DNA from: Marsupella aquatica
Lineage: Eukaryota > Plantae > Marchantiophyta
Length of the DNA stretch: 64,000 nucleotides
Assembly: GCA_973895155.1 (NCBI GenBank)
Contig: OZ316893.1
Span: forward strand, 15,840,645-15,904,644
Direction of reading: 5' to 3'
A model generated the notes under the pieces. The model did no database searches. It worked only from the letters and a program-made list of their open reading frames with translations, and had not been told where the DNA came from. Shown piece after piece: positions 1 through 64,000 of this stretch. The translations under genes and the position numbers were made by a program. Positions within the stretch are counted from its first letter, which is position 1. The number at the start of each line of letters is the position of its first letter.

Positions 1-880
1 CAATGTAGAAGAAGGATTCTTCTCGTGTTGTTTTTGGATTTTTTCTATTGCTATTTTCTCAACACTTCTAGACCACACCTTTCGACATGGATGGTTGTGC
101 ACCCCCATATGGATTGCAAGACGTGACATGTGCTTTATAGTGTTAGCCTCTATCAAAACTTGCAGGTACATATAAAATATTTTTGCTGGACACGATTCAA
201 CACAAAATGGAACTTGAAGACAATAACGACAAACAATTCCACCAGCATCGATCAACCTCCTGGGACAATGTTGACCAGCAAGCTTGGGGATCCCATCCCA
301 TGCTGTACAATTTCTGCCTTGAGTCCTAGTGTAAAACTCACATGCTCTATTTTGACATTTGAGAGAACCACTGCAGCTGACTTTCCCGAACTCCCACATC
401 TTCGAGAGGACATTAGCTGAAGTAGGGAAAATTTGAGTCCATGGATAGCAGCCCTTGGATCGATCCATGTTTTGCAGATGATCCCCTTTGGAGCTGACAC
501 CTTCAACTCGCGGAAGCTCAAATATGACATTCCCATTGTATCCTGCAGGTAACCATTCAACCTGCTCATGCCTGAATGACTTGGACCTAACAAAGTGGGA
601 TAACTCACTTTGTCCAATTGATTTCAATAAGGCATCAAGTGCACTTCTTCTGTACACAACCGGGATAGGGTGAGTTAGAGGATGCACATCATCAGACCTC
701 TCCAACACAGTCACTACTGGTGGTATCTGTGGCCACAACAAAGTGGACTAACGCTCTCCTTTTTTATCTCACTCGCCTTCAACATGGGCAGGGATTCACT
801 CTCAGAGAGTTCGGCATCAGACGTCAGGTCAATCACCTTGTGAGATAATTGAGGCTTCTCCACCTTCACATGAATGAGAT
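1..880 (-). pseudogene. MULE-family transposase paralogue A, N-terminal GCM-like zinc DNA-binding region; runs off the window edge
   Basis: A manually translated minus frame (not in the ORF track) is open from about 745 to 1: HEQVEWLPAGYNGNVIFELP...NMDRSKGCYPWTQIFPTSAN...CSGSLKCQNRAC...CRYCLQVPFCVESCP...MSRLAIHMGVHNHP. It is colinear with the transposase at 51031-51927. There is a stop or frameshift near 750 and the start is uncertain. Confidence 0.75.
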
Positions 881-2546
881 ATTTACAAAAGGCAGTAAAT
901 AGCAAACATCGAACTATATGTTCAGGACTGGTAACAGCAAAATTTCCTGTTATGGGTGCACATTTCTCCTGGTATTGTGGCAAAATTTCCAAAAACCGTT
1001 CCCAAAATACTGATACTTCTGCGATGCCGAATACTAGCGCTGGACGGTTATAGGCAAAACAAACACAAACGCATCATGCCAAATACTAGCGCCGGGCGTT
1101 CAAACCCTAAATAATGAAACATCAATCGCCCAAACATGCCGAATACTAGGGTTGGGCGCTGCTTTGTGAAGCAAATCACGAGAACGTAGGAGTGATGTTC
1201 AGGCTAAGATCCAACTAGAAACCAAACATTTCCAACAGTCTAAGTTCAATATCAAAGTACAAAAGCAGGACTTAACCAAGGTATCTGAGTCAGAACTTGA
1301 AACGGGAAATTGAAAGAAAAGAAACCCGATATTTTTTCTTCAAATCAAACATATTGTCCTCGATGTACAAATATTGCTACAGGGAAACTCTAAAGTTTCA
1401 GACAGAATAGAGAGCATAACAAGAGAATTCCTTGTAACCATAAAATTGTAACTAGCGCCAGGCGCTAATACTCCTGGTGGGTGCTTCCTCGTACCATGTC
1501 CTAGCTCGAAGAGTGACAATCATTGTCAATCCCAGCGTCCTGACAATCTGGATCTTGGCGGAAACCATGTAATCAGAAGTTGACATATGCTCTCGTGGGC
1601 CGTCAATGCACTGGTCTCCGAAAACCGACTTCTAGGAGATTTGTATCTTGAAAGTTGTCACGTCGTCAGCCTAGGCCTTAACTCGGGCTTCGGCTTAGAC
1701 AGGCACATCCGTTGTCAATATGAGGGTTCGGGCAGGGAGGGAGGCACGGAATGCACCTAAATCACATAAACTAGCGCTAAGTGCACCTATTGTCATATAC
1801 AGACACCTCTTAGGTATGGTTTGTGTTCCGCCGCCGGAACATACCTCAGTCGATAGCAGGATCAACCCCGACTTACGGGCTTCTAAGCCTTTGTGTTGTC
1901 CGCCTTTGATCCGGATTCGATGGTATGGGTACTAAACCCGGGCTCGCAACCACTTACCCGCAAGCTGCACCCCATGCATGACTTGGGTAGTGCGTTTGGC
2001 CAAGCGTTGGCACCTATACACGAGATTCACACATATACATACGCACAAGCATACAATCTCGATTTACACGAAGGAAATAGTGGGAAAGGATTTTACTACA
2101 TAGGAGACATATGCATACACTTAGTTGACCCGAAAGCCCTGGAACGAACAGGTCCGAGGCCAAGGGTGTACACTACAACGGAGCCCGGCTCCGCACTTGC
2201 CCAGCGAGCTTAGTCCTACACCCTCCCCTTGGTACTCTTTCACTCCCAGAGGTCGGGACTCCCCGCACATACCGCGGATGTCCAACATTGAGACTAAAAA
2301 CCCCTGCCTCTATCGAGGGGTGCACTAAATACTAAGGGCCGAGGAACGGAGTGCCCTCGTGCCCGAAGATTTGCTAACTAAGGTCCTAACTAAGCTGGCT
2401 GTCAGGCCGGAAAATGGCTTGTCTTATTAGAAGATCCTAATCTACGCAGGTTGTACAGCATGGCAGTGCTGCTTTAACTAGGGCAGGTGCTTGTCCCTAT
2501 AGCCTAATTTAGCTATTCCTAACTCTACTCTAATCCTACTCCGCCG

Positions 2547-5030
2547 CTAATGCCTGGCATGCTTGCCAGAGCCGCTTGAGTGGGAGCGGCTATCCCGCTG
2601 CCTTCTGAGCCTGTCGGCGTCCTGCTTGAGTAGCTGGACCTGGTCCAGCAGAGATTCGTTTTCCCGCTTCGCCGCGTCTGCCTCTTCCGCGGCCTCCTGG
2701 CATGCCTCCTCTAGTTGCTGGGTGTCGCTCGTCAGCTTGTCCACCAACTGGGCCTACTTTGTGACTTCTCCTTGAAGCCACGCCACCTCTGCCTTCAGGG
2801 TGTCAATCTCGGCTGTATCCCGTTGAGACCTGGAGTCAGCTTCCTCCAGATCTTTTTGCCAACTGACGGCTTGCCCCTACAAACCATCAATCTTGGTTCG
2901 GAGCTGCGTGATCTTGGTGTCCTTTCCAAGCCCGACCTGTATTGCTAACGCGGCTTGGGCTCTAGCCTCGGCGACCTGGTCCTCCGTGGCCGTTACCTGA
3001 GGCCGTAGTTGCTGGAGTTCAGCCTCCAAGGTTGCCACTTTGTCCTTTAGGTAGGCAGACTCAACCCGATATCGCTCTATTCTCTGCGCGGTCTCTACCT
3101 GCGCATGTCCTGCCCTTACTACCGCAACCAACTCCTTGTTGAAGAAGTAGGCCACCCTCCGGGCCATGTATTCCCCGGTGTCCCGAGAGATCTGTTGCGA
3201 GAAATCTCCCAACAACCCGTTCAAAAATGTGCCTGGCGCAAAGAGTTCCGGATGGTCTAGACTGTGTCCTTCTGGATTCGGGCACGGGCAGACTCCAACC
3301 CGTGCGGGAGTAGGAGTGGACACATCCAACCCTTGAGGTAAGTCGGTCAAAGGAGCTGGTCCCACTGGAGGTGGATGGTTCTCCTGCACAACCACGGGGG
3401 GTGGAGGAATCTCCCTGGCTACCATGGCATCTGCTTTGGGTACGGCTTCACCCGACCTGGCTTCGATGGCATTGTCCCGATTGATTGCGTCTAAGGTCGC
3501 AATAACATCAATGGGTATGCTTGGCGGGGCGGCAGCGGCGGGTTGCAGGGCCAGGGTAGCAGGACTTGCAGCTGCCAGACTTTGGGCCTTGGGCTGCAGT
3601 CACCTTACCTGGGCTGGGAACACCCATTTTGGCGGGGTCAGCTTGGGCTCGTTGAGACGCGGGAGGCTCGGGCGGTCAAAACGAGCATACCACTTGAGGA
3701 TGATTTTGACGTGGCTAGCGAAGTACGCCCTTCCGCCAAGGTACAAAGTCTTCCTTCTCCGCTCCATCTCCTCGTGGAACTTCTTGACGAAGAAGGACGC
3801 CCACTTCCTGGGCCGATAGTTCTCCACCTGGATGACCTGAGCGGCCGATATTTCTCCTCTGGGTTCCATCATGTGGAGGGCATACCGCTGGAACTCTAGG
3901 CGTTCTGCTACCTTCGGGATGAGGCACATCCTCATTAAGAACCCATTGTCCACTACCCCCTCGGCCGGGAAGCTAGATGACTGGTATTTAGCTCCCTTGC
4001 CCCCAGGAGCCCGCGACTCTACCCGGTTTATCCCCTCGGGTAAGCCAAAAATCATCTTCAGACGTGCCTCATCGAGACACATCACTCTCCCGTGCGCTCG
4101 GGTTTGTTGGCAGGCCTCGTCGAAGTTCTCAATGAACTCCGTCATATCCTGCCCGTAATACCTGCTTCCGTTCCAAGGGAGAGAGGCGAGGTGCTCAAAC
4201 CCCTGGGTCTTCAGATAGCATGCATGCTTGGGGTGGAAAATGTTCTTGTGAACGTTGTCCCCCATGCGATGCATGGTCAGCTTGGCTACCGTGGCCAAAG
4301 GCAACCCGGATACGGCTGCGGGCTCCTTCCTCTTCCTACCCCAAGACTGATTACCGGGGTGACTAGAAGAAGGGGACATCTCTCCTTCCTCTCGGTCAGG
4401 TGGTGGTAGCGCGACTGCCGTGAGTATTGGTGCCGGGGCCGCTAGCGTTACCGTGTTATCCCCTCGGGCTTGCTGGAGTGGTGCTGGGTTGTTCGTACCC
4501 CGTGGTTGTCGATTCAGAGGAGGGTGAGCCTCCTCATCTTTGGAGCTAATATTTACCGCATTCACCACAGATCATACTCGGAGAGGTGGTGGAACCGGTG
4601 GCGGGGACCGGCTTGGCTGAGGCCGAGGAGGTGTAGGTGCGGGTACGAGCACGGGTTGGCCGGCACTGGTCGTTGATGGTAAAGTTGCCATGAAGTTCTA
4701 CAGGTGCCGGTGGAGGTTTTTTGATGCAAGTGAAGATGGTCCTGTCGACCAGGTAGTGTTGAACTTGCCGTTGATGATAGCCCGGACCCGAGCGGGGATG
4801 TGGTCGAAGTGGTGCCGCTGCAAGTCAATCATGTCCGGAATATTGAAGACCTCGTCTGGAAGCCGAAGCAATGCCTCCCAGAATCCGATGTATTTGCCTC
4901 CGTCGAAGAAGTACCCTGATACCTCTTCGGGTCTGTAAAGCTCGCTCTGGGATGGGTACTCAAAGTTAAGGAGATAGTGGTGACGGCCTGCTAGGCGGAT
5001 GGCTCTCTCGTATTTGCATTCGATCTCATA
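2547..5030 (-). pseudogene. PMD (plant mobile domain)-like plus coiled-coil protein, about 830 codons, broken by TGA/TAG stops
   Basis: ORFs 3600-4568, 2877-3425 and 2547-2747 plus upstream sequence are in one frame, separated by single stops. The core GFEHLASLPW..TEFIENFDE..TRAHGRVMCLDEARLKMIFGLPEG is homologous to 49361-50410. The C-terminus is heptad-rich. Confidence 0.6.
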
Positions 5031-5625
5031 TCAGCGCGGGTTGGCATGTTTCAATGAGTCGGCCAAGTGCCCTCCGATAGAGAGGAACTGAGTCCAGAAT
5101 CGTATGGCCGAACTGGAAAGGATTGTGTGCGACATTCAGAGGAGATAGCAAGTGACTAAGGAAAAGCGAGAGAGCTGGGATCGAAGCCGGCGCATGGACT
5201 GGAGAGCTGGCGTACTGCAAAGGATCGGCCCCCCTTTTATACCCTGAGAGCTTGTCAATCGCCCGATGCCTCCTCGTCGCTTATAGGCCGAGCCTTTCAC
5301 GCTCGCAGTGTACCGGCCCCTTTGCCAGTCCAGGTCAGCTCGTGTCAGTGGCCGCCTCCCGGAGTTTGTTATACGGACCCGAGGGAGGGGGAAAAGGGCC
5401 CATTACACACTCGCAACCCAGGTGTGCGAATGGCGACACGCCGCCAGCCCGATCATGAATTCTCCTTATTGACTAATGATTTCCTACTCATAATGGCTAC
5501 CTAAATACTGTCGTTATGCTAATAATAACGGCCTAAGATACCCCTAATGCGTGTGCTAAGCATGGTTAGACCGAATTACTCATTACCCGTCATACCGACG
5601 GCGTCACAAAAGTCGACGCGCCCGT

Positions 5626-7089
5626 AGTGGTGGACCTTGCCACCCAGCGCCCTCACCAATCCCAGCACTCATGCCTAAGTGCCCCTGGTGCCCGAACGCC
5701 TCCATGGAATACCTCGAGCAAGCACCCTAGTACCTCTTGCACCACCAGCGGCCCCATACAAAGCCGCCTTGCTCACCCACATGACCGCTACTCAACGGCC
5801 TCCTTGTCTGCACAAGCAACCAAGCACCTTGGTAAGTAACCCTCCAGGATCTAGAACTTGCCAAGTCTAGCATCCTAACTCAAGCTCAATAGACGTTGGT
5901 AAATAGGTCAGTGATAGGTCCTCCCGATGCCATAAGCCGTAACCAAAACCCACGCCCACTGTCTGTCCAAAACAACTCCTTCCTTGGGCACGGCCCGGGT
6001 TCCCCCTCGTACCTATCCATCACCAACTGACCTCCCTTACCTCAGGACATGCTCATGGCCCAAATAGCGTAGCTTGTACTAAAGCTTGTCCCAAACTTGT
6101 CCCAACACGCCGGGACCAACTCCCGGTTCGCTCCACTGATGGTCTAGGGGCCAGACACTCTTGGGACTCAACCTCCACACCTACTTGGCCTTGCCTCCCC
6201 AGCGCAAGCTCCCTTGGGAGACTGAACGCGACTTGGCTGCCGTTCGGCAGGATTTGGCAAGCGGGCCAGTTAACACCCGCAAACCCCGAGAATCCAAGGT
6301 ACCCCCAGACCCAGCTGAGCTCAGGAGAGCGTAGCCCTTCTTGAGAGCTTTCCAACGCATCCAAGAAGTCTTCCAACGGACTTCCCGTTAGGAAGATATC
6401 GCCATTTCCGTTTGGCGGTTTCCCTTAGTGTCGCGACCGCCACGGCGCACGACTTCGGCTCGCCTTGGCCCCCAAGGAGACACCACTCCCCTCATGTATG
6501 CTTCTGGAGACCTGCCACCCCCGGACCAGCTTTGGTACCTAAACATTTGACCCCCAACCCAGATCCTATTGCGCATAATGGGCACGCCACCAACTGACAA
6601 CGCCCATAACTTTCTCGTTAGGCATCCGCAAGCGGAGTGCCTTAGCCCGTTATGATCGGGCCGACCCAGTGCTCATGCCTAGGCCCTCAGGTCTCATCGC
6701 CGCTCAGGGCCCCCGACCGGCCCAACCCGGATCAGGCCGTAACTTGCGCCCCAAGCGTCCGTTGCCCCTGGTGTCAACTCCATTGGCCTTGGGCCCAAGA
6801 GGAGCTCACACTCAAGCCCTTAGAACTCAAAGTCCCTCCGGAGGTCCGGACGGCCATCCTTGAGTCTGGCCCATTTCCCCTTGACCCGACTAGCTATCAG
6901 CTAGTCCAAGTCCTTAGTGTGTATCCCCAGCTTGGCTCCTTGCCTCGCTAGTGCCACGTCTCATTGCCCACAAGTCTCCCCATGCTAAGTCCTCCCCGGA
7001 TGGCCTATCCGGGCCTGGAACATAAGGGAGCTCGGCGTCGGAGTCAGCAACGCCGGAGCTAAGTGTTAAGGTAGTCAAGTTCCACGACT
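5626..7089 (-). mobile_element. Solo LTR (1464 bp) of the chromovirus family at 12970-46143
   Basis: It is the reverse complement of the LTRs at 12970 and 44651. Termini are AGT...ACT and the 5-bp TSD CCCGT lies at 5621-5625 and 7090-7094. Confidence 0.95.
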
Positions 7090-7261
7090 CCCGTACATCT
7101 CCTGAAGTCGACCATGGAGAGGCGGTGGCACTTGCATGGGTTTGGGCAGGTGAACAGAAAACCTCTCCATAAACGGTGGCGATGGAACATCACGCTGCCA
7201 AGGTATGTTCCTCTCCCCGGGACTGATACCTTCATCCGGCGGAAGATGGAGGCGATTGACA

Positions 7262-7503
7262 AAGTCTGTGGTTTCTATCTCAACAGATTCAGTCCTTGTC
7301 TAGAAAGAAGTAAAGTGAGTCAAAATGGGAACAACGGGATCTCCTTCAATAACCCTATCTGCGCCAATCTCCATTCCCATATCTCTAACAATACCAGAAT
7401 TATTAAGATCCGTATGCGGCCCTACATTGGAACTTTGAAAATGGCCTTCCATGGAATCGAGAAGGGAAAAATGAGAGCACTGGACTTTGAAAGAAACAAC
7501 CAT
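7262..7503 (-). pseudogene. Decayed unknown ORF of the MULE region; continues at 1651 to about 1468 once the insertion is removed
   Basis: ORF 7300-7503 reads through a TAG and across the insertion junction in frame, with further TGA/TAG stops. No domain was recognised. Confidence 0.35.
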
Positions 7504-7972
7504 TGTGCGGAACTGAAATGTTTTGATATCCTTGAGATAACAGTATGTTTATAAGGCACTTGGATTTCCCGTTATTGGTCCTCTTGTCGGTACCAGTCGC
7601 CGACTGAAAGCCAAATGACCATTGGGCAAAAGCGACAAAATTAAAATGGAAACTTCCAACGTATTTTTATGAGGGGGTACATTTTTGGGGAGCGTCGGGC
7701 GCTAGTTAAACAAAGGAGAGGAACCCACACAAAGGACGTTACGAAAGACCCCATTACCAGGTTTGACAAACCCATTACCAATTGAATGGAAGTGACAATC
7801 TCCCTCAAACTCAATTCCAATTTAATAAATTCAATAGCGTCAGGCGCTAACAAAAACCAAGGGCATACGCGTACAGTTGAGAGGCAGTTTGACCTAATAG
7901 AGGAAAAAATTGCTACCCTTCAGTGTCAGATTTTGAGCTATCATTCTGGGAGCTATGAGATCTGTCGGTCGA

Positions 7973-10900
7973 TTATGCCTCATCATCAATATACTTGCTT
8001 CTAGAAACATCATCTACGTAGGGGTTCCTTGTGAACTTCCTGTCTACTCCCCTAAGAAGCCTAAGTCCTTTTGTTTCCCAGCAAAGTGTCCTAAATTTCT
8101 CTGCCTTCCTTGCGATATGCTCAGCGTATGATGGCAACACAAACGGCTTCTTGAGAGTGATGATTACATTTCAAGCCACTTTCCTCCGGAGTTGAAACCA
8201 TTTTCTTTGGTTCCATTCTGACCTACTCAAAAGAGAAACGGGAGATAAAGAGGAAGTAAGTACTTAGCCGATAGAACCGATGGAATTAAAGGTTAACCAA
8301 CAATTGAAAGGATTAAGGAGCTTAAGAGAGATGAAAATTACTTGGAAGACTCTTCACTATCCTCCGTTGACCCCTCATGTCGACTTTCCTCTTTCCCACC
8401 GTCATTGACATCCTCAGGAACATCATCTTCTAGCGTACCATCATCTTTGTCCGAATCAAAGTTGAGGACAGATCTAAGTCTATCTTTCTTTTTTGGTCCA
8501 GTTATTTGAGGAGGGGGAGGTTGTGTCTCCAAAGGTTTAGGAGAAATGAGGTCCAAAAAAATCCTCAAAGCGGTCTCAACAAACTCCCGACAATTTTCTA
8601 ACCCGATGACAAAATGGCCTGAGTAATCCCCAACAATGAACGTACTACTTGAGCCGATAGTCCAATCAATTACAATATCCTTAGGTATCATAAAGAGTTC
8701 AAGGATAGTTTGCATAAAACCAACCGGTAGTCGGGCATTCCCAGTAAAATGTAGTTCAGGACAATAATCTTCCTTCAAAGCTTGTAGCTCAATAAGGTTT
8801 GAGATTGAAGGATCTTTGACGCTAGACAACGGCTTGAACCTTGGATCCTTTGGGACCTTTCCTTTCAAAGAAACTCGACAAAATATATTCAGTCTAAGAG
8901 TGAAGACCTGCAAAAGTTGACAAACCAACTGGATTTTAAAAATCTCTTAGTCATCAGAGAAGAACTCCAAAAGAAAAAATAGCGTCGGGCGCTAGTATAG
9001 CTAGACTCAGAGAAAACATTTACCTGGACGTCTGTCTTGGATCTATACATTGGGACAGACATGAAAACATTGTGCGTATTGATGCACATGAACTTCTTGG
9101 ATTGCTGACATGCAGAAATGACCTGGGAAATCTAATCGTGGTCTCCGAGTATAAGATAGCAAGCATGCCATCATTCAAAAGGAAAGGATCCATCGCTCGG
9201 AAAAATGATTTGGCTGCTGTGTGATCTGTTACATTCTATTTCGGGACCCGACGATCAACAATTGTGGGTTTCAATCTAGTTGGGAGATAGATGAAGCCCG
9301 CATTCACCCCAAATGATTGTTCCTTCCCACCTCTAATGACTCCTTTATCTCTACACCCCGACTTGATCAAATCCTTACCCCACTTCTCAGCATCTGCAAC
9401 CCAATCTGGCTTCTCTTCCTTACTAAATGCACTATCTATGAATTCTGCCAAGCTTGATTCGACCATACAGTGTCTTTCGACTTTGCTCTTGAAATTCCCC
9501 ACATCCCATTGCAGACCAGCCCCAGAAGCATTATCTCGTGACGATTCCCAGGCATCGATGGTCCTTTTCTTCTTCTTCTTTGTGCTTGTGGCATCCACAG
9601 GAACTATAACCTTCCCCTTCTCAACTAGGGTGATGGGGTCTGGATTGGCACCAGTGTTGGCCTCAGAGATTTCTGGTGTTGCATCTATTTTTGTATCATC
9701 CGTGGCACCATCAGATTTTCACCCACCTACCAAAGCACATTGTCAAACACATAAAGAGTGTTAGCGCCAGGCGCTGGCCAAACACCCACATTAATATCAG
9801 AAAATAAAACATATTAAACTCATGACACATAATAGCGCCAGGCGCTACCAAAGAAGGAAGTCGGAAGAAGGAGGTGTAGCATACATTTTTTCCCAGTCTT
9901 GGCACTAGCACTTGCTACAGGGGCATCCGCCTTGGCTTTGGATCTTGGCTTTTAGCTTCAATCAACATGAACCATAGTGGTTTTGCATTTTTTTTGCAAC
10001 TCAGTTGTCGACGCGTTGACGTCTCCCTCAATTCCTTGCTTCATATCGGAGACAAATTTCAGAGGAACTTGGGATTTTGACAGTTTATGGAAAGCGTCCT
10101 TCTCAATGTCATCAAATGGAGAATCCCATCTGTTGGTGTCAAGATACTAGGGGCAATGAATTCTCTCCCACTTTGACAATTTCCTTGGCGGAAGGATTCC
10201 CTCAGCGGGATACATGGAATACAGTTTGGCCAAAAGGTCTCCATCTGTGCAGATGACCCAATTCTGGAAAGCAGCTGGGTAAGCCCAAAAATAATCAAGC
10301 TTCACAATCTCCATGTGCATGAAGAAACGATAGACATATCGTTTCGCTCGCTTTTGATTCTTGAGTGTGTCGTCTTCCTTGTTCGGGTACTTGGACATCC
10401 ACATGGTATTGAAAAACTTACCTTTCACTGCATCCCCAAATTTCTTGAAATCGTTACACACTATTTCAACGAGTGAGTCATAAGACTCACACTTCCATTC
10501 CTCCAATCGTTGGAAGGAATTATTTCACTGATCTGTTGGAGGGCAGTCTGTAGCATACCAATGGCAATTCCCTCCACGCTATTCCAAGTTTGCCATGTGT
10601 GGCACCACTGCTTCACAGGGTCATTGCTAATGCTTTGCTTTGTGGATGAAAGAACTGTTTCCTGAGCTCTGGCGTGCAATGCGCTACTAACAAAGTGCTT
10701 CTCAATTTGGGGTCGAGGGCGGAGACTGCAATGAATAACCTGGCACGATCCATGGTACAGACAACCGCATCCGGTTTCTTCTCATGTTTGTTCACCTCTG
10801 TCATCGGGTACATCTCAGCGCAAGTTGTCATGATCAGAAGTCTTCAAACTCTAGACTCAACAAGGGAGATCTTTGAGACCTTGATCGCCCAATCCTTCAT

Positions 10901-12082
10901 TGCTTCTTTCATCATGACCGCACGTCATTTGGACGTCTCTTCTTGAGACCAAGGATTTCCCTGAGCGGTAGCCAACTCCAGGTCCATCTTGAATTGACGA
11001 GAATAGGATTTAATCTTATTCTCGCATAAGATATACAAAAGTGCTTCTTGAGGCATTTTCTTAGTATACCACGATCCCTTTTGAGTCTTCTGCATCACTT
11101 GCACAAACTTCTTGAAGTTTGCCCCATCAATGATTGGATTATAGTATTCTAGATCGTTGGACAAAATCCTTTTAATTCTGTCAGCATCAAGTATCCAGGA
11201 AGGTTCCACCACGGCCTGTCCAAGTCGATAGAAGAATTTATCAGTCAATAGTGCCAGGCGCTAGTAAAAAAGCATACTATGAACGAAAGACATTGAAATT
11301 CGAAGAGAGACTTACTGGTTCACAGTATGCATAGCCGCCTCAATCTCAATCAAAGATTCCTTTTCACCCTTGAAAATAGTACATTGCACACGCAGGTGAT
11401 ACTTGATATCATCGGGATTTTCTTTCGTAATGATCTACCATGCGTAAAGTTGATGGTTACCATCAAAAACATAAAACATCTTATCCTGTAAGACCCTGAA
11501 GTCTAGATCGGCCGCACATTCAGTTTTAAACTTCTCATTCTCTGCCATCCGTGACATCCGGTCCCAGGTTGCTCATATTTCCGGAGTACATGTCTGGACA
11601 TTCCCATTCGAATCTGCCGGCTGGACATAAAAAAGCATTCCAATTTTTGAGTTATATCCTGTGCTCCGAAAAGAGTCCTTCAACTTTTCAATTGAAGGAC
11701 TTCCCTTTTGTAAGGTGCGGAAAACTTCCATGTGAACCAAGCAACACATTGGAATCCTTGGCGGGTCTTTGTCGTGCCCTCGGAAATCCTTGCCAAACAA
11801 CATAACGTGTTTGGAGATAACGTCGGACATTGTGAGCGACATTTCTCCTCGATCTTCCATAGCATATGTGTCGAGATCGTCCATCTTCGCTCTCCTACTC
11901 TTTGGAAATGTGACAACCGCGATTGTTTCAGGAGCTTGGGATGCTGTAAACCGTGTCACATGATGACTGTAAACAGATCCAGAAAACAAGCACTCGGACG
12001 TTTGGGAATGGATCTGCTCTCTCTGCCCGTTAGCACTATACCATGGATGCGAGGTGGTGGGGAGAGGGTCCATGTTTTGCAT
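7973..12082 (-). pseudogene. Multi-exon ParB/Srx-like N-terminal domain fused to a beta-class-like amino (N4C/N6A) DNA methyltransferase domain
   Basis: The N-terminus reads IPMCCLVHMEVFRTL..IEKLKDSFRSTGY..FYV..KMFYVFDGNHQLYAW (11438-11479; the ParB GNHR motif with CGA>CAA). The C-terminus reads RLPVGFMQTILELFMIPKDIVIDWTIGSSSTFIVGDYSGHFVIGLENCREF (about 8580-8735), resembling KP..L...I......GD.VLDPF.GSGTT......GR..IG.E. A degenerate motif-IV-like GFIYLPTRL..VPK(W)N followed by PFLLNDGMLAILY lies near 9150-9300. Candidate GT-AG introns are 11315-11216, about 9023-8908 and about 8341-8223. There are several stops and frameshifts. Confidence 0.7.
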
Positions 12083-12969
12083 ACCCCAAGTTCTTCACGA
12101 TCGTGATGAGTATCTCATTCATACCGTACTTCTTCTAGAGAATTCTTGCACGAATAACCTCTGAAACGGAACCTAAATACAGCAGACAAGGAAGGTGGAG
12201 AGAGTATCCTCTCTAAACTATCCTCTCGCTACATTGATATCTATCTAGGACATTCTCTTGAAAGCCACTTGTCAACTCCGGATTAGTTGTTGGAATACCG
12301 TTGGCATATCTTCAACGTTACGCAAACCTAAAGTTACCGTTGAATATGACCGTTAAATAAATAATGCGATCAATTTCATCTATATTCTTTAGGTGAAATC
12401 TCATATTGGTCAATAGTAATGCCTGGCGCTACCAAAAACTCTCAATATTGAAACCCTAATTTTTCCATAAGTTAAACAAATTTGACTCTGAAGTATAAAA
12501 TAAAAAACAAAATGAATACATATTTTTGAATATTTGTCCTTAAATGAATGTCATGATTGCCGATTCAGATTAGCGCTCGGCGCTAATATAAAATCTCCCC
12601 ATTTTTGGCAATATTTTAGAATATTTGTAAAATAGCTACAAACATTTAGGATTTATTCTGAAATCCTAGATATTAGCGCTTGGCGCTAAATATAAAATAT
12701 ACCAGTTTTAGGCCACAATTTAGGGTGTAGGTTTTAGTAGCGCCTGGCGCTAAACATATATTTCACCATTTTAAGTCCAAATTGGAGTGTGTATGTTTTA
12801 GTAGCGCCAGGCGCTACTCAATTATGGTGATTTTATAAACATGATTATGTTGTTTGGAAAAGGACATCTTAGGCTCATTAGTGTAAATGTCATTGACATA
12901 ACAACAATAACATTTATTGTGTCAGATGTGCTTTCACCCGGAAGTGATTCTGTCGTATTCTAACGGCTC

Positions 12970-14443
12970 AGTTGCGGAACTCGACTACCTTAACACTTAG
13001 CTCCAGCGTCGCTGACTCCGACGCCGAGTTCCCTTATGGTCCAGGCCCGGATAGGCCATCCGGGGAGGACTTAGCATGGGGAGACTTGTGGGCAATGAGA
13101 CGTGGCACTGGCGAGGCAAGGGGCCAAGCTGGGGACACACACTAAGGACTTGGACTAGCCTATGGCTGGTCGGGTCAAGGGGAAATGGGCCAGGCTCAAG
13201 GATGGTCGTCCGCACCATCGGATGAACTTTGAGTTATGAGGGCTTGGGAGTGAGCTCCTCTTGGGCCCAAGGCCAATGGAGTTGACGCCATTGGCAACGG
13301 ACGCTTGGGGCGCAAGTTGTGGCTCAATCCGGGTTGGGCCGGTCGGGGGCCCCAAGCGGCGATCAGACCTGAGGGCCTAGGCATGAGCACTGGGTTGGCC
13401 CAGTCACAACGGGCTAAGGCACTCCGCTTGCGGATGCCTATCAAGAAAGTTATGGGCGTTGCCAGTTGGTGGCGCGCCCATTATGCGCGATGGGATCCGG
13501 GTTGGGGGCCAAATGTTTAGGGACCAAAGCTGGTCCGGGGGTGGCAGGTCTCCAGAAGCATATATGAGGGGAGTGGTGTCTCCCTGGGGGCTAAGGGCGA
13601 GCCGAAGTCGTGAGCCGCGGCCGTCGCGATACTAAGGGAAACCGCCAAACGGAAATGGTGGTATCTTCCCAACGGGAAGTCCGTTGGAGGACTTCTTGGG
13701 TTCGTTGGAAATCTCTTGAGAAGGGCTACGCCCTCCTGAGCTGAGATGGGTCCGGGGGTGCCATGGGTTTTTGTGGTTTGCGGGTGTTAGCTCGCCCGCT
13801 TGCCAAATCCTGTCGAACAGTAGCCAAGCCGCGTTCAGTCTCCCAAGGGAGCTTTCATTGGGGAGACAAGGCCAAGTAGGTATAGAGGCTGAGTCCCAAG
13901 GGTGCTCGGTCCCTAGACCATCAGTGGGGCGAACCGGGAGCGGTTGCTAGAGTTGGGGCCATTCTGGTCCCGACGTGTTGGGACAAGCTTTAGGACAAGC
14001 TACACTAATTGGGCCATGAGCATGTCCTGAGGTCAGGGCGGTCAGTTGGTGATGGATAGGTACGAGGGAGAACCCGAGCCGCGCCCAAGAAAGGAGTTGT
14101 CCTGGACGGACAGTGGGCGTGGGCTCTGGTTTCGGCTTATGGCATTGGGAGGACCTATCGCTGACCTATTTACCAATTTCTGTTGAGCTTGAGTTAGGAT
14201 GCTAGACTTGGCGAGTTCTAGATCCGAAGGGGTTACATACCGAGGTGCTTGGTTGCTTGTGCAGACAGTGAGGACCGTTGAGTAGCGGTCGTGTAGGTGA
14301 GCAAGTGCGGCTTCATATGGGAGGGGCCGCAGGTGGTGCTAGAGGCACTTGGATGCTTGCTCGAGGTATTCCGTGGAGGCGTTCGGGCACTTAGGCATGA
14401 GTGCTCGGATTGGTGAGGGTGCTGGGTGGCAAGGTCCACCACT
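12970..14443 (+). repeat. 5' LTR (1474 bp), AGT...ACT
   Basis: Direct repeat of 44651-46143 with scattered transitions and small indels. Confidence 0.95.
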
Positions 14444-14445
14444 TG

Positions 14446-14457
14446 TGGTATCAGAGC
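14446..14457 (+). promoter_or_regulatory. Primer binding site, tRNA-iMet
   Basis: TGGTATCAGAGC begins 2 nt after the LTR end. Confidence 0.9.
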
Positions 14458-14545
14458 GATTGCTGGCATAGACACCGGACCGGGGCCGTGCTAAGTTGGA
14501 ATCCAAAAATCTTAACGGATTTTTGTAGGGACTTAGTGCTTCAAC

Positions 14546-17260
14546 ATGCCCGGCAAGTCGACTGCGGGCAGATTCGGTCGCTGGGAACATGGCAAAAAAC
14601 ACTCGTGCAAAGAGTGGCAAGCAGGCTCCCCCACCAAGGGGAGAGCCCAAGTTCATGATGAACAAAAGGAGGATGGGTCGACTTCCCTAGACAAATGTTA
14701 CAAGCAAGATGAAGAAGACGCAACAGCCGAACCATCGACCGCTGCGACAAACAAGTCAAGTGCAGAGCGTCGTCAACTTAAAGGGAAGGAGGCAGCTGAT
14801 CCTTCAGAGGATGGGTCGGATGACTACGACTCCAACGCAACCGCAAGCGACGACAACGCTGAAGCTGAGACAGAGGAAGAGGGTCAGGACCCGGAAGAGG
14901 AGCTGATCCCAGCCTTGAGAGGGTTGAACGCGGAACCAGAGGATGATGCCGAGCCGGACATCATCGTGGATAATTTGACCAAGCAGAACCAGGATGACGC
15001 GGGTGATACCTCAGTCCCGGGAGGTCATGGTGCTCGCAAGACACGGGGGGTGTCACCAAAATCCACAAGAGAACCTAAGGACAAGCGGCCCGCAAAGGAA
15101 AGACGGTTGGAGGACCGTCCTCACACAACCCGCAAGGGCCCAGCCGTTGACGATGGTCTGGGTCCGTTGACTCAAGACCAGCGACTCATTTATGAGCAGT
15201 TGGAACACAACAAGGGGGCCCAGATTAAGTACTTACTTAGTCTGGGTAGTCAGAGTGTGACGCGCCCCGAGGGGGGAATGGTAGTTGGACGGAGTATGTT
15301 CCAAGTGAACCAGCTACCGACTCCTCCAACTTACAACGGGGCCTATGAACAAAGTGGATAAAATTTTGTGAGTTGGCTCTCCATGATGGAGATTCATCTC
15401 CAAGCGTGCGTTGAGCGCTCCACTTGGGCCACCGCAGCCGCTCCTTACCTGAAGGACTATGCCCTGACTTGGTACAAGTCATGGAAGAAGTTGAGGGAAG
15501 ACTCCTCCTTGCTGTTAACTTGGGAAAACCTGGTTGAGGGTCTCCGTGCTCATGCCACCACTAAGTACCCGGAGCGGCACGCTCAGAAATGTGTAACGGA
15601 GATGAGCTTCAGGGGTGATATCCAAAAGTTCATCACTTATTACCAAAATCAGTTGACGTATATCCCGGCGGGATAAGAGACCCTGCATACACAGCTTCAC
15701 AACTTTATCGTGAAGCTCCCGCCGTTGCTCAGGGAAAAGTTATAGGAAAAGCGTCATGAGTTCAAAATGCTTTCTGACGCCTTCGACAAGGCCACTACGT
15801 TGGTGAATAACCAACCGGACTTGGCGAAGGTGGGTGGCAAGGGATCCGAGGGGGAAGCTGGGAAAGCAAAAGGTCCCGGGAATAAGCGTAAGCAACCTGA
15901 CGGGGCGGGGGCCGGTGGTTTGGATCCCCAGCCCCGGAATGGAGAAGCTAAGTGGAACCGGAAGGCCGACAACTTCAATAAAGGAACCTCATCGGCACAA
16001 AAAGCAAAGAAGCAGGCGACCATGGAGCAGAGGCGGGCGGAAGGTTTGTGCTTCACATGTGGTGCCATGTGCCATCAAAGTAAGGATTGTTCCACGAAAG
16101 GTGGCAAGCCAAACGGAGATGGTGGAGGGCAGAAGAGCATTAAGGTAAGTATCGCTCTAACCAAACCCTTAGTAGCTGACAAGGTCCCCATAGGGGATGT
16201 CCCTGACGGGGAGAGGGCGTTGTTGCGAGAGAAGATACCTAAAGTTAAGACAATGGATCCTGAAAAACTGATTTTTGTGAATGTCAGTTCTAACGGTAAT
16301 CTGGGGGTTGCTTTGGTGGATACAAGCGCGACCACCTACTTCATAAGGAGGCAGGCGGCAACACATCTTGGGGTGGACGTGCAAGAGTTGCTACAACCAT
16401 TAGTGTGCAAGTTTGCCAACGACATGAAAGGGATAGTGTCGAGAGTGGTCCATAGACTTCGAGTAGAGGTCATAGGCGAGCAACAAAATTTTGTTAGTCA
16501 GGAGATGTTCTACGTTCTAGACGGTCTAGCCGTAGACTTCATTTTGTCGGTAGGTTATCTCAGAAAGCACAATGTTACCTTGAAACCGGGGGGTGAAGTG
16601 CTCCATTTTCCCAATAAGGGCGGTGAGCCCATCATTGTACACAAAATTACCGAAAATAAAGAAAGATTTCTTAAAGTAAGTAAAGTGTCATGGATGTCTC
16701 CGTGTGTATCGGCGAAGCAATGGTGGAAAGACTTCAAGGGTGGACATGATTGTTTCTTCTTTCATCTCCACCCAACTAAGGAGGCTGATTCGCAGCCAAA
16801 GGTCAAGTCAGCCAAGGTCGGGCCTGACTGAGGTCGAATTCCTGAAATTTTAGAGGAATTCAACGACGTGCTCTTGCAGAAGCTACTTAAGGTTTACCCC
16901 TACGGAGAGAAGTGGATCACCAAGTTGAGTTGGAGCCAGGTTCGGGTCCACAGGCTAAAGCTCCTTATTGTTTGAACCTGAACGAGCGAATGATGTTGAA
17001 GAACGCCTTGGAAGAGTTGATCGACCAAGGGTTCATTCGCCCTAGTAAGAGTCCTTACGGGGCGCGCCGTGCTATTTGTGTCCAAAAAGGATGGTACTTT
17101 GAGATTGTGCGCAGATTACCGGGCCCTCAATAAGCAGACGGTAAAGAACAAGTACCCGTTACCTTAGACATATGGATGACCTCTTTGATTGCCTCTCCGG
17201 GGCTAAGAAGTTTTCAAAGGTGGACTTGCGGTCTGGGTATTACCAGATCCGCCTGGCTAA
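14546..17260 (+). pseudogene. Gypsy gag, zinc knuckle, aspartic protease and RT N-terminus
   Basis: Motifs: YLKDYALTWY..LTWENL (gag), CFTCGAMCHQSKDC, ALVDTSATTYFI (protease), [10 protein letters not shown] and [12 protein letters not shown]. There are several stops and frameshifts. Confidence 0.9.
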
Positions 17261-19543
17261 CACTAGAAGAAACCGGCCCATTCTGAGACCCTGCCTTAAG
17301 TGACTCTAATGAGACCTTGCAAAATTTGTGACTCCTAGGTTTTGGGTGTCATTATAGTTACAAGTTGTGGACTGAGTTTTGGAGAATTCTTGGGAAGTCA
17401 TTTCTATAACTATTGGGGAAGTTGCAACTATAACTAAGTTCAGCCAACAAGAATGAAGTTGTATAAGTGACTCCCTCTACAATAGAGCGTTATATATGTA
17501 AGAGAGCCTTAGGGTTTAACACCACAATCTAACCACATTTGACCCCGCCCAACACATACCATTTAGGATATATCCTAATTTTCTTAGTTGTCAATGGGAC
17601 TAAAGGAGATGCCCTCGGGATATTGTGTGAGTACGCAACTCTACAAGGTAAGTAAAGGTCCTTGGTCAATGTCAATGCTAACAGATCTCAAATATATACT
17701 CTACATTAGAGTAGACTGAATTACAACATATGTATGCCACAAGTTTACAAGTGTTACAACATAACAAAATAATCCCAACTAGCTAGGGTCCCACAATGGC
17801 ATGCATGTAATATTAATTGGACTCATTTTTGTGTCTAAATGGGTACATTTGAAGTTATCTCCTTGGTTATCTCTAACTCTCACATATGCAAGGGCAGGTT
17901 ATTTTTACTTATTGCACGCCATGCCATGCATACATACCGTCATGTACCCCCTCCACACATTGTTCCATCTAGATTCCTTTAATTAAAGGTTCAAAATCAC
18001 CAAGAACTGGGAATGCAGCTGGAACCTCCATGTACTTGGCATGTCTACATGTTATAATTAGACATATCTGATAATGGCACCCCACACACTATGCTCATGG
18101 AATGAGCATAAGAACTTGTGACAGTCCTTACCTTAATTAATCAAGCAAGGATCTGACGGTCGTAAACTTAATCAAAGGATGATCTGACGGTTGAAAACAA
18201 ATATGGGCACATTAAACCAGGTTTAGGGTTTAATGGATTCCTTCACGCCAACTCCCATTGCGCCTTGGATTCCTTTGGATTTGCGGACGAGGAGCTGATC
18301 GCGCATTCTTTGCGAGGGAAAAAAGGGGGCAGTTTGTCGATCACTAAGGCTGAAGCTGCATTGACAAATTGCAATCCCGACTGCAATGGGAGTAGTAGGA
18401 GGCAAGAAGAGCGAGTTTAGGGTGTTGCATAGACAAAACAGAATGTGAGTCGTAGGCAACATTCAGCCATTGTATGTGTTTAGCATTGATCATAGGCACT
18501 GTGGGAGGCACTGCAGGAGGCGTTTGCCACTGCGCAAGGCACTGTAGGAGGCACTTGTTCCTTCAAGCTGGGAGAGTCAATTTGACGTTCAGCTGCAACC
18601 TGGGATCGAGAACCAGGAGCTTCTCATTGCGGTTTGGTGTGCATTTGGACTGTTCTTGCAAAGTGGGACTCCAGGCCTGGAGACATTGCATTGATCGCCT
18701 TTGGATGTACATTGGAGTCCGACTAGGAGGCTTTCAAGTGGAGCTGGGTTGGAAGTGAGTTGAAGATTGAGTTGCCATCACATTGCAATAGCGGGGGATT
18801 GTTGCTCAGCTTCACATACTGCTACGGATTACTACGCAGCTTCAGTTTGAGCGGCTTGGTGCTGCATCAGCCCATGTAAGGCTGCAATCCCCTATCTTTG
18901 CTATGTGACCTCGCGGCTGCAAGTTTGGTTGACTTCTTTGTGCTGTGAAGCTGTTTTTGACTCAGGTTCCAGCCAAGTTTCACCAGCGCAAATTTTTCTA
19001 AACATGAGTGTGGGCTACAACTGGTGAGGTGGAAGGGATAAGAAAATGCGCTACCGTCATTGACAACATCTCAACCTTTTACAGTGAGCGCTATTGACAT
19101 TCGGCCGGCTGTAAGTGTATTTCAAGCTTGACTTTAACTTGCCATCTGCATGAACCGGCTTGCAATAGATGTTGTAGCTTTTGCTTAGCTGCATTCACCT
19201 CCCAAGATGCCCCGTGACATCCAGGTTTGCACAATGAGATAATAAGGCTGAAATGATAAGGTAGTGATTGCCAATGGATAAAAAGCTTTATGAGAGTTGC
19301 TTCAACGTTCAGCTGCAAACTAGGATTAGGAACCAGGAACTTGTCGCGGCAGTCCAGCTTGTTTACTTGGAGCCGGAGCTGGAGTCAAGTTTCACATGTT
19401 TCTTGTTTAGTGACAGAGTACTTCTGAGAAATGTGACAGCCCCTGTGAGAGCTTTCGGCACCAGTGAGGTAAAGGGTGTTCTTACTCATGCAATAGTCAC
19501 TTTGACCTTCTGAGTTTCAGCAAATTGAGTTTCAAGTGCGGGC

Positions 19544-19633
19544 ACTGAGAGTTGACCTGTTTGAGCTGGGGTCACTGAGAGTTGAGCTCTTTGAGCTACG
19601 GTTACAGAGAGTTGAGCTGTTTGAGATGCGGTC
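19544..19633. repeat. 30-bp tandem repeat x3
   Basis: Units resemble ACTGAGAGTTGAGCTGTTTGAGCTGCGGTC. Confidence 0.8.
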
Positions 19634-20930
19634 TCATAAGTGAACTAGATCCTCCCCCGTGTAAACGTCTAGCATAGTCACATGTCCAAGCTTTGCTTTT
19701 GACTCTGAATATATTCACTGTCAACCATTGAAGGAGCTACGTGCATGAATTGTCTACTTATTGGGTTGTTTAGGGATTCAATATACAAAAATGACAACTT
19801 GAGTAAGGCAGTCTACGGAGGCGCGAAAGAGTCGCGAGGAGTCGAGTTCAGCTACGGCAGTATTCACTTCAGTTGTCTCAATGTGGTTGGCGTGAGCTGC
19901 AGGTGAGCTTAGCTGTGTGCACATTTCATGTAAGTCAGGTGGTCGGTGTTTTAGGCATTGCGGAACTTGATTGACCACCCCATGGCTAAGGTTTAAGGTG
20001 CGGACTACAACAAATATGTGTTGTTGCTGAAAGTGTTGGTGGTGAGCGACAACTGGTATTGTTTCAGCTAAAGGGAGCACATTGGAGCTTGTGTATCCAT
20101 GACCTGCGACCGATTGCGGTTGCCTGCTGTTACAATTGCCGAATCAATCACGCACCCAATCTTGCGGGCAGACACAACTTTGCGGGAGTGTTGAAGGTTT
20201 AGGGTGAGCAACAGCGGAGAGCTCATTGCTTGGTGGCAGGGTTGAAGGTGGATGATCGGGCTGCAAGGCCAACCGGGGACTTGTTTTGCATTGAGCGATT
20301 GCTGCGGATTGCTACGCAGCTTCAGTTAGGGCGGCTTGGTGCTACATCGGCACAGGTAAGGCTGCAATCCCCTATCGACGCGGACTCACCTCGTGACTGC
20401 AAGTATAGTTGTCTAGGTGATGTATGCATTGCGTGTTTAGGGTCTAGGTGACATCGCTGCTAAGCAAAATTTGTGAGCTGCCTAGGTCCATTGCCGAATG
20501 TTGCTTCCTTTAAATTACCTGGTGCCTGCTGTTACAATCGCCTGCTCAATCATGCACCCAATCGCCTGGAGCTCATTTGCCTGGAGCTTCATCCGTCAGA
20601 TTCAAACTGTTATTGCTGCTCTGCCCTTTTGCCATGGGTTGCCGGCCTACCGGATGCTATCAACAGATTAAGAACAAGTCATATCCTAAGTCCCGGTGTT
20701 GCAGTGATGTCCCCGACCCTAAGATGCTTTCCAAACTCATCTTTCTTGTTTCCTGTTGCTGCTGATGTATGTATGTTCTCCCCTATTTTTGCTTACAGAT
20801 TGGTCTCTCCACACTTCTTGCTTGACATGATTGTTTTGCTCCTCCCTGTATCAGAACATGCCTTGTGCCCGGCGGTGGGGTGGGGGGGTGAACAGACGAC
20901 CTTAAGGTTCACTACATTTCTAGGAACTGT

Positions 20931-21090
20931 GCATCTTTCAGCTGATTTTAGCCGCAAGTTCCCTTGCTTTCCCCTGTTTTTGCTAAGATCCCTCCCACTA
21001 ATCACATGCATCTTTCAGCTGATTTTAGCCGCAAGTTCCCTTGCTTTCCCCTGCTTTTGCTAAGATCCCTCCCCACTAATGACATGCATC
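20931..21090. repeat. 77-bp tandem duplication
   Basis: GCATCTTTCAGCTGATTTTAGCCGCAAGTTCCCTTGC... starts at 20931 and 21008. Confidence 0.85.
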
Positions 21091-22280
21091 CTTTACTTTT
21101 CTCGGTGGCCCGTGCGCCTGCCTTCCTACTTTCGTTCTTATGGACTCTCCTTAGGTTTTCATTCACCTGGTTTTGGACTTTTTGCTCCGGTGGAATCTGT
21201 CTTGACAACTTGTGTTTGTTCTAATTGTTAATATCTCAAGAGGGTCGTCAACTAAGCTGAAAGGAGTCAAAGCTAACTACAAGCTAGCAAAATAATACAG
21301 AGAATGCTCCCAAGTCGAGTCAGGAGGAAGTTACTAAAACTAGACCTTCACAACTCTCGAAACTGGAAAGTGAAATTCAGCGTGAGACACGTAGCTGAAG
21401 GCCACAAGGATAACTATATGGCCACGCTGTCCCCCATTCAAGTCCAAAGTCCTCTTCAGATTGTCTGAACTCCTATTGAATGTATTGAATAATTATTTCA
21501 TCACAGAAATTTTCAGAACAAACACGGAAGCACCAGGGGGCTGAGGATTAGGTATTGAGGCTGAAGACATTGAGGTCATAAACTAGGTGTGGTTCGGGTG
21601 ACAATGTTAGCAACTGATGCTTCTTCAGGGGAACTTCCCATGTGCAGTTTATCCACACATGATTGACTTTGGTTCTTGCTGTTTTTCTTTTGGTGTACTC
21701 TTGAGTTTGGTGTCACTCTATCCTTTCCTGTAGCCTCGAAATAGGAACACACCTGCTTAGTGGTCCCCAATCGCCCAATGATTTATAATGACTGTGTCTA
21801 GGTGATGTATGCATTGCGTGTTCATTCCAGAAGAATGAATATGTACACTTTGCACAAACCTGGACAGATTTTGAATGTTATTTATCTGAGTTTCTGTTTG
21901 TGAGCTCTGACTTGGAGCCTTAACATTTGTGTTTCTGTGGGGCTGAGCAGAGTTTGTTCAGTCTAGAAGCTGCTGTACTGAAGTGATCAGCCTCCGGCTT
22001 GGAGGTGAATCTTCAATTTTTTGTGGATCCGAGTGACTTCTGTCCAACTGAGTTTTGCTTTGTCGGGACGATTGTGTTTGGCTAAGATGCTAGATTGTGG
22101 CTTGTCTTCTTGCTCCCAGCTTGTGTATTTTCAATTAATAGAAGTTGGGAACGAAGTGATAATTGAATTTCCTTATATTAAGCATCTTCACCTAGAAACT
22201 CAATACATAAACTCCAGGATTCCCTCGGGACATAAAATGAGCCAAATTGTCTCAAAATTGGGAACCTGCACCCGCACTAC

Positions 22281-22623
22281 TCAAACAATTGTGTTGGGCT
22301 TGGTGGCCTTGTAAGTCTTCTTTAGCTTTCGCAATGGAGGTTGAATCTTGCAGTACGTCAAGGGGAACTTGATCTTTGAATCATGGAACTGCTTGGTACT
22401 TTCTCGCTTGCACAGAGAGACAGGGACTGTCGTAGTCTTCATGATCTGGATGCAAGGGAACCGAACTCTATGACAAGAAGCCATCTCATCATACATCTGC
22501 TCTGCAGCTCCGTTTCTTGTGGTATCACAATATTCCTTGTACATGTTGTGATAACCTGTACGACTCTGATACGTGGACCCAGATACCGAAGTTCTTAATT
22601 GTGGTGGGCTTCTTTTTGAAGAT
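22281..22623 (-). pseudogene. RPL18A: Captured last-exon fragment of 60S ribosomal protein L18a (eL20)
   Basis: It reads [17 protein letters not shown], then after a +1 frameshift [43 protein letters not shown]...[17 protein letters not shown]...KTYKATKPN. It begins right after a CAG acceptor. Confidence 0.93.
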
Positions 22624-23631
22624 CTGGTAGACACATTATTCAGCATTTGCTAACTTCGAAACTAGAAGGGTAACACATTAAACAACAGAGAAACTCACAA
22701 CATCCTCCTTTGGTCCTTCAGAGTCTGTACTTTGATTCTGAAGTTTGACTGAGTTTTTGTTTACTAAAAGAATGTGACTGTGTAAGAGTTCCGTTTGGCA
22801 GTGGATTGGTTGAAGCACTTCATGCTAGTGTGTTGTCCACAGCTCTTCAACCAGCTTTCGTCTTCCTTGTCTTTCACCACTTACGATGACATCAATTCAG
22901 CTAAGACCATAGAAGGTTCCAAAGCATCTAACTTGTAAAATCGCATTCTGTTACATCAAGGACTAAGGTGTTGGGTGCCAAAGGAGACAGCACAACAAAC
23001 ACGCTGAAAAGACTTCAGGACTGGGTTCAACAAGGTAGTGAAGGTGCTTAGAGCCATAGTAAGTATGCATTCTGTATCTTTCTCTATTGATGTGAGCTTG
23101 TGCATAATGGGAGTTGTAGTTGGCAAGAGTTCCAAATATGAATAGATCCAGAAGTATGTGATCATGTACTTGCTCTATAAAGTTCTGAAGATATAAGCAT
23201 TTTCTGTTAGACCAGGCAACTTGGGAGTTGGTAAGTGTCACCTGCATCTGAGGGGCTACACCGGGGCATCAGTGGAGGTTCACTTGCACAACACGACAAC
23301 CAGTGAATTTTCTCTCTGCTGCAACCTGCAAGGTGAGACTTTCGGTCTTTCTGGATGAAAAAACAGGAGTTTAATATGATTGATATACATGTCCGTCGAG
23401 AATATGGGTTTATCACCAAGCTCTTTGTCTTAGGAAACTCATAAACTCAGAATCAAATATGTACTATGCACGTTTCATGCTATGTGTATACTATGACCTG
23501 TAGTTGGAACCAAGACAATGAGTGGGAACTGATTAGTTTAGGTGGTTGCTGTTGGCGAGGCAAGTCGACCTCCTACTCACCTTGCTCATCAAAGGACGTG
23601 AACAGAGGACATCACAACGAAAGCAACACTT

Positions 23632-24081
23632 ATGGTGAGGACCCGCAACGCTGAACATGTGCGACTTGCACGCAAGGCAGAGATGTTGCGCCTTGAGTAT
23701 GTCAGACTTGGGATCCTTCCAGCCCAGTCTGCATGGTACTTTGAGTACCCTGTTGTTTCTAGGAACAACTACAGTCGGCCTCTACCTGCTTCCGTACCCT
23801 TCCCGACATCCTTGGTATTTGTGTCTCTTGTACATGACCCGCCACAAATTAGGTGCCAAGGGTGTGTACACAGTTGCCAATATGACTGTCCTGCCTGTAG
23901 GGCTTCTGGCCCAGAATTGGATGACCGTTCTCTTGGATGCCGATTTTTGCACAGAGCACAATGTATCATCTGGAACCACTCGCCATCCTGCAGTGTGCTT
24001 GGTGATGTCACTTGTCCTGCCCTCCCAGACCCCACCACCGGTGACTTTGGTGTCTACACATGTTTGGATCACATGCTCTAG
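23632..24081 (+). CDS. Cys/His-rich putative zinc-binding protein, 149 aa (CACTA cargo)
   Basis: Intact ATG-to-stop ORF containing CQGC..CQYDCPAC..CRFLHRAQC..HSPSC..C..YTCLDH, on the same strand as the downstream cargo genes. Confidence 0.5.
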   Translation: MVRTRNAEHVRLARKAEMLRLEYVRLGILPAQSAWYFEYPVVSRNNYSRPLPASVPFPTSLVFVSLVHDPPQIRCQGCVHSCQYDCPACRASGPELDDRSLGCRFLHRAQCIIWNHSPSCSVLGDVTCPALPDPTTGDFGVYTCLDHML

Positions 24082-24696
24082 AGGACCACTTGTCACACCG
24101 CATGCACAGACCAGATACCATTGACCTATAGCTTAACACTCTGACTTCAACACAGAGGATATTTACTTAAAATTTTGATGTATGAGCAATTTTGGGTCCA
24201 GGGTTTAGGGTCAACAGTACATAACTTATATCCTATTATGCCTGCACTAAGCAAAATATCCTAATTTAAGAGGCTAGCAAACTCGCATAAAAGTCTCTAT
24301 TGAAAGACTGCTTTCATGACTGCTTTAACCTGGTGAACATTGCAACGTTGAATGAATTAATGGGCCATGTGATAATATGCAAAATGATTTATGCCTCACT
24401 TATTTGTCTCAGCCACTATCATAACCTATTTAGGATGTATAAATTTCAACCCTTATGACACTGCTTCATACCAATCCTCTTCGAAGAATGCCTGTTTTAC
24501 ATGTCACGACTATTGTATGTGATTCAAATGCATGAAATGTTGTTGCAGATCTCCTTTGGTGAATCATAGCCACAATTAAAATTGAGGTGTTGGTGGAGAA
24601 ATTGTATTAGGGGATCAGTTTTGTGTGTGGGCTCAACATACCAAAAGTATGTGTGCTCTGCATCCTTGTGTGGCCATTCCAATTCATTGCAGTAGC

Positions 24697-24840
24697 AAAT
24701 GCCTTTGTACCTTAAATGCTAAATATATTTTACTTTCTGTGCAGTCTGCTAAATTGTAGAGTCTATCTAAATGCCTTTGTACCTTAAATGCTAAATATAT
24801 ATTACTTTCTGTGTAGTCTGCTAAATTGTAGAGTCTATCT
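24697..24840. repeat. 72-bp tandem duplication just upstream of the PHD ORF
   Basis: AAATGCCTTTGTACCTTAAATGCT... starts at 24697 and 24769; the copies are near-identical. Confidence 0.9.
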
Positions 24841-24851
24841 CATGCGCAGGC

Positions 24852-25532
24852 ATGGCACGGCCTAAAATTCAAGCCAAAAAGCGTGTGACAGAGGTGAGAA
24901 ACACAGGTGTACTTGGGGCAGATGCTACTAACTTCTCTGCAAGTCAGATTTTCCAGAAGGCAGCTCATTGTTGTGCCATTTGTGACGATGGTGGGGGCCT
25001 GGTCATTTGTGAGGGCCCTTGCATGAGGCATTTCCACCTCAACCCGGAGTCTGACCTTGCTGCAGAAAACAACTGTCCAGGGGTGGGCCTCCCGTCAACA
25101 CACCAGGGAGACTGGATGTGCACTGATTGTTTGGAGAAGCAGGCTAAGTGTGCACAGTGTGGGAAGTTGGGGTCCTATGAGGGCTCTGTTGATGCTGCAG
25201 CAAATGTTAGGAAATGTCCAGACCGTTTTTGTGTGAGATTTTTCTGTTTTGAGTGTTTGCCTGCTCATGCCACAGCTTGCCCACTTCATAGGTGCAAGGC
25301 ATGTGGTGAGCATGATGATGACTACTGGACTGACATAGTCCACTGTGCTAGGTGTCCCACTATGTGGCACTATCATTGCCTGAAAGATCATCAAGCAGAG
25401 GGTTATGCTTGTGACAGAGAAATCTATGATCACTCTGCACATGGTGTTGATCGATGGATATTTTATTGTCATCGCCATGCCATTGATCCTACCTCGCGCA
25501 CTCCTGTGAGAGATCACATATCTTGGTTGTGA
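24852..25532 (+). CDS. Stand-alone EDM2/NSD-type composite PHD-finger protein, 226 aa (CACTA cargo)
   Basis: CAICDDGGGLVICEGPCMRHFH..WMCTDC..CAQCGKLGS..C..FC.RFF..CPLHRCKACG..CARCPTMWHYHCL..WIFYCHRHAIDPTSRTPVRDH follows the EDM2 PHD region motif by motif, as I recall it. Confidence 0.85.
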   Translation: MARPKIQAKKRVTEVRNTGVLGADATNFSASQIFQKAAHCCAICDDGGGLVICEGPCMRHFHLNPESDLAAENNCPGVGLPSTHQGDWMCTDCLEKQAKCAQCGKLGSYEGSVDAAANVRKCPDRFCVRFFCFECLPAHATACPLHRCKACGEHDDDYWTDIVHCARCPTMWHYHCLKDHQAEGYACDREIYDHSAHGVDRWIFYCHRHAIDPTSRTPVRDHISWL

Positions 25533-26118
25533 AGCTGAACATTGTACATGCACAGTGCACCTGATGTGGATGTACTATTTTTTGAGATTGCAGAGATTCC
25601 AATTTTGAAAAGGAGTTGGGTAGGCGAGTTTATATAGGCAGCACTTATCTTGTGCTCTGGCGTCAGTGGCTGGGTACATGCCTATACAAACTTATCCTTA
25701 CAAGCCTTCTTGGAAGTATTTAGGCTGAGTGGTCATTTTCATAAACACTTTCATCACACTGCTAAATTAAAACAGGACTTCTAAGTTGTAAGCGTATAAA
25801 TTATCAGGCATGCAATTAATCAAATTGCCCTATAAGTTTGTCATTGAATGTATCCTCCTTTACAACAAAATATGTATGTGCCATGACAAGTTGGTTGCAC
25901 TTCATTTCACCACGGATATGGATTTTGTAGTATATATTCAAACAATGTCCTACATCCGTGCAGGTGCCTAGTACGTATTGTTCACATATCCCTTGTACCT
26001 ATCAAAATCGGATCTGAGCACCAGTGGGCCAGATCAACTCAAAAAGCAGGAATTTTGTTGTCCTTGTATTGTCAGGTGAACCCATTCTTCCAAAATTCAC
26101 TGTCATCACGTAGGGTGT

Positions 26119-26997
26119 GTGTACATGGAGCCTGGTAAACGTAGAAAGTGTGACCACCCAGCAGTGTTTACAGGGGTCAGAGCGATTTTGGTCCATGGCC
26201 AGCATGGGTTGACCAAAGTGCATTGGCCAACTGTACAGAAACGATTCTCTGAGCTCCATGGCACTGTAGTTCAGGACATCACTCCAGAGACTACACATGT
26301 TGTTGCAGGGACATGGCTATCAGTGATAAAGAAGTGGTCATGGTCCTACATGAATTCTGCAATTACTAAGCAAGGCCTAAAAGTAGTTGAGGCCTCTTGG
26401 ATCACAGATTCCATAGCACATAAGATTGTACAGGATACTGAGCAATATGAGTTGTGGGAGGATGAAGAAGCTAATGCATCAGCTTGGGCTGAACAAGAAG
26501 TCTGGGAAGCAAAGGCACGGCTTGCTGATCTCCAATATGGACCTGTACTCAACAAAGGACAGAGCTCTACAAGGCTGAAGAGTATGTTGGCTGAGGAGAC
26601 GAAGCAACCAACCCCCATTCTGAAAGGGCTGAGCATGGTATTTGTGGAGGCGGGAATTGGAGAGGTTAAGTGCAAAGTGTACAAGTCCACAGTGCTTGAC
26701 CTAGGTGGGACAGTGGAGGAGAATATAACAGAGGACACCACTCATGTCATTACTAAGTCATATCCCAAAGCCTGCCGCAAGTTTGGGAAGGGACACATTC
26801 GCTTTTATGTCATGTCCCATAATGTGTTTGTGGTTTCATATGCTTGGCTTGTGGAATCAGTAGCAGCTGGGAAGCGTCAAAACCCAATGGACTATGATCT
26901 TTTTGAGGCCTGGCCACGGAAGGGTCAGGATCCTTACAGAGAGGACTATGAGACAACAAGTGAGGAATGGGTCATTAGCGATTCTGAATCAGAGTGA
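26119..26997 (+). CDS. Tandem BRCT-domain protein, about 290 aa, with DNA polymerase lambda-like BRCTs (CACTA cargo)
   Basis: Two repeats: VFTGVRAILV..GTVVQDITPETTHVV..VVEASWITDSI..YEL and ILKGLSMVFVEAGI..LGGTVEENITEDTTHVI..VVSYAWLVESVAAGKRQNPMDYDL. The ORF is intact. Confidence 0.85.
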   Translation: MYMEPGKRRKCDHPAVFTGVRAILVHGQHGLTKVHWPTVQKRFSELHGTVVQDITPETTHVVAGTWLSVIKKWSWSYMNSAITKQGLKVVEASWITDSIAHKIVQDTEQYELWEDEEANASAWAEQEVWEAKARLADLQYGPVLNKGQSSTRLKSMLAEETKQPTPILKGLSMVFVEAGIGEVKCKVYKSTVLDLGGTVEENITEDTTHVITKSYPKACRKFGKGHIRFYVMSHNVFVVSYAWLVESVAAGKRQNPMDYDLFEAWPRKGQDPYREDYETTSEEWVISDSESE

Positions 26998-27430
26998 GGA
27001 GTAGTAGCATCAGTTTGGACACAAGTTTTTTTGTATAAATCAGATCATTGAAATAAATGTGATCTTTGAACTAATGTACCTTGTTATGGTTGGTGGCAGT
27101 TGGGCTTATTTTACTGTTGGCGGATTGTTGTTTCCTGCTGCCTGGGGTTGTCACTGTAAACGTACATGCAGAGGCGGTACATTTGAGGACAGCGGAGGAG
27201 GTGGTGACACCCTCCAACATTTAGAAATTTTGTGTCATTCACTTGACAATAGGTACACTACTTGCGAACCTGTTTTTTTCTTTTGGGGTGGTTTAGGGTT
27301 TGTGAGAATTTAGTACACGTTATGTTAACTCTTTTGGCAGATACAGTCAGGGATATATGGAACACAAATACCACCATTAGGCATCCTTGTTCACTGCTGT
27401 CCATGACTGCAGAGCTCCCAGCCTGTTACA

Positions 27431-30400
27431 ATGCACCCTGGTCACCACCCTCCCCAGACCCAGCCCAGGGCACAGGCACTGCCTTTGCATCATCCCACAA
27501 GGATATCACGCCATGATAATAAGCTTTGGCAGCGTGAAAGGTTACGAACCAGACTTTCAGGAGCCAGTAGGATGAGATGTCCTTGTGCAATCTGCCAAGG
27601 ATCCCGTGCCAGGGGTCTGAATGAGGTTTGGCGGCATATCGCGGTTCATGGAAGAGATCCACGACATCGAGTTTGGAATGATCCTGCAGAGGAAGATTCT
27701 TCCGACGAGGAGTGGAGGTTAGAATTTGATGCTGCCAATGCTGCAAGACGGGCAAGTGAGGTTCTGCCTGGTGCATTTGAAAATGTTGTAGCTGGTCTCT
27801 GTGGGTTGTCAGCTCTCCAACGGGATGGTGCTCAGGCAGCACCACGTGACGAAGGAATTCATGTGGAAGAGATGGTGAGAGACATCTTCCAAGACTTGGA
27901 TGCATTTCATGATGGGCTGGACAATGAAGAGGATACGGCTGCAGATGCAAGTGTGCCCCCTGTCGAAGAGCCTCTTGATGAGTTTGAGATAGGGCAGGAA
28001 ACCCCTGGGCATGATGGGATGTTTGGCTCTCCCCTGCAAATACAGGAAGGCAGGAAGTCTTTGTACCCCGGTAGCAAATGTTCTAAACTGGGATTTGTCA
28101 TCATGTTCCTGAACATTTGCGGCAACCACAATGTCCCCAACGTTTTGGTTTCTGAGTTGTTGGCATTCTTGCGAACAATTGTGCTACCAGATGGTAATAT
28201 TTTGCCCAAGAACATGTACGAGGCAAAAAGATGCATATCTAATCTTGGATTGAACTATGATTCGATCCATGCCTGTCCTGATGGGCATGTTCTTTTCAGA
28301 AAGGAGTATAAAGAATCGTTGACATGCCCTAAGTGTGGGAAGCACAGGTATCGGAACTCAGGAAAGTCTATGGTTCCCGCCAAGGTACTTCGTCATTTTC
28401 CACTCATTCCCAGACTTCAGCGGATGTTCAGAAGCCGTGCCATCTCGGAGATGATGACTTGGGCAACTGACAAGAAAAGTGATGATGGGCTACAACGACA
28501 TGCTGCAGATTCAAGGCAATGGAAACTCATAGATGAGATGTATCCCGAATTTGCTGCTGAGCCGAGGAATGTCAGACTTGGGCTGTCATTGGATGGGGTA
28601 AACCCATTTGGAGACAAGAACAACAAATTTTCATGCTGGCCTGTAACTATTTTGAATTATAACCTTCCTCCTTGGATGACTACAAAGCAATTTTTTGTTC
28701 AGATGGTCCTACTGATACCAGGGCCAGACAGTGCTGTATCTGCCAACATAGATGTGTTTCTGGCTCCCCTAGTGGAGGAATTGAGAAAGCTTTGGGAGGA
28801 AGGAGTTCTCACATATGATGTCCTACAGAGGCTTGGGAGGTTAAACCCATTCATCCTTAGAGCCATTGTCATTCTGACTATAGCTGACTACCCAGCCCAT
28901 GGGATGATATCAGGCCAAACAACAAAAGGATATTGTGCTTGTACTATCTGTGGGCGCAATGTCACCAGTGAGTACTCCAGAGCCCTGCAGAAAGTGATAT
29001 ACATGGGCCATCGTCGTTTTCTGAAGACAGATCACCCTTACAGAGAAAGACAGGCACTGATTGCACACTTTGGCAATGAGATTGAGCAACGTGGACCCCC
29101 GGCACGAGTGACCAAAGAGGAGATCAGGCAGTGGGGAGCACTGAGGGATGACTATATCAAACGAGGGGGCAGGGAAGATGGAGTGAGTGATCCAATAAAG
29201 CGATATGGTGTAAAAAGACTGAGCATATTGGACTTGGAGCTCAAGTACTGGAGGGTAAGCCTCTTGGAGTTGATGCTAATTGGGATACATGTTTTGGTTC
29301 AGAGCATGTGCATTCATTTCGAAGAGAGACTAAACTTGAGGCATTTCCTGACGCTTTTGCATTGCAACGATGCAGGAGTTTGAGCCAAGCAAACATAACA
29401 TTGATGTTATGCACATTGAAAAGAATATTTGTGAGAGTCTACTCAGATTCTTGTGTGGAGAGAAAGACACTGGTTCAGTGAGATTGGATCTTGAACAGAG
29501 GGGAATGAAACCCCATCTTTGGTTGAGGCCACATGCCCACAGAGCTGATGTGCTCTTGAAGTACCAAGCGCCCTATGTTCTGACAGACACAGAGTGGGAA
29601 CTATTTGTGCAGAGGTTGAGTTCTTTGAAGGTTCCTTCAAACTATGGCAGTGCTTTCAAGAAGCATATCATGACTAGAAAGCTTGGTAGTATGAAAAGCC
29701 ATGACTACCATATGTTGATGCAACAGGTGTTGCCTTTATGCCTGAGGGGCCTGTTGCAGAAGCCTGTTCGTACTGTGATCATGCGACTCAGTGATGTGTT
29801 TCGTCGTATTTGTGTGAAGGTTTGGGATGAAACACACTTCCCACAACTGACAGAAGATGTCGCTCAGGTGCTGTGTGACCTGGAGATTTATTTTCCTCCC
29901 GCATTTTTTGATGTCATGACCCACCTACTTGTCCATGTTGTGGAAGAGCTACACCAATTTGGGCCTGTGAGTGCTCGTTGGTTGTACCCTTTGGAACGGT
30001 ACATGAAGCTACTCAAAGGTCACGTGAGAACATATTACAAACCTGAAGCAAGCATGGCTAAAGGTTACATCAAGGATGAGACTCTGGGATTTCTGACCGA
30101 ATACATAGCACAATATGAGCATGTGAAGACCAGGGTGTGGAATTCTGATGAGGAGGAAGGGGTGGTAGGTGAAGTACTGGAAGGGGCTGCAACCACAAAG
30201 AACCTGACCATATCTATGAGAGACTTGGCACATGACTTTGTATTGCACAACACTGTGGTGATGGAACCCTGGATACAGTGAGTGCATACATGTGCTATAA
30301 TCCAGTTCATGAGCTTAAATGTTGTGTTCGTGTGGTTTTCTCCTTCAGCCTGTTCATGTTTACCCAAGCTAATGCTGTGTGGTTGTTCGTTCAGGGAGTA

Positions 30401-31160
30401 TGAGTCATTGAAGGCGGCCCATCCCATTGCAGGAACAACTTTTCCAGGTTTCATGGAGTGGATCAGAGTGGCAATTAGAGAGCATCACGAGACCCACCCA
30501 GACATGGATGCAGATGTTTACCTACTGTCTAATGCCCCTAGCCTGAAAGTGAAGACTTACAAACGGATGAGAGCATATGGGAATCACTTCCGAGTGAAGG
30601 ATGGTGACAGTGCCTACAGGGTGACGAATGACTGCGGGCTCATCACTGTATTTGAGCAACAGAGCCACAATCACGACAGGGCCTGGATGGAGATGGGATA
30701 TGTGGGAGAATTAGTTGACATATGGGCTCTGGACTATGGGGCGGTGTCCAGTCCTGTGATTCTTATGAAAGGTTCATGGGTGCGGCAGGATTGGCTTGGT
30801 AACAGGGCTACCATGAAGAGAGACAACGACGGTTTCTTGCTGGCCAATTTCAGAGGGAAATTGCCCGAATGGTCTGAGCCATTTGTGTTTCCTAGTCAGG
30901 TGGAGCAAGCTTTCTTCCTGGATGTGGAAGACTCCCCAGGTTGGCGTGTAGTGTGTCATAAACAGGCCAGGCAACGCCGGATGGAAGGATCAAACCTTGA
31001 GTTTCATTTACACTCTCATAGTGCCTTTGATCATCGGCGTTCAGACCAAGTGCCTGTAGTTCATGATAGCGGGGACTTCATTCCTGTGACAAGGGTAGAT
31101 GCATTTGCTGAAGGAGGCGAATTCAGAGATGCAGATGCCAACAGTGTGCCTGTGCCATGA
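27431..31160 (+). CDS. CACTA TnpD/Tnp2 transposase (Transposase_21, DUF4218, DUF4216); 3 exons, about 1163 aa, apparently intact
   Basis: Exons 27431-29254, 29376-30277 and 30395-31160 join in frame across GT-AG introns. Motifs: RNVRLGLSLDGVNPF, ADYPA, HNIDVMHIEKN, MKSHDYH, FPPAFFDVMTHL, RWLYPLERY and EPFVFPSQVEQAFF. Confidence 0.93.
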
Positions 31161-31317
31161 GTAATGTGAATTGTTTGCATAGACATTAGTGAGGGGAAGG
31201 ATGTGTAATAAAGTAATTCTGAAGCAACACAGATGTATGGATGGATGCCTGGTGATTGTGGTTGCATTGTGTTATACGGGGTGACCATAGATGACATGTT
31301 TTTGTGGTCCAGTAGGA

Positions 31318-34300
31318 TGGAACAGAGTGACACAGAGATGTGTGAGTATGAAAGGAAAGCTATGGAACAACGAGCATACGTGAAAGCCAAAATCGCAGAA
31401 CTGGATCTGGAAAAGGATGTGGCTGAATTGTAAGGGAACGATTCTCAACTACACCCCTCCGCTGAGTTTGTGTGACATGAATAGTTCAATGTGGCACTGA
31501 AATTGTGACTGTATTCTCATATTGGAATGTCGCAGAGCCACAGCATTTTCAAAGAAACAAAAGGAGTACGCAAGAAGGGTGACCAGCACTATCTCTGGGC
31601 CTGTGCGTCGGAGTGACAGGTTGAGCAAGAAGGTCGTACCTACAATGGCAGAATGTGGAGATGACATTGATGCTGCACAGGTGGGTGCAGACACTAGACA
31701 AGAAGATGCAGATGATGAGTATTTTCCAGAGGAAATGGATGAGGATGGGGGTTATGAAGATGAATACATTGCAGAGCAGCCCCAAAAGAAACATGTAAGT
31801 AGTTTTCCCAACAAGGTTTTGAGTTAAAAACTCTTGTTTATGTTGTGATAGACAACTAAAGGAACACTCAAAGATACTCCAACAAGATAGATCCATTACT
31901 ATTGATGAGGGGATATATATATCCCCTTGGTTACATGGTAGGCAAATGCCCTTATACTGGTCCTATGGTTAGGAGTTCTCATACTATGGTTAAGGGTTCT
32001 CGCCCTATGGTTAAGGGGTAAACTAGGGTTTACAACACTCCCCCTTGGTTAGTTTATGGAGGAGCATAAAGTAACCACATCTCTTGAACCTAGGGTATAA
32101 TCCGGTTTAGGGGTCCACCTGTGTGATGTAGCCTCATTAAAACCTCGCCGCTTTCTTCTCGAGGAAAGAGTGCTACCATCACTTATATAGGTGGTTTCCC
32201 ATATCTAATGTCCTGGTTAAGCCTTTTTGCCATGTCTTAGTTAGTGTTAATCGTATGTGCTAAGTGGGGTTATGTGAATGTTCCTAATGGGTGTCTAGTC
32301 TCCCCCTCAGCTCGTTGCCTGGTGTGCGCCTCGTGTTGTTCTTCATGTCGTTTTGCGTATTGCGCTTCGCTTCGTGTTGTGCTTTGGGTTAGTGAGGCCA
32401 AGTCGGGCGTTTTTGCGTTGGTTTGCGTTGTTTCACGTCGGGGATGTGGTGTGGCGCTCGCCGAGTGTGGTGGTCGGGCATCTGGAGGCGGCTTCATCGG
32501 GCGACAGCTTCGTCGTTGGGTAATCCTTTCGAGCTTCAGTGTTATGAGGTGGGCTTGATCGTGGACAATCTGCTCATGCCTATGCCTTCGAGGTGCGCTC
32601 TGTGCAATCCGGCTGGTAGTGGTTTCGTAAACATGTCTGCTCGATTGTCCTGAGATTTGATCCATGCAACATTGATACTTTTCCCTTGTTGTTCTTGCGT
32701 GAAGAAATACTTGGGGTCAATATGCTTGGTCCTCTCGGTCTTCAGGATTCCGTTGGTTATCTGGTCGATACACGCCTTATTGTCTTCGTAGATTGTGGTT
32801 GGCTCTGTTATCTGTGGTTTACCGGTGCTGGACCTAATATGATTGATAATGCTTCGTAGCCATACAGCTTCTCTGCACGCCTCGTATAACGCTATGATTT
32901 CCGAGTGGTTGGATGACGTTGTGGTCATTGTTTGCTTTGAACTTCGCCAAGATATTGCTGTCGTCCCCTGTAAGAACACGTACCCAGTCTGTGATTTGGA
33001 GTCCTGGGGGTCCGACAGGTAGCCGGCATCAGTGTAACCGGTAAGCGTATCGGGGCTATTCTTAGGAAAGAATAGTCCAAGGTCGATCGTCCCTTGTAGG
33101 TATCTCATGATCCTCTTGATGCCGTTCCAATGCCTGATGGTGGGCTGTGCGCTGTGTCTCGCTAAGAGACTGACGGCGAACGATATGTCAGGTCTCGTCT
33201 GGTTCGCTAGATACATAAGGGCGCCCACCGCTGATAGGTACGGTTTTTCTGATCCCAGTATGGATTCGTCTTCTTGGCGCTTCCGAAACATATCTTTGAT
33301 CGGGTCTAGAGATCTGAGTTCCATCGGGGTGGAGACAGGGTAGGATTTCTGCATGTTGAATTGATGAAGTATCTTCTGCGTGTATGTCGATTGGTAAAGG
33401 AATATGCCTGTTTCTAAGTGTTCGATCTGCAGGCCTAGGCAGTGGTTGGGTCTTCCAAGGTCCTTCATCTCGAAGACTCCTTTCAGTGTATGTATTGTGT
33501 CTTTCATCATCTGTTTAGTCCCGAATAAGTTCACATCGTCCACGTACAGTGCTAGTATCAGGACTTCGTCCATATGCTTTTTGATGAAGATGCAGGGGGC
33601 CAGTCCGCTATTTGTAAATCCGAGGGCGAGCATCTCTGTCTGGAATTTCTGATACCAGATTCTGCCGCTCTGTTTAAGTCCGTTGATGGAACGTAACACT
33701 TGGACTGTAAGTTTTGTTGTTAATTTCTTTCCTCTGGTATGCATTGCCTGTGTATTTCCACTTTGCATCAAGAGGGCCTTTGTATCCCCATCAGGTATTA
33801 TTTGGCTGATGCCCTTTTTAATCTCTGTATTCAGGTTCTGGGACGTCTCCCCCTGAATGTGCTGCTTGACCCTCTCTATCAGTTCCGGGGGGGCAGTCAT
33901 GTATATCTCAGTATCGAGTGTGCCGTAAAGGTACGCGGTTACCACGTCCATAAGGTTATTAACCAGTTTATGGTGGACTGAATGTGCTGTGAGATAGCGA
34001 TATGTAGTAGCGTCCATTACTGGTGAGTATGTTAAATCGTAGTCCCTGCCCGGGATTTGTGTGTAGCCTTTGGCTACTAGCCGGGCTCGATATCTTACTA
34101 CTATGCCTTTCTCATTTCGTTTTTTCAAGAATGTAAATCGAGAGTCGGTGTAATGTGTACCTGGTAATGCCATTTTAAATGGTCCGAATACTTGTCGCTT
34201 GATGAGGGCGTCCATCTCGGTATGTATTGCTGCTTGCCACTTTGGCCAATCTGGTTGTTTCTTTGCCTCGTTTATAGTGAGCGGATCAGGAATATCGTTG

Positions 34301-37300
34301 GTGATTTCCTGTATTACGTTATAGGCAAATTGTTCATCAATTTGGGTTGTCGGTCGTTTATATATGTTACCTGTTTGCATGTATGTGATTGACATTTCCT
34401 CGTTTTCTTCGCTCAGTGGGTCGTTTTGATTTATCGCTGTCACGTTAAGTGTGATCGCTGGTTCCAGCGCGGGTGTACCCAAGTTTGCTGCTGGAGTTTT
34501 ACGTTGGCGAGGCTGGGAGTCCTTGATCCCTGGTGGTCTGCCTCGCTTTGCTCTGGGGGCTGTTACATTGGCCGGTGTCGAGGAGGTTTGTACTCGCGAT
34601 GGCGCATTAGCTGCTAAGTTGTGGGATCTTGTGACATTTGCAGCGTCGTTAAATGAGTCTGGAATCTTTTCGAGCATTTCATGTAGGTGGAGAAGTCTTC
34701 TGACTTCTTCGTCTGCCTGCTTGGTTCTGGGGTCATTTCTGTTTTGGTCTGCTTTCCAATTTATGGGCATTTTCGTTGTGTCCTTGGATTGTGTTGATGC
34801 TGTATTCGTGAGCTGTGGGAATTGATCTTCATAAAAATGGCAGTCCTGATGTCTTGCCTTGAACAGGTCTGCCGTTGTCGGTTCAAGGTATCTAATGATC
34901 GAAGTAGAGTCAAACCCAACATAGATACCTGCATTCCGTTGGGGTCCGAGTTTTGTTCTCTTTGGTCCTAAGATAGGCACCATTACCTGGCATCCGAAAA
35001 TGCGTAGGTGGGACAGGTCCGGTGGTATGCCGAACGCCAGGTGGTATGGTGTCTTAGAGTTATATGCTGACGGTCTATATTGGATTAGTGCAGCTGCGTG
35101 AAGGATGGCATGTCCCCATGCTGATGTGGGTAAGTTTGACTTCATTAACAGTGGTCTTGCCACCATTTGAAGTCTCTTAATAACCGACTCAGCTATACCG
35201 TTCTGAAAATGAACGTGGGGAACTGGATATTGAGTATCGATGCCCGCTGCCCAGCAAAAGTCGTCGAATGTTCTTGATGTGAACTCGCCAGCTCCATCTA
35301 CTCTTAATCTTCTTGTAGGATACTCTGGGAACTGTGCTCTTAATTTAAGAATATGTGCTAAGATCCGCGCAAATGCCAAGTTGCGGGTAGATAGCAATGA
35401 AATCTGCAGCCATTTAGTTGATGAGTCGATGATTACCAGGAAATATTTGAAAGGGCCGCTCGGGGGGTCTATAGGTCCGCAGATATCTGCATTGATCTGC
35501 TCTAGGAACTGTGGTATTGAAAATATTGTTTTTGGTATTGATGGTCGTATGGTCATTTTTCCTTGTGAGCACGCTATGCAGGCTGTTTTTACCTTTGGCT
35601 TGACTGTCTTGGGGATTCCTTTGGAGTCCCTTATAATCCTGTTGTACATAGTGGTACCCGGGTGGCCCAGTCGACAGTGCCAGATGTATGTCATATCCTC
35701 TGATTCTTGGTGTATATGGAATGTTTGGATACTGGTTGCGTATAGGCCTGGGGGGATCAATGCAAATGTTTCTTTAATGGATGGCTTACCCTGTATGTCT
35801 TGTATGATCTGTAATGTCTCTGTTTTGCCCTGAGTATTCGTGCGCAGTTGGAGGTTATTGGATCTGATATCCTGGAAGCTGATGAGGTTTCGGGTTGCTT
35901 TCGGGGCATAAATTGCTGACTTCACGGTGATTTTAGTTCCTCCTGGTAGTATAAATGTGGCTCGTCCTTTGCCTTCTTCTATATGATTAAGTCCTGCTAT
36001 GGTGGTGATAGCGCGGGATGATGGGGTGATGGCCTCGAAATACTTGCTGTGTTTTAAGATAGTATGTGAGGTTCCGCTGTCGATGATGCCCGTATCGGGG
36101 TCGTCTAATGTCGGGTATTTCCAGTCAGTAAGAGAGGTATGTACTTCTATCTGTTCTTGTGTTTCTTCTCTCTGAGAGGCAATCAATTCTTCTTCTATCT
36201 CCATATAATGTCCTTGGGGGTTTTGTCTGGACTTATTTCTGTCGTTTATGTATCTGTGGGCCTCTTGTTCTGTGGCTGCACATGCGTTTCTAATGTGGCC
36301 AATTTTGCCACATCGGTAACACATTTTCTGGGAATTGTTTGCAGTGTCGTATTGGTTGCTTCGTCCTCTTCCTCTATTATTCATGGTGCCTTTGCGCCAC
36401 GTGTTATTGGATCCGGAGGGTCGGTTATAAGGTTTGCCTTGTCCTCTGAATTGATTTCTCCCGCCCCTGAATTGGTTTCTTCCGCCTCTGAATTGAGTTC
36501 GTCCGCCCCGGTAATTTCCTCGTTGTTTGTCTTCATAATTGGTGTAGTGGGTTTCAGGTCGATGTGGTGGGGGGTCTGATCCTGCTGGGCGCTTTCTGGC
36601 GTTTTGCAAGGCCACGATCTGTTGCTTCTCTTCCACAAGTAAGTGAGCAATCAGATCTGAGTACTTAGTGAAACGCATGTTCCTATATTGTGTACCTAAT
36701 GTGATATTAGATTCAGGGAATGTCGATAGTGTCTTATCGATTCTATCTATGTCATTTATTGGATGTCCACACATTTCTAATTGAGATGTAATTCTGCACA
36801 GTGCGCTATTGTAATTGGCAATTGTGGTGTGGTCCATGACGCGCAGGTTATGCCAATCCCTTCTTGCCTCTGGGAGCCATATCTCCCTCATATGATCAAA
36901 TCGGGCTTTGAGGAGATCCCATAGTTTTCTTGGATTAATTTCGTTCATATACTCATTCTTTAGTTGAGGGGTTAGATGTTGCCTGAGTAGAAACGCTGCC
37001 TTAGCCTTTTGTTTGAGCGTGACATCGATGTCGGTATCTAAGGTGTCTTCAAGGTCTTGTGATGTAAAGTAAGTTTCGACATCTGTGATCCACGTCAAAT
37101 AGTTGGATCCGTCGACTTTAAGTGCTGGCCATAATAATTTTTCGACTGTATTCATTATTCGGGATGTCAGTTGATTTAAGAACTTTGGTGAAGATTGAAT
37201 CGAGTGAAGTATCTCGATTGTACAATTGACCGGTTGGAAGCTTGTATATGGAGCTGAGGGAGCTTTCAATCATGCCAATAAAGTATTAGTCCTTTGGACT

Positions 37301-40300
37301 CTCGATATGCTGGTCCCGAATTGATGCTCTATGTGAAATTTCGTGTTTTGTAAAAAAAATTCAACTCTGAGGCAAAAGAATGGAGACCAAGAAAAAAAAC
37401 GGTTATGGCAGTTTCTAAAAAAAAATGCCACTTTACGAGCATTCTCCTCGTGTAAAACTCGATTGCATCTGCTTGAAAAAAAATGATTTTAGAGACTGGC
37501 TCGTGCTGATAACGTGTTGTGATAGACAACTAAAGGAACACTCAAAGATACTCCAACAAGATAGATCCATTACTATTGATGAGGGGATATATATATCCCC
37601 TTGGTTACATGGTAGGCAAATGCCCTTATACTGGTCCTATGGTTAGGAGTTCTCATACTATGGTTAAGGGTTCTCGCCCTATGGTTAAGGGGTAAACTAG
37701 GGTTTACAACAGTTTAGAGGTTTCATATGTTCAGTACTACACATATGTACCTTGCTTAGTTCCTGACATTGTAGTTGGTGATGTGATGCAGCGTCCTGCC
37801 AGTTCTGTTTTGCCTTCGAAGCCTGTGCATGCACCATACCAGCAGGGGGGGCTGACCTCTGATCAAGGTTGGCGAGGTGGTAGTAGTGGTAGATCCCAGG
37901 CTGGTGCCCAATACTATGGCAGGGGGCAAGCTCTAGGTTATGCCCGTGGTAGAGGCAGAGCAGGTCCAAACCCACAATCTCGTGGGTATGGACGTCCACC
38001 TCAACCGTGGGGATGTGAGTATATATCTATATGCCAGTTCTTTGTGAAGGCATGGCACTCCTGAATTTCAGACTGCATATCAATTTTTGACATTGTTTGG
38101 GATGTATTGGATTCAGACAACATGAAATTCTGTCCACCTGCCATTGCATGCAGATTCTGCCCAACCTGATTGGGCAAATGCTAGTAATGATCAGTTCCAA
38201 TGTCCACAAGGACAGACATGGGTTGAACCAGGTTGGGAGGATGGTGGTGGGTCGTGGAATGAACAAGGTTGGGAAGGTGGTGAAGGTAATTGGCAGGGAT
38301 ATCAAAATTCAGTACCTACAAACGCTGGAAGAGGAGCAGGTAATGTCTGATCTTGTCAGCAATGGAAGAACTCATTATATGTGGAGTCCATTCACGTGGG
38401 GGGGACTCTGCACATGTATAATGATAGAAAATGTATGTGTGCAGGTTGGACAGTCGAACCATCAACTCAAGTATTCACTAATGCCCCTATGCAGATGCAG
38501 CACGGAAGGGGGACAGGTATGTCGGTGAATGTTCAGTTGTTTTCCTACAGTTTGTACTTAGTTTTCAGTACATATGTTTGCACACACATACCTAGAAAGT
38601 GACATCATCCGGCCCCTGTACTAGGCTGGACAGGTGGTCCAGGGTCGCAACAATTTCAGAGTGCAGTCCCTGCACAGGCATCTACAGGCAGAGCTACAGG
38701 TATGTATGTTTGAAGAATTTTTCTTGAAGTGAAGCATTGAATGTTGCCGTCATCCATTCTGCTATATGTAGTTCTCAAGCATGAATGGCATTGTATTTTC
38801 CCAGGTGGCTTCAGAACCCCAGGTAGGGTGAATGAAGGGGTGGCCAATACAACGCCCAGTACTACCGAGAGCAGTGCACGAGGGGAGGTGACAAAGAAAG
38901 GGAACGTAAAGTTGAATGAGAGACAATGGGTGGATGCTGAGTGTCCTCGCAAGAACTGATGGCATGCTGATTTGAAAGTTGAAGTATTGCGTTGGTTAGA
39001 TGTGAGTGTTATTAATTTTAAAAAACAGCATCCAAAAGATTGGAAGACTGTATGTGAAAATGTTGCTGCCAAATGGAATTATGTGGGCAGTGATGATGGC
39101 GTGGACATAGGTTGCCTAGAGAGTACAGCAGGTAAAATTATCAAGCAAGAGAGGTGGAGAATGCATAAGGCTTGGAAGGAAGGTGGGGAGAAGCCAGATA
39201 TGCCTCCACCAGCCAGTTGTGATGATAAAGTGTGGGCAAGGTTAGTAGCTTATTTTGTAACAGATGCTTCAAAAAAGAAGAGTTCACAGATGACCGAGGC
39301 CAGGTTGAGTGTTCAGAACCCTAATCTGACAGGAAGGACCGGCACTGCACCGACAGCTAAACGTTTGGTAAGAATGAATGGCCTAGCTATGTAATTTATG
39401 CTACACTATGTACTATTTTTTAGTGTAAACCCATACATGTAAACTTTGTTTTTTAGTGTACGTTCCCTGAATATTGATCGATAACTTGTGTTTGCCATGC
39501 ATGTGCAGAAAGCCCAATTGGGGCAAAGCCCTTCAAAAGAAGAGTTGAGGGCTGAAATTGTGAACACCCGGGCTCAAGAGGGTGCATCTGAATCCTCCAA
39601 GCATGTAAGTTATATGAGTTCTGATTGGTAATTGAATGACCTGCGTTGAATTTCAGGTGTACACTGTATATAACATTGATTGTGCATATATTGCCCAACA
39701 TTTCATATGGAGTGATTGAACCTATACCCCTGTGTCATGTAGGGAGGTGGATCTTCACTTACAGAGATAAGTGGTCGTTTGAAGGCTGTCGAAACATGTC
39801 TTCCAGAGATCAATGAACGTTTGAATTCATTGACTGACTTGTTCCATGTGAACTTCAAGACATTAATGGAAGCTGTTGTGTCGGTGAGAGATAAAATTGA
39901 TTCCAATTCTGCAGGAGTTCCACCATCACCACTTGAGGTGGCAAAGTCGATGCACTCTTCTGGCATGCCAACGACATGTAGGCTTGAAGGTAAGGCCTTT
40001 ACAACTGTGTGGGATATGATTATTAAATGTATAGTTTGAATTGACATTGTTTGTTGAATGTGTTATTTTCAGTAACATATATTGTGGTTGTTGTGTCCAT
40101 AGAGAATAAGACAGGTGCTACAGAGAAGAAGTATGAGAACCTGGCAAATACTCGCTGTAATTTAGAGGCAACAAAGTTGCAGTCTGTACAAGCAACTTGT
40201 TTGACAGAGGGCAGTCAACCATGTTTGGATGAGGATGACATTGGCAAGGGAGTGGATGATATCAATGTTGGGGCAAATGAGGATATCAGCAAGCATGACA

Positions 40301-40899
40301 ATGATACCATTGAGCCAGATTCATGCTATGTAGATCTTGACTCCATTGCAGAGATAAATGATTTGCAGAATGTATCATTCTCAATGACAGGTGTGCCTCT
40401 TGTTGAGATAAATCCAACCAAAGAGTTAGTTGGTATGACACTCCCAGGTGATGAACCTGCTACTGTGACAGTCCTAACAGAGGAACCTACTGAGCCTAGC
40501 TTCACTACTGTGAAGAGAGGAAGCATGCGCACACGAAGCAAGTCTGCTGGTGGGAGCAGAGCCACGTCAAAGGTTTCATACAAACCTCCAAGAACAGTGC
40601 TGGCAGAAAGATCTAAGGTGGAAGTGGGGAAAGCACCTAATGCTGAGGGACAAAGTGGCTTGTTAGCTGTTGATGAGAGTGGAACACGAGTAGGATTTGC
40701 CAGAGTGCAGGTTGGTTCCACAACGTTCCATGGCAAGAGGATTCCCCCAGGTTATTCAGTAGTGTTAGTCACATTACTAGTGAAACCTAAAGCTGTCCTT
40801 CCCATTCCAAACACAAATGATGATCCTCCTCAAAAGACACTTGGAGATGCTGCAGGTTCTTTGGTATTATGGCCAAGCAAGTTCATAGAGGATCCATAA
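31318..40899 (+). CDS. CACTA TnpA/Tnp1-like multi-exon gene (exon boundaries approximate); Copia lies in an intron
   Basis: A middle exon reads VLRWLDVS..W..V..ERWRMHKAW..PP..CDDKVWARLVAYF..SKKKSSQMTEAR. The C-terminus reads HGKRIPPGYSVVLV..LPIPN..TLGDAAGSLVLWP. Several GT-AG introns are visible. Confidence 0.7.
32542..37269 (-). CDS. Copia gag-pol polyprotein (gag, CCHC, PR, INT, RT, RNase H); likely ATG near 37155
   Basis: Single uninterrupted ORF: ALKVDGSNYLTW, CYRCGKIGHIRNAC, IIDSGTSHTIL, WHCRLGHPG, DICGPI, LRVDGAGEF, NGIAES, RARLVAKGY, LYVDD, GYTDAGY and IYEDNKAC. Confidence 0.97.
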   Translation of the reverse strand: MKAPSAPYTSFQPVNCTIEILHSIQSSPKFLNQLTSRIMNTVEKLLWPALKVDGSNYLTWITDVETYFTSQDLEDTLDTDIDVTLKQKAKAAFLLRQHLTPQLKNEYMNEINPRKLWDLLKARFDHMREIWLPEARRDWHNLRVMDHTTIANYNSALCRITSQLEMCGHPINDIDRIDKTLSTFPESNITLGTQYRNMRFTKYSDLIAHLLVEEKQQIVALQNARKRPAGSDPPPHRPETHYTNYEDKQRGNYRGGRTQFRGGRNQFRGGRNQFRGQGKPYNRPSGSNNTWRKGTMNNRGRGRSNQYDTANNSQKMCYRCGKIGHIRNACAATEQEAHRYINDRNKSRQNPQGHYMEIEEELIASQREETQEQIEVHTSLTDWKYPTLDDPDTGIIDSGTSHTILKHSKYFEAITPSSRAITTIAGLNHIEEGKGRATFILPGGTKITVKSAIYAPKATRNLISFQDIRSNNLQLRTNTQGKTETLQIIQDIQGKPSIKETFALIPPGLYATSIQTFHIHQESEDMTYIWHCRLGHPGTTMYNRIIRDSKGIPKTVKPKVKTACIACSQGKMTIRPSIPKTIFSIPQFLEQINADICGPIDPPSGPFKYFLVIIDSSTKWLQISLLSTRNLAFARILAHILKLRAQFPEYPTRRLRVDGAGEFTSRTFDDFCWAAGIDTQYPVPHVHFQNGIAESVIKRLQMVARPLLMKSNLPTSAWGHAILHAAALIQYRPSAYNSKTPYHLAFGIPPDLSHLRIFGCQVMVPILGPKRTKLGPQRNAGIYVGFDSTSIIRYLEPTTADLFKARHQDCHFYEDQFPQLTNTASTQSKDTTKMPINWKADQNRNDPRTKQADEEVRRLLHLHEMLEKIPDSFNDAANVTRSHNLAANAPSRVQTSSTPANVTAPRAKRGRPPGIKDSQPRQRKTPAANLGTPALEPAITLNVTAINQNDPLSEENEEMSITYMQTGNIYKRPTTQIDEQFAYNVIQEITNDIPDPLTINEAKKQPDWPKWQAAIHTEMDALIKRQVFGPFKMALPGTHYTDSRFTFLKKRNEKGIVVRYRARLVAKGYTQIPGRDYDLTYSPVMDATTYRYLTAHSVHHKLVNNLMDVVTAYLYGTLDTEIYMTAPPELIERVKQHIQGETSQNLNTEIKKGISQIIPDGDTKALLMQSGNTQAMHTRGKKLTTKLTVQVLRSINGLKQSGRIWYQKFQTEMLALGFTNSGLAPCIFIKKHMDEVLILALYVDDVNLFGTKQMMKDTIHTLKGVFEMKDLGRPNHCLGLQIEHLETGIFLYQSTYTQKILHQFNMQKSYPVSTPMELRSLDPIKDMFRKRQEDESILGSEKPYLSAVGALMYLANQTRPDISFAVSLLARHSAQPTIRHWNGIKRIMRYLQGTIDLGLFFPKNSPDTLTGYTDAGYLSDPQDSKSQTGYVFLQGTTAISWRSSKQTMTTTSSNHSEIIALYEACREAVWLRSIINHIRSSTGKPQITEPTTIYEDNKACIDQITNGILKTERTKHIDPKYFFTQEQQGKSINVAWIKSQDNRADMFTKPLPAGLHRAHLEGIGMSRLSTIKPTS
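37500..37514 (-). promoter_or_regulatory. PBS complementary to the anticodon arm of tRNA-Ile (half-tRNA priming)
   Basis: The minus strand reads CGTTATCAGCACGAG directly after the 5' LTR, with no TGG/CCA complement. Confidence 0.75.
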
Positions 40900-41444
40900 C
40901 AATGTCATGCCATTATTTGTTTGTAGTGTGAGTCATGTTATGTAGATTTTAGATGTCAAGAAGCAGTACAAGAATCATGTCCTCTTGGAGATTCATAGTA
41001 TCATGCATGTGCTTTCAGTTATCTCATCCTACAGTCATCAATTATGAGTTCCTGTTTTGTCTAAATTACATTGATCACATTGTAAACTATTCCATTGGAA
41101 TTCAAATGATCTTCATTTTTTAGCAAGATTGTGATTGTGTTTAATTCTTATGAATGTTTTATGTAGGATCTGCTTATATGATGCTTTGTTTCATGTGGAT
41201 GTCATTCATGCTATGTTCATTTCTTGTATTCAATGTGTTATATTTCTAAAGTTAGAACATCAGGTTTCTATGTATTGTAATGTCGAGTGCTCTCTCTTCT
41301 TATGAACTGTCCCTCTGTGTTCATTAGTCATGGTTATAACTTGCATGTGAACCTTATTAGTTATAAACATGAGTATATAGAGTCCCAAATGGTTCTGTTG
41401 TGTGACGCGGGCCAGGGTCTCCATTGGTCTCTCCTGTGACACTA

Positions 41445-41720
41445 AATAGTCACACGCTAGTCGTTGTTGAATGCGGGTAAGTCATGTATGTGACTTACGA
41501 TGTGACTCGCTGAAGTCATATTGCAGTCACGTCGAAACAAGGCTAGACTCCACAATAAAGTCACAGATCAGTCACAAATGGGTATCAAGCAAGTTGCAAA
41601 GCCCAGTATCAATAGTGACTTCCATTTTTTGGTCTCAACTTTTGCAACTCCAAGGGTCACAGCGTGGGTCAAGTCACGTTGAGTCACAATGAAGTCACAT
41701 GAGCCAAAATGAGTCATATA
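41445..41720. repeat. CACTA subterminal short repeats (AGTCAC/GTGACT), putative TnpA sites
   Basis: More than ten AGTCA(C/T) or GTGACT copies occur in both orientations, with a few more at 17298-17475. Confidence 0.7.
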
Positions 41721-41757
41721 TTGCGGTCTCAGTTCACCTCAGATTCTTCTAGTGTAA

Positions 41758-44212
41758 GGGAGACGAGTATAAGACCGCGATGTGCACAAGGTTCGGATCC
41801 TATGAGTTTTTGGTTATGTCGTTCGGGTTGTGTAATGCAACCGCAACGTTCATGAAGATGATGAATACCATCTTTCATGACTTGTTGGACCAAGGAGTGG
41901 TCGTCTTTATTGACGACATCCTAATCTACTCGAAAACATTGGAGGAACATGAGCAATTGCTCAGAGAAGTGTTCTCTTGCCTTCGTAAGGCTCATCTCTT
42001 TGCTAAACCTAGCAAGTGCGAGTTTGCGATGAATGAGATTCAGTTCCTCGGCCATACCTTTACCCCGGAAGGGAGTACGCCTAGTTAGGACAAGCTTAAG
42101 GAGATCAAAGAATGGGAGCGCCCGTCCAATGTAAGGCAAGTTAGAGCCTTCTTAGGATTTATGGGGTTCTATCGGAGATACATGAAAGACTATGCGAGGA
42201 TCGTGAGGCCCCTAAATGCGCTAACATTGAAAAACAAAGTGTTTGTGTGGACACAGGATTGCAAGTTAGCATTCCTAGAACTTAAGCGGTTAATGATAAC
42301 ACCGCCGGTTCTAAAGTTACCTGAGATGGGGAAGTCGTTCGAGATTTGGACAGATGCAAGTGATTATGCCATCAGCGCCTATCTTCACCAAGATGGGCGT
42401 CCTGTGGCCTTCGAGTCATGTAAGTTGGAAAATCACTGGATCACGCCAGAAAAGGAAATGTATGCTGTGATCTATGCGTTGAAGAAGTGGGAGATTTACC
42501 TTAAGAACAGTCCCAAAGTGGTAATCCACACAAATAGCTCGCCGGCCGGGTACTTCAGTTCTAAGCCAAGGCTGAACCCCAAGGAAATGCGCTGGCAGAT
42601 GTTCTTGGTGGATTTTGATTTTGAAGTCCACCACATTCTAGGGAAGACAAACACGGCAGCGGACGCGTTATTGCGTAAGGACCAACATCGTGTCAATGGG
42701 ATCACGATGCTCAAATCCGAGTGGCCAAAGGTTCTGGCCGCGGCGTATGGGGATGACAAGTTAGCTAAGGAATGGCAAAGCAATGGGGGTAGTAGGGGCA
42801 AGGTAAGGCACATATCGTTGGGGTTGGATACGACACATAATGTCCAATTATGGCGATACAAGCAGAGGCGTGTGTACATACCAGAGTCTCTAAGGTTAGA
42901 GGTTCTGCAAAAGTACCACGACTCGCCCTGGGGAGGGCATGGAGGACAAGCCGCTACGTATCGCAGCATGTCGCGAGATGTGTATTGGCCGGACATGAAG
43001 CAATCGGTCCTTCAACACGTACAAAGTTGTTACTCGTGCCAAAAGAACAGAATGGTCTATAGGGCAAAAGGAGGACTGCTACAACCCTTACCAGTAGATG
43101 CGGCTCCATGGGAGTCTATCTCCATGGACTTCATTGTTGGATTACCTGAGTCCCACGGCAGTAACTCCATCTTAACAATCATGGATCATTTTTCCAAGAT
43201 GGCATATTTCTTGCCTACTACGAAGATGGTTTCGGCCCGAGAGGTTGCCGGTCTAGTATTTGACAATGTCTTTCGACAATGGGGATTGCCGTTGCATATC
43301 CTGTTCGATCGCGATACCAAGTTTACGGGCCATTTTTGGAAGGCGTTGTTCCGGTTATCCGGAACAGACCTGACTAGGGGATCAGCGTATCATCATGAGA
43401 CAGATGGCCAAACGGAACGGGTTAATGGTATCGCGGAGGACTACTTGCGTCATTTTGTCACGGCCAATCAGAAGGATTGGGCAAAGCATTTAACAATGGC
43501 CGAGTTTAGGTATAACTTGACCAAGCATTCGGCGACGGAGTTTGCGCCGTTCATGTTGGCCACAGGGAGGACGCCAAGGGCGCCCTCCTGGTTTATAAAT
43601 CCGGAAGCTTGGCGGACAGAAAGCAAGGTTCCTTCTGCGGACAATTTTATTTGAGAGCGGCGCCTAGTTGTGGAAGCGGCTACCAAGGGTATGACCCTTG
43701 CCCAAAGTTGGTACAAGGAGCAAGGGGATAAACATCGACGCCAGGTAAGCTTTGAAATTGGGGAGAGCGTCTGGTTGCAGTTGAGACCAGAGCAATACCA
43801 TGGGAACATAAGTAGGAAGTTGGCTCCCAGATACGCGGGGCCCTATTGCATCATACGATGGGCCCACAAGGATAATCCGGTTTCGGTGGTGTTGGAAACA
43901 CCCAAGGAAATGGGCGTGGGCAAAAGCTACCATGTTAGCCGGCTCAAGAAGTTTGTCAAAGACAATGATCCCAACCGGGATAAGGTCTTGCGTCCGGACG
44001 CCATGCTGGTGGAGGACGCGGAGGAGTTTGAGGTGGAGGCAATTCTAGACCACCGTTACAAACGCAAGTTGGGAAGGCAAATCTTAGAGTATTTGGTGAA
44101 GTGGGCTGGCTACGACCAGGCCGAGAGTACTTGGGAACTGGAGGAAAATTTGGGTAATGCCTCAGAGATCCTTGGAAGCTATCGTAAGCAAAGCGGTCTA
44201 CCGCCGTTGTGA
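41758..44212 (+). pseudogene. Gypsy RT C-terminus, RNase H, integrase and chromodomain
   Basis: Motifs: VFIDDILIYS, TDASDYAI, HDSPWGGHGG..CYSCQ, WESISMDFIVGLP, DRDTKFT, TDGQTERVN and FEVEAILDHR..EYLVKWAGY..STWE..NL. In-frame stops lie at 42086 and 43652. Confidence 0.95.
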
Positions 44213-44650
44213 ACTGGTACAGGCAACTGTAATTACCTTTGTGAGTTGTATCCTAGTTTCACTCCTCTCGGCCTCTTAAGGATAAAGTTGGATTGCGTTG
44301 GTGCTAGAGGTTTTTGGGCGGCCGATTTGCTTTTTGCGAGTGGAAGTTGATGGTGCCCGCCCTACATCTGCGGGCGGGCTAGTTCGAACCAAAGGGGAGC
44401 GCCCCAAGGGGAGGACAATGGGTCCAACAAGTTTGGAGTTAGCTTACCCGTTTGGACTGGCATCTTACTTGGATAAGTGGGATAGGTTGGAATTTCCTAA
44501 GTTTGGAATGCGCATACCAACCTGGTTTGCATCAGCCTTATGGGCAAACCATTTGTTACCTCATAAAATTTTCAAGGCCCAGAGTGGTCTAGGCGTGTTG
44601 GAACATTTACTGAGGTCACGCGGACGTGACCATTTTTAAGGGGGGGTGCA

Positions 44651-46143
44651 AGTCGCGGAACTCGACTACCTTAACACTTAGCTCCAGCATCGCTGACTCC
44701 GACGCCGAGCTCCCTTATGGTCCAGGCCCGGATAGGCCATCCGGGGAGGACTTAGCATGGGGAGACTTGTGGGCAATGAGACGTGGCACTGGCGAGGCAA
44801 GGGGCCAAGCTAGGGACACACACTAAGGACTTGGACTAGCCTATGGCTGGTCAGGTCAAGGGGAAATGGGCCGGGCTCAAGGATGGCCGTCCGGACCGTC
44901 GGATGGACTTTGAGTTATGAGGGCTTGGGAGTGAGCTCCTCTTGGGCCCAAGGCCAATGGAGTTGACGCCATTGGCAGCGGACGCTTGGGGCGCAAGTTG
45001 TGGCCCGATCCGGGTTGGGCCGGTCAGGGGCCCCGAGCGGCGATCAGACCTGAGGGCCTAGGCATGAGCACTGGGTTGGCCCGGTCACAACGGGCTAAGG
45101 CACTCCGCTTGCGGATGCCTATCAAGAAAGTTATGGGCGTTGCCAATTGGTGGCGCGCCCATTATGCGCGATGGGATCCGGGTTGGGGGCCAAATGTTTA
45201 GGGACCAAAGCTGGTCCGGGGGTGGCAGGTCTCCAGAAGCATATATGAGGGGAGTGGTGTCTCCCTGGGGGCTAAGGGTGAGCCGAAGTCGTGAGCCACG
45301 GCGGTCGCGACACTAAGGGAAACCGCCAAACGGAAATGGTGGTATCTTCCCAACGGGAAATCCGTTGGAGGACTTCTTGGTTCATTGGAAATCTCTTGAG
45401 AAGGGCTACGCCCTCCTGAGCTCATATGGGTCCGGGGGTGCCATGGGTTCTCGTGGTTTGCGGTTGTTAGCTCGCCTGCTTGCCAAATCCTGCCGAACAG
45501 CAGCCAAGCCGCGTTCAACCTCCCAAGGGAGCTTGCATTGCGGAGGCAAGGCCAAGTAGGTATGGAGGCTGAGTCCCAAGGGTGCTCGGTCCCTAGACCA
45601 TCAGTGGGGAAAACCGGGAGCGGTTGCTAGAGTTGGGGCCGTTCTGGTCCCGGCGTGTTGGGACAAGCTTGGGACAAGCTTTAGGAAAAGCTACGCTATT
45701 TGGGCCATGAGCATGTCCTGAGGTCAGGGCGGTCAGTTGGTGATGGATAGGTACGAGGGGGAACCCGGGCCGCACCCAAGGAAGGAGTTGTCCTGGACGG
45801 ACAATGGGCGTGGGCTCTGGCTCCGGCTTATGGCATCGGGAGGACCAATCGCTGACATATTTACCAACGTCTGTTGAGCTTGAGTTAGGATGCTAGACTT
45901 GGCGAGTTCTAGATCCGGAGGGGTTACTTACCGAGGTGCTTGGTTGCTTGTGCAGATAGTGAGGACCGTTGAGTAGCGGTCGTGTAGGTGAGCAAGTGCG
46001 GCTTCGTATGGGAGGGGCCGCAGGTGGTGCTAGAGGCACTTGGATGCTTGCTCGAGGTATTCCGTGGAGGCGTTCGGGCACCAAGGGCACTTAGGCGTGA
46101 GTGCTGGGATTGGTGAGGGCGCTGGGTGGCAAGGTCCACCACT
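44651..46143 (+). repeat. 3' LTR (1493 bp), preceded by the PPT AAGGGGGGG
   Basis: Direct repeat of 12970-14443, followed by the TSD GGCTC. Confidence 0.95.
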
Positions 46144-47219
46144 GGCTCTGACAAACGGATTATTCACTATGAATACCATTGTATACGTTCGAAAATGTCA
46201 TTCAGTCATTACCTACACTTCTTCCTATCTTCATATCTCACGGCTTAAGAAATGCCCCCTCCATCTAGCACCAAAAATGTGGTGCATCCCATGGCTCCCC
46301 AAACCCAAGAAACCCCCCTGCGTAGGTCGATTCCCGCAGGTTTCGTCCTTGGCGAGGCCGTTTCCGTGGCTTAGCGACATGGGACGCTGCTAACTTCCTT
46401 CTACTACTACTATTAACATTTTACACACATATACTGGACAGATCCTTCATCGGGTCATGAGATACGTAGCCGGCCTAATCTAGGCCTTCCCTTGTATTCC
46501 CCTCCTTCTCTTTAGGTATATTTGGATTCCGCCGCCGGAATGATCCCCAATTGGCTTGGTTAAGCCGCTAAGACCTCTCTCAGCTGGACACATCCAACTC
46601 TCACTCCCTTACTTACTTCCCTTCATCTATTAGTTGATGTGGGCACTCTTCACACAAGTTAATGCGACACACAAATAGCAAAATGACTCCTTTTGACTGA
46701 GTTATACCATGCACTTGCCATACAAACAGTACATCTCATACACAAGTTCTGCGAACTAAGCCGTGAGGCCAACTCTATTTAGCTCTTAGGCATGAGGAAA
46801 CATGAATATACACAAGGGTCACTGTATAACTAACCGAGAGCTTCTCTTACTACTTGATCCCAGCCCTGCTGGTGCAACTAAAAACTTGCTAAAGAAGAGG
46901 CCTTGGACTCCCCGCTGCCCAGGTACTTATCCTGGTAGTGGATCCGCCAATTCTTAGCAGCGTAAGCTTAATCTATCCTACCTATAATCTACCTAACTGC
47001 AATCTACCTATGTACAGTGAGGTAGGAGTACAAGTGTTGCTCCTACCCGTGGGTCCGCAATCCCACTAATCTAAGTGTCAGGGCCGTCTCCTGGTCCTGA
47101 TCCTCAGCCTAAACTTGGAGATCTGAGCCCGCCCTGCCCACTCACGCCTCCTACCTCCACGTCCGCCCTTCCTAAAAGGAACAGTGCCCTTGCACCGTCA
47201 CGACACCGGTGGTGGATCC

Positions 47220-50200
47220 TCAATGGACGCCCCCAACGCTTCCCCCACAGCTACAGCCACAGCCACTACCTTCGGCTTCGGCATCAGTATCGGCCACGGC
47301 CTCCCCGGCTATGGTTTCCTCGGCTGGCTCTAGTGGTGGGTTTGCTTCCACGGCTTCATCAATAGTTGTCCCGGCCTCGGCCTTGCCATCCCCACCTTCC
47401 TTGACAGGTGGATCCATTGTCGTGACCATGCAGGAGGTTGGTGTTGGGTTTACCTCCTTGGTCACAACGGCTTGAGGAGCCGTAGTACTCCCTGACCCAG
47501 AAGGTTTCTGCTTCTTCTTCTTCTTTGGTTCGGCAGCTGGCCCCTTCCCCTTGCCACTTACCTCCGGCACTGGTGCGAGTGTCTCGGCTTCTCCTTCAGC
47601 CAGTACTACACCAGGTAACTTGGTTGCCCCAATTGGAGTTGGTCCTGAGGAAGCCAAGCACTTAAATACTGCGGCCTGTTTCTTCAGCCGCTCTATTTGG
47701 TTGTCGGCCCGCCGCTGTAAGTTCTCCATCTTCCGCGTGCTTTCCTCCAACTCCTCCTGCAATTCATCCAGATCCTTCCTTGCCTCCTTCAGCTCCTTCT
47801 GGGCTTCCTCCAACTCTTTTTGGGCTTCCTCCAACTCTTTCTTTAAGGTAGCCCTCTCCTCCTGGGTTGCTCTCAGCTCCTTGTCGAGCTCCGCCTCGAC
47901 CTCAGACTCCATTTTATTCATCTTGGCATAAGTCTGGTCGAGCTGGTCATCTTTCTCGCGGAGGTCGGCCTTGAAGCTGGCCGTCATGGATGCAAGCTCC
48001 TGCCGCAGCACGATAATCGCCTAATAGGATTTCCCTAACTAGGCCTCCTTTTGCTCAAGGGCTCCGTGGATATCCTCGAGTTCCCCTTTCAACGCCCTCT
48101 CCCTTCTCTGAGTCTCCACCATGGCCCAATTGTTGGCTGCTATGTGGGCCTCCTCTGCGTCTCTCAGCTCTCGCTTCCACTTCTCCCTATCTTTGACCGC
48201 CTCGGCCAACTCTCCTTGGCTCTGAGTCAGTTTATCCTTGATAATCTGATCATCAGACTGCGCGGTATCCAACTGCCCCTGCATGATGTTTAGCTCATGC
48301 CGTTTAATCCGTAGCTCATCTTGGGCTTTCTTGGACACCTTCAGGTCTTTTACCTCGGCTTCCCTCTCCCTAAGCCGTCGGATGACCTCGTCCTTCTTGC
48401 TTCTCTCCAAAGCCACCGCTTCTTCTAATTGGTGCTTCTCCAATATCTCCCTTTGGAAAAAGGGTCCCTGCTCCAACTCCTCCCCAAAGATGCTGAGCGC
48501 AAGTTCCCCACACATCTCCCCGTACTCCATGGCTCTATCTTTAGCATAGGTGGAGTAAGAAGAAGTCATCGGCATCAACCACCTCGGCCTCTGTTCCCAA
48601 GCCGCCTTGCGGATTTCTTCTATGGTGGCAAGAGGGTTGCTTCTTTTTTGGCAAGCCGCCTGATGTCCTCCGGCCAATCTCCTCCTGGTAAATCTTTCTC
48701 CCTAGCCAGGGCTGCCTTCTCTTCCTCTCTGAGTCGCTCCTGAAACTCCTGTGCCGTCTGTCTTATGCCGTCAAAACTCGAGGGAGCGACATCTGGTGGG
48801 GGGGACTTGGGGCTGTTCTGTTGGGTGGGGTCCCCTCGAATTACTCTTGGAAGAGTGGGGATGAACCTGCCACAGGTCCTTATTCCTGGAACATGATGAT
48901 CCGACCCATAGCCGGAGTTATCATTGCTGTAGTCCTCCACCGCCTCCTCCACTGCTTGGACTCCCAGCTTCCCCCTCTGTTCTCCTGGTCCTGCCGTGAA
49001 CACAACCCCACAAATCACGGGTTCTGGATCCTTCGGCTTCCACGTTGATCTCATTTTCTCCCTGTCGTGACCAGGGGCCTTGGGCTGCTTCTCCTCAACT
49101 TCCGGACTTGAAGCTCCTACATACATTCGGACTCTCGGCTCGTGTTCCGGCCTCCTTCTCTCCTTGGCCCCAGTAAAGGGGTTTTCCCTGGTAAGTTGGC
49201 TAAGGCCGACTTTGGAAGCAGTATTCTGTGCTGGCCCCGTTGCCGTTGCCGTTCTTCTTTCCTTCTCCAGCAATTTCAGCAGATTTTGTATGCCTGGTTG
49301 CTGCATCGGCAAGTCCTCCTTCCTCGGCCTAAACACCTGCTCGATTGTAGGACTGTCGGGCTAGGTCGATTTCTCTGTTGTCGGCCTCGGTTCCGGAACT
49401 TCCTCTGGTGCCCTTGCCTGCAGGGGCAGTATCGGGGCAAATATCTGGCTTCGGGCATACCGGCACAACAGCGGCATGTGATAACCAAGTCGGGACACGC
49501 TTCCCATGCCGATCACTAGCTGTTCCTCCTTCAAGATCTTCTTCAGTTGGTTGAGGAGGTACCCGTTGTAGTCCCGACTTGGGTCTGGCCTCTCTGCTAG
49601 GTAGACCTGTGCCTTGCCAATCTCTGCCCTCGGCAAGTTGCAATTCATGGTCACCCGCAAGAAATTGATCATCTCTCCGATGTGCGGGTTGGTGCAGGTG
49701 TTCCGGAAGAAACCATTCTTCGTTGATGGCCCTAGAAACGACCGGAACTCCTTGTTTGGCAAGGTCTTCTTGGTCTCTACCTTGGTCTTATTGCCCATCG
49801 GCAAGCCAAACACTTTGGCAATCACCCGGGGAGTGAGATAGAAATCCTTCCCATACACCCTTGTGGAATTGGTCTCGGGCTCCCATGATCCCACAAATTC
49901 TAATAAGTCTAAATCCGGCACCTCCGGCTTCAGCCATGGTAATTTTAGGAAGGCTTCCAAGCCGGATCCGGCCATGAAGCCCTGGTACTTCTTGGTCTGC
50001 ATGGCCGTAAAGCATGCATCCTCCTCCAGTGCAAAATGCAGTTGCACCTCTTCTGGTAGGGTCGCCGCCCAGCCTTTCCAGGTGTCATCCTTTGTTGGAA
50101 TGGCATTGATGGGATTGACCTCCTCCTCTTTGGCTTCCACCTGCCTCCTGCTTCCCTGCTCTGCTGGCTTCCTTAGTGCCGCCGACCTCGTTCTTTTTGT

Positions 50201-50410
50201 CAGGGTGGCCTCTTCGTTGTTGTTTCCTTTCCTCTTCATCTCGGCTGCAGTGGATGTTTCTCCTAGCACGGTTGCCTTTGTCCACCCCTTCGTGCTACCC
50301 TTCAACTCCCAGTGTATGTCGTTGCAGCGGTTGATGGCTTCCCGAATGCCGACAATCCTGTTTTCGCAAAACATAAGGTCGTCAAGCTGATTGGCAGTAG
50401 GAGTCCACAA
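47220..50410 (-). pseudogene. PMD-like plus long coiled-coil protein, frameshifted
   Basis: GLEAFLKLPW..LLEFVGSWEPETNSTRVYGKDFYLTPRVIAKVFGLPMG resembles the PMD W.PET...G....T...A..GLP core. Downstream ORFs are heptad-rich (KELEEAQ repeats). It is homologous to 2547-5030. Confidence 0.65.
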
Positions 50411-50973
50411 GAACTCGGCCTTGATGAATTCTCCTCCTAAGAAGGCAGATTTTTGCAGCTCCCACAGTCGAGCTAGCTCCTGCCGTTCTCAAGCTGCTCT
50501 CTCCGATTCTTCGTCCTCGTAAGTCCCAATGTACACAGTTGCCCGTTTGAACAGGCATCCCCAAAAATGTGCCACTTGATTGACGTTGCTCATACCCTCC
50601 TTGAGTTGTTCGTTGGTATCTGCTCCCGCCCAGAGTGTTTGTCTAAGCAGCTGACAGTAGTTGGCCTCCCGTAGTCATCTGCCCAGTTCGTGCTTGCAAA
50701 TGAGCCACCATTCCTCACGAGCTGTCCTTACCCCTCTCCTCCTCTGGTCTTTCCTACCGTTGGTTACCCCTAGCCGCCGACACTTAGTGCGACCTAACCC
50801 TAATCGTATTCTCTCCCCCGGCGTCCTTACTTCCGGCCTTGGCCCGGGTTCCATAGTCACCCTTAATTGTTTATATTTTCCTCATTCTTGTAACTATACT
50901 AAGGTGTTTCTAGGGTACACTTCCATTTTCCCACTTAACCGGCCTAGTGATTCCTCGTTAGGCATCACACATT

Positions 50974-53900
50974 CAAAAACCAGTAGCATCCGATCTCCCA
51001 TCTTCATCCAAACCCTTTGTTGATGTTGTCTTGCTTTCAGATAGCAACGATGATGGACCTTCTGGTTTGCCTGAGTCTAGTCCTAAACCCCCTCACATAG
51101 TTGTTAAACAGGAGGTTACCATTGTTTTTCCCAAAAATTCCATTGTGTATCGAATAAGTGCAATGGATACCATTCTCAAGTCAACTGGTTCTAGTGAAAT
51201 CTCAAGGTTCATCGCGGTTGGGGACTTTTGCCATGAGCAAGTCGACTATTTGCCAAAGAAATACAATGGAAATATTGTATTCAAGTTGCCTCTTGCGACG
51301 GGAGCTCTTTCGAAGGGGTCACGCCTACACAACATGGACCGGTCAAAGGATTGCTACATCTAAACCAAAATATTTCCTACATCAGCTAATGTCCATCCCA
51401 AGAAATATTGGGAATTTGGTAAAGTAACGTGCACTGGTTTCATTGAGTGTAGGAATAATACTTGCGACTATTTTTGACGGAAGAAAAGGAGGAACCAAAA
51501 GGCCTGGGCTGGAACCCCCAAACTGGGCGGGCAACATCGTGTTGGTTTTTTCATTGACAAAGGTGGAGTAGTTTGCCACCTTTGTGATCAAGTTCCGTTT
51601 TGTGTGGAATCCTGTCCAACATGTTTATTTTACATGTACCCTCAGGTTCTAGTTGACTCAAAAACCATTACTCATATGTCACGCTTGGCAATTCATATGG
51701 GGATCCACAACCATCCTTCAAGAAAGGTGTTTTCTAGGAGCCCAGAGAAGATTGTTGAGGAGGTTATCAAAAAGAAATTGGAAGGAAATCCAATTTTCAC
51801 CCCGGCTGGTGTAAAAAATGTTGCGATAGGGTCCTTTGTAAAGTCCTTGTGTGAAAGTATGGAAGATATTCAAGATATTGAAGAAACAGAGATATTTCAA
51901 TCGCTCAAGGTAGTTTCCACACCCTAGAAATTTGCGTCCCTTTTTTGTAGTGTTAGACAGGACCTGAAAGGTCGAGGTGAACTAGATTTTCTTGTTCGGT
52001 ATCAAAGAAATATCAACATGCCTTTCCTCCAAAGGTACCTCCTACCAGGTCAAGGATCTCAAGGAGACCGTCCTCACATATTCAAGATGACTTCGATCGG
52101 CCATGGATCAGGCGTCAATCTTTTGAGACAAATGCAACCTGGTGGGAGTCTGGAAGGTGTTTGGGTAAGTTTTGATGTGATGAAACGACTCACAAAAGAC
52201 TGGGTTACTTTTAGTGCGCATATCTACGATCACAACTATTGCACTCTGTGTACCTTATTCACCTGCAAACTAAAAGCAGAGGATACCGAGTCATTCGAGA
52301 AGGCTTCCAGGAGACTAATGATTGAGGTGTCCAAGGAGAATGGATTAGAAAATCCGATCATTCATGGATTCATGACGGACAATGCTCAAGCTGGATGGCT
52401 GGCAATCCAAAATGTCTTTTTTGGAGGGCATCCAAACCCAGAGCATGAGCAAACTGACGCATTCCATTTCTACCAAGCCTTCCATCACCATTCAGTTGAA
52501 AGAGTCATTGAAGAGAGTCAAGCAGAGCATCGCAGGCTTTGGGATAAGATGCAAAATGCCCCCACGTTTGTAGAGGCTTACAGACTTTCAAGGGAGATTG
52601 ATTTGTGGTGGCAATTGGATAACTGTGTCCCCGAGAAGCTCCGGATGCTTTAGAGTTGGATTTCATGGTGGGTCGTCAGGTGAAGACAATGGGGAAATTT
52701 TATTCGTTTGGTAAGTTGTTTTATTTTCCTTTCCGTTCTTTAAGTATTGCTCTGCTATATTCTCATTACAAAATGATTATATCGATAGTGTAAACTTCAA
52801 ATATTACAATACCATATAGCATCCTTTAATACTAGCGCTTGGCGCTATTATTTATTCGAATTGTCAGATGACACAATAGGACACAATAAGTTGTCCCTTA
52901 ATCTACATTGCCAGTTTTTACTTCTAGGTACCGACTCCACTTCTCTAGCGCCTGACACTAGTGTTTTCTTGTTGCGTAACAGACAATTTATTCTATGTAA
53001 TTGCAGAACAAGAGTGTCAAAGAAGGGGCTAAGATTCCTAATTTTACAGGATCAGAGTCCGTGCACGCAGGTATGAAAGCATGGGTAATGAAGAAAAAGG
53101 TTGGGCTCTTTGAGGCATATGAAATGGACCAAAATTGAGCTATTTCTCAGGTTGCTGCTTACACTACGTATCGGAAAGGGTTGAATAGAGGAAAAGGTCC
53201 AACGATTTGGGAATTGGCTTTCCGATCAGCGGACCAGGCAGGCTCCCCCAAGTTGTTTGAAGATGCAATGAATATATGCTATTGTCCAACGCTGTCGAGT
53301 TTGACTTGGAGAGATGGGCACCTCTCAATGGAGACGTTGTCACCAAATCTTTGAAGAGGAAAGGACATGCATCTGGGAATATCTCGCCACAAGACTCCCA
53401 TAGGCATGATAAAATCCTTGTCACCTCGCCAAATACTAGATCAATGAAAAGGAAGAATCTTAATCGCACGACGTTTGATGCTATCCCTGGCCCCACGCCT
53501 CAAGTTATTCCTGTTGTTAATCTGTTTGGAAGTGACATTTCGGGCGGTGGAGAAGATGTTGAATTCAATACCCCTCCTGCTCGAGACCAAACGCGTTCAA
53601 CAAGGCTTCCCCAGACTGCTCCCTCAATGCTTCAGCAACCGTTACAAGAGTGTCCTATCTGCGAGACCGAGGTTGCTCCAGCTGCATGGCAATTACGTCA
53701 AACCTCAAAATTTGGCGTTGGTCCTCAGTGCAACGGATCATTTTCCCATAATTCTGAAAGAGACGAGTGTCGCAATCGTGTGAAAAAAGTAGGATTTCCC
53801 TCACCAAATGGTGTTATCGGCATTGTTGTCAAAGGACAACGCATTTTCAGGGGGGAACCCATAACCGAAATGATTTGGTTTTGCCCAAACAATACATGTT

Positions 53901-54535
53901 ACAGAAGCCGCCCGCGTCGAGGTGTATTGAACCTGCCCCCTTTCCCTGATGTTCTTCCCGTTTTAAAAGGCACAAATGTTTTGAAAGACGAGATGCATTA
54001 TCTTCTTGAGAACGGAATCTCCCTAGTCCATGGAAATGAACGTACTACTGGACTCCCGTCAGATTTTGATCTTCAAATCAATGTCAATATCTTTCCAAAA
54101 AATGTGAATCTTCTCGAACCCAATGTTTGTCTCCGAAGCCGGAATGGGAGGAATACGGTTCCTCGGTCAACTCTTACCCAGGGTCACATGAACAGAATTG
54201 CGTCTGCAACAAAAGAGACGATGTCCATTCAGGGAGAGTGGGATGTCACGATTGGGAATGCATGGGGAAAGCAATTTAAGGTGCAAACGCACAAAAATAC
54301 GTGGACGCCAAATTGTTATTTTGTTCTAATTTGCATTTTCCCAACTTGCTCTTGTGAGGATTTCTACCGGCGACATTCTCGGAAACATCCATATATGCCT
54401 TGTAAACATTTGTATTGGATTTTCCTTACCGTTTTCAAACTAGATGTTGAGGAATCTACATTGACCAGCCAACCAATTCTCATTGTTGGAGAGGTTCGGC
54501 TCATATTAGAGAGGCAAAATGCTCATGGTTTATAG
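50974..54535 (+). pseudogene. MULE-family transposase paralogue B (GCM-like zinc domain, DDE core, SWIM finger)
   Basis: Motifs: CTGFIECRNNTC..CHLC..CP..HMGIHNHP; WVSFDVMKR (D1); FMTDNAQA (D2); AFHF; after the intron 52711-53006, SESVHAGMK (E); and the SWIM finger PTCSCEDF..PCKHLYWIF. There are several stops. Confidence 0.85.
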
Positions 54536-55134
54536 TTTGAATCATGATGATCTAGGTTGTCCTATTGGTCCAAATGGTTATATTGATTTTGTCATATGTC
54601 AACGGTATAGTGTTATGTATGTCGCGTCATGTTTTTGTTAGTGCTAGGCACTGATAATTTTGTCATTTAGGGTACACCATTAGTTATCATCATGTTGTGC
54701 TTGATTTGTCAACTCCAACAATTTGTTTCATTAAATACCGGTAAGCTAGCGCCAGGCGCTAGTCAAGATGTTGTTCGCTTTTATTTTGGACCATATAATA
54801 CGATAAAGTTTTGTGCTACGTTCATTTTGTTTTATTTTCATATATTTTGTTACCGATTGTGGTGGGACCTACCATTTTTGTGTGCATTCCTTGACATTTT
54901 TATGTATACACCCCTTCTCTATTTTGGGATATGAGAATCAATTATTATGTGGTTCAACGATTCATGACAAAATATCCTCCATACCCGCAATGGACTAATT
55001 CCAAATTTTACAATTCTAAACTCCTAATAGTGTGTTCTTTCCCCTGGTACAAGCTATTTTTTCCTGGTAACAGCATATTGGAAACAGGAAAAGTATTTCC
55101 TGTTTGCCTGTTTCCTGTCTCGGTCGCTATACCC

Positions 55135-55680
55135 ACTGACTGTATGAACGATGTCCCTTAAGTCTTTGATGAAAATGAAGTACTCGACGCCAAATTTGAG
55201 ATGCCAAAAGATTTCTTCGCTTCAGATCTGACACTCATAATATGTTTTCTCCTCATATCAAATCTTCCACATAGGTAATTCTCACTAATACGCTTGTACG
55301 TGTCGGAGAATCATCACAACATCACCCATTTTTGGACACGTTATTCAAATAATGCAAGACATTCTAGCTCCAGAGAGAGAACCTACTATTTTACCACATG
55401 AGATGTGGTAAAATAAATGGGGATTCAATCACTGTTTGAGTATTTAATATTAATCTATGTCCCAAACGTAAAGAGCCAACGAGAGGCTGAGCTACGTTAG
55501 CCAATGACAGTAGCGTCTCGCGCTATTATTAAAGTCTTCCATTTTCATTGATATTTGAGTCTATCATAATAATAAATAGCGTCAAGCGCTACTCTTGACT
55601 TGATATAAATTTCCCAGACTAACGGTCCCTTTTAACGGTTTCTTTGTCTATTCAACTATCAAATTTATGACCTTTTTGGG
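55135..55680. mobile_element. Remnant of a related motif-bearing element beyond the MULE right end
   Basis: Two palindrome variants (55511, 55577) lie in AT-rich DNA resembling 12300-12450. Confidence 0.4.
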
Positions 55681-57457
55681 AGAGGCTAAACGGAGCTTAG
55701 AGGAAAGGCGGAGCTAAGAGGCAAGGAGTAACTTTCGGCTAGGTGGAAGTGTTGGGCAGCTGGGCGGATTCATCTGGGTGGCTTGTTGCTGGTGGACAAT
55801 TTGCAGTTGCCGGTAGTAGAGCTGGTTCATGAGTGTTTTTATGAAGGATTTGGTTATCGGTGGTCTTAATTTGTGTTAGGGATGCAAGATAGCTAGGAGG
55901 CAATATCTACTATGTAGATGTGTTGCTGCATTTGTGGGGGATTGGCGCAAGGGGTGATGCTACGATTGGAGATAGTGGCTTGACGAGATTGAGAGGAGAC
56001 ATAACCGGAAGTAGATTCAGGACAAGGGACAAAGAAGAGCAAGTTCAGAGAGAGCAATGGATTTTTCTGATGCGGCACAGTGGATTGACACTGCAAGTGA
56101 AGAGGAGTCAAAGACGACACTAACAAGAGTTGAGCCTACACAATCAGGCTGAGAGCTTAATAGCATTCACCAAGAGATCCTATCTAGAAGCGGTACAAGA
56201 AATAAGCTAAAGAAAGAGTAGTAAACCAGATTAAGCTCAGGTTTGTTCTGCGCTAGACTGGTCCAAAGGTTGTCCATCCTCCCGAGTGGGTCCTAGATGT
56301 GTTATTTAGTCATTATGAGTAGCTCACAAGGGCTGTAACCACCTGATAAAGAAGGAGAGTCCGTCAAACGCAAGCAAGCCAGGTGAGCCCAATTCTCTTT
56401 TACCCCTTTTTGAGATAAAAAGACAGTCAAATTCAAGTAAGCATCATGGATTTAATTTGTTGGAGTCCAAGGGGGGAAAGAGTTATGGCTGAACAATATT
56501 ATGTTGATAGAGACAATCACGTGCCATAGGGAGTCTTAGAATTGTATAGCAGGCAGGATTCTCATAGCATGCCTTTTCGGGGAGGTGGCCGTTATGCGCA
56601 CACAAATTCCTATAGGCGTCCACCATTCATTCCGCAACGACCACGGTATGATATCTTTGAGCAGTCAAATTAGCCACTGGAAGCATTTGCAGTCAGGAGC
56701 ACGGATAGCAGGCAAGTCAAAATGAAGGGGGTTATAGAACTGATGTGAACAGGACACAACTTACCACAACCGGAGAAGAGTCTACAAGTAGTTGAATTGG
56801 CACCGGATTATGTACCAATAGCAAGAGCCCAGACCCCACCCATGGATTGTCCTCCAGAGAATATGCACGCCAGGACCTCTATCGGGAAGAATGCGGCATA
56901 TGGTCAAGGGATGGCAATGGAAGTAGTGATAGAAGATTGCATTAATTGGGGAGGTGTCAAAAGGGGAATGGAGTACGAAACTGTTTGCTACAATAGAATG
57001 GACATTGGAGGAAGCTGCTAGCAATGTCCAACAACTTTACAACTGTGCCATGCTCTGTTATTTTACCGATAGAGCTCCAATGCTGCCAGTGTTTTGAGCC
57101 TGGGTAGAAGAAATGATGGTTTACGGAAGGAATTGGCCTGTGCTGCAGGTGAGGTTTGTGGGAAAAAACTTCTACCTAATGGTCTTTGAAAATGCTGATC
57201 ATAGTGATTTAGCCCTTTTGGTGGCGCCTTGGTATGTGGAATGCAAACTAGTGTTCACCTTCCCGTGGGAACCATCCTTTGACATTTGAACGGAGAGATA
57301 TACAAAGTTACTGGTATGGATCGAGCTGCCCTTTTGAGCTCTATTATTAGAAGGATATCGGATCAAGGTTGCTAAATCATTGGGGAAATTACTTCACTAT
57401 ATTCAAGGGGATGAGTATAGCTCATATCCACATGATAGAGCATGATTGTATCCTATG

Positions 57458-57923
57458 TGTCGTGCGCATACACATCGCTACACAACATACATCGCTTGTC
57501 ACATACATCCAGACATAGTCACACTGCCACATCACAAACACAAGAGAATGGAATACAAGTGAAACTCATGTCCACACGTGTCCAAAACCCACTATAATCT
57601 CAATACAATTGGCACAATGATCCCAATCAACAATACCCATCAATCCCGCACCGATCTGATCACACACGTATGTCAAGCCAACACACCTTACACTACTCAA
57701 GGAATCCATGTTACACAAGCGGAGCTCACAGCCACCATAGCCACACTCAAGCTCCTCTCTCTCCAAGGCTCAACATTGAAAGATAACCTTTCAATGCCTC
57801 ACAAGAGAGAACTACCCTCTCACACAAACCTAACGGAACCTTATCAGCTCATATAGCACACATACCAAACATACAGATCTAGATAGTATGATACACTCTA
57901 ACACTACCTAGAATGGTGTAACA
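57458..57923. mobile_element. 466-bp solo LTR inserted in LINE ORF1
   Basis: Junctions are TATG|TGTCGTGC...GGTGTAACA|TATG, a 4-bp TSD. Removal rejoins CIL/WDTE. Confidence 0.75.
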
Positions 57924-58733
57924 TATGGGACACGGAGCAAGAAGTCCCTCTCAGTGCGCGTGTAATGATCTGTGAGGATATAATCATTTGGCAGCCAATA
58001 CAATTGAATAATATACCATTTCACTGTTTCAAGTGTAACAAGAAGGTTCATGTGGCCTGCAATTGTAGAGAAGGTATGGTTGAGGCTGCAGCCCTAGAGG
58101 TCGAGCCATCTGGTGATGAGGACGATGTGCTGTCCCCTGACAAAAAAGATGAAGAGGCAGAAGGCAATCCAGAAGAGGTTTTACAGACTCAATTGGCAAT
58201 GATTTTGCGTGCAAGGAATCAGGTTTGGCTCCCCTGGAGGAGGGGCTGGCGGCGGCGATGGATACCACCATGACAGTAGATGTCCAAGGACAAGCTAACA
58301 AGGAATCAATTCAAGGAGCGGAAGGCTCTGGCAAAGACAGACATCAAAGAAGGGATGAGTCAAATAGAGTGGATTCAGAGCTTAACCGCAAAGTAGTGTT
58401 GTCCAATCCCCTAGAAAGGAGAGAGGACCTGCCCTCCCCGCCCTCATTGCTAGTAGCAGCTGTACTGGATACAACTATGAATAGAGTGCAGGGATCCAAA
58501 AAGAATTCGTTGAAGACCACATCAGTGAGATCGGGCTCACCCTATAAGCGAGAAGATCCGAAGGCTTTCTCATATCATGGAGATTCAAAAGCAAATGTAG
58601 ATATGTCAGAATATGAAGCTTACGTGTCCAAAAAAGAAAAAGAAAGAGCTCATAAGATTGATAGCAAGACACCTCCACTTGCAAAGAAAGAAAGAGGAAT
58701 ACAAGAGGCCAAAAAGCAACGCTCACTCCAATT

Positions 58734-59084
58734 GAGGTGTTTACAAAAGACAGCAAAATAGGAAACAGGAGTTACTAACAAAAACTGGTAACAAGAAAAA
58801 AACTGGTAATAGGAAAATGGGTGGAAAATGTTTTTGAAATTTTTCTTTGAAATTTTTTTTTTGGTCGACCAGTGTTTTTTTCTAGCGCCCGACGCTGCTA
58901 ATAGTAGTGCCCAAAGCTAGCAAAAAATGTTGCATTGTTAATTTTGTTTGAAAATGACATGTTTTAGGAGACATTTTTAAATTGTCATTTTTCCTAGTAA
59001 TAGTGATTTTTTCCTAGTAACAACATATTAAAAACAGGAAAAAAAATTCTTGTTTACCTGTTTCCTATCTCCGTCGCTATACCC
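58734..59084 (+). mobile_element. 351-bp non-autonomous derivative of the motif-bearing MULE family
   Basis: The 8-bp TSD CTCCAATT lies at 58726-58733 and 59085-59092. The last ~80 bp match 55050-55134, and two palindrome variants are inside. Confidence 0.85.
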
Positions 59085-62000
59085 CTCCAATTCTTATCGA
59101 TGGTTGTTTCTGGTGCAGGAGAGAGTATGGAACTGGAGGGAACAAACGAAAGCACAGAACTGAGGGAGGCAAGGCAACCAGTGGAGAGAAGTACAAACAA
59201 GGGGTTTAGAGGGAAGCGGTGCCTGATATGGAGACGAAAGAGGAAAATGAGGCAACGCCTATGCAAAGAGCGGTAGAGACTACTGGGAGGGAAAGAATGG
59301 GGACCTCCTCGAGCGGACGTGCAAGAATCTAGAGGATGGACTGAGAAGGGGAACAAGGGTCGATTTGCACAACATGTTGAATCTGATGTACATTGCCTCC
59401 TAGAATGTTGGTGGGCTATGTGAGCCCAACAAAAGAATAGTAGTAAAAAACTGGATCGAATCCTGAAAAGAGAGAGTTGATATTCTGGCTTTACAAGAAA
59501 TAAAAGCTAATCAATTTTGGCTAGACATTGCCCTCCGAGCGATTCTGCCTTCTTACCAATTCCTAACATCAGCACCAGACGAGGGTTGCGGAGGGTCGGC
59601 ACTGCTATTATACCCGGATCTGAAAATACTAGAATCTAGGGTAGTTGACTTGGGAAGAGCGGTGTGGGCTCGGATTGTTACAGAGGGATGCACTTTTGGT
59701 ATTGTCAGCGTGTATGCACCCAATATCCCCCGACTACGTGCTGGCTTGTGGAATGAGCTTAAGGCTTGCCTCCCCCAAGGTAATTGGGTTATTGGTGGAG
59801 ATTTCAACATGACGGAACTGACAGAAGACTCTACAGGTATCTCACCTCTAATACGAGGAGGCGAAGCAGAGCTATGGAGATTCTTGAAAGTCCGGCTTGA
59901 CCTGGCCAATGCTTTCTTAATCAAAGGTGCTACCTCTGGAGCATGATTTACTTGGCGTCACTGCAGGAAGAATGTAACTGTGCAGTCAAGACTTGACAGG
60001 TTTTACATTAGTGAGAAGGGGGAGTGGCTAGGGGAATTGATGGAATTGACTATGATGGAGGCTTGGCTCTCTTTGATCACAATCCGGTGCTCTTATACAT
60101 TCAACTTGGGGATCTGGACAGTGGTACCTCGCTAGCCAGGGCGGTGTGGTTTAAGGCCATTCCAGCGGTGTTACGGAATAGGGGATAATTATATGGAAGA
60201 GCTCGGAGCAGTCTGGAAGCGTGGAAAAGGGGAATGCTCTTAACCTTTGCTTGCATTTGATAAGGCCAATTTGAGTATGAGGAGGATGTACAGGGTTAAG
60301 CAAAACTCCCCTAAAGATAGAGCAGAAGAAATGCTATTGCTGCAAAACCAACTCCGGGCACTCAAACTAGCTTTATTAGAAAAACATTCAGAAGCATACT
60401 TCAGTTGGGTGAATCTATATGCATGGAGGATCAGCTGCATGCGGCGGAATTGGAAGAAGCACACATTGGGAGGCGACTAGCCCGTATTAAGTGGCTGGGA
60501 GAAGGTGACGAGCCGACCAAATTTTATTTTGCAATAGTGAAAGCTAAACGAAGCAGAGAATTGATGAAATTGCTGATCATTGACGCAGGGATAGAGATCA
60601 CAGATCCAAGGTTGATTCTTAACAAAGTGGTCAAGCAGTATAAGCTACTTTATGCTCCTGCTGAACCACCTGCAGTAGAGCGTAGGGAGGCATTGCGAGC
60701 TAGGAGCGCGTTGCTGATGCATACAGTTAGACATACGCTATCGACTGCAGATTTAATAAAGATAGAAAAGCTTCCGGATTGCAAGGAAATCAAGGAGACT
60801 CTATGGATGCTGCCGCCAGATAAGACATCTGGTCTGGATGGGATGACTGTGGAGGTCTACAAAGCATGTTGGGAGAGGACGTGACTGCAATGATACAGGT
60901 GTTCTGGTTGATTGGAAAACTGGCCGCTGGAGTAAAAGATGGGATCATTAAATTTATCCCTAAGAAACCAGATAAACGGTTCTTTAAGGAATGGTGCCCT
61001 CTTAGTATGTTGAATACAATCTACAAACTCATAGCTAAGATCATAGCTACCCGATTGAAGCTAATACTACCCAAGATGATAAATGCGCAACAGACAGGGT
61101 TTATCCCTGGTAGAAATATTTTGGAAAACATATCTCTCACTTGGTTAACCTGTGACTGGGTGAAGAATAGGAAACAGGAAATGCTATTTCTCAAGCTGGA
61201 TTTTGAGAAAGCGTTTGACAGAGTAAACCATGATTACATGTGGGAGATGATGCATTTGTTGGGGATTAGTAGCCATTTTATTAAGTTGGTTAAAGCGCTA
61301 CTGACCGATGCCAACTCAAGAGTACTGGTAAATGGTCTGCTCTCAGAAACCATTGGACTGAACCGAGGGGTACAACAAGGTTGTCCACTATCTCCATTGC
61401 TTTTTGTGATATCAACCCAACTACTAATGGACCTGATGGATGCAGAATTAGCAGCAGGGAGATTACTAGGGATCAAGATCCCAGAGGAATTAACTATTTG
61501 TTATAGACTCTTTGCAGATGACCTCGGAATGTTTATCCCTGCAACAGAGAGAAGCTTTCACATGGCGAGGACAATGCTGAATTGCTATGAAACAGCAATG
61601 GGAGCTAGACTTAACTTGAAAAAAATTGGTGGTGATCCCATTAGTGTTAATTGCTATTCCACGTTGGCTGACCAATACAGGCTACGTGGTCAACAAAAAA
61701 AGAGATCCTTGGGTGCCCCTTTGGGTGTGGATTTGAGAACAGATCAACTGCACAGGTTTGTGCTGGATAAGATTGGAGCATGCACGGCTCTCATCTTGGG
61801 CTAACAAAATGTTATCATTCTCTGGACGGATCTTGCTAGTTTGTCATGTACTTTAGGCCATTCCAATTTATCACTACATATTTCTAAAAGCATCAGAAGG
61901 GCTGGCTAAGAAGCTGATAGCGCTTTGCAAGGATTTCTGTGGGGTTACAACTTTGAGGGAGGGAAATGGGTGCCTCTTGTGTCATGGGCTAGGATGGCTA

Positions 62001-63196
62001 GACATAGAGTAGAAGGAGGACTGGGACTCAAGGACTTTTGTTGCCATTCAGATGCTCTATTATCCAAGTGGTTTACTGGGGCATTAGACTCCCCCAACAT
62101 TGAATGGGCAAGACTTTTTGCTAAGAATTTGAGTCTTGTGGGATGGGTAAACTTTAAGACAATTCGTAGGAATCACTACTCGTTCCAAGACAAAATGTTG
62201 TTATGTTGTCCTTGTTTGTTTAATGGATTAGCATACACTGGTGGACTATGGAAAGCATGGATTCAACTCCAGGCACACTTTATTTTTTTCCGACTACTTA
62301 TATGCCCAGGAGATGGACGGTAAATGATACTCTCCAATGCATTAAGGACCTACAGGCGTGGCCAAATGAGGATTACGCGGTGGTCACGGTACTGTGTGGA
62401 AGGATGGGAATTTGCTGCATTCAAGACCTGTAGTCCAGGGAATCACACGATTGGCACAACATGGCTGACAAAATTTAGCAACTGAGAGGGTTCACTCGAA
62501 GAGAGAAGGATTGTTGTAGAGGTTTTTTTGGGAAGATGAGAGAAATTGCAGGTCGTAGCAAGGATTTTGTGCCTGGATCTTGTTGCTGGTGTTGGGCAGA
62601 CCGTTTGAAGGCCCTAAAATCCTTTAAGATCAACAATCGGAGAGCTTATATTCTTTTGGGCCCTTTGATAGGGGATCATGACAAGCTAAATTGTACCTGA
62701 GGCAATAACAAACCATAAACGGAATGGAACTCCAATTGGGCCGGTCTGTGGTGTTCAGACCTTTCCTCTCATGCCAAGACGTTAATTTGGAGGATACTGG
62801 CATCCGGGCGAGATAGGTAACATCATCAGTATTTAGTGACTGATAACTGATATCAGTCACTGATATCAGTGAAGGGTCCATAGTGAGGGGATGTGGGCGA
62901 GGTCTCTGACATTGGCAAGGATATGTCGGCGTACTCACCAACATCGTAAAATCATTCAAGCGGACCCAATATGTCCTTTCCTTACACATTAATGCGACCA
63001 AATTAGAATGTCAGCGAGACCTCCGACTTGATCTTTACTATAATTTTTTTGGAAACTTCATACATTGTCTCTCCTTGGTGGGTTAGACGCTACGCTTGGC
63101 TGTTTCGTGTTGGGAAAAGATCTCGGCGAGGGTCGCCAACTTCACAAAGTTGCGTGCTCAAAACTAAGCTGCCTGCTCAAAACCGCAAAATGTGTC

Positions 63197-63483
63197 AGAG
63201 ACCCTCACCGAGTGTTGCATGTCATTGGCGATCTGACGTATGTCCAGCAATCTGACGTACGCCAGCATATCTCGGAGAAGGCCACCAAGATCTGGCCAAG
63301 AATCATCTCAGAGACCCTCGTCAAGTTTTGCATGTCGGTGAGGTGGTCGACATTGGCGATCTGATGTACATCTAGCGATTTGATGTACGCCAGTATATCT
63401 AGGAGAAGGCCGCCGAGATCTGACCAAGATTCATCTCAGAGACCCAAGCTGAGTTCTGCATGTCGGCGAGGTAGCCGACATTG
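63197..63483. repeat. About 112-129 bp imperfect tandem repeats (2.3 units)
   Basis: Units resembling AGAGACCC...TGCATGTC...CATTGGCGATCTGA...GGAGAAGGCC...CATCTC start at about 63198, 63310 and 63438. Confidence 0.75.
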
Positions 63484-64000
63484 AAAAAACACCGTGCCAA
63501 ACATGTTTGTCGTGCAAATGTCAAGTAATTTATTAATCACAAACTCGTACAAAATTTGTCCATGTTACAAAATCTGAACCAAAACTACCAAGGGTGAGGA
63601 TAAATTCTTCTAAACTAAACCTAAACCAACAATGGCGGCCGACCTAAACCCTAAATGATCAAATGTCATCACTATGAAGCACGTACCCACTATCGGGATT
63701 GTTACTCTCCCAACTCGCTACATTGTCACACCACAACAATGTGTGTAGCCTGTTCTCCACCCATAGCTTGACCCTTCCAAGCTCATCCTCATCAAGAAAT
63801 TGTCATATAGATCCCTCTCATATCTCTCTGTCCTCCAAACATAATATGCCACACAAGACTTCAATGATATAGGTGACATCATTTCGAGGGCATCAATAGG
63901 AGGAATTTGACGCAAGAGGACTCGAAATGTGGACGCAGTTGAGTGTCGAGTCCAATGTCAATTTTCAGATATGTTTTCAACAATGTTCAACAACACTTTT

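Follow-up and report, generated by a model that had tools for sequence, protein, structure and literature searches.

A 15-bp palindrome recurs in the non-coding DNA of a multi-copy Mutator-like transposon family in Marsupella aquatica, and it may well serve the accessory protein that the element encodes as a docking site specific to the family, in a self-recognition system comparable to that of VANDAL elements and VANC. This reading was derived from 64,000 nucleotides of genomic sequence (contig OZ316893.1 of GCA_973895155.1, positions 15,840,645 to 15,904,644 of the forward strand), referred to here as the window. Docked on the palindrome as a dimer, the accessory protein would label the element as self. 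Docking would keep the element open or expressed despite CG and CHG methylation, as VANC does. The two-fold symmetry of the palindrome suggests a dimeric binder, and the candidate is the accessory protein, not the transposase, because the element ends carry different repeats. The window contains the following features:

1..875, minus strand: paralogous transposase relic, palindrome-free, truncated by the left end at 876
876..1030, plus strand: left end of a copy of the family, bearing AAACAGG/GGTAACAG-type repeats in subterminal position
1087..1101, no strand: palindrome copy with two arm mismatches, within a 52-60-bp tandem unit
1453..1467, no strand: exact palindrome copy
7690..7849, no strand: two palindromes (7690, 7835), 3′ of the accessory gene
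7973..8200, minus strand: short remnant of coding sequence, similar to the C-terminal tail of P0065, read by eye, no motif
8338..12310, minus strand: accessory gene, decayed (stops, frameshifts), with ParB/Srx-like N-terminus, helical middle and beta-class methyltransferase-like C-terminus
8907..9023, minus strand: accessory intron 3, one palindrome (8980), GT..AG with the acceptor perhaps one base off
9727..9884, minus strand: accessory intron 2, two palindromes (9762, 9833), where P0045 ends
11216..11315, minus strand: accessory intron 1, one palindrome (11249), P0044 ending at the donor
12311..12925, no strand: divergent intergenic region, five palindromes (12417, 12571, 12674, 12738, 12802), with a 64-bp tandem unit carrying the last three
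12970..46143, plus strand: nested LTR retrotransposon with target duplication GGCTC, containing further nested elements, palindrome-free
50961..54535, plus strand: main part of the decayed Mutator-like transposase (DDE core, D-x-x-H, SWIM-like end)
52711..53006, plus strand: transposase intron, two palindromes (52833, 52946), at the identical position in the related loci L002, L003 and L004
54747..54761, no strand: exact palindrome copy in the interval from the transposase stop to the right end
55033..55134, no strand: right end of the element, 80-83% identical to the right end of the derivative
55511..55591, no strand: low-copy relic with two palindromes (55511, 55577), beyond the right end
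58734..59084, plus strand: 351-bp non-autonomous derivative with an 8-bp target-site duplication and one palindrome (58883)

The left end shares 83% identity across 35 nt with the left end of the 351-bp derivative, which is itself multi-copy. Alignment of the ends showed the termini to be only loosely inverted. At 55134 the contig depth drops and one contig departs from the window sequence. The extent of a single copy from 876 to 55134 has to be inferred, because no target-site duplication joining the left end (876) with the right end (55134) was found; the duplication of the derivative has no counterpart on the large copy. Target-site duplications of MULEs usually measure 9-11 bp. Contig joints rejoin beside motifs at 7712-7820, 52717-52829, 54534-54744 and 58799-58875; these are suggestive, mostly with fewer than 30 letters on one side, and were not counted as evidence. 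Rfam gave no match across the window.

The palindrome occurs in the window in 5 exact copies, in 16 copies with up to two mismatches and in 19 with up to three, compared to means of 0.00, 0.06 and 0.64, respectively, in shuffled sequences. Leaving the centre free and allowing up to two arm mismatches recovered the identical 19 sites. A first-pass annotation of this DNA had counted about 22 copies, of which 19 hold, while the half-sites at 1035, 1147 and 1772 fail the test. The five copies it had placed in 12417-12816, the intron copies at 11249, 8980, 9762, 9833, 52833 and 52946 and the one in the derivative were all located. Its description of a motif concentrated in introns and intergenic DNA is borne out as well: 17 copies lie in 3,683 bp of non-coding element DNA, with none in 8,401 bp of scored coding DNA and none in 50,985 bp of other DNA. 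Element specificity, which had also been claimed, applies to these 17 of the 19 copies; the other two (55511, 55577) are found past the right end in the adjacent low-copy relic. When only homology-supported exons were considered and neighbouring sites were merged, 10 of 10 clusters fell outside exons (P=0.0013). Sites are present in 4 of 4 introns, in the divergent gap, at both ends and in the derivative; given a non-coding motif, the occupancy of all four introns is borderline (P=0.052).

Among the 19 copies the centre position is N (A in eight, T in six, G in three, C in two), and CCWGG is intact in eight, so the CCWGG idea raised earlier was not supported. A2 and G5 are unchanged in all 38 half-sites, of which 26 have an A two bases further out. 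Variants are mostly C>T or G>A, as had been noted before (16 of the 21 arm mismatches). The most frequent one, C6>T, is commoner than neutral decay by methylation would explain and seems to be a tolerated change. At the drifted position of copy 52946, family contigs have the consensus letter. The flanks show a median identity of 0.32 over 253 pairs, compared to 0.30 for random non-coding pairs; they are unrelated, and therefore the word itself is retained. Tandem duplication accounts for some copies, in units of 64 bp in the divergent region and of 52-60 bp near 1087, and 34 nt around the motif are common to two introns, which fits copying of a small unit. An RNA hairpin on the transcript was rejected: on the transcribed strand, copies 8980 and 11249 contain A-C mismatches, and the latter does not fold. 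A prokaryotic origin of the word was rejected as well. Exact matches were obtained in 52 viral loci, single in 51 of 52 and none resembling the element, and a paired-motif scan of bacterial genomes yielded one match, a coding repeat.

The 5′ limit of the accessory gene is approximate, with homology extending to 12040. All four introns (three accessory, one transposase) have GT..AG ends, and homologue frames stop or start at accessory introns 1 and 2 and at the transposase intron, backing those introns. In family contigs, a stretch of intron 2 is replaced by 147 different letters. The accessory protein belongs to a large, unnamed family (232 clusters at 50% identity) that occurs in the genomes of liverworts and ferns. 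The earlier ParB label is weakly supported, as a tentative ParB/Srx identity of the N-terminal domain suggested by sequence comparison. The [DE]GNH motif is present in 107 of 157 family proteins, and phrog_1033 (ParB-like) was matched by 6 of 40 homologues with a best E of 0.0027. DUF1015 and DndB, which are kin of ParB, were matched by two of 40 each. On the other hand, ParB_N in Pfam did not match the family, hhalign against 29 classic ParBs gave a probability of 0.6%, under the ParA control (2.1%), and hmmsearch against ParB proteins returned nothing significant. No helix-turn-helix was identified in the accessory protein. The two AlphaFold models obtained are of low confidence (pLDDT 30.6 and 41.5), and a fold search returned no match. 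PDB sequence searches gave nothing significant, and no ParA partner was present among 25 window frames scanned. The N-terminal domain had no phage matches, methyltransferase matches in phages and plasmids were weak, and no viral relatives of the accessory protein or the transposase were found.

In Pfam scans, the accessory gene and 38-40 homologues gave N6_N4_Mtase and otherwise no consistent family, with no indication of a VANC-family protein; SET and oxygenase domains were not matched in the family. The N6_N4_Mtase match of the accessory gene (E 8.8e-6) is just short of the cut-off, as is SAM-binding motif I, for which PF01555 positions 162-221 were matched at E 1e-5 to 5e-5. An ESM Atlas row with PF01555 was obtained as well, and the SAM-binding motif is retained in homologues. 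The catalytic [DNS]PP[YFW] motif (DPPY/SPPY) is missing: five of six homologues have D-[LMF]-P-[TSI]-G, and the sixth, P0133, has DVPF, which retains the aromatic residue. The window copy of this motif is without the D as well. The prediction for the methyltransferase-like domain is that it binds or is an altered enzyme, and is not a standard 4mC/6mA writer.

In the transposase, D, D, D-x-x-H and E are legible in the window frames, aligned with intact L003 and L004. A DDE core with C/D-x-x-H is the MULE signature. The SWIM match (E 0.03-0.04) is short of the cut-off. This architecture of core and C-terminus agrees with that of MULE transposases in the available part of PMC1702500. The N-terminus is Cys/His-rich, with no Pfam match for a WRKY-GCM1 zinc finger and a low-confidence model. 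Eight of ten related loci have neither the palindrome of the window nor an alternative one. L006, a distant relative, has four copies of the window's palindrome; they follow a piece of transposase that shares 42% identity with that of the window, with no further DNA similarity between the two, and four such copies were obtained in 0 of 300 simulations. L001 has a different 17-bp palindrome in three copies. The accessory gene was not seen at any of the ten loci, and therefore the link between motif and gene comes from the window's family only. The earlier proposal of cis-acting sites for an element protein is partly supported: confinement to non-coding DNA, retention of the word, its recurrence in L006 and the alternative palindrome of L001 are consistent with it.

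Binding by a transposase oligomer, activating its own family or assembling the transposition complex, would be an unlikely explanation. According to the accessible part of 10.64898/2026.08.24.746577, the AtMu1 transposase binds the motifs of its family and activates cognate copies; the 351-bp derivative retains one palindrome, and the palindrome type follows the transposase subfamily in L001 and L006. However, AtMu1 binds at the terminal repeats (same source), whereas 14 of the 17 element copies are located more than 500 bp from either end, and the ends bear subterminal repeats unlike the palindrome. A distant clade also has the transposase without the palindrome in the non-coding DNA covered. 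It seems rather unlikely that slippage or template switching has spread the word inside the element as a self-amplifying hairpin unit, tolerated only where no codon breaks and unread. The word-bearing tandem units would fit this, as would the L006 copies, whose arms measure 12-14 bp and which are part of a duplication, and the L001 copies, located in a duplication of 360 bp. The motifs showed no protection from CpG decay either (3 of 76 cytosines changed, P=0.25 compared to the LTR rate). Against such a unit stand the unrelated flanks of most copies, the arms of the window copies, which neither extend nor co-vary, and the folding of seven of these copies, four of which gave z above -2. Position-specific invariance and the same word in L006 favour a sequence-specific constraint instead.

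That the element recruits a host transcription or chromatin factor to the word is quite improbable. Motif density does peak between the divergent promoters, where 615 bp hold 5 copies, but the 3′ end and each of the introns have copies too, the other mobile DNA of the window (51 kb) is free of the word, and a sister subfamily uses a different palindrome. A 15-bp site is also long for a plant factor. Very improbable is the idea, raised in the first-pass annotation, that the word is the target of the element methyltransferase, with 4mC or 6mA at or near CCWGG for self-marking. The near-threshold N6_N4_Mtase match, the SAM motif of the homologues and the aromatic residue of P0133 would agree with it. 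The small share of copies with CCWGG does not, and the D-[LMF]-P-[TSI]-G of the homologues differs from the DPPY found in 13 of 20 bacterial loci compared.

A more elaborate form of docking by the accessory protein appears decidedly doubtful: a nucleotide-dependent ParB-type clamp of bacterial origin would load at the palindromes and spread, the methyltransferase-like domain would counter host silencing by shielding or re-marking the element, and site and protein would co-diverge between subfamilies across liverworts and ferns. Palindromes of the parS type are about 15-16 bp long. Phage fusions have the same order of a ParB-like and then a beta-class methyltransferase domain, and VirB is a ParB-fold protein working as an anti-silencer (PMC10245682 and PMC4738411, available parts). 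In contrast to these systems, the element of the window has no ParA and no DPPY, ~650 extra residues separate its domains, and the ParB homology of its accessory family is not significant by hhalign.

The combination of ParB and inverted repeats has already been published for red-algal Plavaka transposons of Bostrychia (PAG2/PAG3), with homologues on Chondrus Mutator elements (10.1101/2025.02.11.637652, as far as its available part goes). According to the same part, these are also DNA transposons with an accessory PF01555 methylase and a weakly detected ParB-like domain, and their inverted repeats are proposed ParB-type binding sites, which are putative in both systems. Plavaka has an EnSpm-type transposase, domains in separate genes with SET and 2OG-oxygenase partners and a tandem repeat array beside PAG3, whereas the element described here is Mutator-like, has a land-plant host, fuses the domains and disperses single words through all introns. 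A land-plant Mutator version that fuses the methyltransferase-like domain and disperses a single word to each intron was not found in the literature searched.

The proposed docking of the accessory protein has its closest functional model in the VANC motifs of Arabidopsis VANDAL MULEs, which lie in intron, intergenic and terminal DNA (PMC5735166, available part). Both are multi-gene MULEs with a short family-specific motif that varies by subfamily and has some copies in tandem repeats. VANC motifs, however, are 9-bp non-palindromes in one orientation and at high density, compared to a palindrome in mostly single dispersed copies. VANC binding and demethylation are established (same source), whereas the element of the window is known from its sequence and its accessory protein is bacterial-type. 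Spm TnpA and AtMu1 likewise read family-specific motif clusters, a role that is putative here, but their motifs of 8-10 bp are concentrated at the termini (10.64898/2026.08.24.746577, accessible part). If the element's own protein reads the sites, seed-free plants would have a way of transposon self-recognition that is assembled from parts of bacterial type and does not depend on VANC or TnpA. This would be a second, tractable case for the red-algal proposal, and the palindrome would offer work on plant epigenomes a possible tool, a programmable chromatin address of 15 bp. Since Riccia sorocarpa has full-length natural members of the accessory family, the claim is directly testable.

MpDN4MT1 and the bdelloid N4CMT are also bacterial-type beta-class amino-methyltransferases in eukaryotes. 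In the parts of 10.1101/2021.02.12.428880 and PMC8885841 available, both are host genes and N4CMT has a catalytic SPPY, in contrast to the transposon-borne accessory family without SPPY. For the N-terminal domain, kinship with DUF3723 is a lead only: the recognition score was 1981 against a threshold of 2300, with no Pfam DUF3723 match. The nearest named ESM Atlas clusters of this domain are DUF3723 (score 0.95), which is a conserved cargo of the giant fungal Starships, themselves mobile elements (PMC9156397, available part).

The palindrome TAGCGCCWGGCGCTA was found in the window at 5 sites as an exact match, at 16 sites with at most two mismatches and at 19 with at most three, whereas shuffled sequences gave means of 0.00, 0.06 and 0.64, respectively. 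Leaving the centre free returned the same 19 sites, each with no more than two arm mismatches. Among repeated 6-3-6 palindromes in the window, only the TAGCGCCWGGCGCTA type was observed (8 perfect copies; every other arm type has one). The palindrome is a genuine feature of this DNA. The first-pass annotation had counted about 22 copies; 19 of these hold, but the half-sites at 1035, 1147 and 1772 that are needed to reach 22 do not. Folding the copies on their symmetry gives 38 half-sites, in all of which A2 and G5 are unchanged; the consensus is kept at C4, C6 and C7 in 35, 31 and 33 of them, and the centre is free. Most variants had been described as C>T or G>A, which is borne out by 16 of 21 arm changes. 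C6>T, present in 7 of the 38 half-sites, is too frequent for neutral decay. CpG decay inside the motif (3/76) showed no difference from the LTR rate (P=0.25); differences between the two LTRs amount to 13% for CG, 10% for CHG and 2% for CHH. This excess at CG and CHG sites, taken with the accessory-protein homologues, suggests a seed-free land plant as the host.

The Mutator-like element that carries the palindromes, and its short derivative, are laid out as follows:

876: left end, placed by likeness to the end of the 351-bp derivative
about 12310 to 8338, minus strand: accessory gene, three introns
12970 to 46143: LTR retrotransposon splitting the element, target duplication GGCTC
55134: right end, placed by likeness to the end of the 351-bp derivative
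58734 to 59084: 351-bp derivative, a short non-autonomous family copy, 8-bp target duplication

The transposase gene is divergent from the accessory gene, and a second insert splits the element besides the LTR retrotransposon. The 876 and 55134 ends of the large copy, at which no matching target duplication was seen, presumably belong to one copy. Four public runs containing the window's unique flanking DNA at 0 differences, and hence from this organism or a very close one and possibly including the source, yielded 711-1,930 contigs per run on 7100-12965 and 1,583-4,001 on 50900-59300. Summed contig depth, which is no copy number, far exceeds that of the unique flank over the element and drops at the right end. 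The transposon family is plainly multi-copy. The outer 12 bases of the two ends (876-910, 55100-55134) are unlike, both in the large copy and in the derivative, and TAGCGAC in the right end is one base off a palindrome half-site. A multi-copy family stretch at 7090-7450 holds a long broken minus-strand frame, with no homologue among the fetched proteins, that is possibly a third gene of the element.

With segment borders set by the analyst, 17 palindrome copies fall in the non-coding DNA of the element (3,683 bp), none in its DNA scored as coding (8,401 bp), two in a low-copy relic past the right end (566 bp) and none in the remaining 50,985 bp. Considering only homology-supported exons (6,027 bp) and merging neighbours, all 10 clusters lie outside exons (P=0.0013). 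The palindrome is present in 9 of 10 non-coding segments; its occurrence in all four introns is borderline once non-coding placement is given (P=0.052). The sequences around the copies are not related to one another (253 pairs with a median identity of 0.32, vs 0.30 for random pairs), and the most similar pairs are tandem duplicates. On the other hand, 34 nt around the motif are common to two introns, which counts against a pure-motif reading.

Scanning metagenomes with the transposase alignment turned up 10 related loci. One of them, L006, contains four copies of the window's palindrome, two with 12-14-bp arms, and is otherwise without DNA likeness to the window. Another, L001, carries a different palindrome, TCGGCGAG-N-CTCGCCGA, in two copies within a 360-bp duplication and a third outside it with 2 mismatches. 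Neither palindrome was found in the remaining 8 loci, seven of which belong to a distant clade; L008 and L009 contain little non-coding DNA. The accessory gene was seen in 0/10 loci, where only L003 (1.8 kb) and L004 (1.2 kb) cover the region upstream of the transposase, and it is therefore in the window's family only that the palindrome can be linked to the accessory gene. Viral and bacterial matches to the palindrome are single or coding and are due to chance. In the window, 17 bp from 63123 onward match the L001 palindrome with 2 mismatches, and similar words recur in a 128-bp tandem unit (63123-63480), possibly a relic of an L001-type subfamily in this genome. In L004, a short AT-rich unit forms an extended array (440-910) upstream of an intact distant-clade transposase.

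The palindrome has been retained across many non-coding contexts unrelated to one another, some of its positions never vary, it is two-fold symmetric, and a sister subfamily has a different word in its place. These traits point to a site at which a dimeric, family-specific protein is predicted to dock. That the palindromes are instead hairpin filler seems rather improbable, and that they serve a host factor quite improbable. Transposase sites are unlikely: the element ends carry repeats other than the palindrome, which favours the accessory protein as the candidate binder. CCWGG had been put forward as a methyltransferase-target context, but only 8 of 19 copies retain it, and we regard a methyltransferase target as highly improbable. 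Together with its putative binder, the palindrome may act in self-recognition of the element against silencing, a role that we give about even chances by analogy with VANC and VirB. VANC motifs are described as lying within introns, between genes and in the terminal regions (PMC5735166), and VirB as an anti-silencer of ParB fold (PMC10245682).

Accessory exons 1 and 2 are matched by the homologues P0044 (62%) and P0045 (50%). A search with P0044 gave 232 clusters at E<=0.001; among the matches listed (150 of 232 clusters), a few look spurious. The source was looked up for 20 members, mostly the longest, of which 12 are from Riccia sorocarpa and 7 from Adiantum. The N-terminal domain carries [DE]GNH in 107 of 157 proteins and matches a ParB-like phage family weakly (6/40 proteins), as it does DUF1015 and DndB (2/40 each). 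Its hhalign comparison with 29 classic ParBs was not significant, and an Atlas comparison gave a weak pointer to DUF3723, a family described among the cargo of Starships (PMC9156397). At the C-terminus, the match to N6_N4_Mtase falls slightly short of the cut-off. Of 6 homologues, 5 have D-x-P-[TSI]-G as their catalytic motif and the other has DVPF; among 20 bacterial loci chosen because they match ParB weakly, 13 carry DPPY. From domain order and weak matches, rather than from a tree, we infer a bacterial or phage origin of the accessory protein. P0188 from Adiantum is a family member fused to a NIF/FCP1-like phosphatase domain.

Family-specific motif systems have already been demonstrated for VANDAL, Spm and AtMu1. 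In red-algal Plavaka elements, tandem inverted repeats are reported beside a PF01555 gene and a ParB-like one, and ParB-type binding has already been suggested by the authors (10.1101/2025.02.11.637652); ParB-fused adenine methylases are noted in chlorophytes and chytrids (PMC4738411). In a search of the openly accessible literature, neither a paper on this land-plant family nor the exact TAGCGCCWGGCGCTA word was found.

Other elements were also observed in the window. The depth at 57458-57923, a unit about 465 bp long, is more than 2,000 times that of the unique flank, and contig joints step back 462 bases; this small element is either tandemly repeated or present in very many copies. A CACTA-type element at 24825-31160 is nested in the LTR retrotransposon; its Tnp2 transposase is preceded by PHD-finger and BRCT frames. 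Three related LTRs (5626-7089, 12970-14443, 44651-46143) start with AGT and finish with ACT, not TG..CA, and have 5-bp target duplications. A ribosomal protein L18a-like frame lies on the minus strand within the nested DNA (22281-22649). Minus-strand frames at 1480-2000 may resemble ribosomal protein uL16/L10, and 30 nt of this stretch also match 46512-46540.

Follow-up and report, generated by a model that had tools for sequence, protein, structure and literature searches.

A chromovirus family of the liverwort Marsupella aquatica has LTRs that start with AGT and end with ACT, and our reading, to which we assign a probability of about 0.6, is that the integrase of this Galadriel-like family cuts and joins its DNA at CT-3' and not at CA-3', with probable help from a His-Glu pair in the active-site loop. 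Plant LTRs nearly always have TG...CA termini, because integrase processes the DNA at CA-3'. The window, i.e., the whole stretch of 64,000 nucleotides from contig OZ316893.1 analyzed here, holds two insertions of the family: a solo LTR and a full Ty3/gypsy chromovirus, hereafter element A.

Two insertions bounded by AGT and ACT

The solo LTR (1464 bp) lies on the minus strand at 5626..7089, reads AGT...ACT in the element orientation, and is flanked by the target site duplication (TSD) CCCGT, of 5 bp, at 5621..5625 on the left and at 7090..7094 on the right. Element A spans 12970-46143 on the plus strand, with a 5' LTR of 1474 bp at 12970..14443 and a 3' LTR of 1493 bp at 44651..46143, both AGT...ACT, and with the 5-bp TSD GGCTC at 12965..12969 and 46144..46148. 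When the three LTRs were aligned together with their flanks, the homology was limited by AGT and ACT in 3/3 cases. The K2P distance was 0.044 between the 5' and 3' LTRs of element A versus about 0.10 between the solo LTR and either of them, indicating that the solo LTR and element A are separate insertions of diverged copies.

To set the boundaries, 121 shifts per TSD length (4, 5, or 6 bp) were evaluated in both insertions. The unshifted position (0,0) with 5 bp was the sole 5- or 6-bp solution common to the two. Two shared 4-bp solutions were also obtained, but these are sub-cases of the 5-bp one, and under them the copies would differ in their terminal bases. With uniform bases, the chance of finding two exact 5-mers at positions fixed by homology is about (1/1024)^2, or about 1e-4 when the 121 shifts are allowed for. 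The internal boundaries are in agreement. On the left side, a 2-nt spacer, TG (14444..14445), separates the ACT of the 5' LTR from the primer binding site (PBS) at 14446..14457, TGGTATCAGAGC, which we take to be of the initiator tRNA-Met type. On the right side, the G-rich polypurine tract (PPT) at 44638..44648, AAGGGGGGG then TG, is followed by the 2-nt spacer CA (44649..44650), the complement of the spacer on the PBS side, and then by the AGT of the 3' LTR; all these features are on the plus strand. Since a 2-nt spacer precedes the PBS, 3'-processing after ACT is required, and the TG spacer is the dinucleotide predicted to be lost in that step. The sequence-only reading had proposed that all three LTRs are AGT...ACT, that the boundaries are set by the two TSDs, the PBS, and the PPT, and that two independent insertions are present; the flank-inclusive alignment, the single shared 5-bp solution, and the agreement of both priming sites bore this out, one insertion being the solo LTR and the other the full element.

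These data also bear on a trivial explanation, namely that the boundaries were miscalled or the termini decayed after insertion, and that the true ends are TG...CA. The solo LTR taken alone does permit a 6-bp TSD; however, element A rejects this length. Moreover, the internal junctions read CA|AGT and ACT|TG, so an outer TG or CA cannot belong to the LTR. The TSDs abut the LTRs directly, and the same six terminal bases are common to three LTRs from two insertions with 10% divergence.

Between its LTRs, element A encodes gag, protease, and the N-terminal part of the reverse transcriptase (RT) at 14537..17260 (plus strand, with stops and frameshifts), and the rest of RT, RNase H, integrase, and a group-I chromodomain at 41756..44212 (plus strand, with two in-frame stops). 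The RT is split by a nested CACTA transposon of about 24.5 kb at 17261..41754 (plus strand), with CACTA...TAGTG ends and the TSD TAA, and both RT sides flanking it meet at residue 401 of the uninterrupted relative P0009. Without this transposon, element A measures about 8.7 kb. The domain order gag-PR-RT-RH-INT between LTRs with a TSD, together with a Pfam Chromo match at the integrase C-terminus (E 6.9e-16), confirmed the chromovirus identity proposed from the sequence alone. In this one copy, gag-pol is interrupted by stops and frameshifts as well as by the CACTA transposon. No env open reading frame was found after pol: the pol stop is only about 425 nt from the PPT, and the list of open reading frames has a single 117-aa stop-to-stop frame there.

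The CACTA transposon carries in turn a copia element on the minus strand at 31841..37711, with TG...CA ends and the TSD GTTTA, which served as an internal control and indicates that the host uses canonical elements too. This copia is very young, with identical 197-bp LTRs and one stop-free frame of 1575 aa. In addition, open reading frames at 24825-26997 (plus strand) of the CACTA transposon gave NSD-like PHD and BRCT matches and are possibly captured fragments of host genes.

Ends in other copies of the family

The LTR sequence was present in five public sequencing runs from three studies and under two organism codes. Contigs from four of these, runs X2-X5 (two studies), with run X1 (share 0.13) left aside, were aligned to the 3' LTR at 80% likeness; one of the runs may be the source of the window. 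Among the 24 of about 2950 loose-end rows listed, the contigs that exit the LTR exactly at 44651 numbered 110 in X3, 110 in X4, and 71 in X5, with no row of this kind listed for X2, and those that exit exactly at 46143 numbered 41 in X2, 139 in X3, 124 in X4, and 101 in X5. Agreement among the letters beyond the LTR edges was only 0.33-0.38, which fits a large number of different insertion sites. Since each run has 41-139 contigs that depart from the LTR at the same bases and enter diverse flanks, these ends appear to be common to the family. The position at which the alignments stop points to exiting contigs that carry the terminal A and T. On these counts, which in the rows listed cover the two LTR edges and not the neighboring positions, one base inside, where TG/CA copies would be clipped, we regard AGT...ACT as the family-wide ends.

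In some runs, the majority flank letters in the rows listed were TG before and CA after the LTR, as would be seen if the boundaries had been miscalled. Taken together, the LTR alignment, the contig exits, and the boundary-shift test largely refuted TG...CA as the true ends, and we consider a miscall or decay very improbable.

The majority letters of the flanks at 44651 and 46143 in X3-X5 formed a rough palindrome about a 5-bp target resembling CAnTG. This is a hint of a weak target-site preference, with an agreement of about 0.34 and a first letter biased by the flank of the window itself; neither TSD of the window (CCCGT, GGCTC) matches the CAnTG-like target. It was also observed that two X3 contigs and one X4 contig joined the LTR end at 46143 to the start at 44651, which corresponds to tandem LTRs or a circle junction and could reveal the ends before processing.

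Relatives, and a sister family with canonical ends

The best named protein matches of the family were from the liverwort Calypogeia fissa (56-79% identity), then came unnamed proteins of the same group, and the next named matches were angiosperm proteins at near 40% identity. Two integrase trees were built, one with FastTree on 187 rows (8/120 proteins and 5/79 loci were dropped for short alignment) and a quick IQ-TREE analysis on 54 rows hand-picked from the 187; proteins P0121-P0229 lay outside both. The family formed a clade with support of 100 and had protein P0008 as its sister (99). Both fell within a clade of 27 rows (96 SH-aLRT) with angiosperm proteins and one metagenome family, and were separate from the proteins of grasses, pine, fungi, and vertebrates. 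The family integrase clusters with Calypogeia proteins inside a Galadriel-like clade, whose angiosperm members we take to be Galadriel. No family relatives were found in viral contigs or prokaryote genomes, and the metagenome scan gave no close relative with DNA context among its best 80 of 557 matches, at 46% identity or less.

The sister metagenome family has canonical ends. With the two outermost letters of the LTR left unspecified in the search pattern, a PPT/LTR junction was recognized in 6/24 of its loci, and each of these 6 LTRs starts with TGT. Similarly, 16/16 Met-PBS junctions found in 79 loci had CA within 0-4 nt, and none of the 79 loci showed an AGT-type junction. The TGT starts and CA junctions, with no AGT-type junction beside them, suggest that AGT...ACT is likely derived from a TG...CA state. 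In the sister family (L001-L016 and related loci), a conserved PPT-like motif and then TGTCAC were also seen directly behind pol, some 40 nt past the integrase match; this looks like a decayed duplicate of the PPT/LTR junction, with the real one several hundred bases further on.

The same junctions offer another route to the new ends. The integrase could still read CA and cut 2 nt farther out, so that the ancestral spacers AG and CT became LTR ends and new spacers arose. In line with such a register shift, the right ends read ...CA-CT in 3/3 LTRs, the spacer before the sister-family LTR is AG in 5/6 of the junctions shown, and CT or CG lies after CA and before the PBS in 5 sister-family loci; with AG before the LTR and CT after CA, some unprocessed sister-family ends would read AGT...ACT. 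However, the left end is AG-TC or AG-TT, not AG-TG, and so has no inner CA on its strand. The family AGTCGC also matches the sister TGTCGC in register, and the shift needs two new 2-nt spacers. We regard it as improbable, and keep a changed cut at CT-3' as the preferred reading.

Element A resembles Galadriel elements in several traits. It has a Met-type PBS, found in 90% of Galadriel in REXdb, a 5-bp TSD (5 or 4 bp in REXdb), and a length of about 8.7 kb, CACTA excluded, within the REXdb range of 4769-12511 (PMC6317226). Its LTRs exceed 1 kb, and the three cage sites of its C-terminal chromodomain are occupied by aromatic residues. REXdb gives a single gag-pol frame for 74% of Galadriel (PMC6317226); the gag-pol of element A carries the interruptions described above. 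Two traits set the family apart: the AGT...ACT ends, versus TG..CA, or TGT..ACA in SM1/SM2-Galahad of Selaginella (PMC3350952), and the His-Glu loop described below, versus Pro-Gln. The Tcn1 clade, which is self-priming and has no tRNA PBS (PMC6317226), was ruled out by the Met-type PBS of element A.

Ends of the AG...CT type are known elsewhere. Drosophila errantiviruses of the gypsy, ZAM, and Idefix subgroups have AGT/AnT and not TG/CA termini (PMC5408687), and those of element A are of this kind. However, element A has a chromodomain and no env, and its TSD is of 5 bp, whereas the errantivirus target is a 4-nt palindrome. As the closest named proteins are from liverwort and angiosperms, this likeness is likely a convergence and not kinship, on trees that hold no errantivirus sequence.

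Among plants, non-canonical ends were reported in 42/50 genomes, mostly in copia elements, and the first T was the sole terminal base that did not vary (10.1101/137141). The first T is also invariant in lotus, where 6203 TG..CT copia copies were found, and the lotus paper cites a TG..CT gypsy element of soybean (PMC9804982). These elements share with the family that non-canonical ends are still transposition-competent and that the right end can be CT-3' (10.1101/137141, PMC9804982). In contrast, their first base is always T, most of them are copia elements whose LTRs are short, and asymmetry prevails among them (10.1101/137141, PMC9804982), whereas the family found here is gypsy, with 1.5-kb LTRs and symmetric AG...CT ends. 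The CoDi copia elements of diatoms, where TG/CA is missing in 3/26 families (PMC2806351), belong to another superfamily and another kingdom. No report of a plant AG...CT element was found in the literature searched by word match, a search of incomplete coverage with subscription papers, Repbase, and figures outside it, and the available text of PMC13524379, PMC8632968, PMC2582038, and PMC12885004 made no mention of such ends. As far as found, this end type is new in land plants.

The integrase loop and end processing

The sequence-only reading had called for a comparison of the end-contacting integrase residues with those of TG..CA sister families. A comparison with proteins outside the family revealed a His-Glu pair in the family in place of Pro-Gln. 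The loop YHHETDGQTE of element A, whose His-Glu codons are at 43394..43399 (plus strand), aligned in the comparison to solved structures with YHPQSSGKVE of PFV and NHPQTDGQSE of Ty3, so that His-Glu falls on PFV Pro214-Gln215 and on Pro-Gln of Ty3; the PFV numbers 212-221 were obtained by counting from the catalytic residues. The loop was compared in 229 proteins, in which 11/20 family proteins cover it and 207 are outsiders, with P0007 and P0008, of intermediate identity, left out from both groups. At the Pro214 position, His was present in 11/11 family proteins, whereas the outsiders had Pro in 202/207 and His in 0/207. At the Gln215 position, Glu was found in 10/11 family proteins, while the outsiders had Gln in 183/207 and Glu in 23/207. 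With a conserved column defined by 75% conservation outside the family, 5/74 such columns were swapped in the family, and two of these were the His and Glu loop positions. The loop of P0008 is Ser-His, and locus L029 has a Pro-Glu loop yet TG...CA ends.

Structural work places this loop at the DNA end. In PFV it wedges between the DNA strands, the scissile dinucleotide runs over Pro214, and the contacts of residues 212-214 with the removed dinucleotide are of the van der Waals type only (PMC3395085). In RSV, the residue corresponding to Gln215 makes a stacking contact with the G that lies opposite the penultimate C, and Ser occupies the Pro214 position with CA ends retained (PMC7955051), indicating that the loss of Pro is not sufficient for a change of ends. 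We infer that the His-Glu change is a sequence correlate of a putative altered end specificity, in one lineage and with the ends known for the family of the window only, and it likely explains insertion at AGT...ACT ends.

The mechanism we favor, in which the family integrase processes at CT-3', would proceed as follows. Priming by tRNA-Met and the PPT would yield blunt-ended cDNA whose ends are symmetric, 5'-CAAGT...ACTTG-3', of which the right end is deduced from the PBS position and the left end from symmetry only. Integrase would remove TG from both 3' ends to leave CT-OH, and would then join these ends at a stagger of 5 bp. The C:G pair at the penultimate position would be retained, and at both ends the terminal base alone would have changed, A becoming T. 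The CT ends would derive from a TG...CA ancestor and would have co-evolved with a loop that both frays and contacts the last bases.

A different reading of the same loop is that specificity was relaxed: reading would be limited to the penultimate C and subterminal bases, the outer A to T change would have drifted and been fixed by descent, and His-Glu would be an unrelated lineage marker. CT-3' is indeed tolerated at one end in the lotus copia and soybean gypsy elements (PMC9804982, 10.1101/137141), RSV keeps CA without the Pro (PMC7955051), and the family also shows swaps at three conserved columns other than the loop pair. Nevertheless, both ends changed and remain complementary, the 50-genome and lotus surveys call the first T invariant (10.1101/137141, PMC9804982), and the absence of His at the Pro214 position from all outside proteins argues against a neutral marker. 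We consider relaxation rather unlikely, and altered recognition at CT-3' remains our reading. A wider version of it is tentative: a liverwort chromovirus lineage, unseen by TG/CA-filtered references, would have been reprogrammed from CA-3' to CT-3' via His-Glu, the loop being a general LTR-end switch that may have changed in parallel in errantiviruses. Errantivirus integrases possibly also are without the Pro-Gln pair.

The family breaks the survey rule of a never-varying first T, and does so at high copy number and with a symmetric end. The way in which errantivirus integrases use non-CA ends was described as unclear (PMC5408687); a candidate determinant, found beside a TG...CA sister family, makes the handling of non-CA ends testable. 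It had also been anticipated that LTR finders filtered for TG..CA would miss the family. This fits with REXdb, which scored TG/CA elements only and has no Marchantia in its main text (PMC6317226), and with LTR_retriever, which takes TG..CA first and then seven non-canonical motifs, all starting with T (10.1101/137141). Motif-filtered LTR catalogues of liverwort genomes likely undercount the lineage of the family, while homology-based annotation could catch it despite its ends.

Other features were observed in the window outside the two insertions. A stop-broken region at 8338-8946 (minus strand) gave a weak N6_N4_Mtase match (E 8.8e-6, just under the cut-off), with a possible link to the liverwort N4-cytosine methyltransferases. 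Runs of long open reading frames at 47220-50488 (minus strand) and 51928-54535 (plus strand), with no informative Pfam match and one weak phage-scaffold hit, are probably another decayed mobile element. Finally, LINE-like endonuclease and RT fragments were present at 59467-61804 (plus strand).

Follow-up and report, generated by a model that had tools for sequence, protein, structure and literature searches.

A degraded gene for a ParB-fold, methyltransferase-like protein and an associated palindrome array in a likely Mutator-like transposon of the liverwort Marsupella aquatica

Does a plant transposon carry a protein that joins a ParB fold to a methyltransferase-like domain, and does that protein act on palindromes within its own element? 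The question arises from a 64,000-nucleotide stretch of Marsupella aquatica contig OZ316893.1 (here called the window), which a first-pass annotation had put forward as a candidate new system. The present study finds at the locus a defunct, repeatedly interrupted member of a plant gene family that exists in many copies and the carrier of which is likely a Mutator-like DNA transposon. Demonstrated here are the structure of the gene, a first domain with the ParB/Srx fold, a C-terminus that is methyltransferase-like, the high copy number, a non-coding palindrome array common to gene and transposase, and the co-occurrence of both genes with the palindrome on one independent contig. The annotation's domain architecture, its single polypeptide (seen in the relative P0154), the status of the gene as transposon cargo and the motif array are all borne out, and none of the three outcomes it had named as fatal (no such fold, the two parts on separate transcripts, a gene unlinked to the transposase) came true. 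The label "new system" is unsupported, because the same architecture and the same hypothesis are already in print for algal transposons. We regard as evenly balanced the model as a whole, in which a transposon-borne protein with a ParB fold and a methyltransferase-like part would dock on the 15-bp palindromes in its own element, which it would shield or activate.

Results

Structure of the gene

The gene is a five-exon pseudogene on the minus strand (7973–12100) with four GT-AG introns, the phases of which are compatible if the intron-1 acceptor lies near 11227, as in other copies, and one frameshift is allowed in exon 3. Eleven in-frame stops interrupt it, in keeping with the annotation of an intron-containing gene that is pseudogenised in this copy. 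Its parts are as follows.

11316–12100, minus strand: exon 1, disordered N-terminus and ParB/sulfiredoxin-fold domain; motif DGNHQ where the family has DGNHR; 2 stops; position of the start codon approximate
9885–11225, minus strand: exon 2, a domain made up wholly of helices, which may bind DNA, and a linker; 6 stops and a frameshift near 10510
9024–9726, minus strand: exon 3, a linker plus the catalytic half of the domain that resembles amino-methyltransferases; 2 stops and a frameshift near 9130
8342–8907, minus strand: exon 4, SAM-binding motif X-I-II block and acidic tail; DIVIDWTIGSS at 8679–8647
7973–8222, minus strand: exon 5, conserved C-terminal peptide FxLPxYAE..NPYVDD; 1 stop

The exon-1 boundary is conserved, with 46 of 150 hits stopping there, and the intron-1 acceptor preceding exon 2 is mutated in the window copy. 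Exon 3 was placed by position and pattern: the family motif-IV profile puts it at rank 1, but with a non-significant score (E 1.5–2.7). Exon 5 matches the tail of P0015 at 31% (E 1e-4) and the metagenome contig L008 at 32%.

Domains of the protein

The ParB/Srx-type motif that had been annotated is present as FYVFDGNHQL (11476–11447, minus strand), with Q in the window copy at the position where R stands in 95 of 113 aligned relatives. Family-wide, the GxxR motif retains its conserved phosphate-binding Arg (G in 109/114, R in 95/113), and the family has DGNHR in place of the GERR-type motif of phage fusions and ParB clamps. An AF2 model built from 117 sequences has a mean pLDDT of 79.5, and ParB, Noc, KorB and Srx make up all of the top 10 Foldseek rows against the PDB, none of them as good as E ≤ 0.001. 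VIA, as a re-examination of Foldseek's list only, aligned 91 residues to Myxococcus xanthus ParB at 2.5 Å rmsd with Z 7.8, below 8 for the domain alone. Thirty of the 31 VIA rows are named ParB/Noc/KorB/PadC/Srx/SerK/SbnI-type proteins or hypothetical proteins that we take to be ParB-like. On its predicted structure, the first domain is thus a member of the ParB/Srx fold superfamily, as the annotation had expected of AlphaFold and Foldseek. The profile comparison that it had likewise proposed came out otherwise: P0001 and 27 relatives gave no match to the Pfam ParB profile (PF02195) at E ≤ 0.5, the ParB-like phrog_1033 matched at E 0.15, and ParB was absent from the matches of sequence and profile searches of the PDB. 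The ParB alignment is too diverse to serve for pattern scans.

The CTP-dependent clamp that the annotation had envisaged is weaker than claimed, because the position of the hydrolytic Glu (E93 of MxParB, two residues before the Arg), as mapped by motif register, holds Asn in 114 of 114 rows, and because ParB folds are known to bind ATP, GTP or nothing besides CTP. The helical domain that follows the ParB part is confidently predicted and, in the model, is without a clear known fold; the Noc-DNA chain 7ol9_B aligns to it over 203 residues (Z 8.4, rmsd 4.6 Å), as against 12–15 Å for other ParBs.

The C-terminus resembles, by its motifs, the beta-class amino-methyltransferases. The SAM-binding X-I-II block of the window gene matches PF01555 (N6_N4_Mtase) at E 8.8e-6 and 26.3 bits, and the scores for the window gene and its relatives are 26.3, 26.2, 24.8 and 23.7 bits against a gathering cut-off of 26.7 (E about 1e-5 to 5e-5). 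A motif-IV-like segment, GFIYLPT (9298–9278), precedes the block, and this permuted order, which the annotation had recognised, recurs in P0154, P0155 and P0121. The family profile returns six PDB rows, at E 0.12–0.78: CcrM and five whose titles name a beta-class DNA methylase or a putative modification methylase; the methyltransferase half of the full-length model has a pLDDT below 60. The YLPT that had prompted the suggestion of a dead enzyme is confirmed, and the relatives are non-canonical as well, with motif IV reading DLPT in three and DMPT, DMPS and DVPF in the others. Neither the window gene nor these six relatives match the catalytic motif of the clade, [DNSH]PP[YFW]: the first Pro is absent from 6/6 relatives and the aromatic residue from 5/6, while D-x-P and a downstream Trp are retained in 6/6. 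The Gly-rich motif I is FAGGWG in P0154, LGAGTG in P0121 and WTIGSS in the window copy. With motif IV as D[LMV]P[TSF], methyl transfer appears doubtful family-wide, and the proposal of a non-5mC mark loses strength accordingly; that the domain still methylates DNA seems, on its motifs, somewhat improbable.

Palindromes, transposases and inserts

A 15-bp palindrome, TAGCGCCNGGCGCTA, occurs at 19 sites in the window (≤2 mismatches), as against 0.09 in shuffled sequence. The cluster of five that had been reported upstream of the gene is confirmed, and 14 further sites lie elsewhere in the window.

12417, 12571, 12674, 12738 and 12802 (12417–12816), no strand: five palindromes upstream of the gene, of which the final three sit within a 64-bp tandem repeat
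7690–11263: six palindromes in or near the gene, in the 3' flank (7690, 7835), intron 3 (8980), intron 2 (9762, 9833) and intron 1 (11249)
52833–55591: five palindromes by the transposase, in its intron (52833, 52946) and 3' flank (54747, 55511, 55577)
1087 and 1453: left-transposase palindromes, with degenerate ones at 1035 and 1145

All of the palindromes are non-coding, given the intron-1 acceptor used by other copies, while coding sequence makes up about two thirds of the span. None falls in 12835–50874, and none is found within the 38 kb of nested inserts.

The other large features of the window are two transposases and two inserts.

50970–54535, plus strand: Mutator-like transposase pseudogene, 5'-truncated; Cys/His zinc-finger-like region 51430–51717, FDVM (D1) 52162–52188, FMTDNA (D2) 52366–52398, DAFH 52453–52467, intron 52711–53006, SES (E) 53046–53069, SWIM-like region 54347–54418
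1–1467 (aligned copy 1–900), minus strand: 5' part of a second transposase, 58% amino acid identity to the first, with palindromes upstream
12970–46143, plus strand: LTR retrotransposon into which other elements are nested; LTRs 94% identical to each other, TSD GGCTC, free of palindromes
46149–50969, minus strand: second high-copy insert, ending in CA at 50969 by depth; replaces the transposase 5' region

The second transposase, on the other side of the gene, had been overlooked in the first-pass annotation.

By its motifs the first transposase appears to carry the DDE triad and C/DxxH of Mutator/MULE (IS256-like) enzymes, the DDE residues being assigned by motif rather than structure and C/DxxH being common also to hAT. 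FDVM, FM[AT]DNA and DAFH recur in 4/4 long relatives, the D-D spacing is 68 aa, as against 66 in ISCth4, and the SWIM-like region has a Pfam E of 0.056. The transposase had no match to the Pfam MULE and Transposase_mut profiles or in PDB sequence and profile searches, and a search of viral contigs with one transposase pattern gave none.

The transposase had been described as head-to-head with the gene, about 0.8 kb apart once 38 kb of inserts is removed. The opposite orientation holds, but the 5' end of the transposase is lost and the spacing is not confirmed: 12970–46143 is the sole clean insertion at the junction, which lacks the original transposase 5' sequence. No matching left end was found for the second insert; the stretch that other copies have ahead of 50970 is missing from the window, as is the transposase N-terminus found in relatives, including at the left junction. 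A junction at 12835/50874 (TSD ATTTT, 7-bp terminal match) was considered and rejected because the high-copy insert extends to 50969. A search for transposon TIRs and TSDs, the latter 8–10 bp in Mutator/MULE elements, gave none above background, the ends being undefined and the copy rearranged.

The gene family and its linkage to a transposase

A HMMER scan gave 154 clusters at E ≤ 1e-3. Among 30 matches looked up out of 150, 16 are from Riccia sorocarpa, 5 are from Adiantum and none bears an algal name. The relatives are dispersed multi-copy genes in the liverwort Riccia and in Adiantum ferns, with the Riccia gene models spread over 8 scaffolds and many of them partial. In P0154, a protein of 1207 aa, one polypeptide holds both domains, in collinear order with the window gene. 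Copy number is high: 712–1934 contigs per run fall over the gene, with 30/30 bins covered in 4/4 runs from two studies. Word-indexed homologue searches with the ParB and methyltransferase parts, confined to longer proteins, gave no match, and literature searches, mostly at title level and outside subscription journals, found no paper on the gene family in land plants.

Linkage outside the window comes from one contig, L008, a 1.3-kb metagenome contig found by the palindrome alone. It carries the last exon (E 1e-9, minus strand) and the SWIM tail of the transposase (E 9e-9, plus strand) back to back at their 3' ends, with four palindromes. Among nine metagenome loci found through the tandem palindrome, L008 alone holds both genes, and the other eight match neither protein. 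Since L008 joins both 3' ends, it supports the reading of one element; the annotated link of gene to MULE holds to that extent, on a single contig and with an unclean junction in the window. We consider it likely that gene and transposase form one divergent element.

Discussion

In the mechanism proposed here, the accessory protein would load on the 15-bp palindromes of its element and thereby shield or activate it. The odds slightly favour this protein, rather than the transposase, as the reader of the palindrome, acting as a dimer through its helical domain. If instead the zinc-finger region at the transposase's N-terminus recognises the palindromes, the ParB-methyltransferase protein would be a non-reading helper. 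Palindromes upstream of the second transposase and near 3' ends (in the intron and 3' flank of the first transposase, and beside its tail in L008) fit transposase binding, MULE ends carry subterminal repeats and the AtMu1 transposase alone activates cognate copies sequence-specifically. However, the accessory gene has six of the sites in its introns and 3' flank, remote from any evident end. A perfect dyad, moreover, would be a natural match for a protein that binds as a symmetric dimer, the way ParB binds parS. Inverted-repeat arrays also accompany ParB-bearing genes in a different transposase superfamily, and we think binding by the transposase unlikely. The gene and the right transposase could also be parts of different copies or elements joined by nesting and deletion, the gene pairing with the left transposase or being non-autonomous cargo. 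The unclean junction, the lost transposase 5' end and the lack of a detected TIR or TSD agree with this, as do the left-transposase palindromes, which without the two inserts lie about 0.8 kb from 7690. The outward-pointing 3' ends in L008, as in a deletion derivative of a divergent pair, speak against it, as does the Ectocarpus gene, likewise opposite its transposase; such an origin, which we judge improbable, would alter the history of the window copy more than the family model. Still less credible, and very unlikely on present evidence, is the Pack-MULE-like capture of a host gene that does nothing for the element: spliceosomal introns and the conserved exon-1 end are compatible with capture, but the relatives are dispersed, multi-copy and often partial, the palindrome has accumulated in the gene's own introns and the domain pair is typical of phages and of accessory genes of algal transposons.

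For the accessory protein we favour the role of a coat on DNA, its methyltransferase altered or idle, over that of a 4mC/6mA writer. An active writer, loading on the palindromes and marking the element that encodes it, as first envisaged, is an unlikely alternative in our view: the retained D-x-P and Trp, the Gly-rich motif I of P0154 and P0121, the beta-class and CcrM rows of the PDB and the persistence of the domain from liverwort to fern argue for it, as does the Ectocarpus protein, predicted to make 4mC or 6mA (PMC12477816), whereas the loss of the first Pro and the base-stacking aromatic of the clade motif, and YLPT and WTIGSS in the window copy, argue against it. Against the mechanism, phage ParB partners of DNA-modifying enzymes can act without their NTP residues or a DNA-binding domain. 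For the family, it is an even chance that NTP at the conserved R/DGNHR/N site gates binding, and CTP-dependent sliding would be unlikely. Sequence-specific protection from host silencing, as by VANC of the VANDAL elements (which we take to belong to the Mutator-like superfamily), may be the effect, at a little short of even odds. In the widest reading, an NTP-gated clamp would load on a palindrome conserved across distant subfamilies and spread along the element, a rebuilt DLPT site would overcome host silencing by writing or mimicking a non-5mC mark, and a liverwort/fern Mutator-like family would have imported a phage-type ParB/parS-like system; we consider this conjunction quite improbable. 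Were the family's proposed action borne out, a bacterial partition-type loader would be at work on eukaryotic chromatin, which could yield a programmable spreading tool. The family offers a seemingly intact protein, Riccia R1sor_027256, an exactly specified candidate site and a genetically tractable liverwort system.

Reports from 2025 describe accessory genes with ParB and methyltransferase domains opposite a transposase, and also inverted-repeat arrays, in brown and red algal transposons. In domain architecture, the family resembles these proteins. Ectocarpus Sola1-1_Ec32 has the same domain pair in the same order in one protein of about 1100–1200 aa, encoded on the strand opposite a DNA transposase and with the same proposed self-binding, self-modifying role (PMC12477816); the family here likewise joins ParB-like and N4/N6 methyltransferase parts in one long protein with a transposase on the opposite strand. 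It differs in its land-plant host, in a carrier that is Mutator-like where the alga has Sola, in having a defined 15-bp palindrome and in its non-canonical motif IV. In the Plavaka elements of the red alga Bostrychia, PAG2 combines PF01555 with SET and PAG3 a ParB-like domain with a 2OG oxygenase, homologues are reported in Chondrus Plavaka and Mutator elements, and ParB-bearing accessory genes adjoin inverted-repeat arrays that are proposed as ParB sites (bioRxiv 2025.02.11.637652). The ParB-like and amino-methylase cargo is thus similar, but there the two lie in separate genes with other partners, while here they are fused and the sites extend across introns and flanks. VANC21 binds motifs located in introns, between genes and in non-coding DNA at the termini (PMC5735166). 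The palindrome here is similarly amassed in non-coding DNA, partly in tandem, beside an accessory gene of a Mutator-like element. In contrast, the folds belong to other families than VANC, the site is a palindromic 15-mer rather than a short asymmetric motif, and distant subfamilies have it in conserved form, unlike the rapidly diverging targets of VANC.

Phage ParB-N6_N4_Mtase fusions also place a ParB fold N-terminal to a permuted amino-methyltransferase, and ParB/Noc/KorB clamps share the conserved phosphate-binding Arg (bioRxiv 2025.10.10.680097). Compared with them, the family has about 600 extra residues with a large helical domain, has introns and falls below all Pfam, PHROG and NCBIfam ParB thresholds. 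Eukaryotic proteins with a beta-class amino-methyltransferase domain also include Marchantia DN4MT1 and rotifer N4CMT; these, however, are host enzymes with SPPY and shown 4mC activity, the former without extra domains and the latter with a chromodomain, whereas the family lacks SPPY. The family could also bear on the origin of the liverwort 4mC enzymes. A second route has been proposed in the form of the algal ParB-methyltransferase accessory genes; the family described here extends it to land plants and Mutator-like carriers, adding a variant that is Mutator-borne, comes from land plants and has a defined candidate site for binding.

Results

Six-frame translation combined with splice-site inspection delineated a five-exon minus-strand gene (about 12100 to 7973). 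The phase fits at introns 2 and 4 without any correction, at intron 3 if a frameshift near 9130 is allowed, and at intron 1 with an acceptor near 11227. Though mutated in the window copy, that acceptor reads AG in almost every contig from the four runs, and splicing at ~11227 yields a join exactly equal in length to that of the relatives. Because the window copy carries 11 in-frame stops and several frameshifts, it is dead; these lesions, with the mutated intron-1 acceptor, bear out its earlier description as pseudogenised. The family itself is abundant: 30 of 30 bins of 7090-12970 were covered by contigs in all four runs (two studies), with 712-1934 contigs per run, mostly <95% identical, and the gene family is thus high-copy in those four runs. 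With the exon-1 read-through as query, full HMMER scanning gave 154 clusters at E<=1e-3, of which 47 reach <=1e-10. Names were taken for 30 of the 150 listed matches; these comprise 16 Riccia sorocarpa gene models, 3 from Adiantum nelumboides, 2 from A. capillus-veneris, and 9 without a name or called “hypothetical,” with no bacterial names among the 30. The Riccia models are spread over 8 scaffolds, and many are partial. Judging by these relatives, the window probably comes from a plant of liverwort, moss, or fern grade. The relative P0154 (R1sor_027256, 1207 aa) matches the window gene in two places, across the ParB and helical region (28%, E 1e-30) and at exon 4 (28%, E 2e-6), so the ParB and methyltransferase domains form a single polypeptide in annotation, as the first-pass annotation had proposed.

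The ParB domain encoded by exon 1 was missed by Pfam, NCBIfam, and PDB sequence searches. An AlphaFold model built from 117 sequences is confident at residues 90-260, and its top 10 Foldseek rows against the PDB are ParB, Noc, KorB, and sulfiredoxin (E 0.045-0.14); phage ParB-like proteins form the majority of the viral list, and the VIA structure comparison gave Z 7.8 and rmsd 2.5 Å over 91 residues. The agreement of these lists, though each match is singly below significance, points to a ParB/Srx fold, consistent with the N terminus originally suggested. In the family alignment, an Arg at 126 (81/93), a G-N-H-R motif (109/114, 114/114, 105/114, and 95/113 per residue), and an Asn at 259 (89/95) are conserved. 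Mapped by motif register onto M. xanthus ParB, for which residue roles are described in PMC13229309, these conserved residues would match the three phosphate-binding residues, with an Asn in place of the hydrolytic Glu. The reported ligands of ParB folds are CTP, ATP, or GTP, and some folds show no binding at all (bioRxiv 2025.10.10.680097); a CTP clamp therefore cannot be assumed. In the full-length model of P0015, another relative, a confident helical domain follows at residues 305-600. One Noc-DNA chain aligns with both the ParB and the helical domain (Z 8.4, rmsd 4.6 Å, 203 residues), and other ParBs compare only at 12-15 Å, a hint, and no more, that the helical domain may be a ParB-like DNA-binding part.

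Exon 4 and three Riccia proteins match PF01555 just below the cut-off (E 1e-5 to 5e-5), and they also match phage DNA methyltransferase PHROGs. Motif IV of the clade is given as [DNSH]PP[YFW] in PMC4738411. In six relatives it reads DLPT (three), DMPT, DMPS, and DVPF, and the YLPT of the window copy corresponds to it in position and pattern, although the alignment is not statistically significant. The order is beta-class, as first read, and the family motif is rebuilt; a deviation from DPPY/SPPY, noticed in the window, is seen in all six relatives. The domain is methyltransferase-like, and methyl transfer by it is doubtful.

No Pfam transposase profile matches the plus-strand gene at 50970-54535. 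It shares FDVM, FMxDNA, and DAFH with all four of its long relatives, spaced much like the D175, D241, and C262/H265 of IS256/MULE-type enzymes (PMC7780238, PMC5225508); a candidate Glu and then a SWIM-like finger come next. Mutator-like, assigned by motif, is the best label, in keeping with the MULE transposase first proposed. The insertions beside the gene are listed below.

Insertions flanking the gene
1656-5608: TG..CA insert, TSD AAAGT; GC-rich, long minus-strand coiled-coil ORFs, no Pfam family
5626-7089: solo LTR of the 1.47-kb family, TSD CCCGT
12970-46143: LTR element between the genes, TSD GGCTC; LTRs 12970-14443 and 44651-46143
46149-50969: second insert; GC-rich, long minus-strand coiled-coil ORFs, no Pfam family

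The 38 kb between the genes consists of the LTR element and the second insert, in line with the nested elements originally described. The spacing of about 0.8 kb is not confirmed: contig depth falls about 16-fold at 50970 (run X1), and two contigs in each of three runs continue before 50970 with sequence absent from the window, indicating that part of the element has been lost. Since a second transposase (1-900) also lies near the gene's 3′ end once the TG..CA insert and solo LTR are removed, the window alone is ambiguous as to the partner. Nine loci were obtained when metagenomes were searched for a tandem pair of palindromes. In one, L008, the gene's last exon (minus) lies directly beside the transposase SWIM tail (plus), with four palindromes; it was recovered with neither protein as query and has no blastn match to the window. 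L008 looks like an internally deleted derivative of a divergent pair, from a distant subfamily. The other eight loci match neither protein; among them, L001, L004, L005, and L007 are GC-rich and have TAGCGCTNAGCGCTA-type palindromes in pairs separated by 62-73 bp.

The candidate site, TAGCGCCNGGCGCTA, occurs 19 times in the window at <=2 mismatches (100 dinucleotide shuffles: mean 0.09, maximum 1): 11 in 7095-12834, five in or after the right transposase, two before the second transposase, and one at 58883, with none in 12835-50874. Some sit within tandem units of 52-64 bp. All 19 are non-coding given the acceptor near 11227, which places the one at 11249 inside intron 1, and 18 of 19 without that correction.

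Several other features were observed. A small reading frame (1470-1655, 5614-5625, 7095-7600) is continuous across both insertion junctions with the inserts left out, and stays open for 152 aa at 7096-7551 (+). This frame occurs repeatedly in the runs, has palindromes on its flanks and no Pfam match, and could be the element's third gene. The 1.47-kb LTR family, represented by a full element and a solo LTR, has noncanonical AGT...ACT ends and 5-bp TSDs. At 24825-31160 (+), a CACTA/EnSpm transposase (Transposase_21, DUF4218, DUF4216) is directly preceded by ORFs that encode three NSD-like PHD fingers (24825-25532) and a pair of BRCT domains (26080-26997); this may be a CACTA element that carries chromatin readers. 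A Copia element at 31841-37711 (identical 197-bp LTRs, TSD GTTTA, 1575-aa open frame) is a very recent insertion. At 58883-59084, adjoining a LINE (RT at 60824-61804), a degenerate palindrome accompanies 92 bp that share 83% identity with 55043-55134, which suggests that a third related element left an end fragment here.

Discussion

The feature is real, and the element is predicted, by analogy, to work like the self-binding accessory systems proposed in algae. The main rival explanation is that the transposase, not the accessory protein, reads the palindrome, and a transposase can itself be a sequence-specific activator, according to bioRxiv 2026.08.24.746577. The window palindromes match the site distribution described for VANC21 (PMC5735166), and the layout is, again by analogy, like that of VANDAL/VANC.

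The first-pass annotation had put forward a new system; what emerges is a variant of a kind recently proposed for algal transposons. In Ectocarpus, Sola1-1 is described as carrying, opposite its transposase, a gene whose 1104-aa product combines ParB-like and N4C/N6A methyltransferase domains; the authors suggest that such accessory proteins form a class whose members bind and modify the element carrying them (PMC12477816). In Bostrychia, Plavaka elements reportedly have arrays of inverted repeats next to two accessory genes, one methylase-SET and one ParB-oxygenase, and homologues of these genes are described from Mutator elements of Chondrus (bioRxiv 2025.02.11.637652). DN4MT1 and N4CMT are described as host enzymes with SPPY. 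Judged from its catalytic motifs, the present gene is outside both canonical ParB and canonical beta-class methyltransferases. It differs from the algal precedents in its land-plant hosts, its likely Mutator-like carrier, its conserved candidate site, and its rebuilt active site.

What the first reader, a model, noticed from the sequence alone, without database searches (positions are those of the whole stretch)
23632..26997. CACTA accessory cassette: three intact co-oriented ORFs (zinc-rich, histone reader, DNA-repair adaptor) ahead of the transposase
Seen: three intronless ATG-to-stop ORFs lie about 0.6-0.8 kb apart, directly upstream of an intact TnpD. Known: CACTAs usually encode only TnpA and TnpD, sometimes a Ulp1 protease, and captured fragments usually decay. 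Inference: this is a selected accessory module coupling chromatin reading with break repair.
Basis: partly seen in the sequence, partly recalled or inferred. Interest (0 to 1): 0.8.

Follow-up and report, generated by a model that had tools for sequence, protein, structure and literature searches.

The report
Plant transposon carrying a mini-EDM2 gene
A cut-and-paste plant transposon carries three extra, conserved protein genes, one of them a stripped-down version of the host heterochromatin reader EDM2, which likely helps the element keep its own genes expressed when the host tries to silence it.

Summary
Three uninterrupted ORFs (149, 226, 290 aa) lie ahead of TnpD inside a CACTA element at 17261-41754 (11-bp TIRs, TAA target duplication; 18.6 kb without a nested copia). 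TnpD is intact only as a two-intron model. This copy is young, so its intactness alone proves nothing, but all three ORFs have same-length relatives at 37-82% identity, listed indels avoid them, and a ribosomal-protein fragment in the same element is broken. ORF2 is the PHD cassette of plant EDM2, freed from its other domains. It belongs to an old, separate family (100/100), about 30% identical to host proteins, that keeps the zinc ligands but has lost the acidic arm used to read H3K4 (0 of 17 against 95 of 95). ORF3 is a twin BRCT of unidentified origin; its recent variants look neutral. ORF1 has no known family. Nothing shows that the three act together or in break repair, and there are no expression data. 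Best reading: selected accessory genes, ORF2 likely a counter-silencing or read-through factor. My searches found no transposon-borne EDM2 derivative in print.

The parts
17261..41754 (+). CACTA (En/Spm) element, 24,494 nt; 18,618 nt without the nested copia
   Evidence: TIRs, 3-bp TSD TAA at 17258-17260 and 41755-41757, gypsy RT frame continuous across the site
17261..17271 (+). left TIR CACTAGAAGAA, followed by subterminal AGTCAY-type repeats
   Evidence: motif density 13/kb in the left 300 nt against 1.9/kb inside
41744..41754 (-). right TIR, preceded by dense subterminal AGTCAY-type repeats
   Evidence: 37/kb in the last 355 nt
22281..22646 (-). broken antisense fragment of ribosomal protein L18a: decayed passenger, internal control
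   Evidence: Pfam PF01775 E 3e-18; frame shift at its 5' side and 0 of 5 listed variant codons synonymous
23632..24081 (+). ORF1, 149 aa, Cys/His-rich protein of no known family
   Evidence: 2 relatives at 55-57% with the same start motif; 3 of 3 listed variants synonymous; no Pfam, Atlas or fold match
24852..25532 (+). ORF2, 226 aa, stand-alone EDM2-type PHD cassette (mini-EDM2)
   Evidence: 30% over 210 aa, E 1e-24, to a full-length EDM2-type protein, ending in the same TPVRDH motif; profile search returns named EDM2 proteins; own branch 100/100
26125..26997 (+). ORF3, 290 aa, two BRCT domains (about 14-111 and 164-263) with a 52-aa linker and acidic tail
   Evidence: Pfam PF00533; 2 relative clusters at 54-60%; the two domains are 24% identical to each other
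27431..31160 (+). TnpD transposase, predicted exons 27431-29254, 29379-30277, 30395-31160, 1162 aa
   Evidence: Transposase_21 E 1e-69, Transpos_assoc, DUF4218, DUF4216; DGVNP, ADYPA, CxxC, DVMHIEKN motifs in one frame; splicing predicted, not observed
31233..40899 (+). TnpA-like multi-exon gene, exon borders approximate
   Evidence: Transposase_24 hit E 8e-5, under cut-off, at 38960-39391; an open GT-AG exon chain exists, but the chain is a rough model
31841..37711 (-). recent copia insertion in a predicted TnpA intron
   Evidence: 197-nt LTRs 100% identical, TSD GTTTA, open 1537-aa polyprotein
12970..46143 (+). older, damaged gypsy element into whose RT the CACTA inserted (outer limits approximate)
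   Evidence: LTR segments 93-97% identical 31.7 kb apart; protease, RT/RNase H and integrase pieces

Best explanation
This is a CACTA transposon that carries three conserved accessory genes, one of them a stand-alone EDM2-type PHD cassette that likely acts as a counter-silencing factor for the element. Shown: the element's limits, the three reading frames, their conservation, and the EDM2 kinship and age of ORF2. Inferred: (1) the genes are kept by selection on the transposon; (2) mini-EDM2 binds heterochromatic nucleosomes on the element, with a changed H3K4 readout, and either brings in or competes with the host ASI1-AIPP1-EDM2 machinery, so that transcripts reach TnpD and TnpA, which lie 10-23 kb from the 5' end; (3) the twin BRCT is a separate protein-interaction adaptor, possibly for end-joining at excision or insertion sites; (4) ORF1 is a small zinc protein of the same lineage. 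The three probably work as separate accessories rather than one complex.
For: Same-length relatives: ORF2 5 hits at 37-82%, ORF3 2 at 54-60%, ORF1 2 at 55-57%. Neutral simulation keeps the frame open in 0 of 1500 runs at ORF3's and ORF2's deepest identities, 0.3% at ORF2 53%, 4.9% for ORF1. ORF2: 24 of 38 Cys/His invariant in 6 sequences against 28 of 188 other residues, p 4e-9. ORF3: 100 of 198 core positions invariant against 25 of 92 elsewhere, p 1e-4. Indels: all 8 rows listed are in the spacer (7) or in frame (1); the 11 cassette rows among the 12 shown of 131 are all in spacers (p 0.008 and 0.002 after clustering). Listed substitutions: ORF1 3 of 3 and ORF2 4 of 5 synonymous, neutral about 0.27 (pooled after the fact, p 6e-4). 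The L18a fragment in the same element is broken. EDM2 binds H3K9me2-marked chromatin and promotes full-length transcripts, and COPIA4 transcripts are lost in edm2 (passages of PMC7529245, PMC3632883, PMC5364540). TnpA activates Spm elements while H3K9me persists over them (passages of 10.64898/2026.08.24.746577), which is the setting in which a read-through factor would pay.
Against: No expression data. ORF2 lacks EDM2's RFD and methyltransferase-like domains, and the acidic arm before PHD1 is gone in 17 of 17 family members; the matching residue in AIRE is needed for strong H3 binding (PMC2261226), so histone binding may be weak or absent. I could not read which part of EDM2 binds AIPP1. Host EDM2 also represses some elements, such as Mu1. 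ORF3's listed variants are 5 synonymous of 17, as under neutrality (p 0.48). Whether the diverged relatives sit in CACTA elements is not shown, since no DNA context could be fetched. The protein searches return open frames by construction, which flatters the simulation. Many more distant family members look truncated or frameshifted.
Confidence: 0.45

Rival explanations
1. Transpososome module: the PHD cassette steers TnpD/TnpA to a chromatin type, and the BRCT pair hands the breaks to host repair, in the way RAG2's PHD serves RAG1 (recalled).
For: All genes are co-oriented and acceptor-like sites could place them on one spliced transcript family. CACTA and RAG1 transposases share motifs (PMC12730594 passages). 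Arabidopsis Pol lambda binds XRCC4 and Lig4 through its BRCT and is implicated in repair of excision sites (PMC4444747 passages); a resemblance of ORF3's second BRCT to plant Pol lambda is recalled, not tested. The loss of the H3K4-reading arm would suit a reader indifferent to that mark.
Against: No tool identified the BRCT donor: PDB hits are generic at E 1e-4 or worse, Atlas scores under 0.9. The Ser and Lys of the BRCA1 phosphopeptide pocket (recalled numbering) are not kept in the alignments. EDM2's known role is RNA processing, not integration.
Confidence: 0.25
2. The genes were once selected but are now relaxed or inert cargo; the open frames in this family reflect a recent burst from one founder.
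For: The window copy differs by only 15 of 3320 nt from the seven long near-identical contigs of run X1 (X1 may be the source sample). ORF3's listed variants are near neutral. Accessory TE proteins in Arabidopsis show relaxed selection (PMC13547354 passages).
Against: Among copies 80-99% alike, indels still avoid the ORFs and ORF1/ORF2 variants are mostly synonymous; ORF3's changes fall outside the BRCT cores more than expected (7 of 11 codons, p 0.03); a 768-nt piece of ORF3 with 39 substitutions has no gap.
Confidence: 0.15
3. Mini-EDM2 is a genome-wide decoy that poisons the host EDM2 pathway or another silencing reader rather than acting on its own element.
For: A reader without effector domains is the usual form of a dominant negative (general knowledge); host EDM2 promotes silencing marks at Mu1; the family diverged far from host EDM2 and fixed a different N-terminal arm.
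Against: Loss of EDM2 function lowers transcripts across heterochromatin, which would hurt a long element; no binding data.
Confidence: 0.1
4. Recent passive capture of host exons, or host genes that happen to lie between two CACTA ends.
For: CACTA elements capture host fragments (PMC8978399, PMC13317346 passages) and this one carries an L18a fragment. The host's own genome was not available.
Against: Best identity to any of 109 long host-type proteins is 28-33%; the family is one long, well-supported branch with deep internal diversity; none of the family members looked up comes from an annotated genome; many variant copies exist in several runs.
Confidence: 0.05

Closest known systems
CACTA/En-Spm superfamily (maize En/Spm; Arabidopsis EN/SPM families)
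   Same: CACTA termini, 3-bp TSD, subterminal repeats, TnpD with the four usual domains, downstream TnpA-like gene
   Different: Three extra conserved genes between the 5' end and TnpD. In the passages read, extra domains in plant CACTAs are Peptidase_C48/Ulp1, Transposase_24, SANT, NDX-B and a few others (PMC8978399, PMC13547354); 'PHD' and 'BRCT' occur 0 times in those two main texts
EDM2 (ENHANCED DOWNY MILDEW 2) PHD cassette of the ASI1-AIPP1-EDM2 complex
   Same: Three linked atypical PHD units, ligand spacing, C-terminal TPxRDH motif, acidic residue at the position that contacts H3R2 in AIRE
   Different: No RFD, no methyltransferase-like or other domain; about 20 aa of PHD2 deleted and one His ligand replaced by Cys; acidic arm before PHD1 replaced by a conserved His motif; encoded without introns inside a transposon
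Transposon-encoded anti-silencing factors: VANC/Kaonashi of VANDAL, TnpA of Spm, TET/JBP of fungal EnSpm and others
   Same: Accessory gene of host-chromatin origin carried by a DNA transposon, plausibly to escape silencing
   Different: Those act on DNA methylation; this one would act through a histone-tail reader tied to RNA processing. Function here is untested
Pack-CACTA and Pack-MULE captured fragments
   Same: Host-derived sequence inside the element (the L18a fragment fits this class)
   Different: ORF1-3 are whole, old, co-oriented and show signs of purifying selection
BRCT proteins (BRCA1/Rtt107 tandem pairs; Pol X-family single BRCT)
   Same: Two BRCT folds by Pfam
   Different: Stand-alone, 52-aa linker, no canonical phosphopeptide pocket; donor gene not identified

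Membership tests
CACTA/En-Spm | Short TIRs beginning CACTA | tested here: met
   CACTAGAAGAA at both ends
CACTA/En-Spm | 3-bp target site duplication | tested here: met
   TAA on both sides; interrupted gypsy RT reads through
CACTA/En-Spm | TnpD (Transposase_21) with catalytic motifs | tested here: met
   Pfam E 1e-69; 1162-aa two-intron model with the D, D, CxxC, E motifs
CACTA/En-Spm | TnpA gene and subterminal repeats | tested here: met
   Transposase_24 E 8e-5 (under cut-off), open exon chain, AGTCAY repeats 7-19 times denser at the ends
CACTA/En-Spm | Present-day autonomous transposition | not testable with these tools
EDM2-type PHD cassette | Linked atypical PHD fingers homologous to EDM2 | tested here: met
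   E 1e-24 to a full-length EDM2-type protein against E 0.011 to NSD2; named EDM2 proteins among the top profile hits
EDM2 protein (full member) | N-terminal RFD and C-terminal methyltransferase-like domain | tested here: not met
   226 aa, stop right after the cassette, as in 5 of 5 close relatives give or take 8 aa
EDM2 protein (full member) | Binding to H3K9me2 chromatin and to AIPP1/ASI1 | not testable with these tools
   No histone or AIPP1 sequence was available for modelling; needs biochemistry
H3K4me0-reading PHD (AIRE PHD1 type) | Acidic residue just before the first Cys (AIRE D297) | tested here: not met
   His39 in ORF2; 0 of 17 family members against 95 of 95 host-type proteins have D/E in the six preceding residues
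H3K4me0-reading PHD (AIRE PHD1 type) | Acidic residue contacting H3R2 (AIRE D312) | tested here: met
   Glu54 in ORF2, Asp in the 5 close relatives
Phosphopeptide-binding tandem BRCT (BRCA1 type) | Ser/Thr-Gly and Lys pocket, short linker (recalled definition) | tested here: not met
   Aligned positions hold His/Phe/Tyr in BRCT1 and Ala/Lys/Glu in BRCT2; linker 52 aa; alignments are weak
Pol X-family (Pol lambda) BRCT | Closest kinship to plant Pol lambda BRCT | tested here: inconclusive
   Resemblance recalled; no plant Pol lambda sequence was returned by any tool, PDB and Atlas hits generic
Pack-CACTA passive capture | Fragment near-identical to a host gene or decaying neutrally | tested here: not met
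   28-33% to host-type proteins, constraint as above; the host's own genome was not available

The most novel reading that the evidence does not exclude
An ancient CACTA lineage took the heterochromatin-reading core of EDM2, rewired its histone specificity and uses it to force full-length transcription of its own silenced body: the first transposon-encoded counter-silencing factor that works through a histone reader and RNA 3'-end processing, carried together with a private BRCT adaptor for end-joining.
Probability: 0.3. Interest if true: 0.85.

Novelty: new variant of a known kind. Interest (0 to 1): 0.66.

Why it matters
Known plant transposon counter-silencing proteins act on DNA methylation. 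EDM2 has been studied as a host device for tolerating transposons in introns. A transposon that carries its own cut-down EDM2 would show the reverse borrowing and give a 226-aa natural probe for how the EDM2 PHD cassette reads marks and recruits RNA-processing factors. No EDM2 cassette appeared among the PDB hits. It would also explain how a 19-kb element expresses genes far from its 5' end while H3K9 methylation stays in place. If only the selection result holds, it still adds three new accessory gene families to CACTA elements.

Tried and rejected
No whole genome is held, so copy number, synteny and a formal dN/dS were not possible. No RNA holder listed; this says nothing on expression. All 8 runs laid were contigs; none of the listed joints was a clean GT-AG skip. 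Contig depth was not used as copy number. Context for diverged relatives: metagenome scan gave 11 loci, none a close family member (EDM2-like plant proteins and unrelated PHDs); viral scans 0 of 128 and 0 of 42 candidates; prokaryote scan 1 weak hit of 20, taken as chance. ORF1: no Pfam, Atlas, Foldseek or VIA match (model pLDDT 60, best Z 3.7), which does not show a new fold. The overlapping 155-aa frame at 23657-24124 was rejected because relatives and synonymous variants follow ORF1's frame. ORF3 model failed (pLDDT 35) and was not searched. ORF1-ORF2 complex prediction: no verdict. A liverwort origin of ORF2, hinted by the quick tree (search unfinished), was not supported in the careful tree (28 rows chosen from 135, the long-branch rows P0004 and P0157 and the near-copy P0001 left out). 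The 47 other frames of 50 aa or more in the 5' region gave no credible Pfam hit. Earlier findings by sequence, place and the full word set were empty. The primary EDM2 binding papers were not held.
Full report
Observation. Pfam gives NSD-like PHD hits just under cut-off for ORF2, two BRCT stretches for ORF3 and nothing for ORF1. TnpD is intact as a predicted two-intron gene of 1162 aa with its catalytic motifs in frame. T-rich acceptor-like sites precede ORF2, ORF3 and TnpD, so 'intronless' is shown for the coding parts only.

The element. CACTAGAAGAA begins at 17261 and its complement ends at 41754, with TAA on both sides; the interrupted gypsy reverse transcriptase reads on across the site. 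AGTCAY-type repeats are dense at both ends. A TnpA-like multi-exon gene follows TnpD (exon borders rough), with a very recent copia in one predicted intron. The cassette is therefore internal cargo of an 18.6-kb CACTA. The host is a plant by its gene content; the lineage was not determined and no genome is held.

Is intactness more than youth? This copy is young: 15 differences in 3320 nt from seven of the eight X1 contigs listed (the eighth is a diverged copy; X1 may be the source sample). Other evidence carries it. Nine runs from seven studies hold the stretch or part of it. All three ORFs have same-length relatives: five for ORF2 at 37-82%, two for ORF3 at 54-60%, two for ORF1 at 55-57%. 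Neutral substitution to those identities leaves the frame open in 0 of 1500 runs for ORF3 and for ORF2 at 38%, 0.3% for ORF2 at 53%, and 4.9% for ORF1; the databases hold open frames by construction, so this is generous. Less biased: 24 of 38 Cys/His in ORF2 are invariant against 28 of 188 other residues, and ORF3's BRCT cores are invariant at 100 of 198 positions against 25 of 92 outside. Among laid copies, the 8 indels listed are 7 in the spacer and 1 in frame, 12 of 131 rows were shown and the 11 in the cassette are all in spacers. Substitutions were shown for only 40 of 1464 and 40 of 176 places; among them ORF1 has 3 of 3 and ORF2 4 of 5 synonymous, but ORF3 only 5 of 17, which is the neutral share, although 7 of its 11 changed codons lie outside the cores. 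A ribosomal L18a fragment in the same element is antisense, frameshifted and has 0 of 5 synonymous variant codons. I read this as purifying selection, firm for ORF2, good for ORF3 over long times, moderate for ORF1. Collinearity in other copies is shown only piecewise by short contigs; no contig spans cassette and TnpD, and the context of the diverged relatives is unknown.

ORF2 is a mini-EDM2. It aligns over 210 aa at 30% (E 1e-24) to a full-length EDM2-type protein and ends with the same TPVRDH motif, against E 0.011 for NSD2. A profile search of 1.84 billion representatives found 564 hits at E 0.001 or better; after the short family come RFD-PHD proteins, 2 of the 10 looked up named EDM2 and the others unnamed plant proteins. 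The short family is one side of a 100/100 branch with a long stem and deep internal diversity; its host sister is unresolved. Best identity to 109 long host-type proteins is 28-33%. The family members looked up all come from unannotated assemblies and many look truncated or frameshifted, as expected of transposon copies; that is inference. The family keeps the zinc ligands, shortens PHD2 and replaces the acidic arm before PHD1: 0 of 17 members have Asp or Glu in the six residues before the first Cys, against 95 of 95 host-type proteins that matched the pattern (of 109). In AIRE the aligned D297 binds H3K4 and D312 binds H3R2 (PMC2261226, passages); ORF2 has His39 and Glu54 there. It likely still meets an H3 tail, but not as the host cassette does.

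ORF3 and ORF1. ORF3's two BRCTs are 24% identical to each other. Structure hits are generic. The phosphopeptide pocket of BRCA1-type pairs (definition recalled) is not kept. A likeness of BRCT2 to plant Pol lambda is recalled and could not be tested; Pol lambda's BRCT binds XRCC4 and Lig4 (PMC4444747, passages). 'DNA-repair adaptor' is thus a lead. ORF1 has seven invariant Cys and three invariant His among three sequences, not significantly more than background, and no family or fold.

Mechanism. Host EDM2 binds H3K9me2 chromatin, suppresses proximal polyadenylation with ASI1/IBM2 and AIPP1/EDM3, and is needed for COPIA4 transcripts, while it represses Mu1 (passages of PMC7529245, PMC3632883, PMC5364540, PMC10241880). 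TnpA activates Spm elements by demethylating their ends while H3K9me persists (passages of 10.64898/2026.08.24.746577). Here TnpD and TnpA lie 10-23 kb from the 5' end. I therefore favour ORF2 as a counter-silencing or read-through adaptor (0.45), over a targeting-and-repair module (0.25), relaxed cargo (0.15), a global decoy (0.10) and recent capture (0.05). Every functional step is inferred.

Comparison and novelty. It meets the CACTA criteria tested. Accessory genes in DNA transposons are known: Ulp1, VANC, TET/JBP in fungal EnSpm, NDX-B in EN/SPM (passages of PMC8978399, PMC13317346, PMC12730594, PMC13547354). Searches for CACTA with BRCT and transposase and for BRCT domain with DNA transposon, Repbase and PHD gave 0 papers; searches with EDM2, PHD, CACTA and transposon-encoded listed, by title and abstract start, nothing on a transposon-borne EDM2. 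The library lacks most subscription papers and Repbase, the primary EDM2 binding papers were not held, and I read no supplements; TE tables in genome-paper supplements could already list this family. Verdict: a real, selected three-gene accessory cassette, new variant of a known kind, interest 0.66.

Noticed in passing
window 7800-12850 (-), ORF 8341-8946: A fragmented gene ending in a Pfam N6_N4_Mtase hit (E 9e-6, just under cut-off), with eight copies of a TAGCGCCAGGCGCTA-like palindrome between and beside its frames; six more copies at 1453, 7835 and 52.8-58.9 kb (14 in all). Possibly a transposon carrying a bacterial-type DNA methylase domain.
   Followed up: partly
P0035, P0037, P0045 clusters; L002-L007: PHD-only EDM2-like proteins also exist in grasses (Triticeae, Eleusine), on branches separate from this family, so the cassette was freed more than once. 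Whether any is transposon-borne is unknown.
   Followed up: partly
window 23600-27000, runs X1-X3, X6: Summed contig depth over ORF1 and ORF2 is several times that over ORF3 and TnpD. Depth is no copy number, but it hints that ORF1-ORF2 also travel in other derivatives.
   Followed up: no
P0016, P0019, P0021, P0027, P0032: Liverworts have an EDM2-like clade that ends shortly after the PHD cassette, without the methyltransferase-like region.
   Followed up: partly
window 31841-37711 (-): Intact copia with identical 197-nt LTRs inside a predicted TnpA intron: three-level nest gypsy > CACTA > copia.
   Followed up: yes
window 24697-24840: 72-nt tandem duplication just before ORF2 duplicates an acceptor-like site.
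   Followed up: no
window 1-747 (-) and 50962-54535 (+): Two related, broken copies (73% alike) of a gene with Cys/His motifs and no Pfam hit, probably another DNA transposon.
   Followed up: no
window 57900-62320 (+): Decayed LINE with endonuclease and reverse transcriptase pieces.
   Followed up: no
window 17261-41754: CG is depleted across the CACTA (observed/expected 0.22-0.47) but much less in the copia (0.80) and the gypsy 3' part (0.85).
   Followed up: no

Follow-up and report, generated by a model that had tools for sequence, protein, structure and literature searches.

An intronless open reading frame within a CACTA (En/Spm) transposon of Marsupella aquatica (24852-25532, + strand; the PHD ORF) encodes an EDM2-type triple PHD protein of 226 aa and is very probably a functional accessory gene of that transposon. 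The ORF is under purifying selection, and its sequence identifies the product as a remodelled accessory protein rather than a copy of EDM2. All coordinates given here refer to the window, the whole 64,000-nt stretch of DNA that was analyzed. The CACTA element lies on the plus strand at 17261-41754 and measures 24.5 kb including a 5.9-kb Copia insertion; its terminal inverted repeats (17261-17273 and 41742-41754) match at 12 of 13 bases and a TAA target duplication stands on both sides, so that the PHD protein is indeed transposon-encoded, as had been proposed from a reading of the letters. That sequence-only reading had also described an insertion into a decayed Gypsy, and this was borne out, as the CACTA element splits the RT gene of a plus-strand Gypsy (12970-46143) whose LTRs (12970-14443 and 44651-46143) are 95.7% identical (1410 of 1473 aligned bases). 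A third copy of the Gypsy LTR, inverted and about 87-92% identical, was found at 5626-7089. The CACTA element is itself interrupted by a young minus-strand Copia (31841-37711; identical 197-bp LTRs, a GTTTA duplication and an intact 1537-aa ORF), which apparently sits within an intron of the TnpA-like gene and completes a three-level nesting of Copia in CACTA in Gypsy. Palindromic TAGCGCCAGGCGCTA-type repeats are dispersed outside the CACTA element at about 1.4, 7.8, 9.8, 11.2, 12.4-12.8, 52.8, 54.7, and 55.5 kb, and are possibly the termini of another DNA transposon family. An ORF near these repeats (53276-54535) has a SWIM-like Cys/His end by eye and no Pfam match, and broken LINE-type reverse transcriptase ORFs were read from the translation at 60423-62323 (+).

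The genes on the plus strand of the CACTA element follow the order Cys-rich ORF, PHD ORF, BRCT ORF, TnpD, and TnpA-like gene. The Cys-rich ORF (23632-24081, +) encodes a 149-aa Cys/His-rich protein with no match in Pfam or Atlas; two homologues were found at 55-57% identity, and all three copies start with MVRTR, which recalls the H3-like VRTK of PAF15. Its region also holds the peak contig depth of the covered stretch in two of the public sequencing runs considered below (X1 and X3). The third accessory ORF (26125-26997, +), intronless and just upstream of TnpD, encodes a tandem BRCT protein of 290 aa that could bring repair factors to excision or insertion sites. The TnpD transposase (27431-31160, +; predicted exons 27431-29254, 29376-30277, and 30395-31160) yields a spliced model of 1164 aa with no premature stop and with Transposase_21 and DUF4218 above the Pfam cut-off. 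The multi-exon TnpA-like gene (31318-40899, +), of which the start and exon bounds are approximate, has a weak Transposase_24 match and an in-frame TGA at 38957-38959 in one of its exons; this copy of the CACTA element may therefore be non-autonomous, though its TnpD is open. The element has also captured an intronless fragment of the ribosomal protein L18a gene (RPL18a; 22281-22646, -). An AG stands shortly upstream of the start codons of the PHD, BRCT, and TnpD ORFs alike, which suggests that the three are spliced to a common leader; alternative splicing or tandem genes have been described for En/Spm elements (PMC13547354). Two diverged repeat pairs (18820-18934/20300-20414 and 18572-18625/19292-19345), accompanied by donor-like GTAAG sites, may represent a duplication of the element's 5′ leader exon.

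A candidate splice acceptor, CAG (24847-24849, +), ends 2 nt before the ATG of the PHD ORF, so that an upstream exon could in principle join the ORF; a stop 10 codons upstream closes its frame. Use of this acceptor would eliminate an out-of-frame upstream ATG at 24842. Upstream of it we recovered the 72-bp tandem duplication reported previously (24697-24840, +), with 70 of 72 positions identical and 11 nt between its end and the ATG. The duplicated unit is pyrimidine-rich and ends in AG, and the duplication is probably the 3′ end of an intron. Its very recent origin and its position outside the PHD ORF mark it as probably incidental to the PHD gene, and on the same grounds we rejected it as a capture scar or regulatory element. 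Tandem repeats of 77 bp and 30 bp (20930-21090 and 19529-19633) also occur in the 5′ region of the CACTA element, where local duplications of this kind are thus common.

The PHD ORF translation starts with MARPKIQAKKR and ends with TPVRDHISWL-stop. Full zinc ligand sets are present in three fingers on the plus strand, namely finger 1 (residues 41-93; 24972-25130), finger 2 (residues 100-146; 25149-25289), and finger 3 (residues 148-209), the last of which, together with the TPVRDH end motif (residues 217-222), covers 25293-25517. Pfam recognizes PHD-1st_NSD, PHD_NSD, and PHDvar_NSD in this order, each below the gathering cut-off, and no family beyond these three NSD-type PHDs, with no SET and no PWWP. 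The module occupies nearly the whole ORF, and the methyltransferase-like (ELP), acidic, PGR, proline-rich, and RFD regions are absent. The protein is thus stand-alone, as had been claimed, and its three full fingers, long His-to-Cys insert, and end motif agree with the earlier description of an EDM2-type composite PHD complete through TPVRDH. EDM2 is described as combining 2.5 atypical PHD repeats with acidic, PGR, methyltransferase-like, and proline-rich parts, and as having ASI1 and AIPP1 as partners (PMC7529245, PMC9910501, PMC9292364). The PHD protein shares with it the 2.5-repeat atypical module, the long His-to-Cys insert, and a TPxRDHI end motif, but it lacks the RFD (which we found in the proteins P0016, P0027, and P0029) and the methyltransferase-like, acidic, and proline-rich parts, and it is encoded by an intronless gene within a transposon. 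Its predicted fold, from a 100-row alignment, has a mean pLDDT of 85.8 with residues 1-25 unstructured (a model from a 6-sequence alignment, with a pLDDT of 45, was discarded). PHD proteins were its best structural matches, and the top VIA-align match was the PHD-C5HCH tandem of NSD2, with a middling Z of 5.3 and an rmsd of 2.6 over 75 aligned residues. The family profile likewise matched NSD2 and NSD3 chains (E 3e-12 to 4e-9). NSD1/2/3 therefore resemble the PHD protein in their homologous triple finger (E 3e-12 to NSD2) and in fold; however, the SET and PWWP domains are missing from the PHD protein, whereas the EDM2-type insert and end motif are missing from the NSD fingers.

Comparison with host-type proteins indicates where the module was rebuilt. 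Module length is 174-182 aa in the seven complete members of the PHD family (the PHD ORF and its relatives, described below), compared to a median of 205 aa in 86 measurable host-type proteins, consistent with the shortened loops noted before. The His-to-Cys insert of finger 1 has 12 residues, compared to 2 in four non-plant outgroup rows. The six positions that precede the first Cys include an acidic residue in 118 of 119 host-type modules and in none of 16 family members (119 of 131 host-type modules and 16 of 18 family rows could be scored), and the family instead has Q-K-A/S-A/P-H before this Cys. In AIRE, Asp297 binds H3K4, Asp312 binds R2, and Leu308 and Trp335 form the A1 pocket (PMC2685098). 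His39 of the PHD ORF aligns with AIRE Asp297, and H is found at this position in 11 of 13 family rows. In contrast to this loss of the K4 aspartate of H3K4me0 readers such as AIRE and BHC80, the R2 acid (E54) and the A1-pocket residues (L50 and W88) are kept in finger 1 of the PHD ORF, and the family has D/E at 54 in 13 of 13 rows, L50 in 13 of 13, and W/F88 in 15 of 15. By analogy, EDM2 would employ its K4, R2, and A1 positions as AIRE does. With the acid lost, the proposal that the PHD protein reads marks the way EDM2 does is, as worded, unsupported. In finger 2, a zinc ligand that is His in 117 of 119 host rows is Cys in 15 of 15 family rows. A loop of roughly 20 aa has also been deleted there. 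The 30 aa before finger 1 carry a median charge of -11 in 103 host rows, compared to -3 to +7 in ten family rows.

The best-scoring named host-type proteins are mostly from liverworts (Calypogeia, Marchantia, and Riccia), and the PHD ORF is 27-36% identical to plant EDM2 and EDM2-like proteins. In an IQ-TREE analysis of 44 of the 146 rows, picked to span the clades, ten family rows formed one clade (100/100) on a stem of 1.52 changes per site, and the best tree nested this clade among streptophyte EDM2s (95/95). FastTree placed the family outside land-plant EDM2s. Two other placements survived the AU tests, one as sister to a liverwort paralogue whose PHD module is C-terminal (p 0.53) and one outside green plants (p 0.44). 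The EDM2-type origin of the family rests on two sequence characters, the long His-to-Cys insert and the end motif.

The PHD ORF does not stand alone as a single captured gene. A word search yielded five relatives of it among 123 candidates (217-245 aa, 37-82% identity), which align from the M-A-R start through DHISW and have start and stop in common. In a profile search of 1.84 billion proteins, 564 matches were obtained at E<0.001, with the short family members ranked first. A 12-row family alignment has 29 invariant columns, 16 of them Cys or His. Six of the 21 database family proteins are complete, the rest being partial, frameshifted, or cut short, and such a mix of complete and broken members is typical of transposon copies. 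In a search of longer proteins, which was a weak one, none of 340 candidates scored as a longer form of the family. A metagenome scan gave one short related locus (L001) from 147 pattern matches, and none was found among 90 pattern matches in viral contigs or 19 in prokaryote genomes. This locus (529-1200, +) encodes an intronless relative of 41% identity that starts basic, contains a single premature stop, and ends in DHISWL-stop; Cys-rich, BRCT, or TnpD sequence was not recognizable in its 1.9 kb. No relative was seen beside a transposase, and the transposon context of the PHD gene is that observed for the Marsupella copy in the window. Of 11 family proteins whose records were consulted, none came from an annotated genome, and repeat masking may therefore hide the family.

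Contigs from four public runs, coded as four organisms, span the PHD ORF wholly or partly. At a 10% share, no indels were listed in the 706-bp ORF stretch in any of the four runs, compared to 130 over 14.6 kb, from which 6.3 would be expected in the ORF stretch if they were even. Synonymous changes made up 18 of 40 differences, compared to 21% expected (p 0.0005, omega about 0.3), a count that rests on 40 selected, unphased differences out of 90. None of these 40 altered a zinc ligand, and an apparent stop at codon 134, composed of three changes on one contig, was counted as non-synonymous. The copies thus combine a synonymous excess with invariant ligands and no listed indels, which is not the pattern of neutral decay that had been named as the outcome opposing a function. 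In run X1, a diverged variant has similar depth in the PHD ORF (1713-1978) and in TnpD (1912-1949), which hints at a second subfamily carrying both, with no bridging contig, with depth not equivalent to copy number, and with X1 as a possible source sample.

The N-terminus of the PHD protein, in which the sequence-only reading had seen a short basic NLS-like stretch, resembles that of histone H3. After the Met it reads A-R-P-K-I-Q-A-K-K (residues 2-10; 24855-24881, +) and is identical to H3 residues 1-9, taken as printed in PMC2685098, at five of nine positions in register (A1, R2, K4, A7, and K9). In a register test for which the start Met was chosen blind and the first 20 residues of each row were shuffled, 8 of 20 family rows matched at p<0.01 and the PHD ORF had a p of 0.002, the rows being homologues and not independent draws. 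A ninth row has ARTK behind a second Met. A score of at least 12 was reached by the PHD ORF alone among 53 ORFs of the window, and by 14 of 179 background proteins. The remaining 12 of the 20 rows had no in-register match with the blind Met; six of these have a similar motif behind an N-terminal extension, where it would not be a free end. Residues 2-10 have 5-7 of 9 positions in common with P0004, P0005, and P0009, compared to 0-1 of 17 in the linker. Of 134 host-type proteins, 14 likewise begin with M-A/S-R, among them EDM2 types from liverwort, Selaginella, Mesotaenium, and Chlorella and three PHD-only proteins that fall with grass sequences, and the start of the family may therefore be inherited. 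An M-A-R-T/V/A start, unlike that of seed-plant EDM2, was seen in nine non-seed-plant and algal proteins (P0012, P0014, P0015, P0017, P0018, P0024, P0079, P0089, and P0118). The M-A-R start of such EDM2 types may be an ancestral feature that serves as a ligand of the protein's own first PHD finger. By the same comparison, the H3-like start of the PHD protein may be ancestral and perhaps a self-ligand of finger 1, or may be just a basic NLS or DNA-binding arm. There is a precedent for such a start in PAF15, which the UHRF1 PHD is reported to bind the way it binds H3 (PMC7060239). PAF15 likewise has an H3-like tetrapeptide directly after the Met; however, PAF15 acts in host replication, contains no PHD, and has proven binding, whereas for the PHD ORF the likeness to H3 is one of sequence.

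Taking these features together, we tentatively favor a reading in which the PHD protein is not an EDM2 copy but an H3-tail competitor that would dampen host silencing of the CACTA element. A leader spliced onto the acceptor before the ATG would allow expression, and removal of the Met would give the protein a free Ala-Arg N-terminus. Finger 1 would still hold an Ala1-Arg2 end, either that of H3 or its own, while being blind to K4, and the tail, through its K4- and K9-like lysines, would engage H3 readers or writers of the host and so keep these occupied near the element. Countering of silencing has been described for VANC and TnpA (PMC10398659, PMC13317346). A broader version, which we regard as doubtful, is that a CACTA lineage of land plants, probably of non-seed plants, carries a three-gene chromatin toolkit, composed of a zinc protein with a PAF15-like VRT, an EDM2-derived PHD protein whose tail mimics H3, and a protein with tandem BRCT domains, and that histone mimicry, as seen in PAF15 and other host factors, neutralizes heterochromatin readers or methyltransferases of the host.

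The retained A1 and R2 pocket residues would also suit a role in insertion targeting, where the module reads a nucleosome feature and tethers TnpA and TnpD there. RAG2's PHD guides RAG1 in a comparable way. The PHD gene precedes TnpD and has as its neighbor a BRCT gene, which could function in repair of the cut. PHD fingers of Chlamydomonas transposons have been proposed to lessen harmful insertions (PMC9940879). The position of this copy in a Gypsy also fits, and heterochromatin targeting had been suggested from it; however, a single insertion is uninformative on targeting where the window is so dense in repeats. As the PHD protein has almost no surface outside the module, and as targeting would leave the H3-like tail unexplained, we consider this role unlikely.

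A low probability also attaches to a non-histone scaffold, in which the partner of the module is the Cys-rich ORF product, the BRCT protein, or a zinc finger of the host, and in which the tail serves just as an NLS or DNA-binding arm. Such a scaffold would agree with the loss of the acidic patch before finger 1 and with the NSD2 PHD-C5HCH tandem as the best VIA-align match, since the NSD1 equivalent is reported to bind Nizp1 and to bind H3 only very weakly (PMC4838375). However, the Z of that match is middling, and a scaffold would not account for the conserved R2 and A1 pocket residues or for the position-specific A1/R2/K4/A7/K9 pattern.

We find it improbable that the PHD protein is a dominant-negative form or a helper of EDM2, binding the same H3K9me2-containing marks and altering polyadenylation through heterochromatic introns. 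EDM2 PHDs are described as binding H3K9me2, and the AAE complex as promoting full-length transcripts (PMC9910501, PMC7529245, PMC9292364). The EDM2-type signatures are clear, and the tandem ORF layout of the CACTA element would need read-through. Against this, the acid of nearly all host modules is lost from every scorable family row, finger 2 is rebuilt, and the stem branch is long, and blocking EDM2 would tend to hurt the full-length transcripts of an intron-rich element. Since the protein contains no other EDM2 domain, the suggestion that it aids the element's own expression via the ASI1-AIPP1-EDM2 complex is unsupported. Finally, passive cargo, either a captured host fragment (Pack-CACTA) or an exon of a longer gene without function, would fit the RPL18a capture, the acceptor just before the ATG, the many broken relatives, and the decay described as the usual fate of captured genes (PMC13317346), but we disfavor it as very improbable given start and stop codons common down to 37% identity, invariant ligands, the synonymous excess and lack of listed indels, the 41% relative that is likewise intronless, starts basic, and ends identically, and, more weakly, the lack of a scoring longer form among the 340 longer candidates.

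Several parts of this system have precedents. PHD-only EDM2-like host genes exist in grasses, so that this architecture alone is not unique. One of them, rice Os03g0266600 (344 aa), likewise consists of the module with little else, but these are annotated host genes on separate tree branches and have a C-terminal extension. The PHD-only EDM2-like proteins in our set (P0031, P0039, P0056, and P0052; the named ones from Eleusine and rice) lie on branches apart from the family, and three of them start with MARxK. PHD fingers are also found in RAG2-like and Academ transposons. PHD fingers in transposons are already known, an example being Gypsy-7a and CR1 of Chlamydomonas, in which, as described, the PHD is an accessory domain within a retroelement protein (PMC9940879); the PHD ORF differs in that its EDM2-type triple module forms a protein of its own, encoded within a CACTA element. 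It is likewise known that CACTA elements capture genes and that VANDALs have retained captured Ulp1 (PMC13317346). VANC and KIU of VANDAL MULEs and TnpA of Spm are, like the PHD protein, products of extra element-encoded genes, and KIU keeps a captured host Ulp1 under selection; unlike it, they are described as acting via DNA-motif binding and demethylation, and those descriptions include no PHD protein. The titles and abstracts of the full-text literature searched, most subscription journals and repeat-database entries aside, report no CACTA element with an EDM2-type PHD gene, and the word PHD occurs 0 times in the main text of a 2026 Arabidopsis TE-product atlas (PMC13547354) and of a 2026 gene-capture review (PMC13317346).

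The PHD protein is small and predicted to fold well. Its family constitutes a natural mutant series for EDM2 that reveals where the module tolerates rebuilding, and points to the Ala-Arg N-terminus in EDM2s of non-seed plants. The plant anti-silencing proteins VANC, TnpA, and MURA are described as acting on the DNA of the element. If the reading favored here is true, the element would follow a different anti-silencing route, aimed at host readers by means of a histone module that is derived from the host and carries an H3-like tail. If the toolkit reading is true, a transposon would have made its anti-silencing strategy out of a part stolen from the machinery that silences it.

Follow-up and report, generated by a model that had tools for sequence, protein, structure and literature searches.

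A tandem-BRCT gene of probable DNA polymerase lambda ancestry carried by a CACTA transposon of Marsupella aquatica

A CACTA (En/Spm) transposon of Marsupella aquatica carries an intact, intronless gene for a protein of two diverged BRCT repeats, and this gene belongs to what is an unannotated accessory-gene family of plant transposons, within a known transposon class. The element lies in a window of 64,000 nucleotides of contig OZ316893.1, the whole stretch of DNA that was analysed. Comparisons of sequence profiles and phylogenetic trees point to the N-terminal BRCT domain of DNA polymerase lambda (Pol lambda) as the probable origin of the tandem family, and variants of the open reading frame (ORF) show purifying selection. 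From these comparisons we predict, with a probability of roughly 0.4, that capture and duplication of the Pol lambda BRCT gave rise to a selected, non-catalytic adaptor acting at the breaks of the element itself. Cut-and-paste transposons rely on host break repair, and an element-borne, selected Pol lambda derivative makes it testable whether transposons influence how the breaks they cause are repaired.

Results

Reading frame, domains and predicted fold

The features of the element and of the tandem-BRCT ORF are listed in Table 1. A first-pass annotation of this DNA had placed the ORF at 26119..26997; the frame is indeed intact, but its methionine lies at 26125, two codons further downstream, in a frame that is open already from 26080. 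Given the local composition, a stop-free frame of 290 codons has a p value of ~5e-8 per start position. The Pfam search recognized BRCT in two stretches of the 290-aa protein (E 1.6e-13) and returned neither a polymerase family nor an 8-kDa lyase domain; the Pol X catalytic part is absent, as the ORF stops after repeat 2 and the tail, and likewise in its relatives. The repeats share 24% identity over 99 aa (E 2e-12). Two diverged BRCT repeats without a polymerase domain, as originally proposed, are thus what the protein contains. The possibility that splicing joins the ORF to the PHD or the transposase gene was also weighed and is improbable, because the relatives have both the start and the end of the ORF in common.

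Table 1. Coordinates of the CACTA element, its genes and the parts of the tandem-BRCT ORF (positions in the window).
Feature	Position	Strand	Basis or remark
CACTA (En/Spm) DNA transposon, 24.5 kb including a nested 5.9-kb Copia	17261..41754	+	Terminal inverted repeats (TIRs), target site duplication, Pfam
Left TIR, 11 bp	17261..17271	+	TAA target duplication at 17258-17260
Captured ribosomal protein L18A (RPL18A) fragment, ordinary cargo	22281..22649	-	Pfam E 3e-18
Cargo ORF, 226 aa, intact, NSD-type PHD finger cluster	24852..25532	+	Pfam matches below cut-off; Atlas: top cluster 0.92 (Streptophyta)
Tandem-BRCT ORF, 290 aa, intronless	26125..26997	+	ATG at 26125, TGA at 26997
Basic N-terminal patch, candidate nuclear localisation signal, directly before BRCT 1	26125..26148	+	Putative role
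BRCT repeat 1, aa 12-113; H33/T36/V37 at the Ku-contact positions	26158..26463	+	Model and alignment
Inter-repeat linker, ~50 aa: predicted helix aa 114-137, then a low-confidence part	26464..26610	+	AlphaFold2
BRCT repeat 2, aa 163-261; K182/V185/Y186 at the Ku-contact positions	26611..26907	+	Pfam, model, alignment
Acidic Ser/Thr-rich tail, alike in most full-length relatives	26908..26994	+	Sequence comparison
TnpD-type transposase, open 1163-aa frame with predicted introns	27431..31160	+	Pfam, splice prediction
Very young Copia: both LTRs identical (197 nt), target duplication of 5 bp, polyprotein intact (1537 aa)	31841-37711	-	Splits the TnpA-like gene region
TnpA-like gene exon	38960..39391	+	Pfam, Transposase_24 E 7.9e-5, below cut-off
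Right TIR, 11 bp	41744..41754	-	TAA target duplication at 41755-41757

AlphaFold2, run on an alignment of 18 sequences, predicted two BRCT folds at approximately residues 12-113 and 163-261 (mean pLDDT 73), joined by a linker of ~50 aa that begins with a helix (114-137), with low confidence at 137-160 and 264-290; no packing between the repeats was confidently predicted (pTM 0.44), the alignment behind the model being shallow. Compared with solved BRCT structures, the domains reached a best Z of 16.0, with an rmsd of 1.5 over 93 residues, and the top matches were PARP4 BRCT domains (Z 15.6-16.0, rmsd 1.5-2.2) at 11-12% identity; these fold searches bear out the BRCT assignment but do not resolve subfamilies. 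Similarly, the Atlas search returned generic BRCT clusters only, all below 0.9. The tryptophan of BRCT helix 3 is kept throughout the tandem family (W92 in 11/11 domains, W241 in 10/10).

The linkers had been described as acidic; this fits the C-terminal tail, whose 29 aa carry a net charge of -6, whereas the 50-aa inter-repeat linker is half helical and only mildly acidic (net -3). At the opposite end of the protein, the basic patch matches in position the basic N-terminus of angiosperm Pol lambda, an enzyme reported to have an NLS-BRCT layout (PMC4444747). The tail (26908-26994) also displays a Tyr-x-Thr-Thr/Ser-acidic pattern common to several family members. We take this pattern to be loosely similar to the casein kinase 2 sites through which repair scaffolds recruit FHA proteins.

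The CACTA element and its accessory genes

The suspected cut-and-paste transposon proved to be a CACTA element, inserted in the reverse transcriptase region of a Gypsy-type retrotransposon. Its inverted ends read CACTAGAAGAA, and short subterminal hexamer repeats occur at 41448-41693, with one hexamer having 13 of its 33 window copies within the two element ends. Pfam domains in the element include Transposase_21 (E 1.2e-69), DUF4218 and DUF4216, and the TnpD frame contains predicted GT-AG introns at 29255-29375 and 30278-30394, allowing four open splice combinations of 1160-1163 aa. The element therefore shows the features by which CACTA/En-Spm transposons are recognized: TIRs with a 3-bp duplication, TnpD, a TnpA-type piece (below the cut-off) and subterminal repeats.

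From left to right, the element comprises the RPL18A fragment, a Cys-rich ORF, the PHD ORF, the BRCT ORF, TnpD and the TnpA-like gene, and the BRCT ORF sits between the TIRs, 434 bp upstream of TnpD and in the same orientation. Its CpG observed/expected ratio is 0.23, compared with 0.24-0.41 for the transposase exons and 0.74-0.85 for the flanking retrotransposons, and the PHD ORF shows the same depletion; this shared depletion is consistent with a long residence of the BRCT ORF in the element. The PHD ORF (24852-25532) presumably resembles the PHD module of EDM2 and, as a transposon-borne histone reader, is an anti-silencing candidate in its own right. The Cys-rich ORF (23602-24081, + strand, 149-159 aa), without a convincing Pfam match, is a possible further accessory gene.

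The stretch was found whole or in part in nine public runs from 7 studies, the best of which may be its own source. Numerous variant contigs cover the ORF within single runs, 99 of them in run X2, 80% to 100% alike, and contigs join the ORF to its flanks, observations which are together consistent with a repeated family. The linkage of the BRCT gene to a CACTA transposon is seen in this element and its close copies.

Distribution of the family and selection on the ORF

Word-based homologue searches yielded only two relatives and none among longer proteins, blanks which carry little weight; the two relatives (60% and 54% identity) begin at the same point as the ORF and almost equal it in length. 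A metagenome scan with an alignment of three sequences found no locus, and one with P0066 found a single locus, whose 1.4 kb are too little to reveal a transposase. When 1.84 billion proteins were searched with a profile, 59 matches at E <=0.001 were obtained; by our own classing, 20 of them belong to an orphan family of BRCT-only proteins and the other 39 are from hosts. Cluster mates included, the family comprises 10 full two-repeat members, this ORF among them, and additional single-domain or partial members, two of which are annotated genes of 141-143 aa in Riccia fluitans. The full members have a common BRCT-helix-linker-BRCT-tail layout, and the two-repeat members are open, full-length ORFs at 23-60% identity. 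One more distant relative copy, L001, the one relative whose surrounding DNA was read, contains a premature stop, as expected for decaying copies.

The variants of the ORF show purifying selection. Among 40 of 92 variant sites, those listed and taken singly, 18 are synonymous, more than the 22% to be expected (p=0.001), and third codon positions account for 22 (p=0.004); a single apparent stop corresponds to a codon changed at all three positions, and the sole indel among the variants listed is of 3 nt and in-frame. Treating 28 sites as one diverged copy, an approximate assignment, gave a pN/pS of ~0.43 (p=0.02).

Repeats 1 and 2 score 139-145 against each other in hhalign, and no more than 113 against any host class. 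Since the repeats are closer to each other than to any host BRCT, the tandem probably originated by duplication, and the likely course was an internal duplication after capture.

Ancestry of the BRCT domains

Among the 39 host matches, 20 are N-terminal Pol-lambda-type BRCTs, and 17 of the other 19 come with several BRCTs; Pol lambda therefore accounts for 20 of the 22 single-BRCT host matches. Within the Pol-lambda-type set, three proteins carry Pol X catalytic domains, one was assigned via a cluster mate and one via its placement in the tree, and P0036, P0051 and P0059 are the weaker assignments. With a profile of 16 of these matches, human Pol lambda was the top-ranked PDB entry (93 bits vs 47). 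All three profile tests put Pol lambda first among host classes for repeat 1; for repeat 2, Pol lambda was best on class means and by hhalign, with a narrow lead over BRCA1-type first repeats; repeat 2 of this particular copy scored 59.6 with the BRCA1-type profile vs 55 with the Pol lambda profiles. The pairwise best match was Pol lambda for 22/31 family domains, including both repeats of the ORF, a figure for which the share of Pol lambda domains in the host set (20/94) is not a fair baseline because that set came from the same search. The top host match of repeat 2 is the Pol-lambda-type BRCT of a streptophyte protein, P0020, whose label jgi/Mesen1 presumably stands for Mesotaenium.

Three trees, all built on 99 columns, were compared. 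A quick tree of 125 rows grouped 29/31 family domains with all 20 Pol lambda domains, REV1 and one orphan (SH-aLRT 88). A careful tree of 42 rows instead grouped BRCA1-type BRCTs with repeat 2 of this copy (96/82), a topology against which the Pol lambda grouping was not rejected by the AU test (p-AU 0.156). Finally, a careful tree of 65 rows used a better alignment and omitted 2 rows of the family, 7 of Pol lambda and 51 others. In it, 29 family domains formed a group with 13 Pol lambda domains and one orphan (96/92), and repeat 1 joined plant Pol lambda (82/81).

A likeness to Pol lambda had previously been suggested for repeat 2, and it extends to both repeats, in their best host matches as well as in the 96/92 group. 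The comparison of BRCT subfamilies by profile and phylogeny, advised at that stage, gave a less uniform answer: two of the three trees are for Pol lambda (88; 96/92), but one is contrary (96/82), and human Pol lambda was not the top PDB match of the family profile (30.6 bits, below REV1, Rad4 and BRCA1), ranking 47th by fold (Z 11.6 vs 16.0 for PARP4).

The Ku-contact motif and the conserved surfaces

In human Pol lambda, helix 1 of the BRCT domain is reported to dock on the Ku70/80 bridge via R57 and L60; both R57A and R57E are damaging, and R57K is not among the mutants described in the available text of that study (PMC12056208). The R57/L60/F61 positions of this Ku-binding BRCT type (B-KBM) were mapped through the alignment of the Pol-lambda-type profile. 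The complete motif, of the form R-x-x-hydrophobic-hydrophobic, is present in 16/20 Pol lambda domains, 5/10 single-domain or partial relatives and 1/8 other controls, and in 0/21 tandem-family domains. The R57 position is variable in the tandem family, with arginine in just 4/21 domains, and lysine replaces it with the rest of the motif in 2/21, including repeat 2 of this copy. This repeat reads K/V/Y, a set of conservative changes, and repeat 1 reads H/T/V, the motif being lost. As a family, the tandem proteins are therefore no Ku-docking mimic, even though they would descend from an NHEJ-docking module, and the first-pass proposal that the protein recruits or blocks NHEJ in the manner of Pol lambda is not supported in that form. 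For repeat 2 of this copy, weak residual Ku docking is predicted at most. The best candidates for true Pol lambda mimics are single BRCT-plus-helix relatives that keep the full motif, namely P0029, P0056 (Riccia fluitans), P0015, P0027 and P0032.

Conservation in the tandem family concentrates in the helix-2 region and at the end of each domain. The conserved helix-2 residues are W64 (11/11), V67, S72 and W73 (10/11) in repeat 1, and Y213, C217, G221 and R226 (each 8/10), as well as A216, in repeat 2, a distribution that points to a shift of the conserved surface, in either repeat, away from helix 1 and onto helix 2. Regarding the BRCA1-type phosphate pocket, repeat 2 has Ala-Gly and Phe-Gly-Lys instead, and Ser/Thr-Gly occurs in 1/10 repeat-2 and 0/11 repeat-1 tandem domains, compared with 6/8 of the 'other' controls. 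We take this pocket to consist of Ser/Thr-Gly after strand 1 and Thr-x-Lys in helix 2, roles drawn partly from PDB titles.

Discussion

By sequence, the N-terminal BRCT of Pol lambda (human 2JW5/9G9L; Arabidopsis) is the closest host class to the transposon-borne repeats, and in both a basic patch precedes the BRCT. The ORF differs in having two BRCTs, no introns, no 8-kDa or polymerase domain, and a helical linker in contrast to the Ser/Pro-rich one of Pol lambda, and the helix-1 motif, kept by half of the single-domain or partial relatives, is not conserved in the tandem form. Two other classes place two BRCTs in one chain. The C-terminal tandem of DNA ligase IV (LIG4; 3II6) has a long, partly helical linker and an NHEJ context, and its second BRCT is weakly similar to repeat 1 (E 0.004), but the repeats of the ORF are nearer to each other and to Pol lambda. 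The phosphopeptide-binding tandems of BRCA1/MDC1 type are the top Foldseek matches of the ORF, which differs from them in that the Ser/Thr-Gly pocket is mostly absent, the linker is long and the rmsd to BRCA1 tandems exceeds 13 A.

With autonomous CACTA/En-Spm elements (TnpD plus TnpA), this transposon has in common its termini, 3-bp duplication, subterminal repeats and the possession of extra ORFs. In Chondrus crispus, En/Spm families are described as enlarged to 16-20 kb with 4-5 ORFs (PMC6431247); what differs here from known enlarged CACTAs is the nature of the extra ORFs, one a tandem BRCT and the other an NSD-type PHD cluster. The excerpted text of that review of giant transposons mentions neither BRCT nor PHD, and a term search did not find BRCT in a survey of EnSpm-related elements of fungi (PMC12730594). 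A full-text literature search, whose reach did not extend to repeat-library entries or supplements, retrieved no report combining CACTA or EnSpm with BRCT, and a broader search listed nothing on a transposon-encoded BRCT. The gene represents a new accessory-gene family, likely derived from Pol lambda and with a putative repair role, within a class of transposons that is already known.

The nearest functional analogy is provided by Paramecium PolXa/b, described as development-specific enzymes for the repair of PiggyMac excisions, in which a lambda-type BRCT and the adjacent linker are specialised for the breaks of a transposase-derived enzyme (PMC11997757); according to the same account these are full polymerases encoded by the host, in contrast to the element-encoded, non-catalytic protein reported here. 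In Arabidopsis, the Pol lambda BRCT is reported to bind LIG4 and XRCC4, and Pol lambda itself has been implicated in repair at transposon excision sites (PMC4444747). This biology, together with the loss of the motif and the conservation of helix 2, leads us to favour an adaptor over the alternatives considered below. The proposed course would start with a single BRCT-plus-helix module, bearing the Ku-contact motif and taken from the N-terminus of Pol lambda, whose internal duplication would then have produced the tandem form. Subsequently, the helix-1 Ku face would have drifted, and the helix-2 face and the acidic tail would have become the constrained surfaces. The resulting product may be a nuclear, two-headed adaptor placed at transposase-made breaks, likely linking them to host end-joining factors and taking part in the handling of excision or insertion breaks.

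A broader version, in which plant CACTAs took the NHEJ-docking module of Pol lambda as a repair adaptor of their own, with single and tandem BRCT proteins bridging the transposase to end-joining and steering break repair, is a tentative and rather doubtful generalization. If true, it would describe a transposon-encoded DNA-repair modulator, a mobile counterpart of the host PolX/Ku specialisations in ciliate genome rearrangement. In any case, the family constitutes a natural series, from single-domain proteins with the Ku motif to tandem proteins without it.

The alternative that survives best, although we consider it unlikely, is that the Pol-lambda-derived domain has lost any repair role and serves as a chromatin or anti-silencing subunit, acting through its helix-2 face with the PHD protein, TnpA or a host chromatin factor. 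The shift of conservation to helix 2 in both repeats would suit such a role, as would the adjoining NSD-type PHD cluster with the same CpG depletion, and the PHD fingers of EDM2 are reported to read H3K9me2 in an anti-silencing complex (PMC7472560). Adjacency is a weak argument, however, and the single-domain relatives keep the Ku-contact motif; therefore, the family would have begun with a repair-facing surface. Should the repair role fail, an unannotated accessory-gene family of plant transposons, here paired with a PHD reader, would still stand.

It is improbable that the protein is a plain Pol lambda mimic, a dominant-negative decoy whose two BRCTs compete for the Ku bridge and block gap-filling or end joining. 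Catalytically dead human Pol lambda has been described as dominant-negative in an R57-dependent manner (PMC12056208), and such a decoy would be in line with Pol lambda ancestry and the K/V/Y retained in repeat 2 of this copy. Nevertheless, a surface selected for Ku should be the most conserved one, contrary to the variable motif, with H/T/V in repeat 1 and so few family domains keeping the arginine.

Passive transduplicated cargo of the Pack-CACTA type, without function for the element, appears quite improbable. Host-derived sequence lies between CACTA ends in the Pack-CACTAs described as capturing host DNA (PMC6379663) and in this transposon, where the RPL18A fragment fits the description, and the broken L001 copy would agree with a dispensable passenger. 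Unlike a Pack-CACTA, though, the element supplies a transposase of its own, and its BRCT gene is old, duplicated and selected: it has no close host parent among the search matches, its variants display the synonymous excess, and the internal duplication is conserved among 10 two-repeat members with full-length open ORFs that have diverged to 23-60% identity.

Some single BRCTs, such as those of RFC1, REV1 and PARP-family proteins, bind nucleic acid directly, but direct recognition of element ends or break structures by the present protein is very improbable, given that fold rank among BRCTs, here led by PARP4 at only 11-12% identity, is no guide to function, and that sequence and trees set the family apart from PARP-type domains, notwithstanding the conserved R226 and helix-2 aromatics.

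Other features of the window

A region at ~7831-12821 is studded with a palindromic 15-24-nt repeat and contains an ORF piece (8338-8946, - strand) with a weak Pfam match to N6_N4_Mtase (E 0.0012, below the cut-off); this region may be another DNA transposon, with an amino-methyltransferase. Further copies of the palindromic repeat lie near two ORFs at 52018-54766 (+), which gave no Pfam match at E 0.1; the second ends in a Cys/His pattern that we take to be similar to a SWIM finger. Finally, a fragmented LINE-type reverse transcriptase occupies 60423-62323 (+; RVT_1 E 1e-28).
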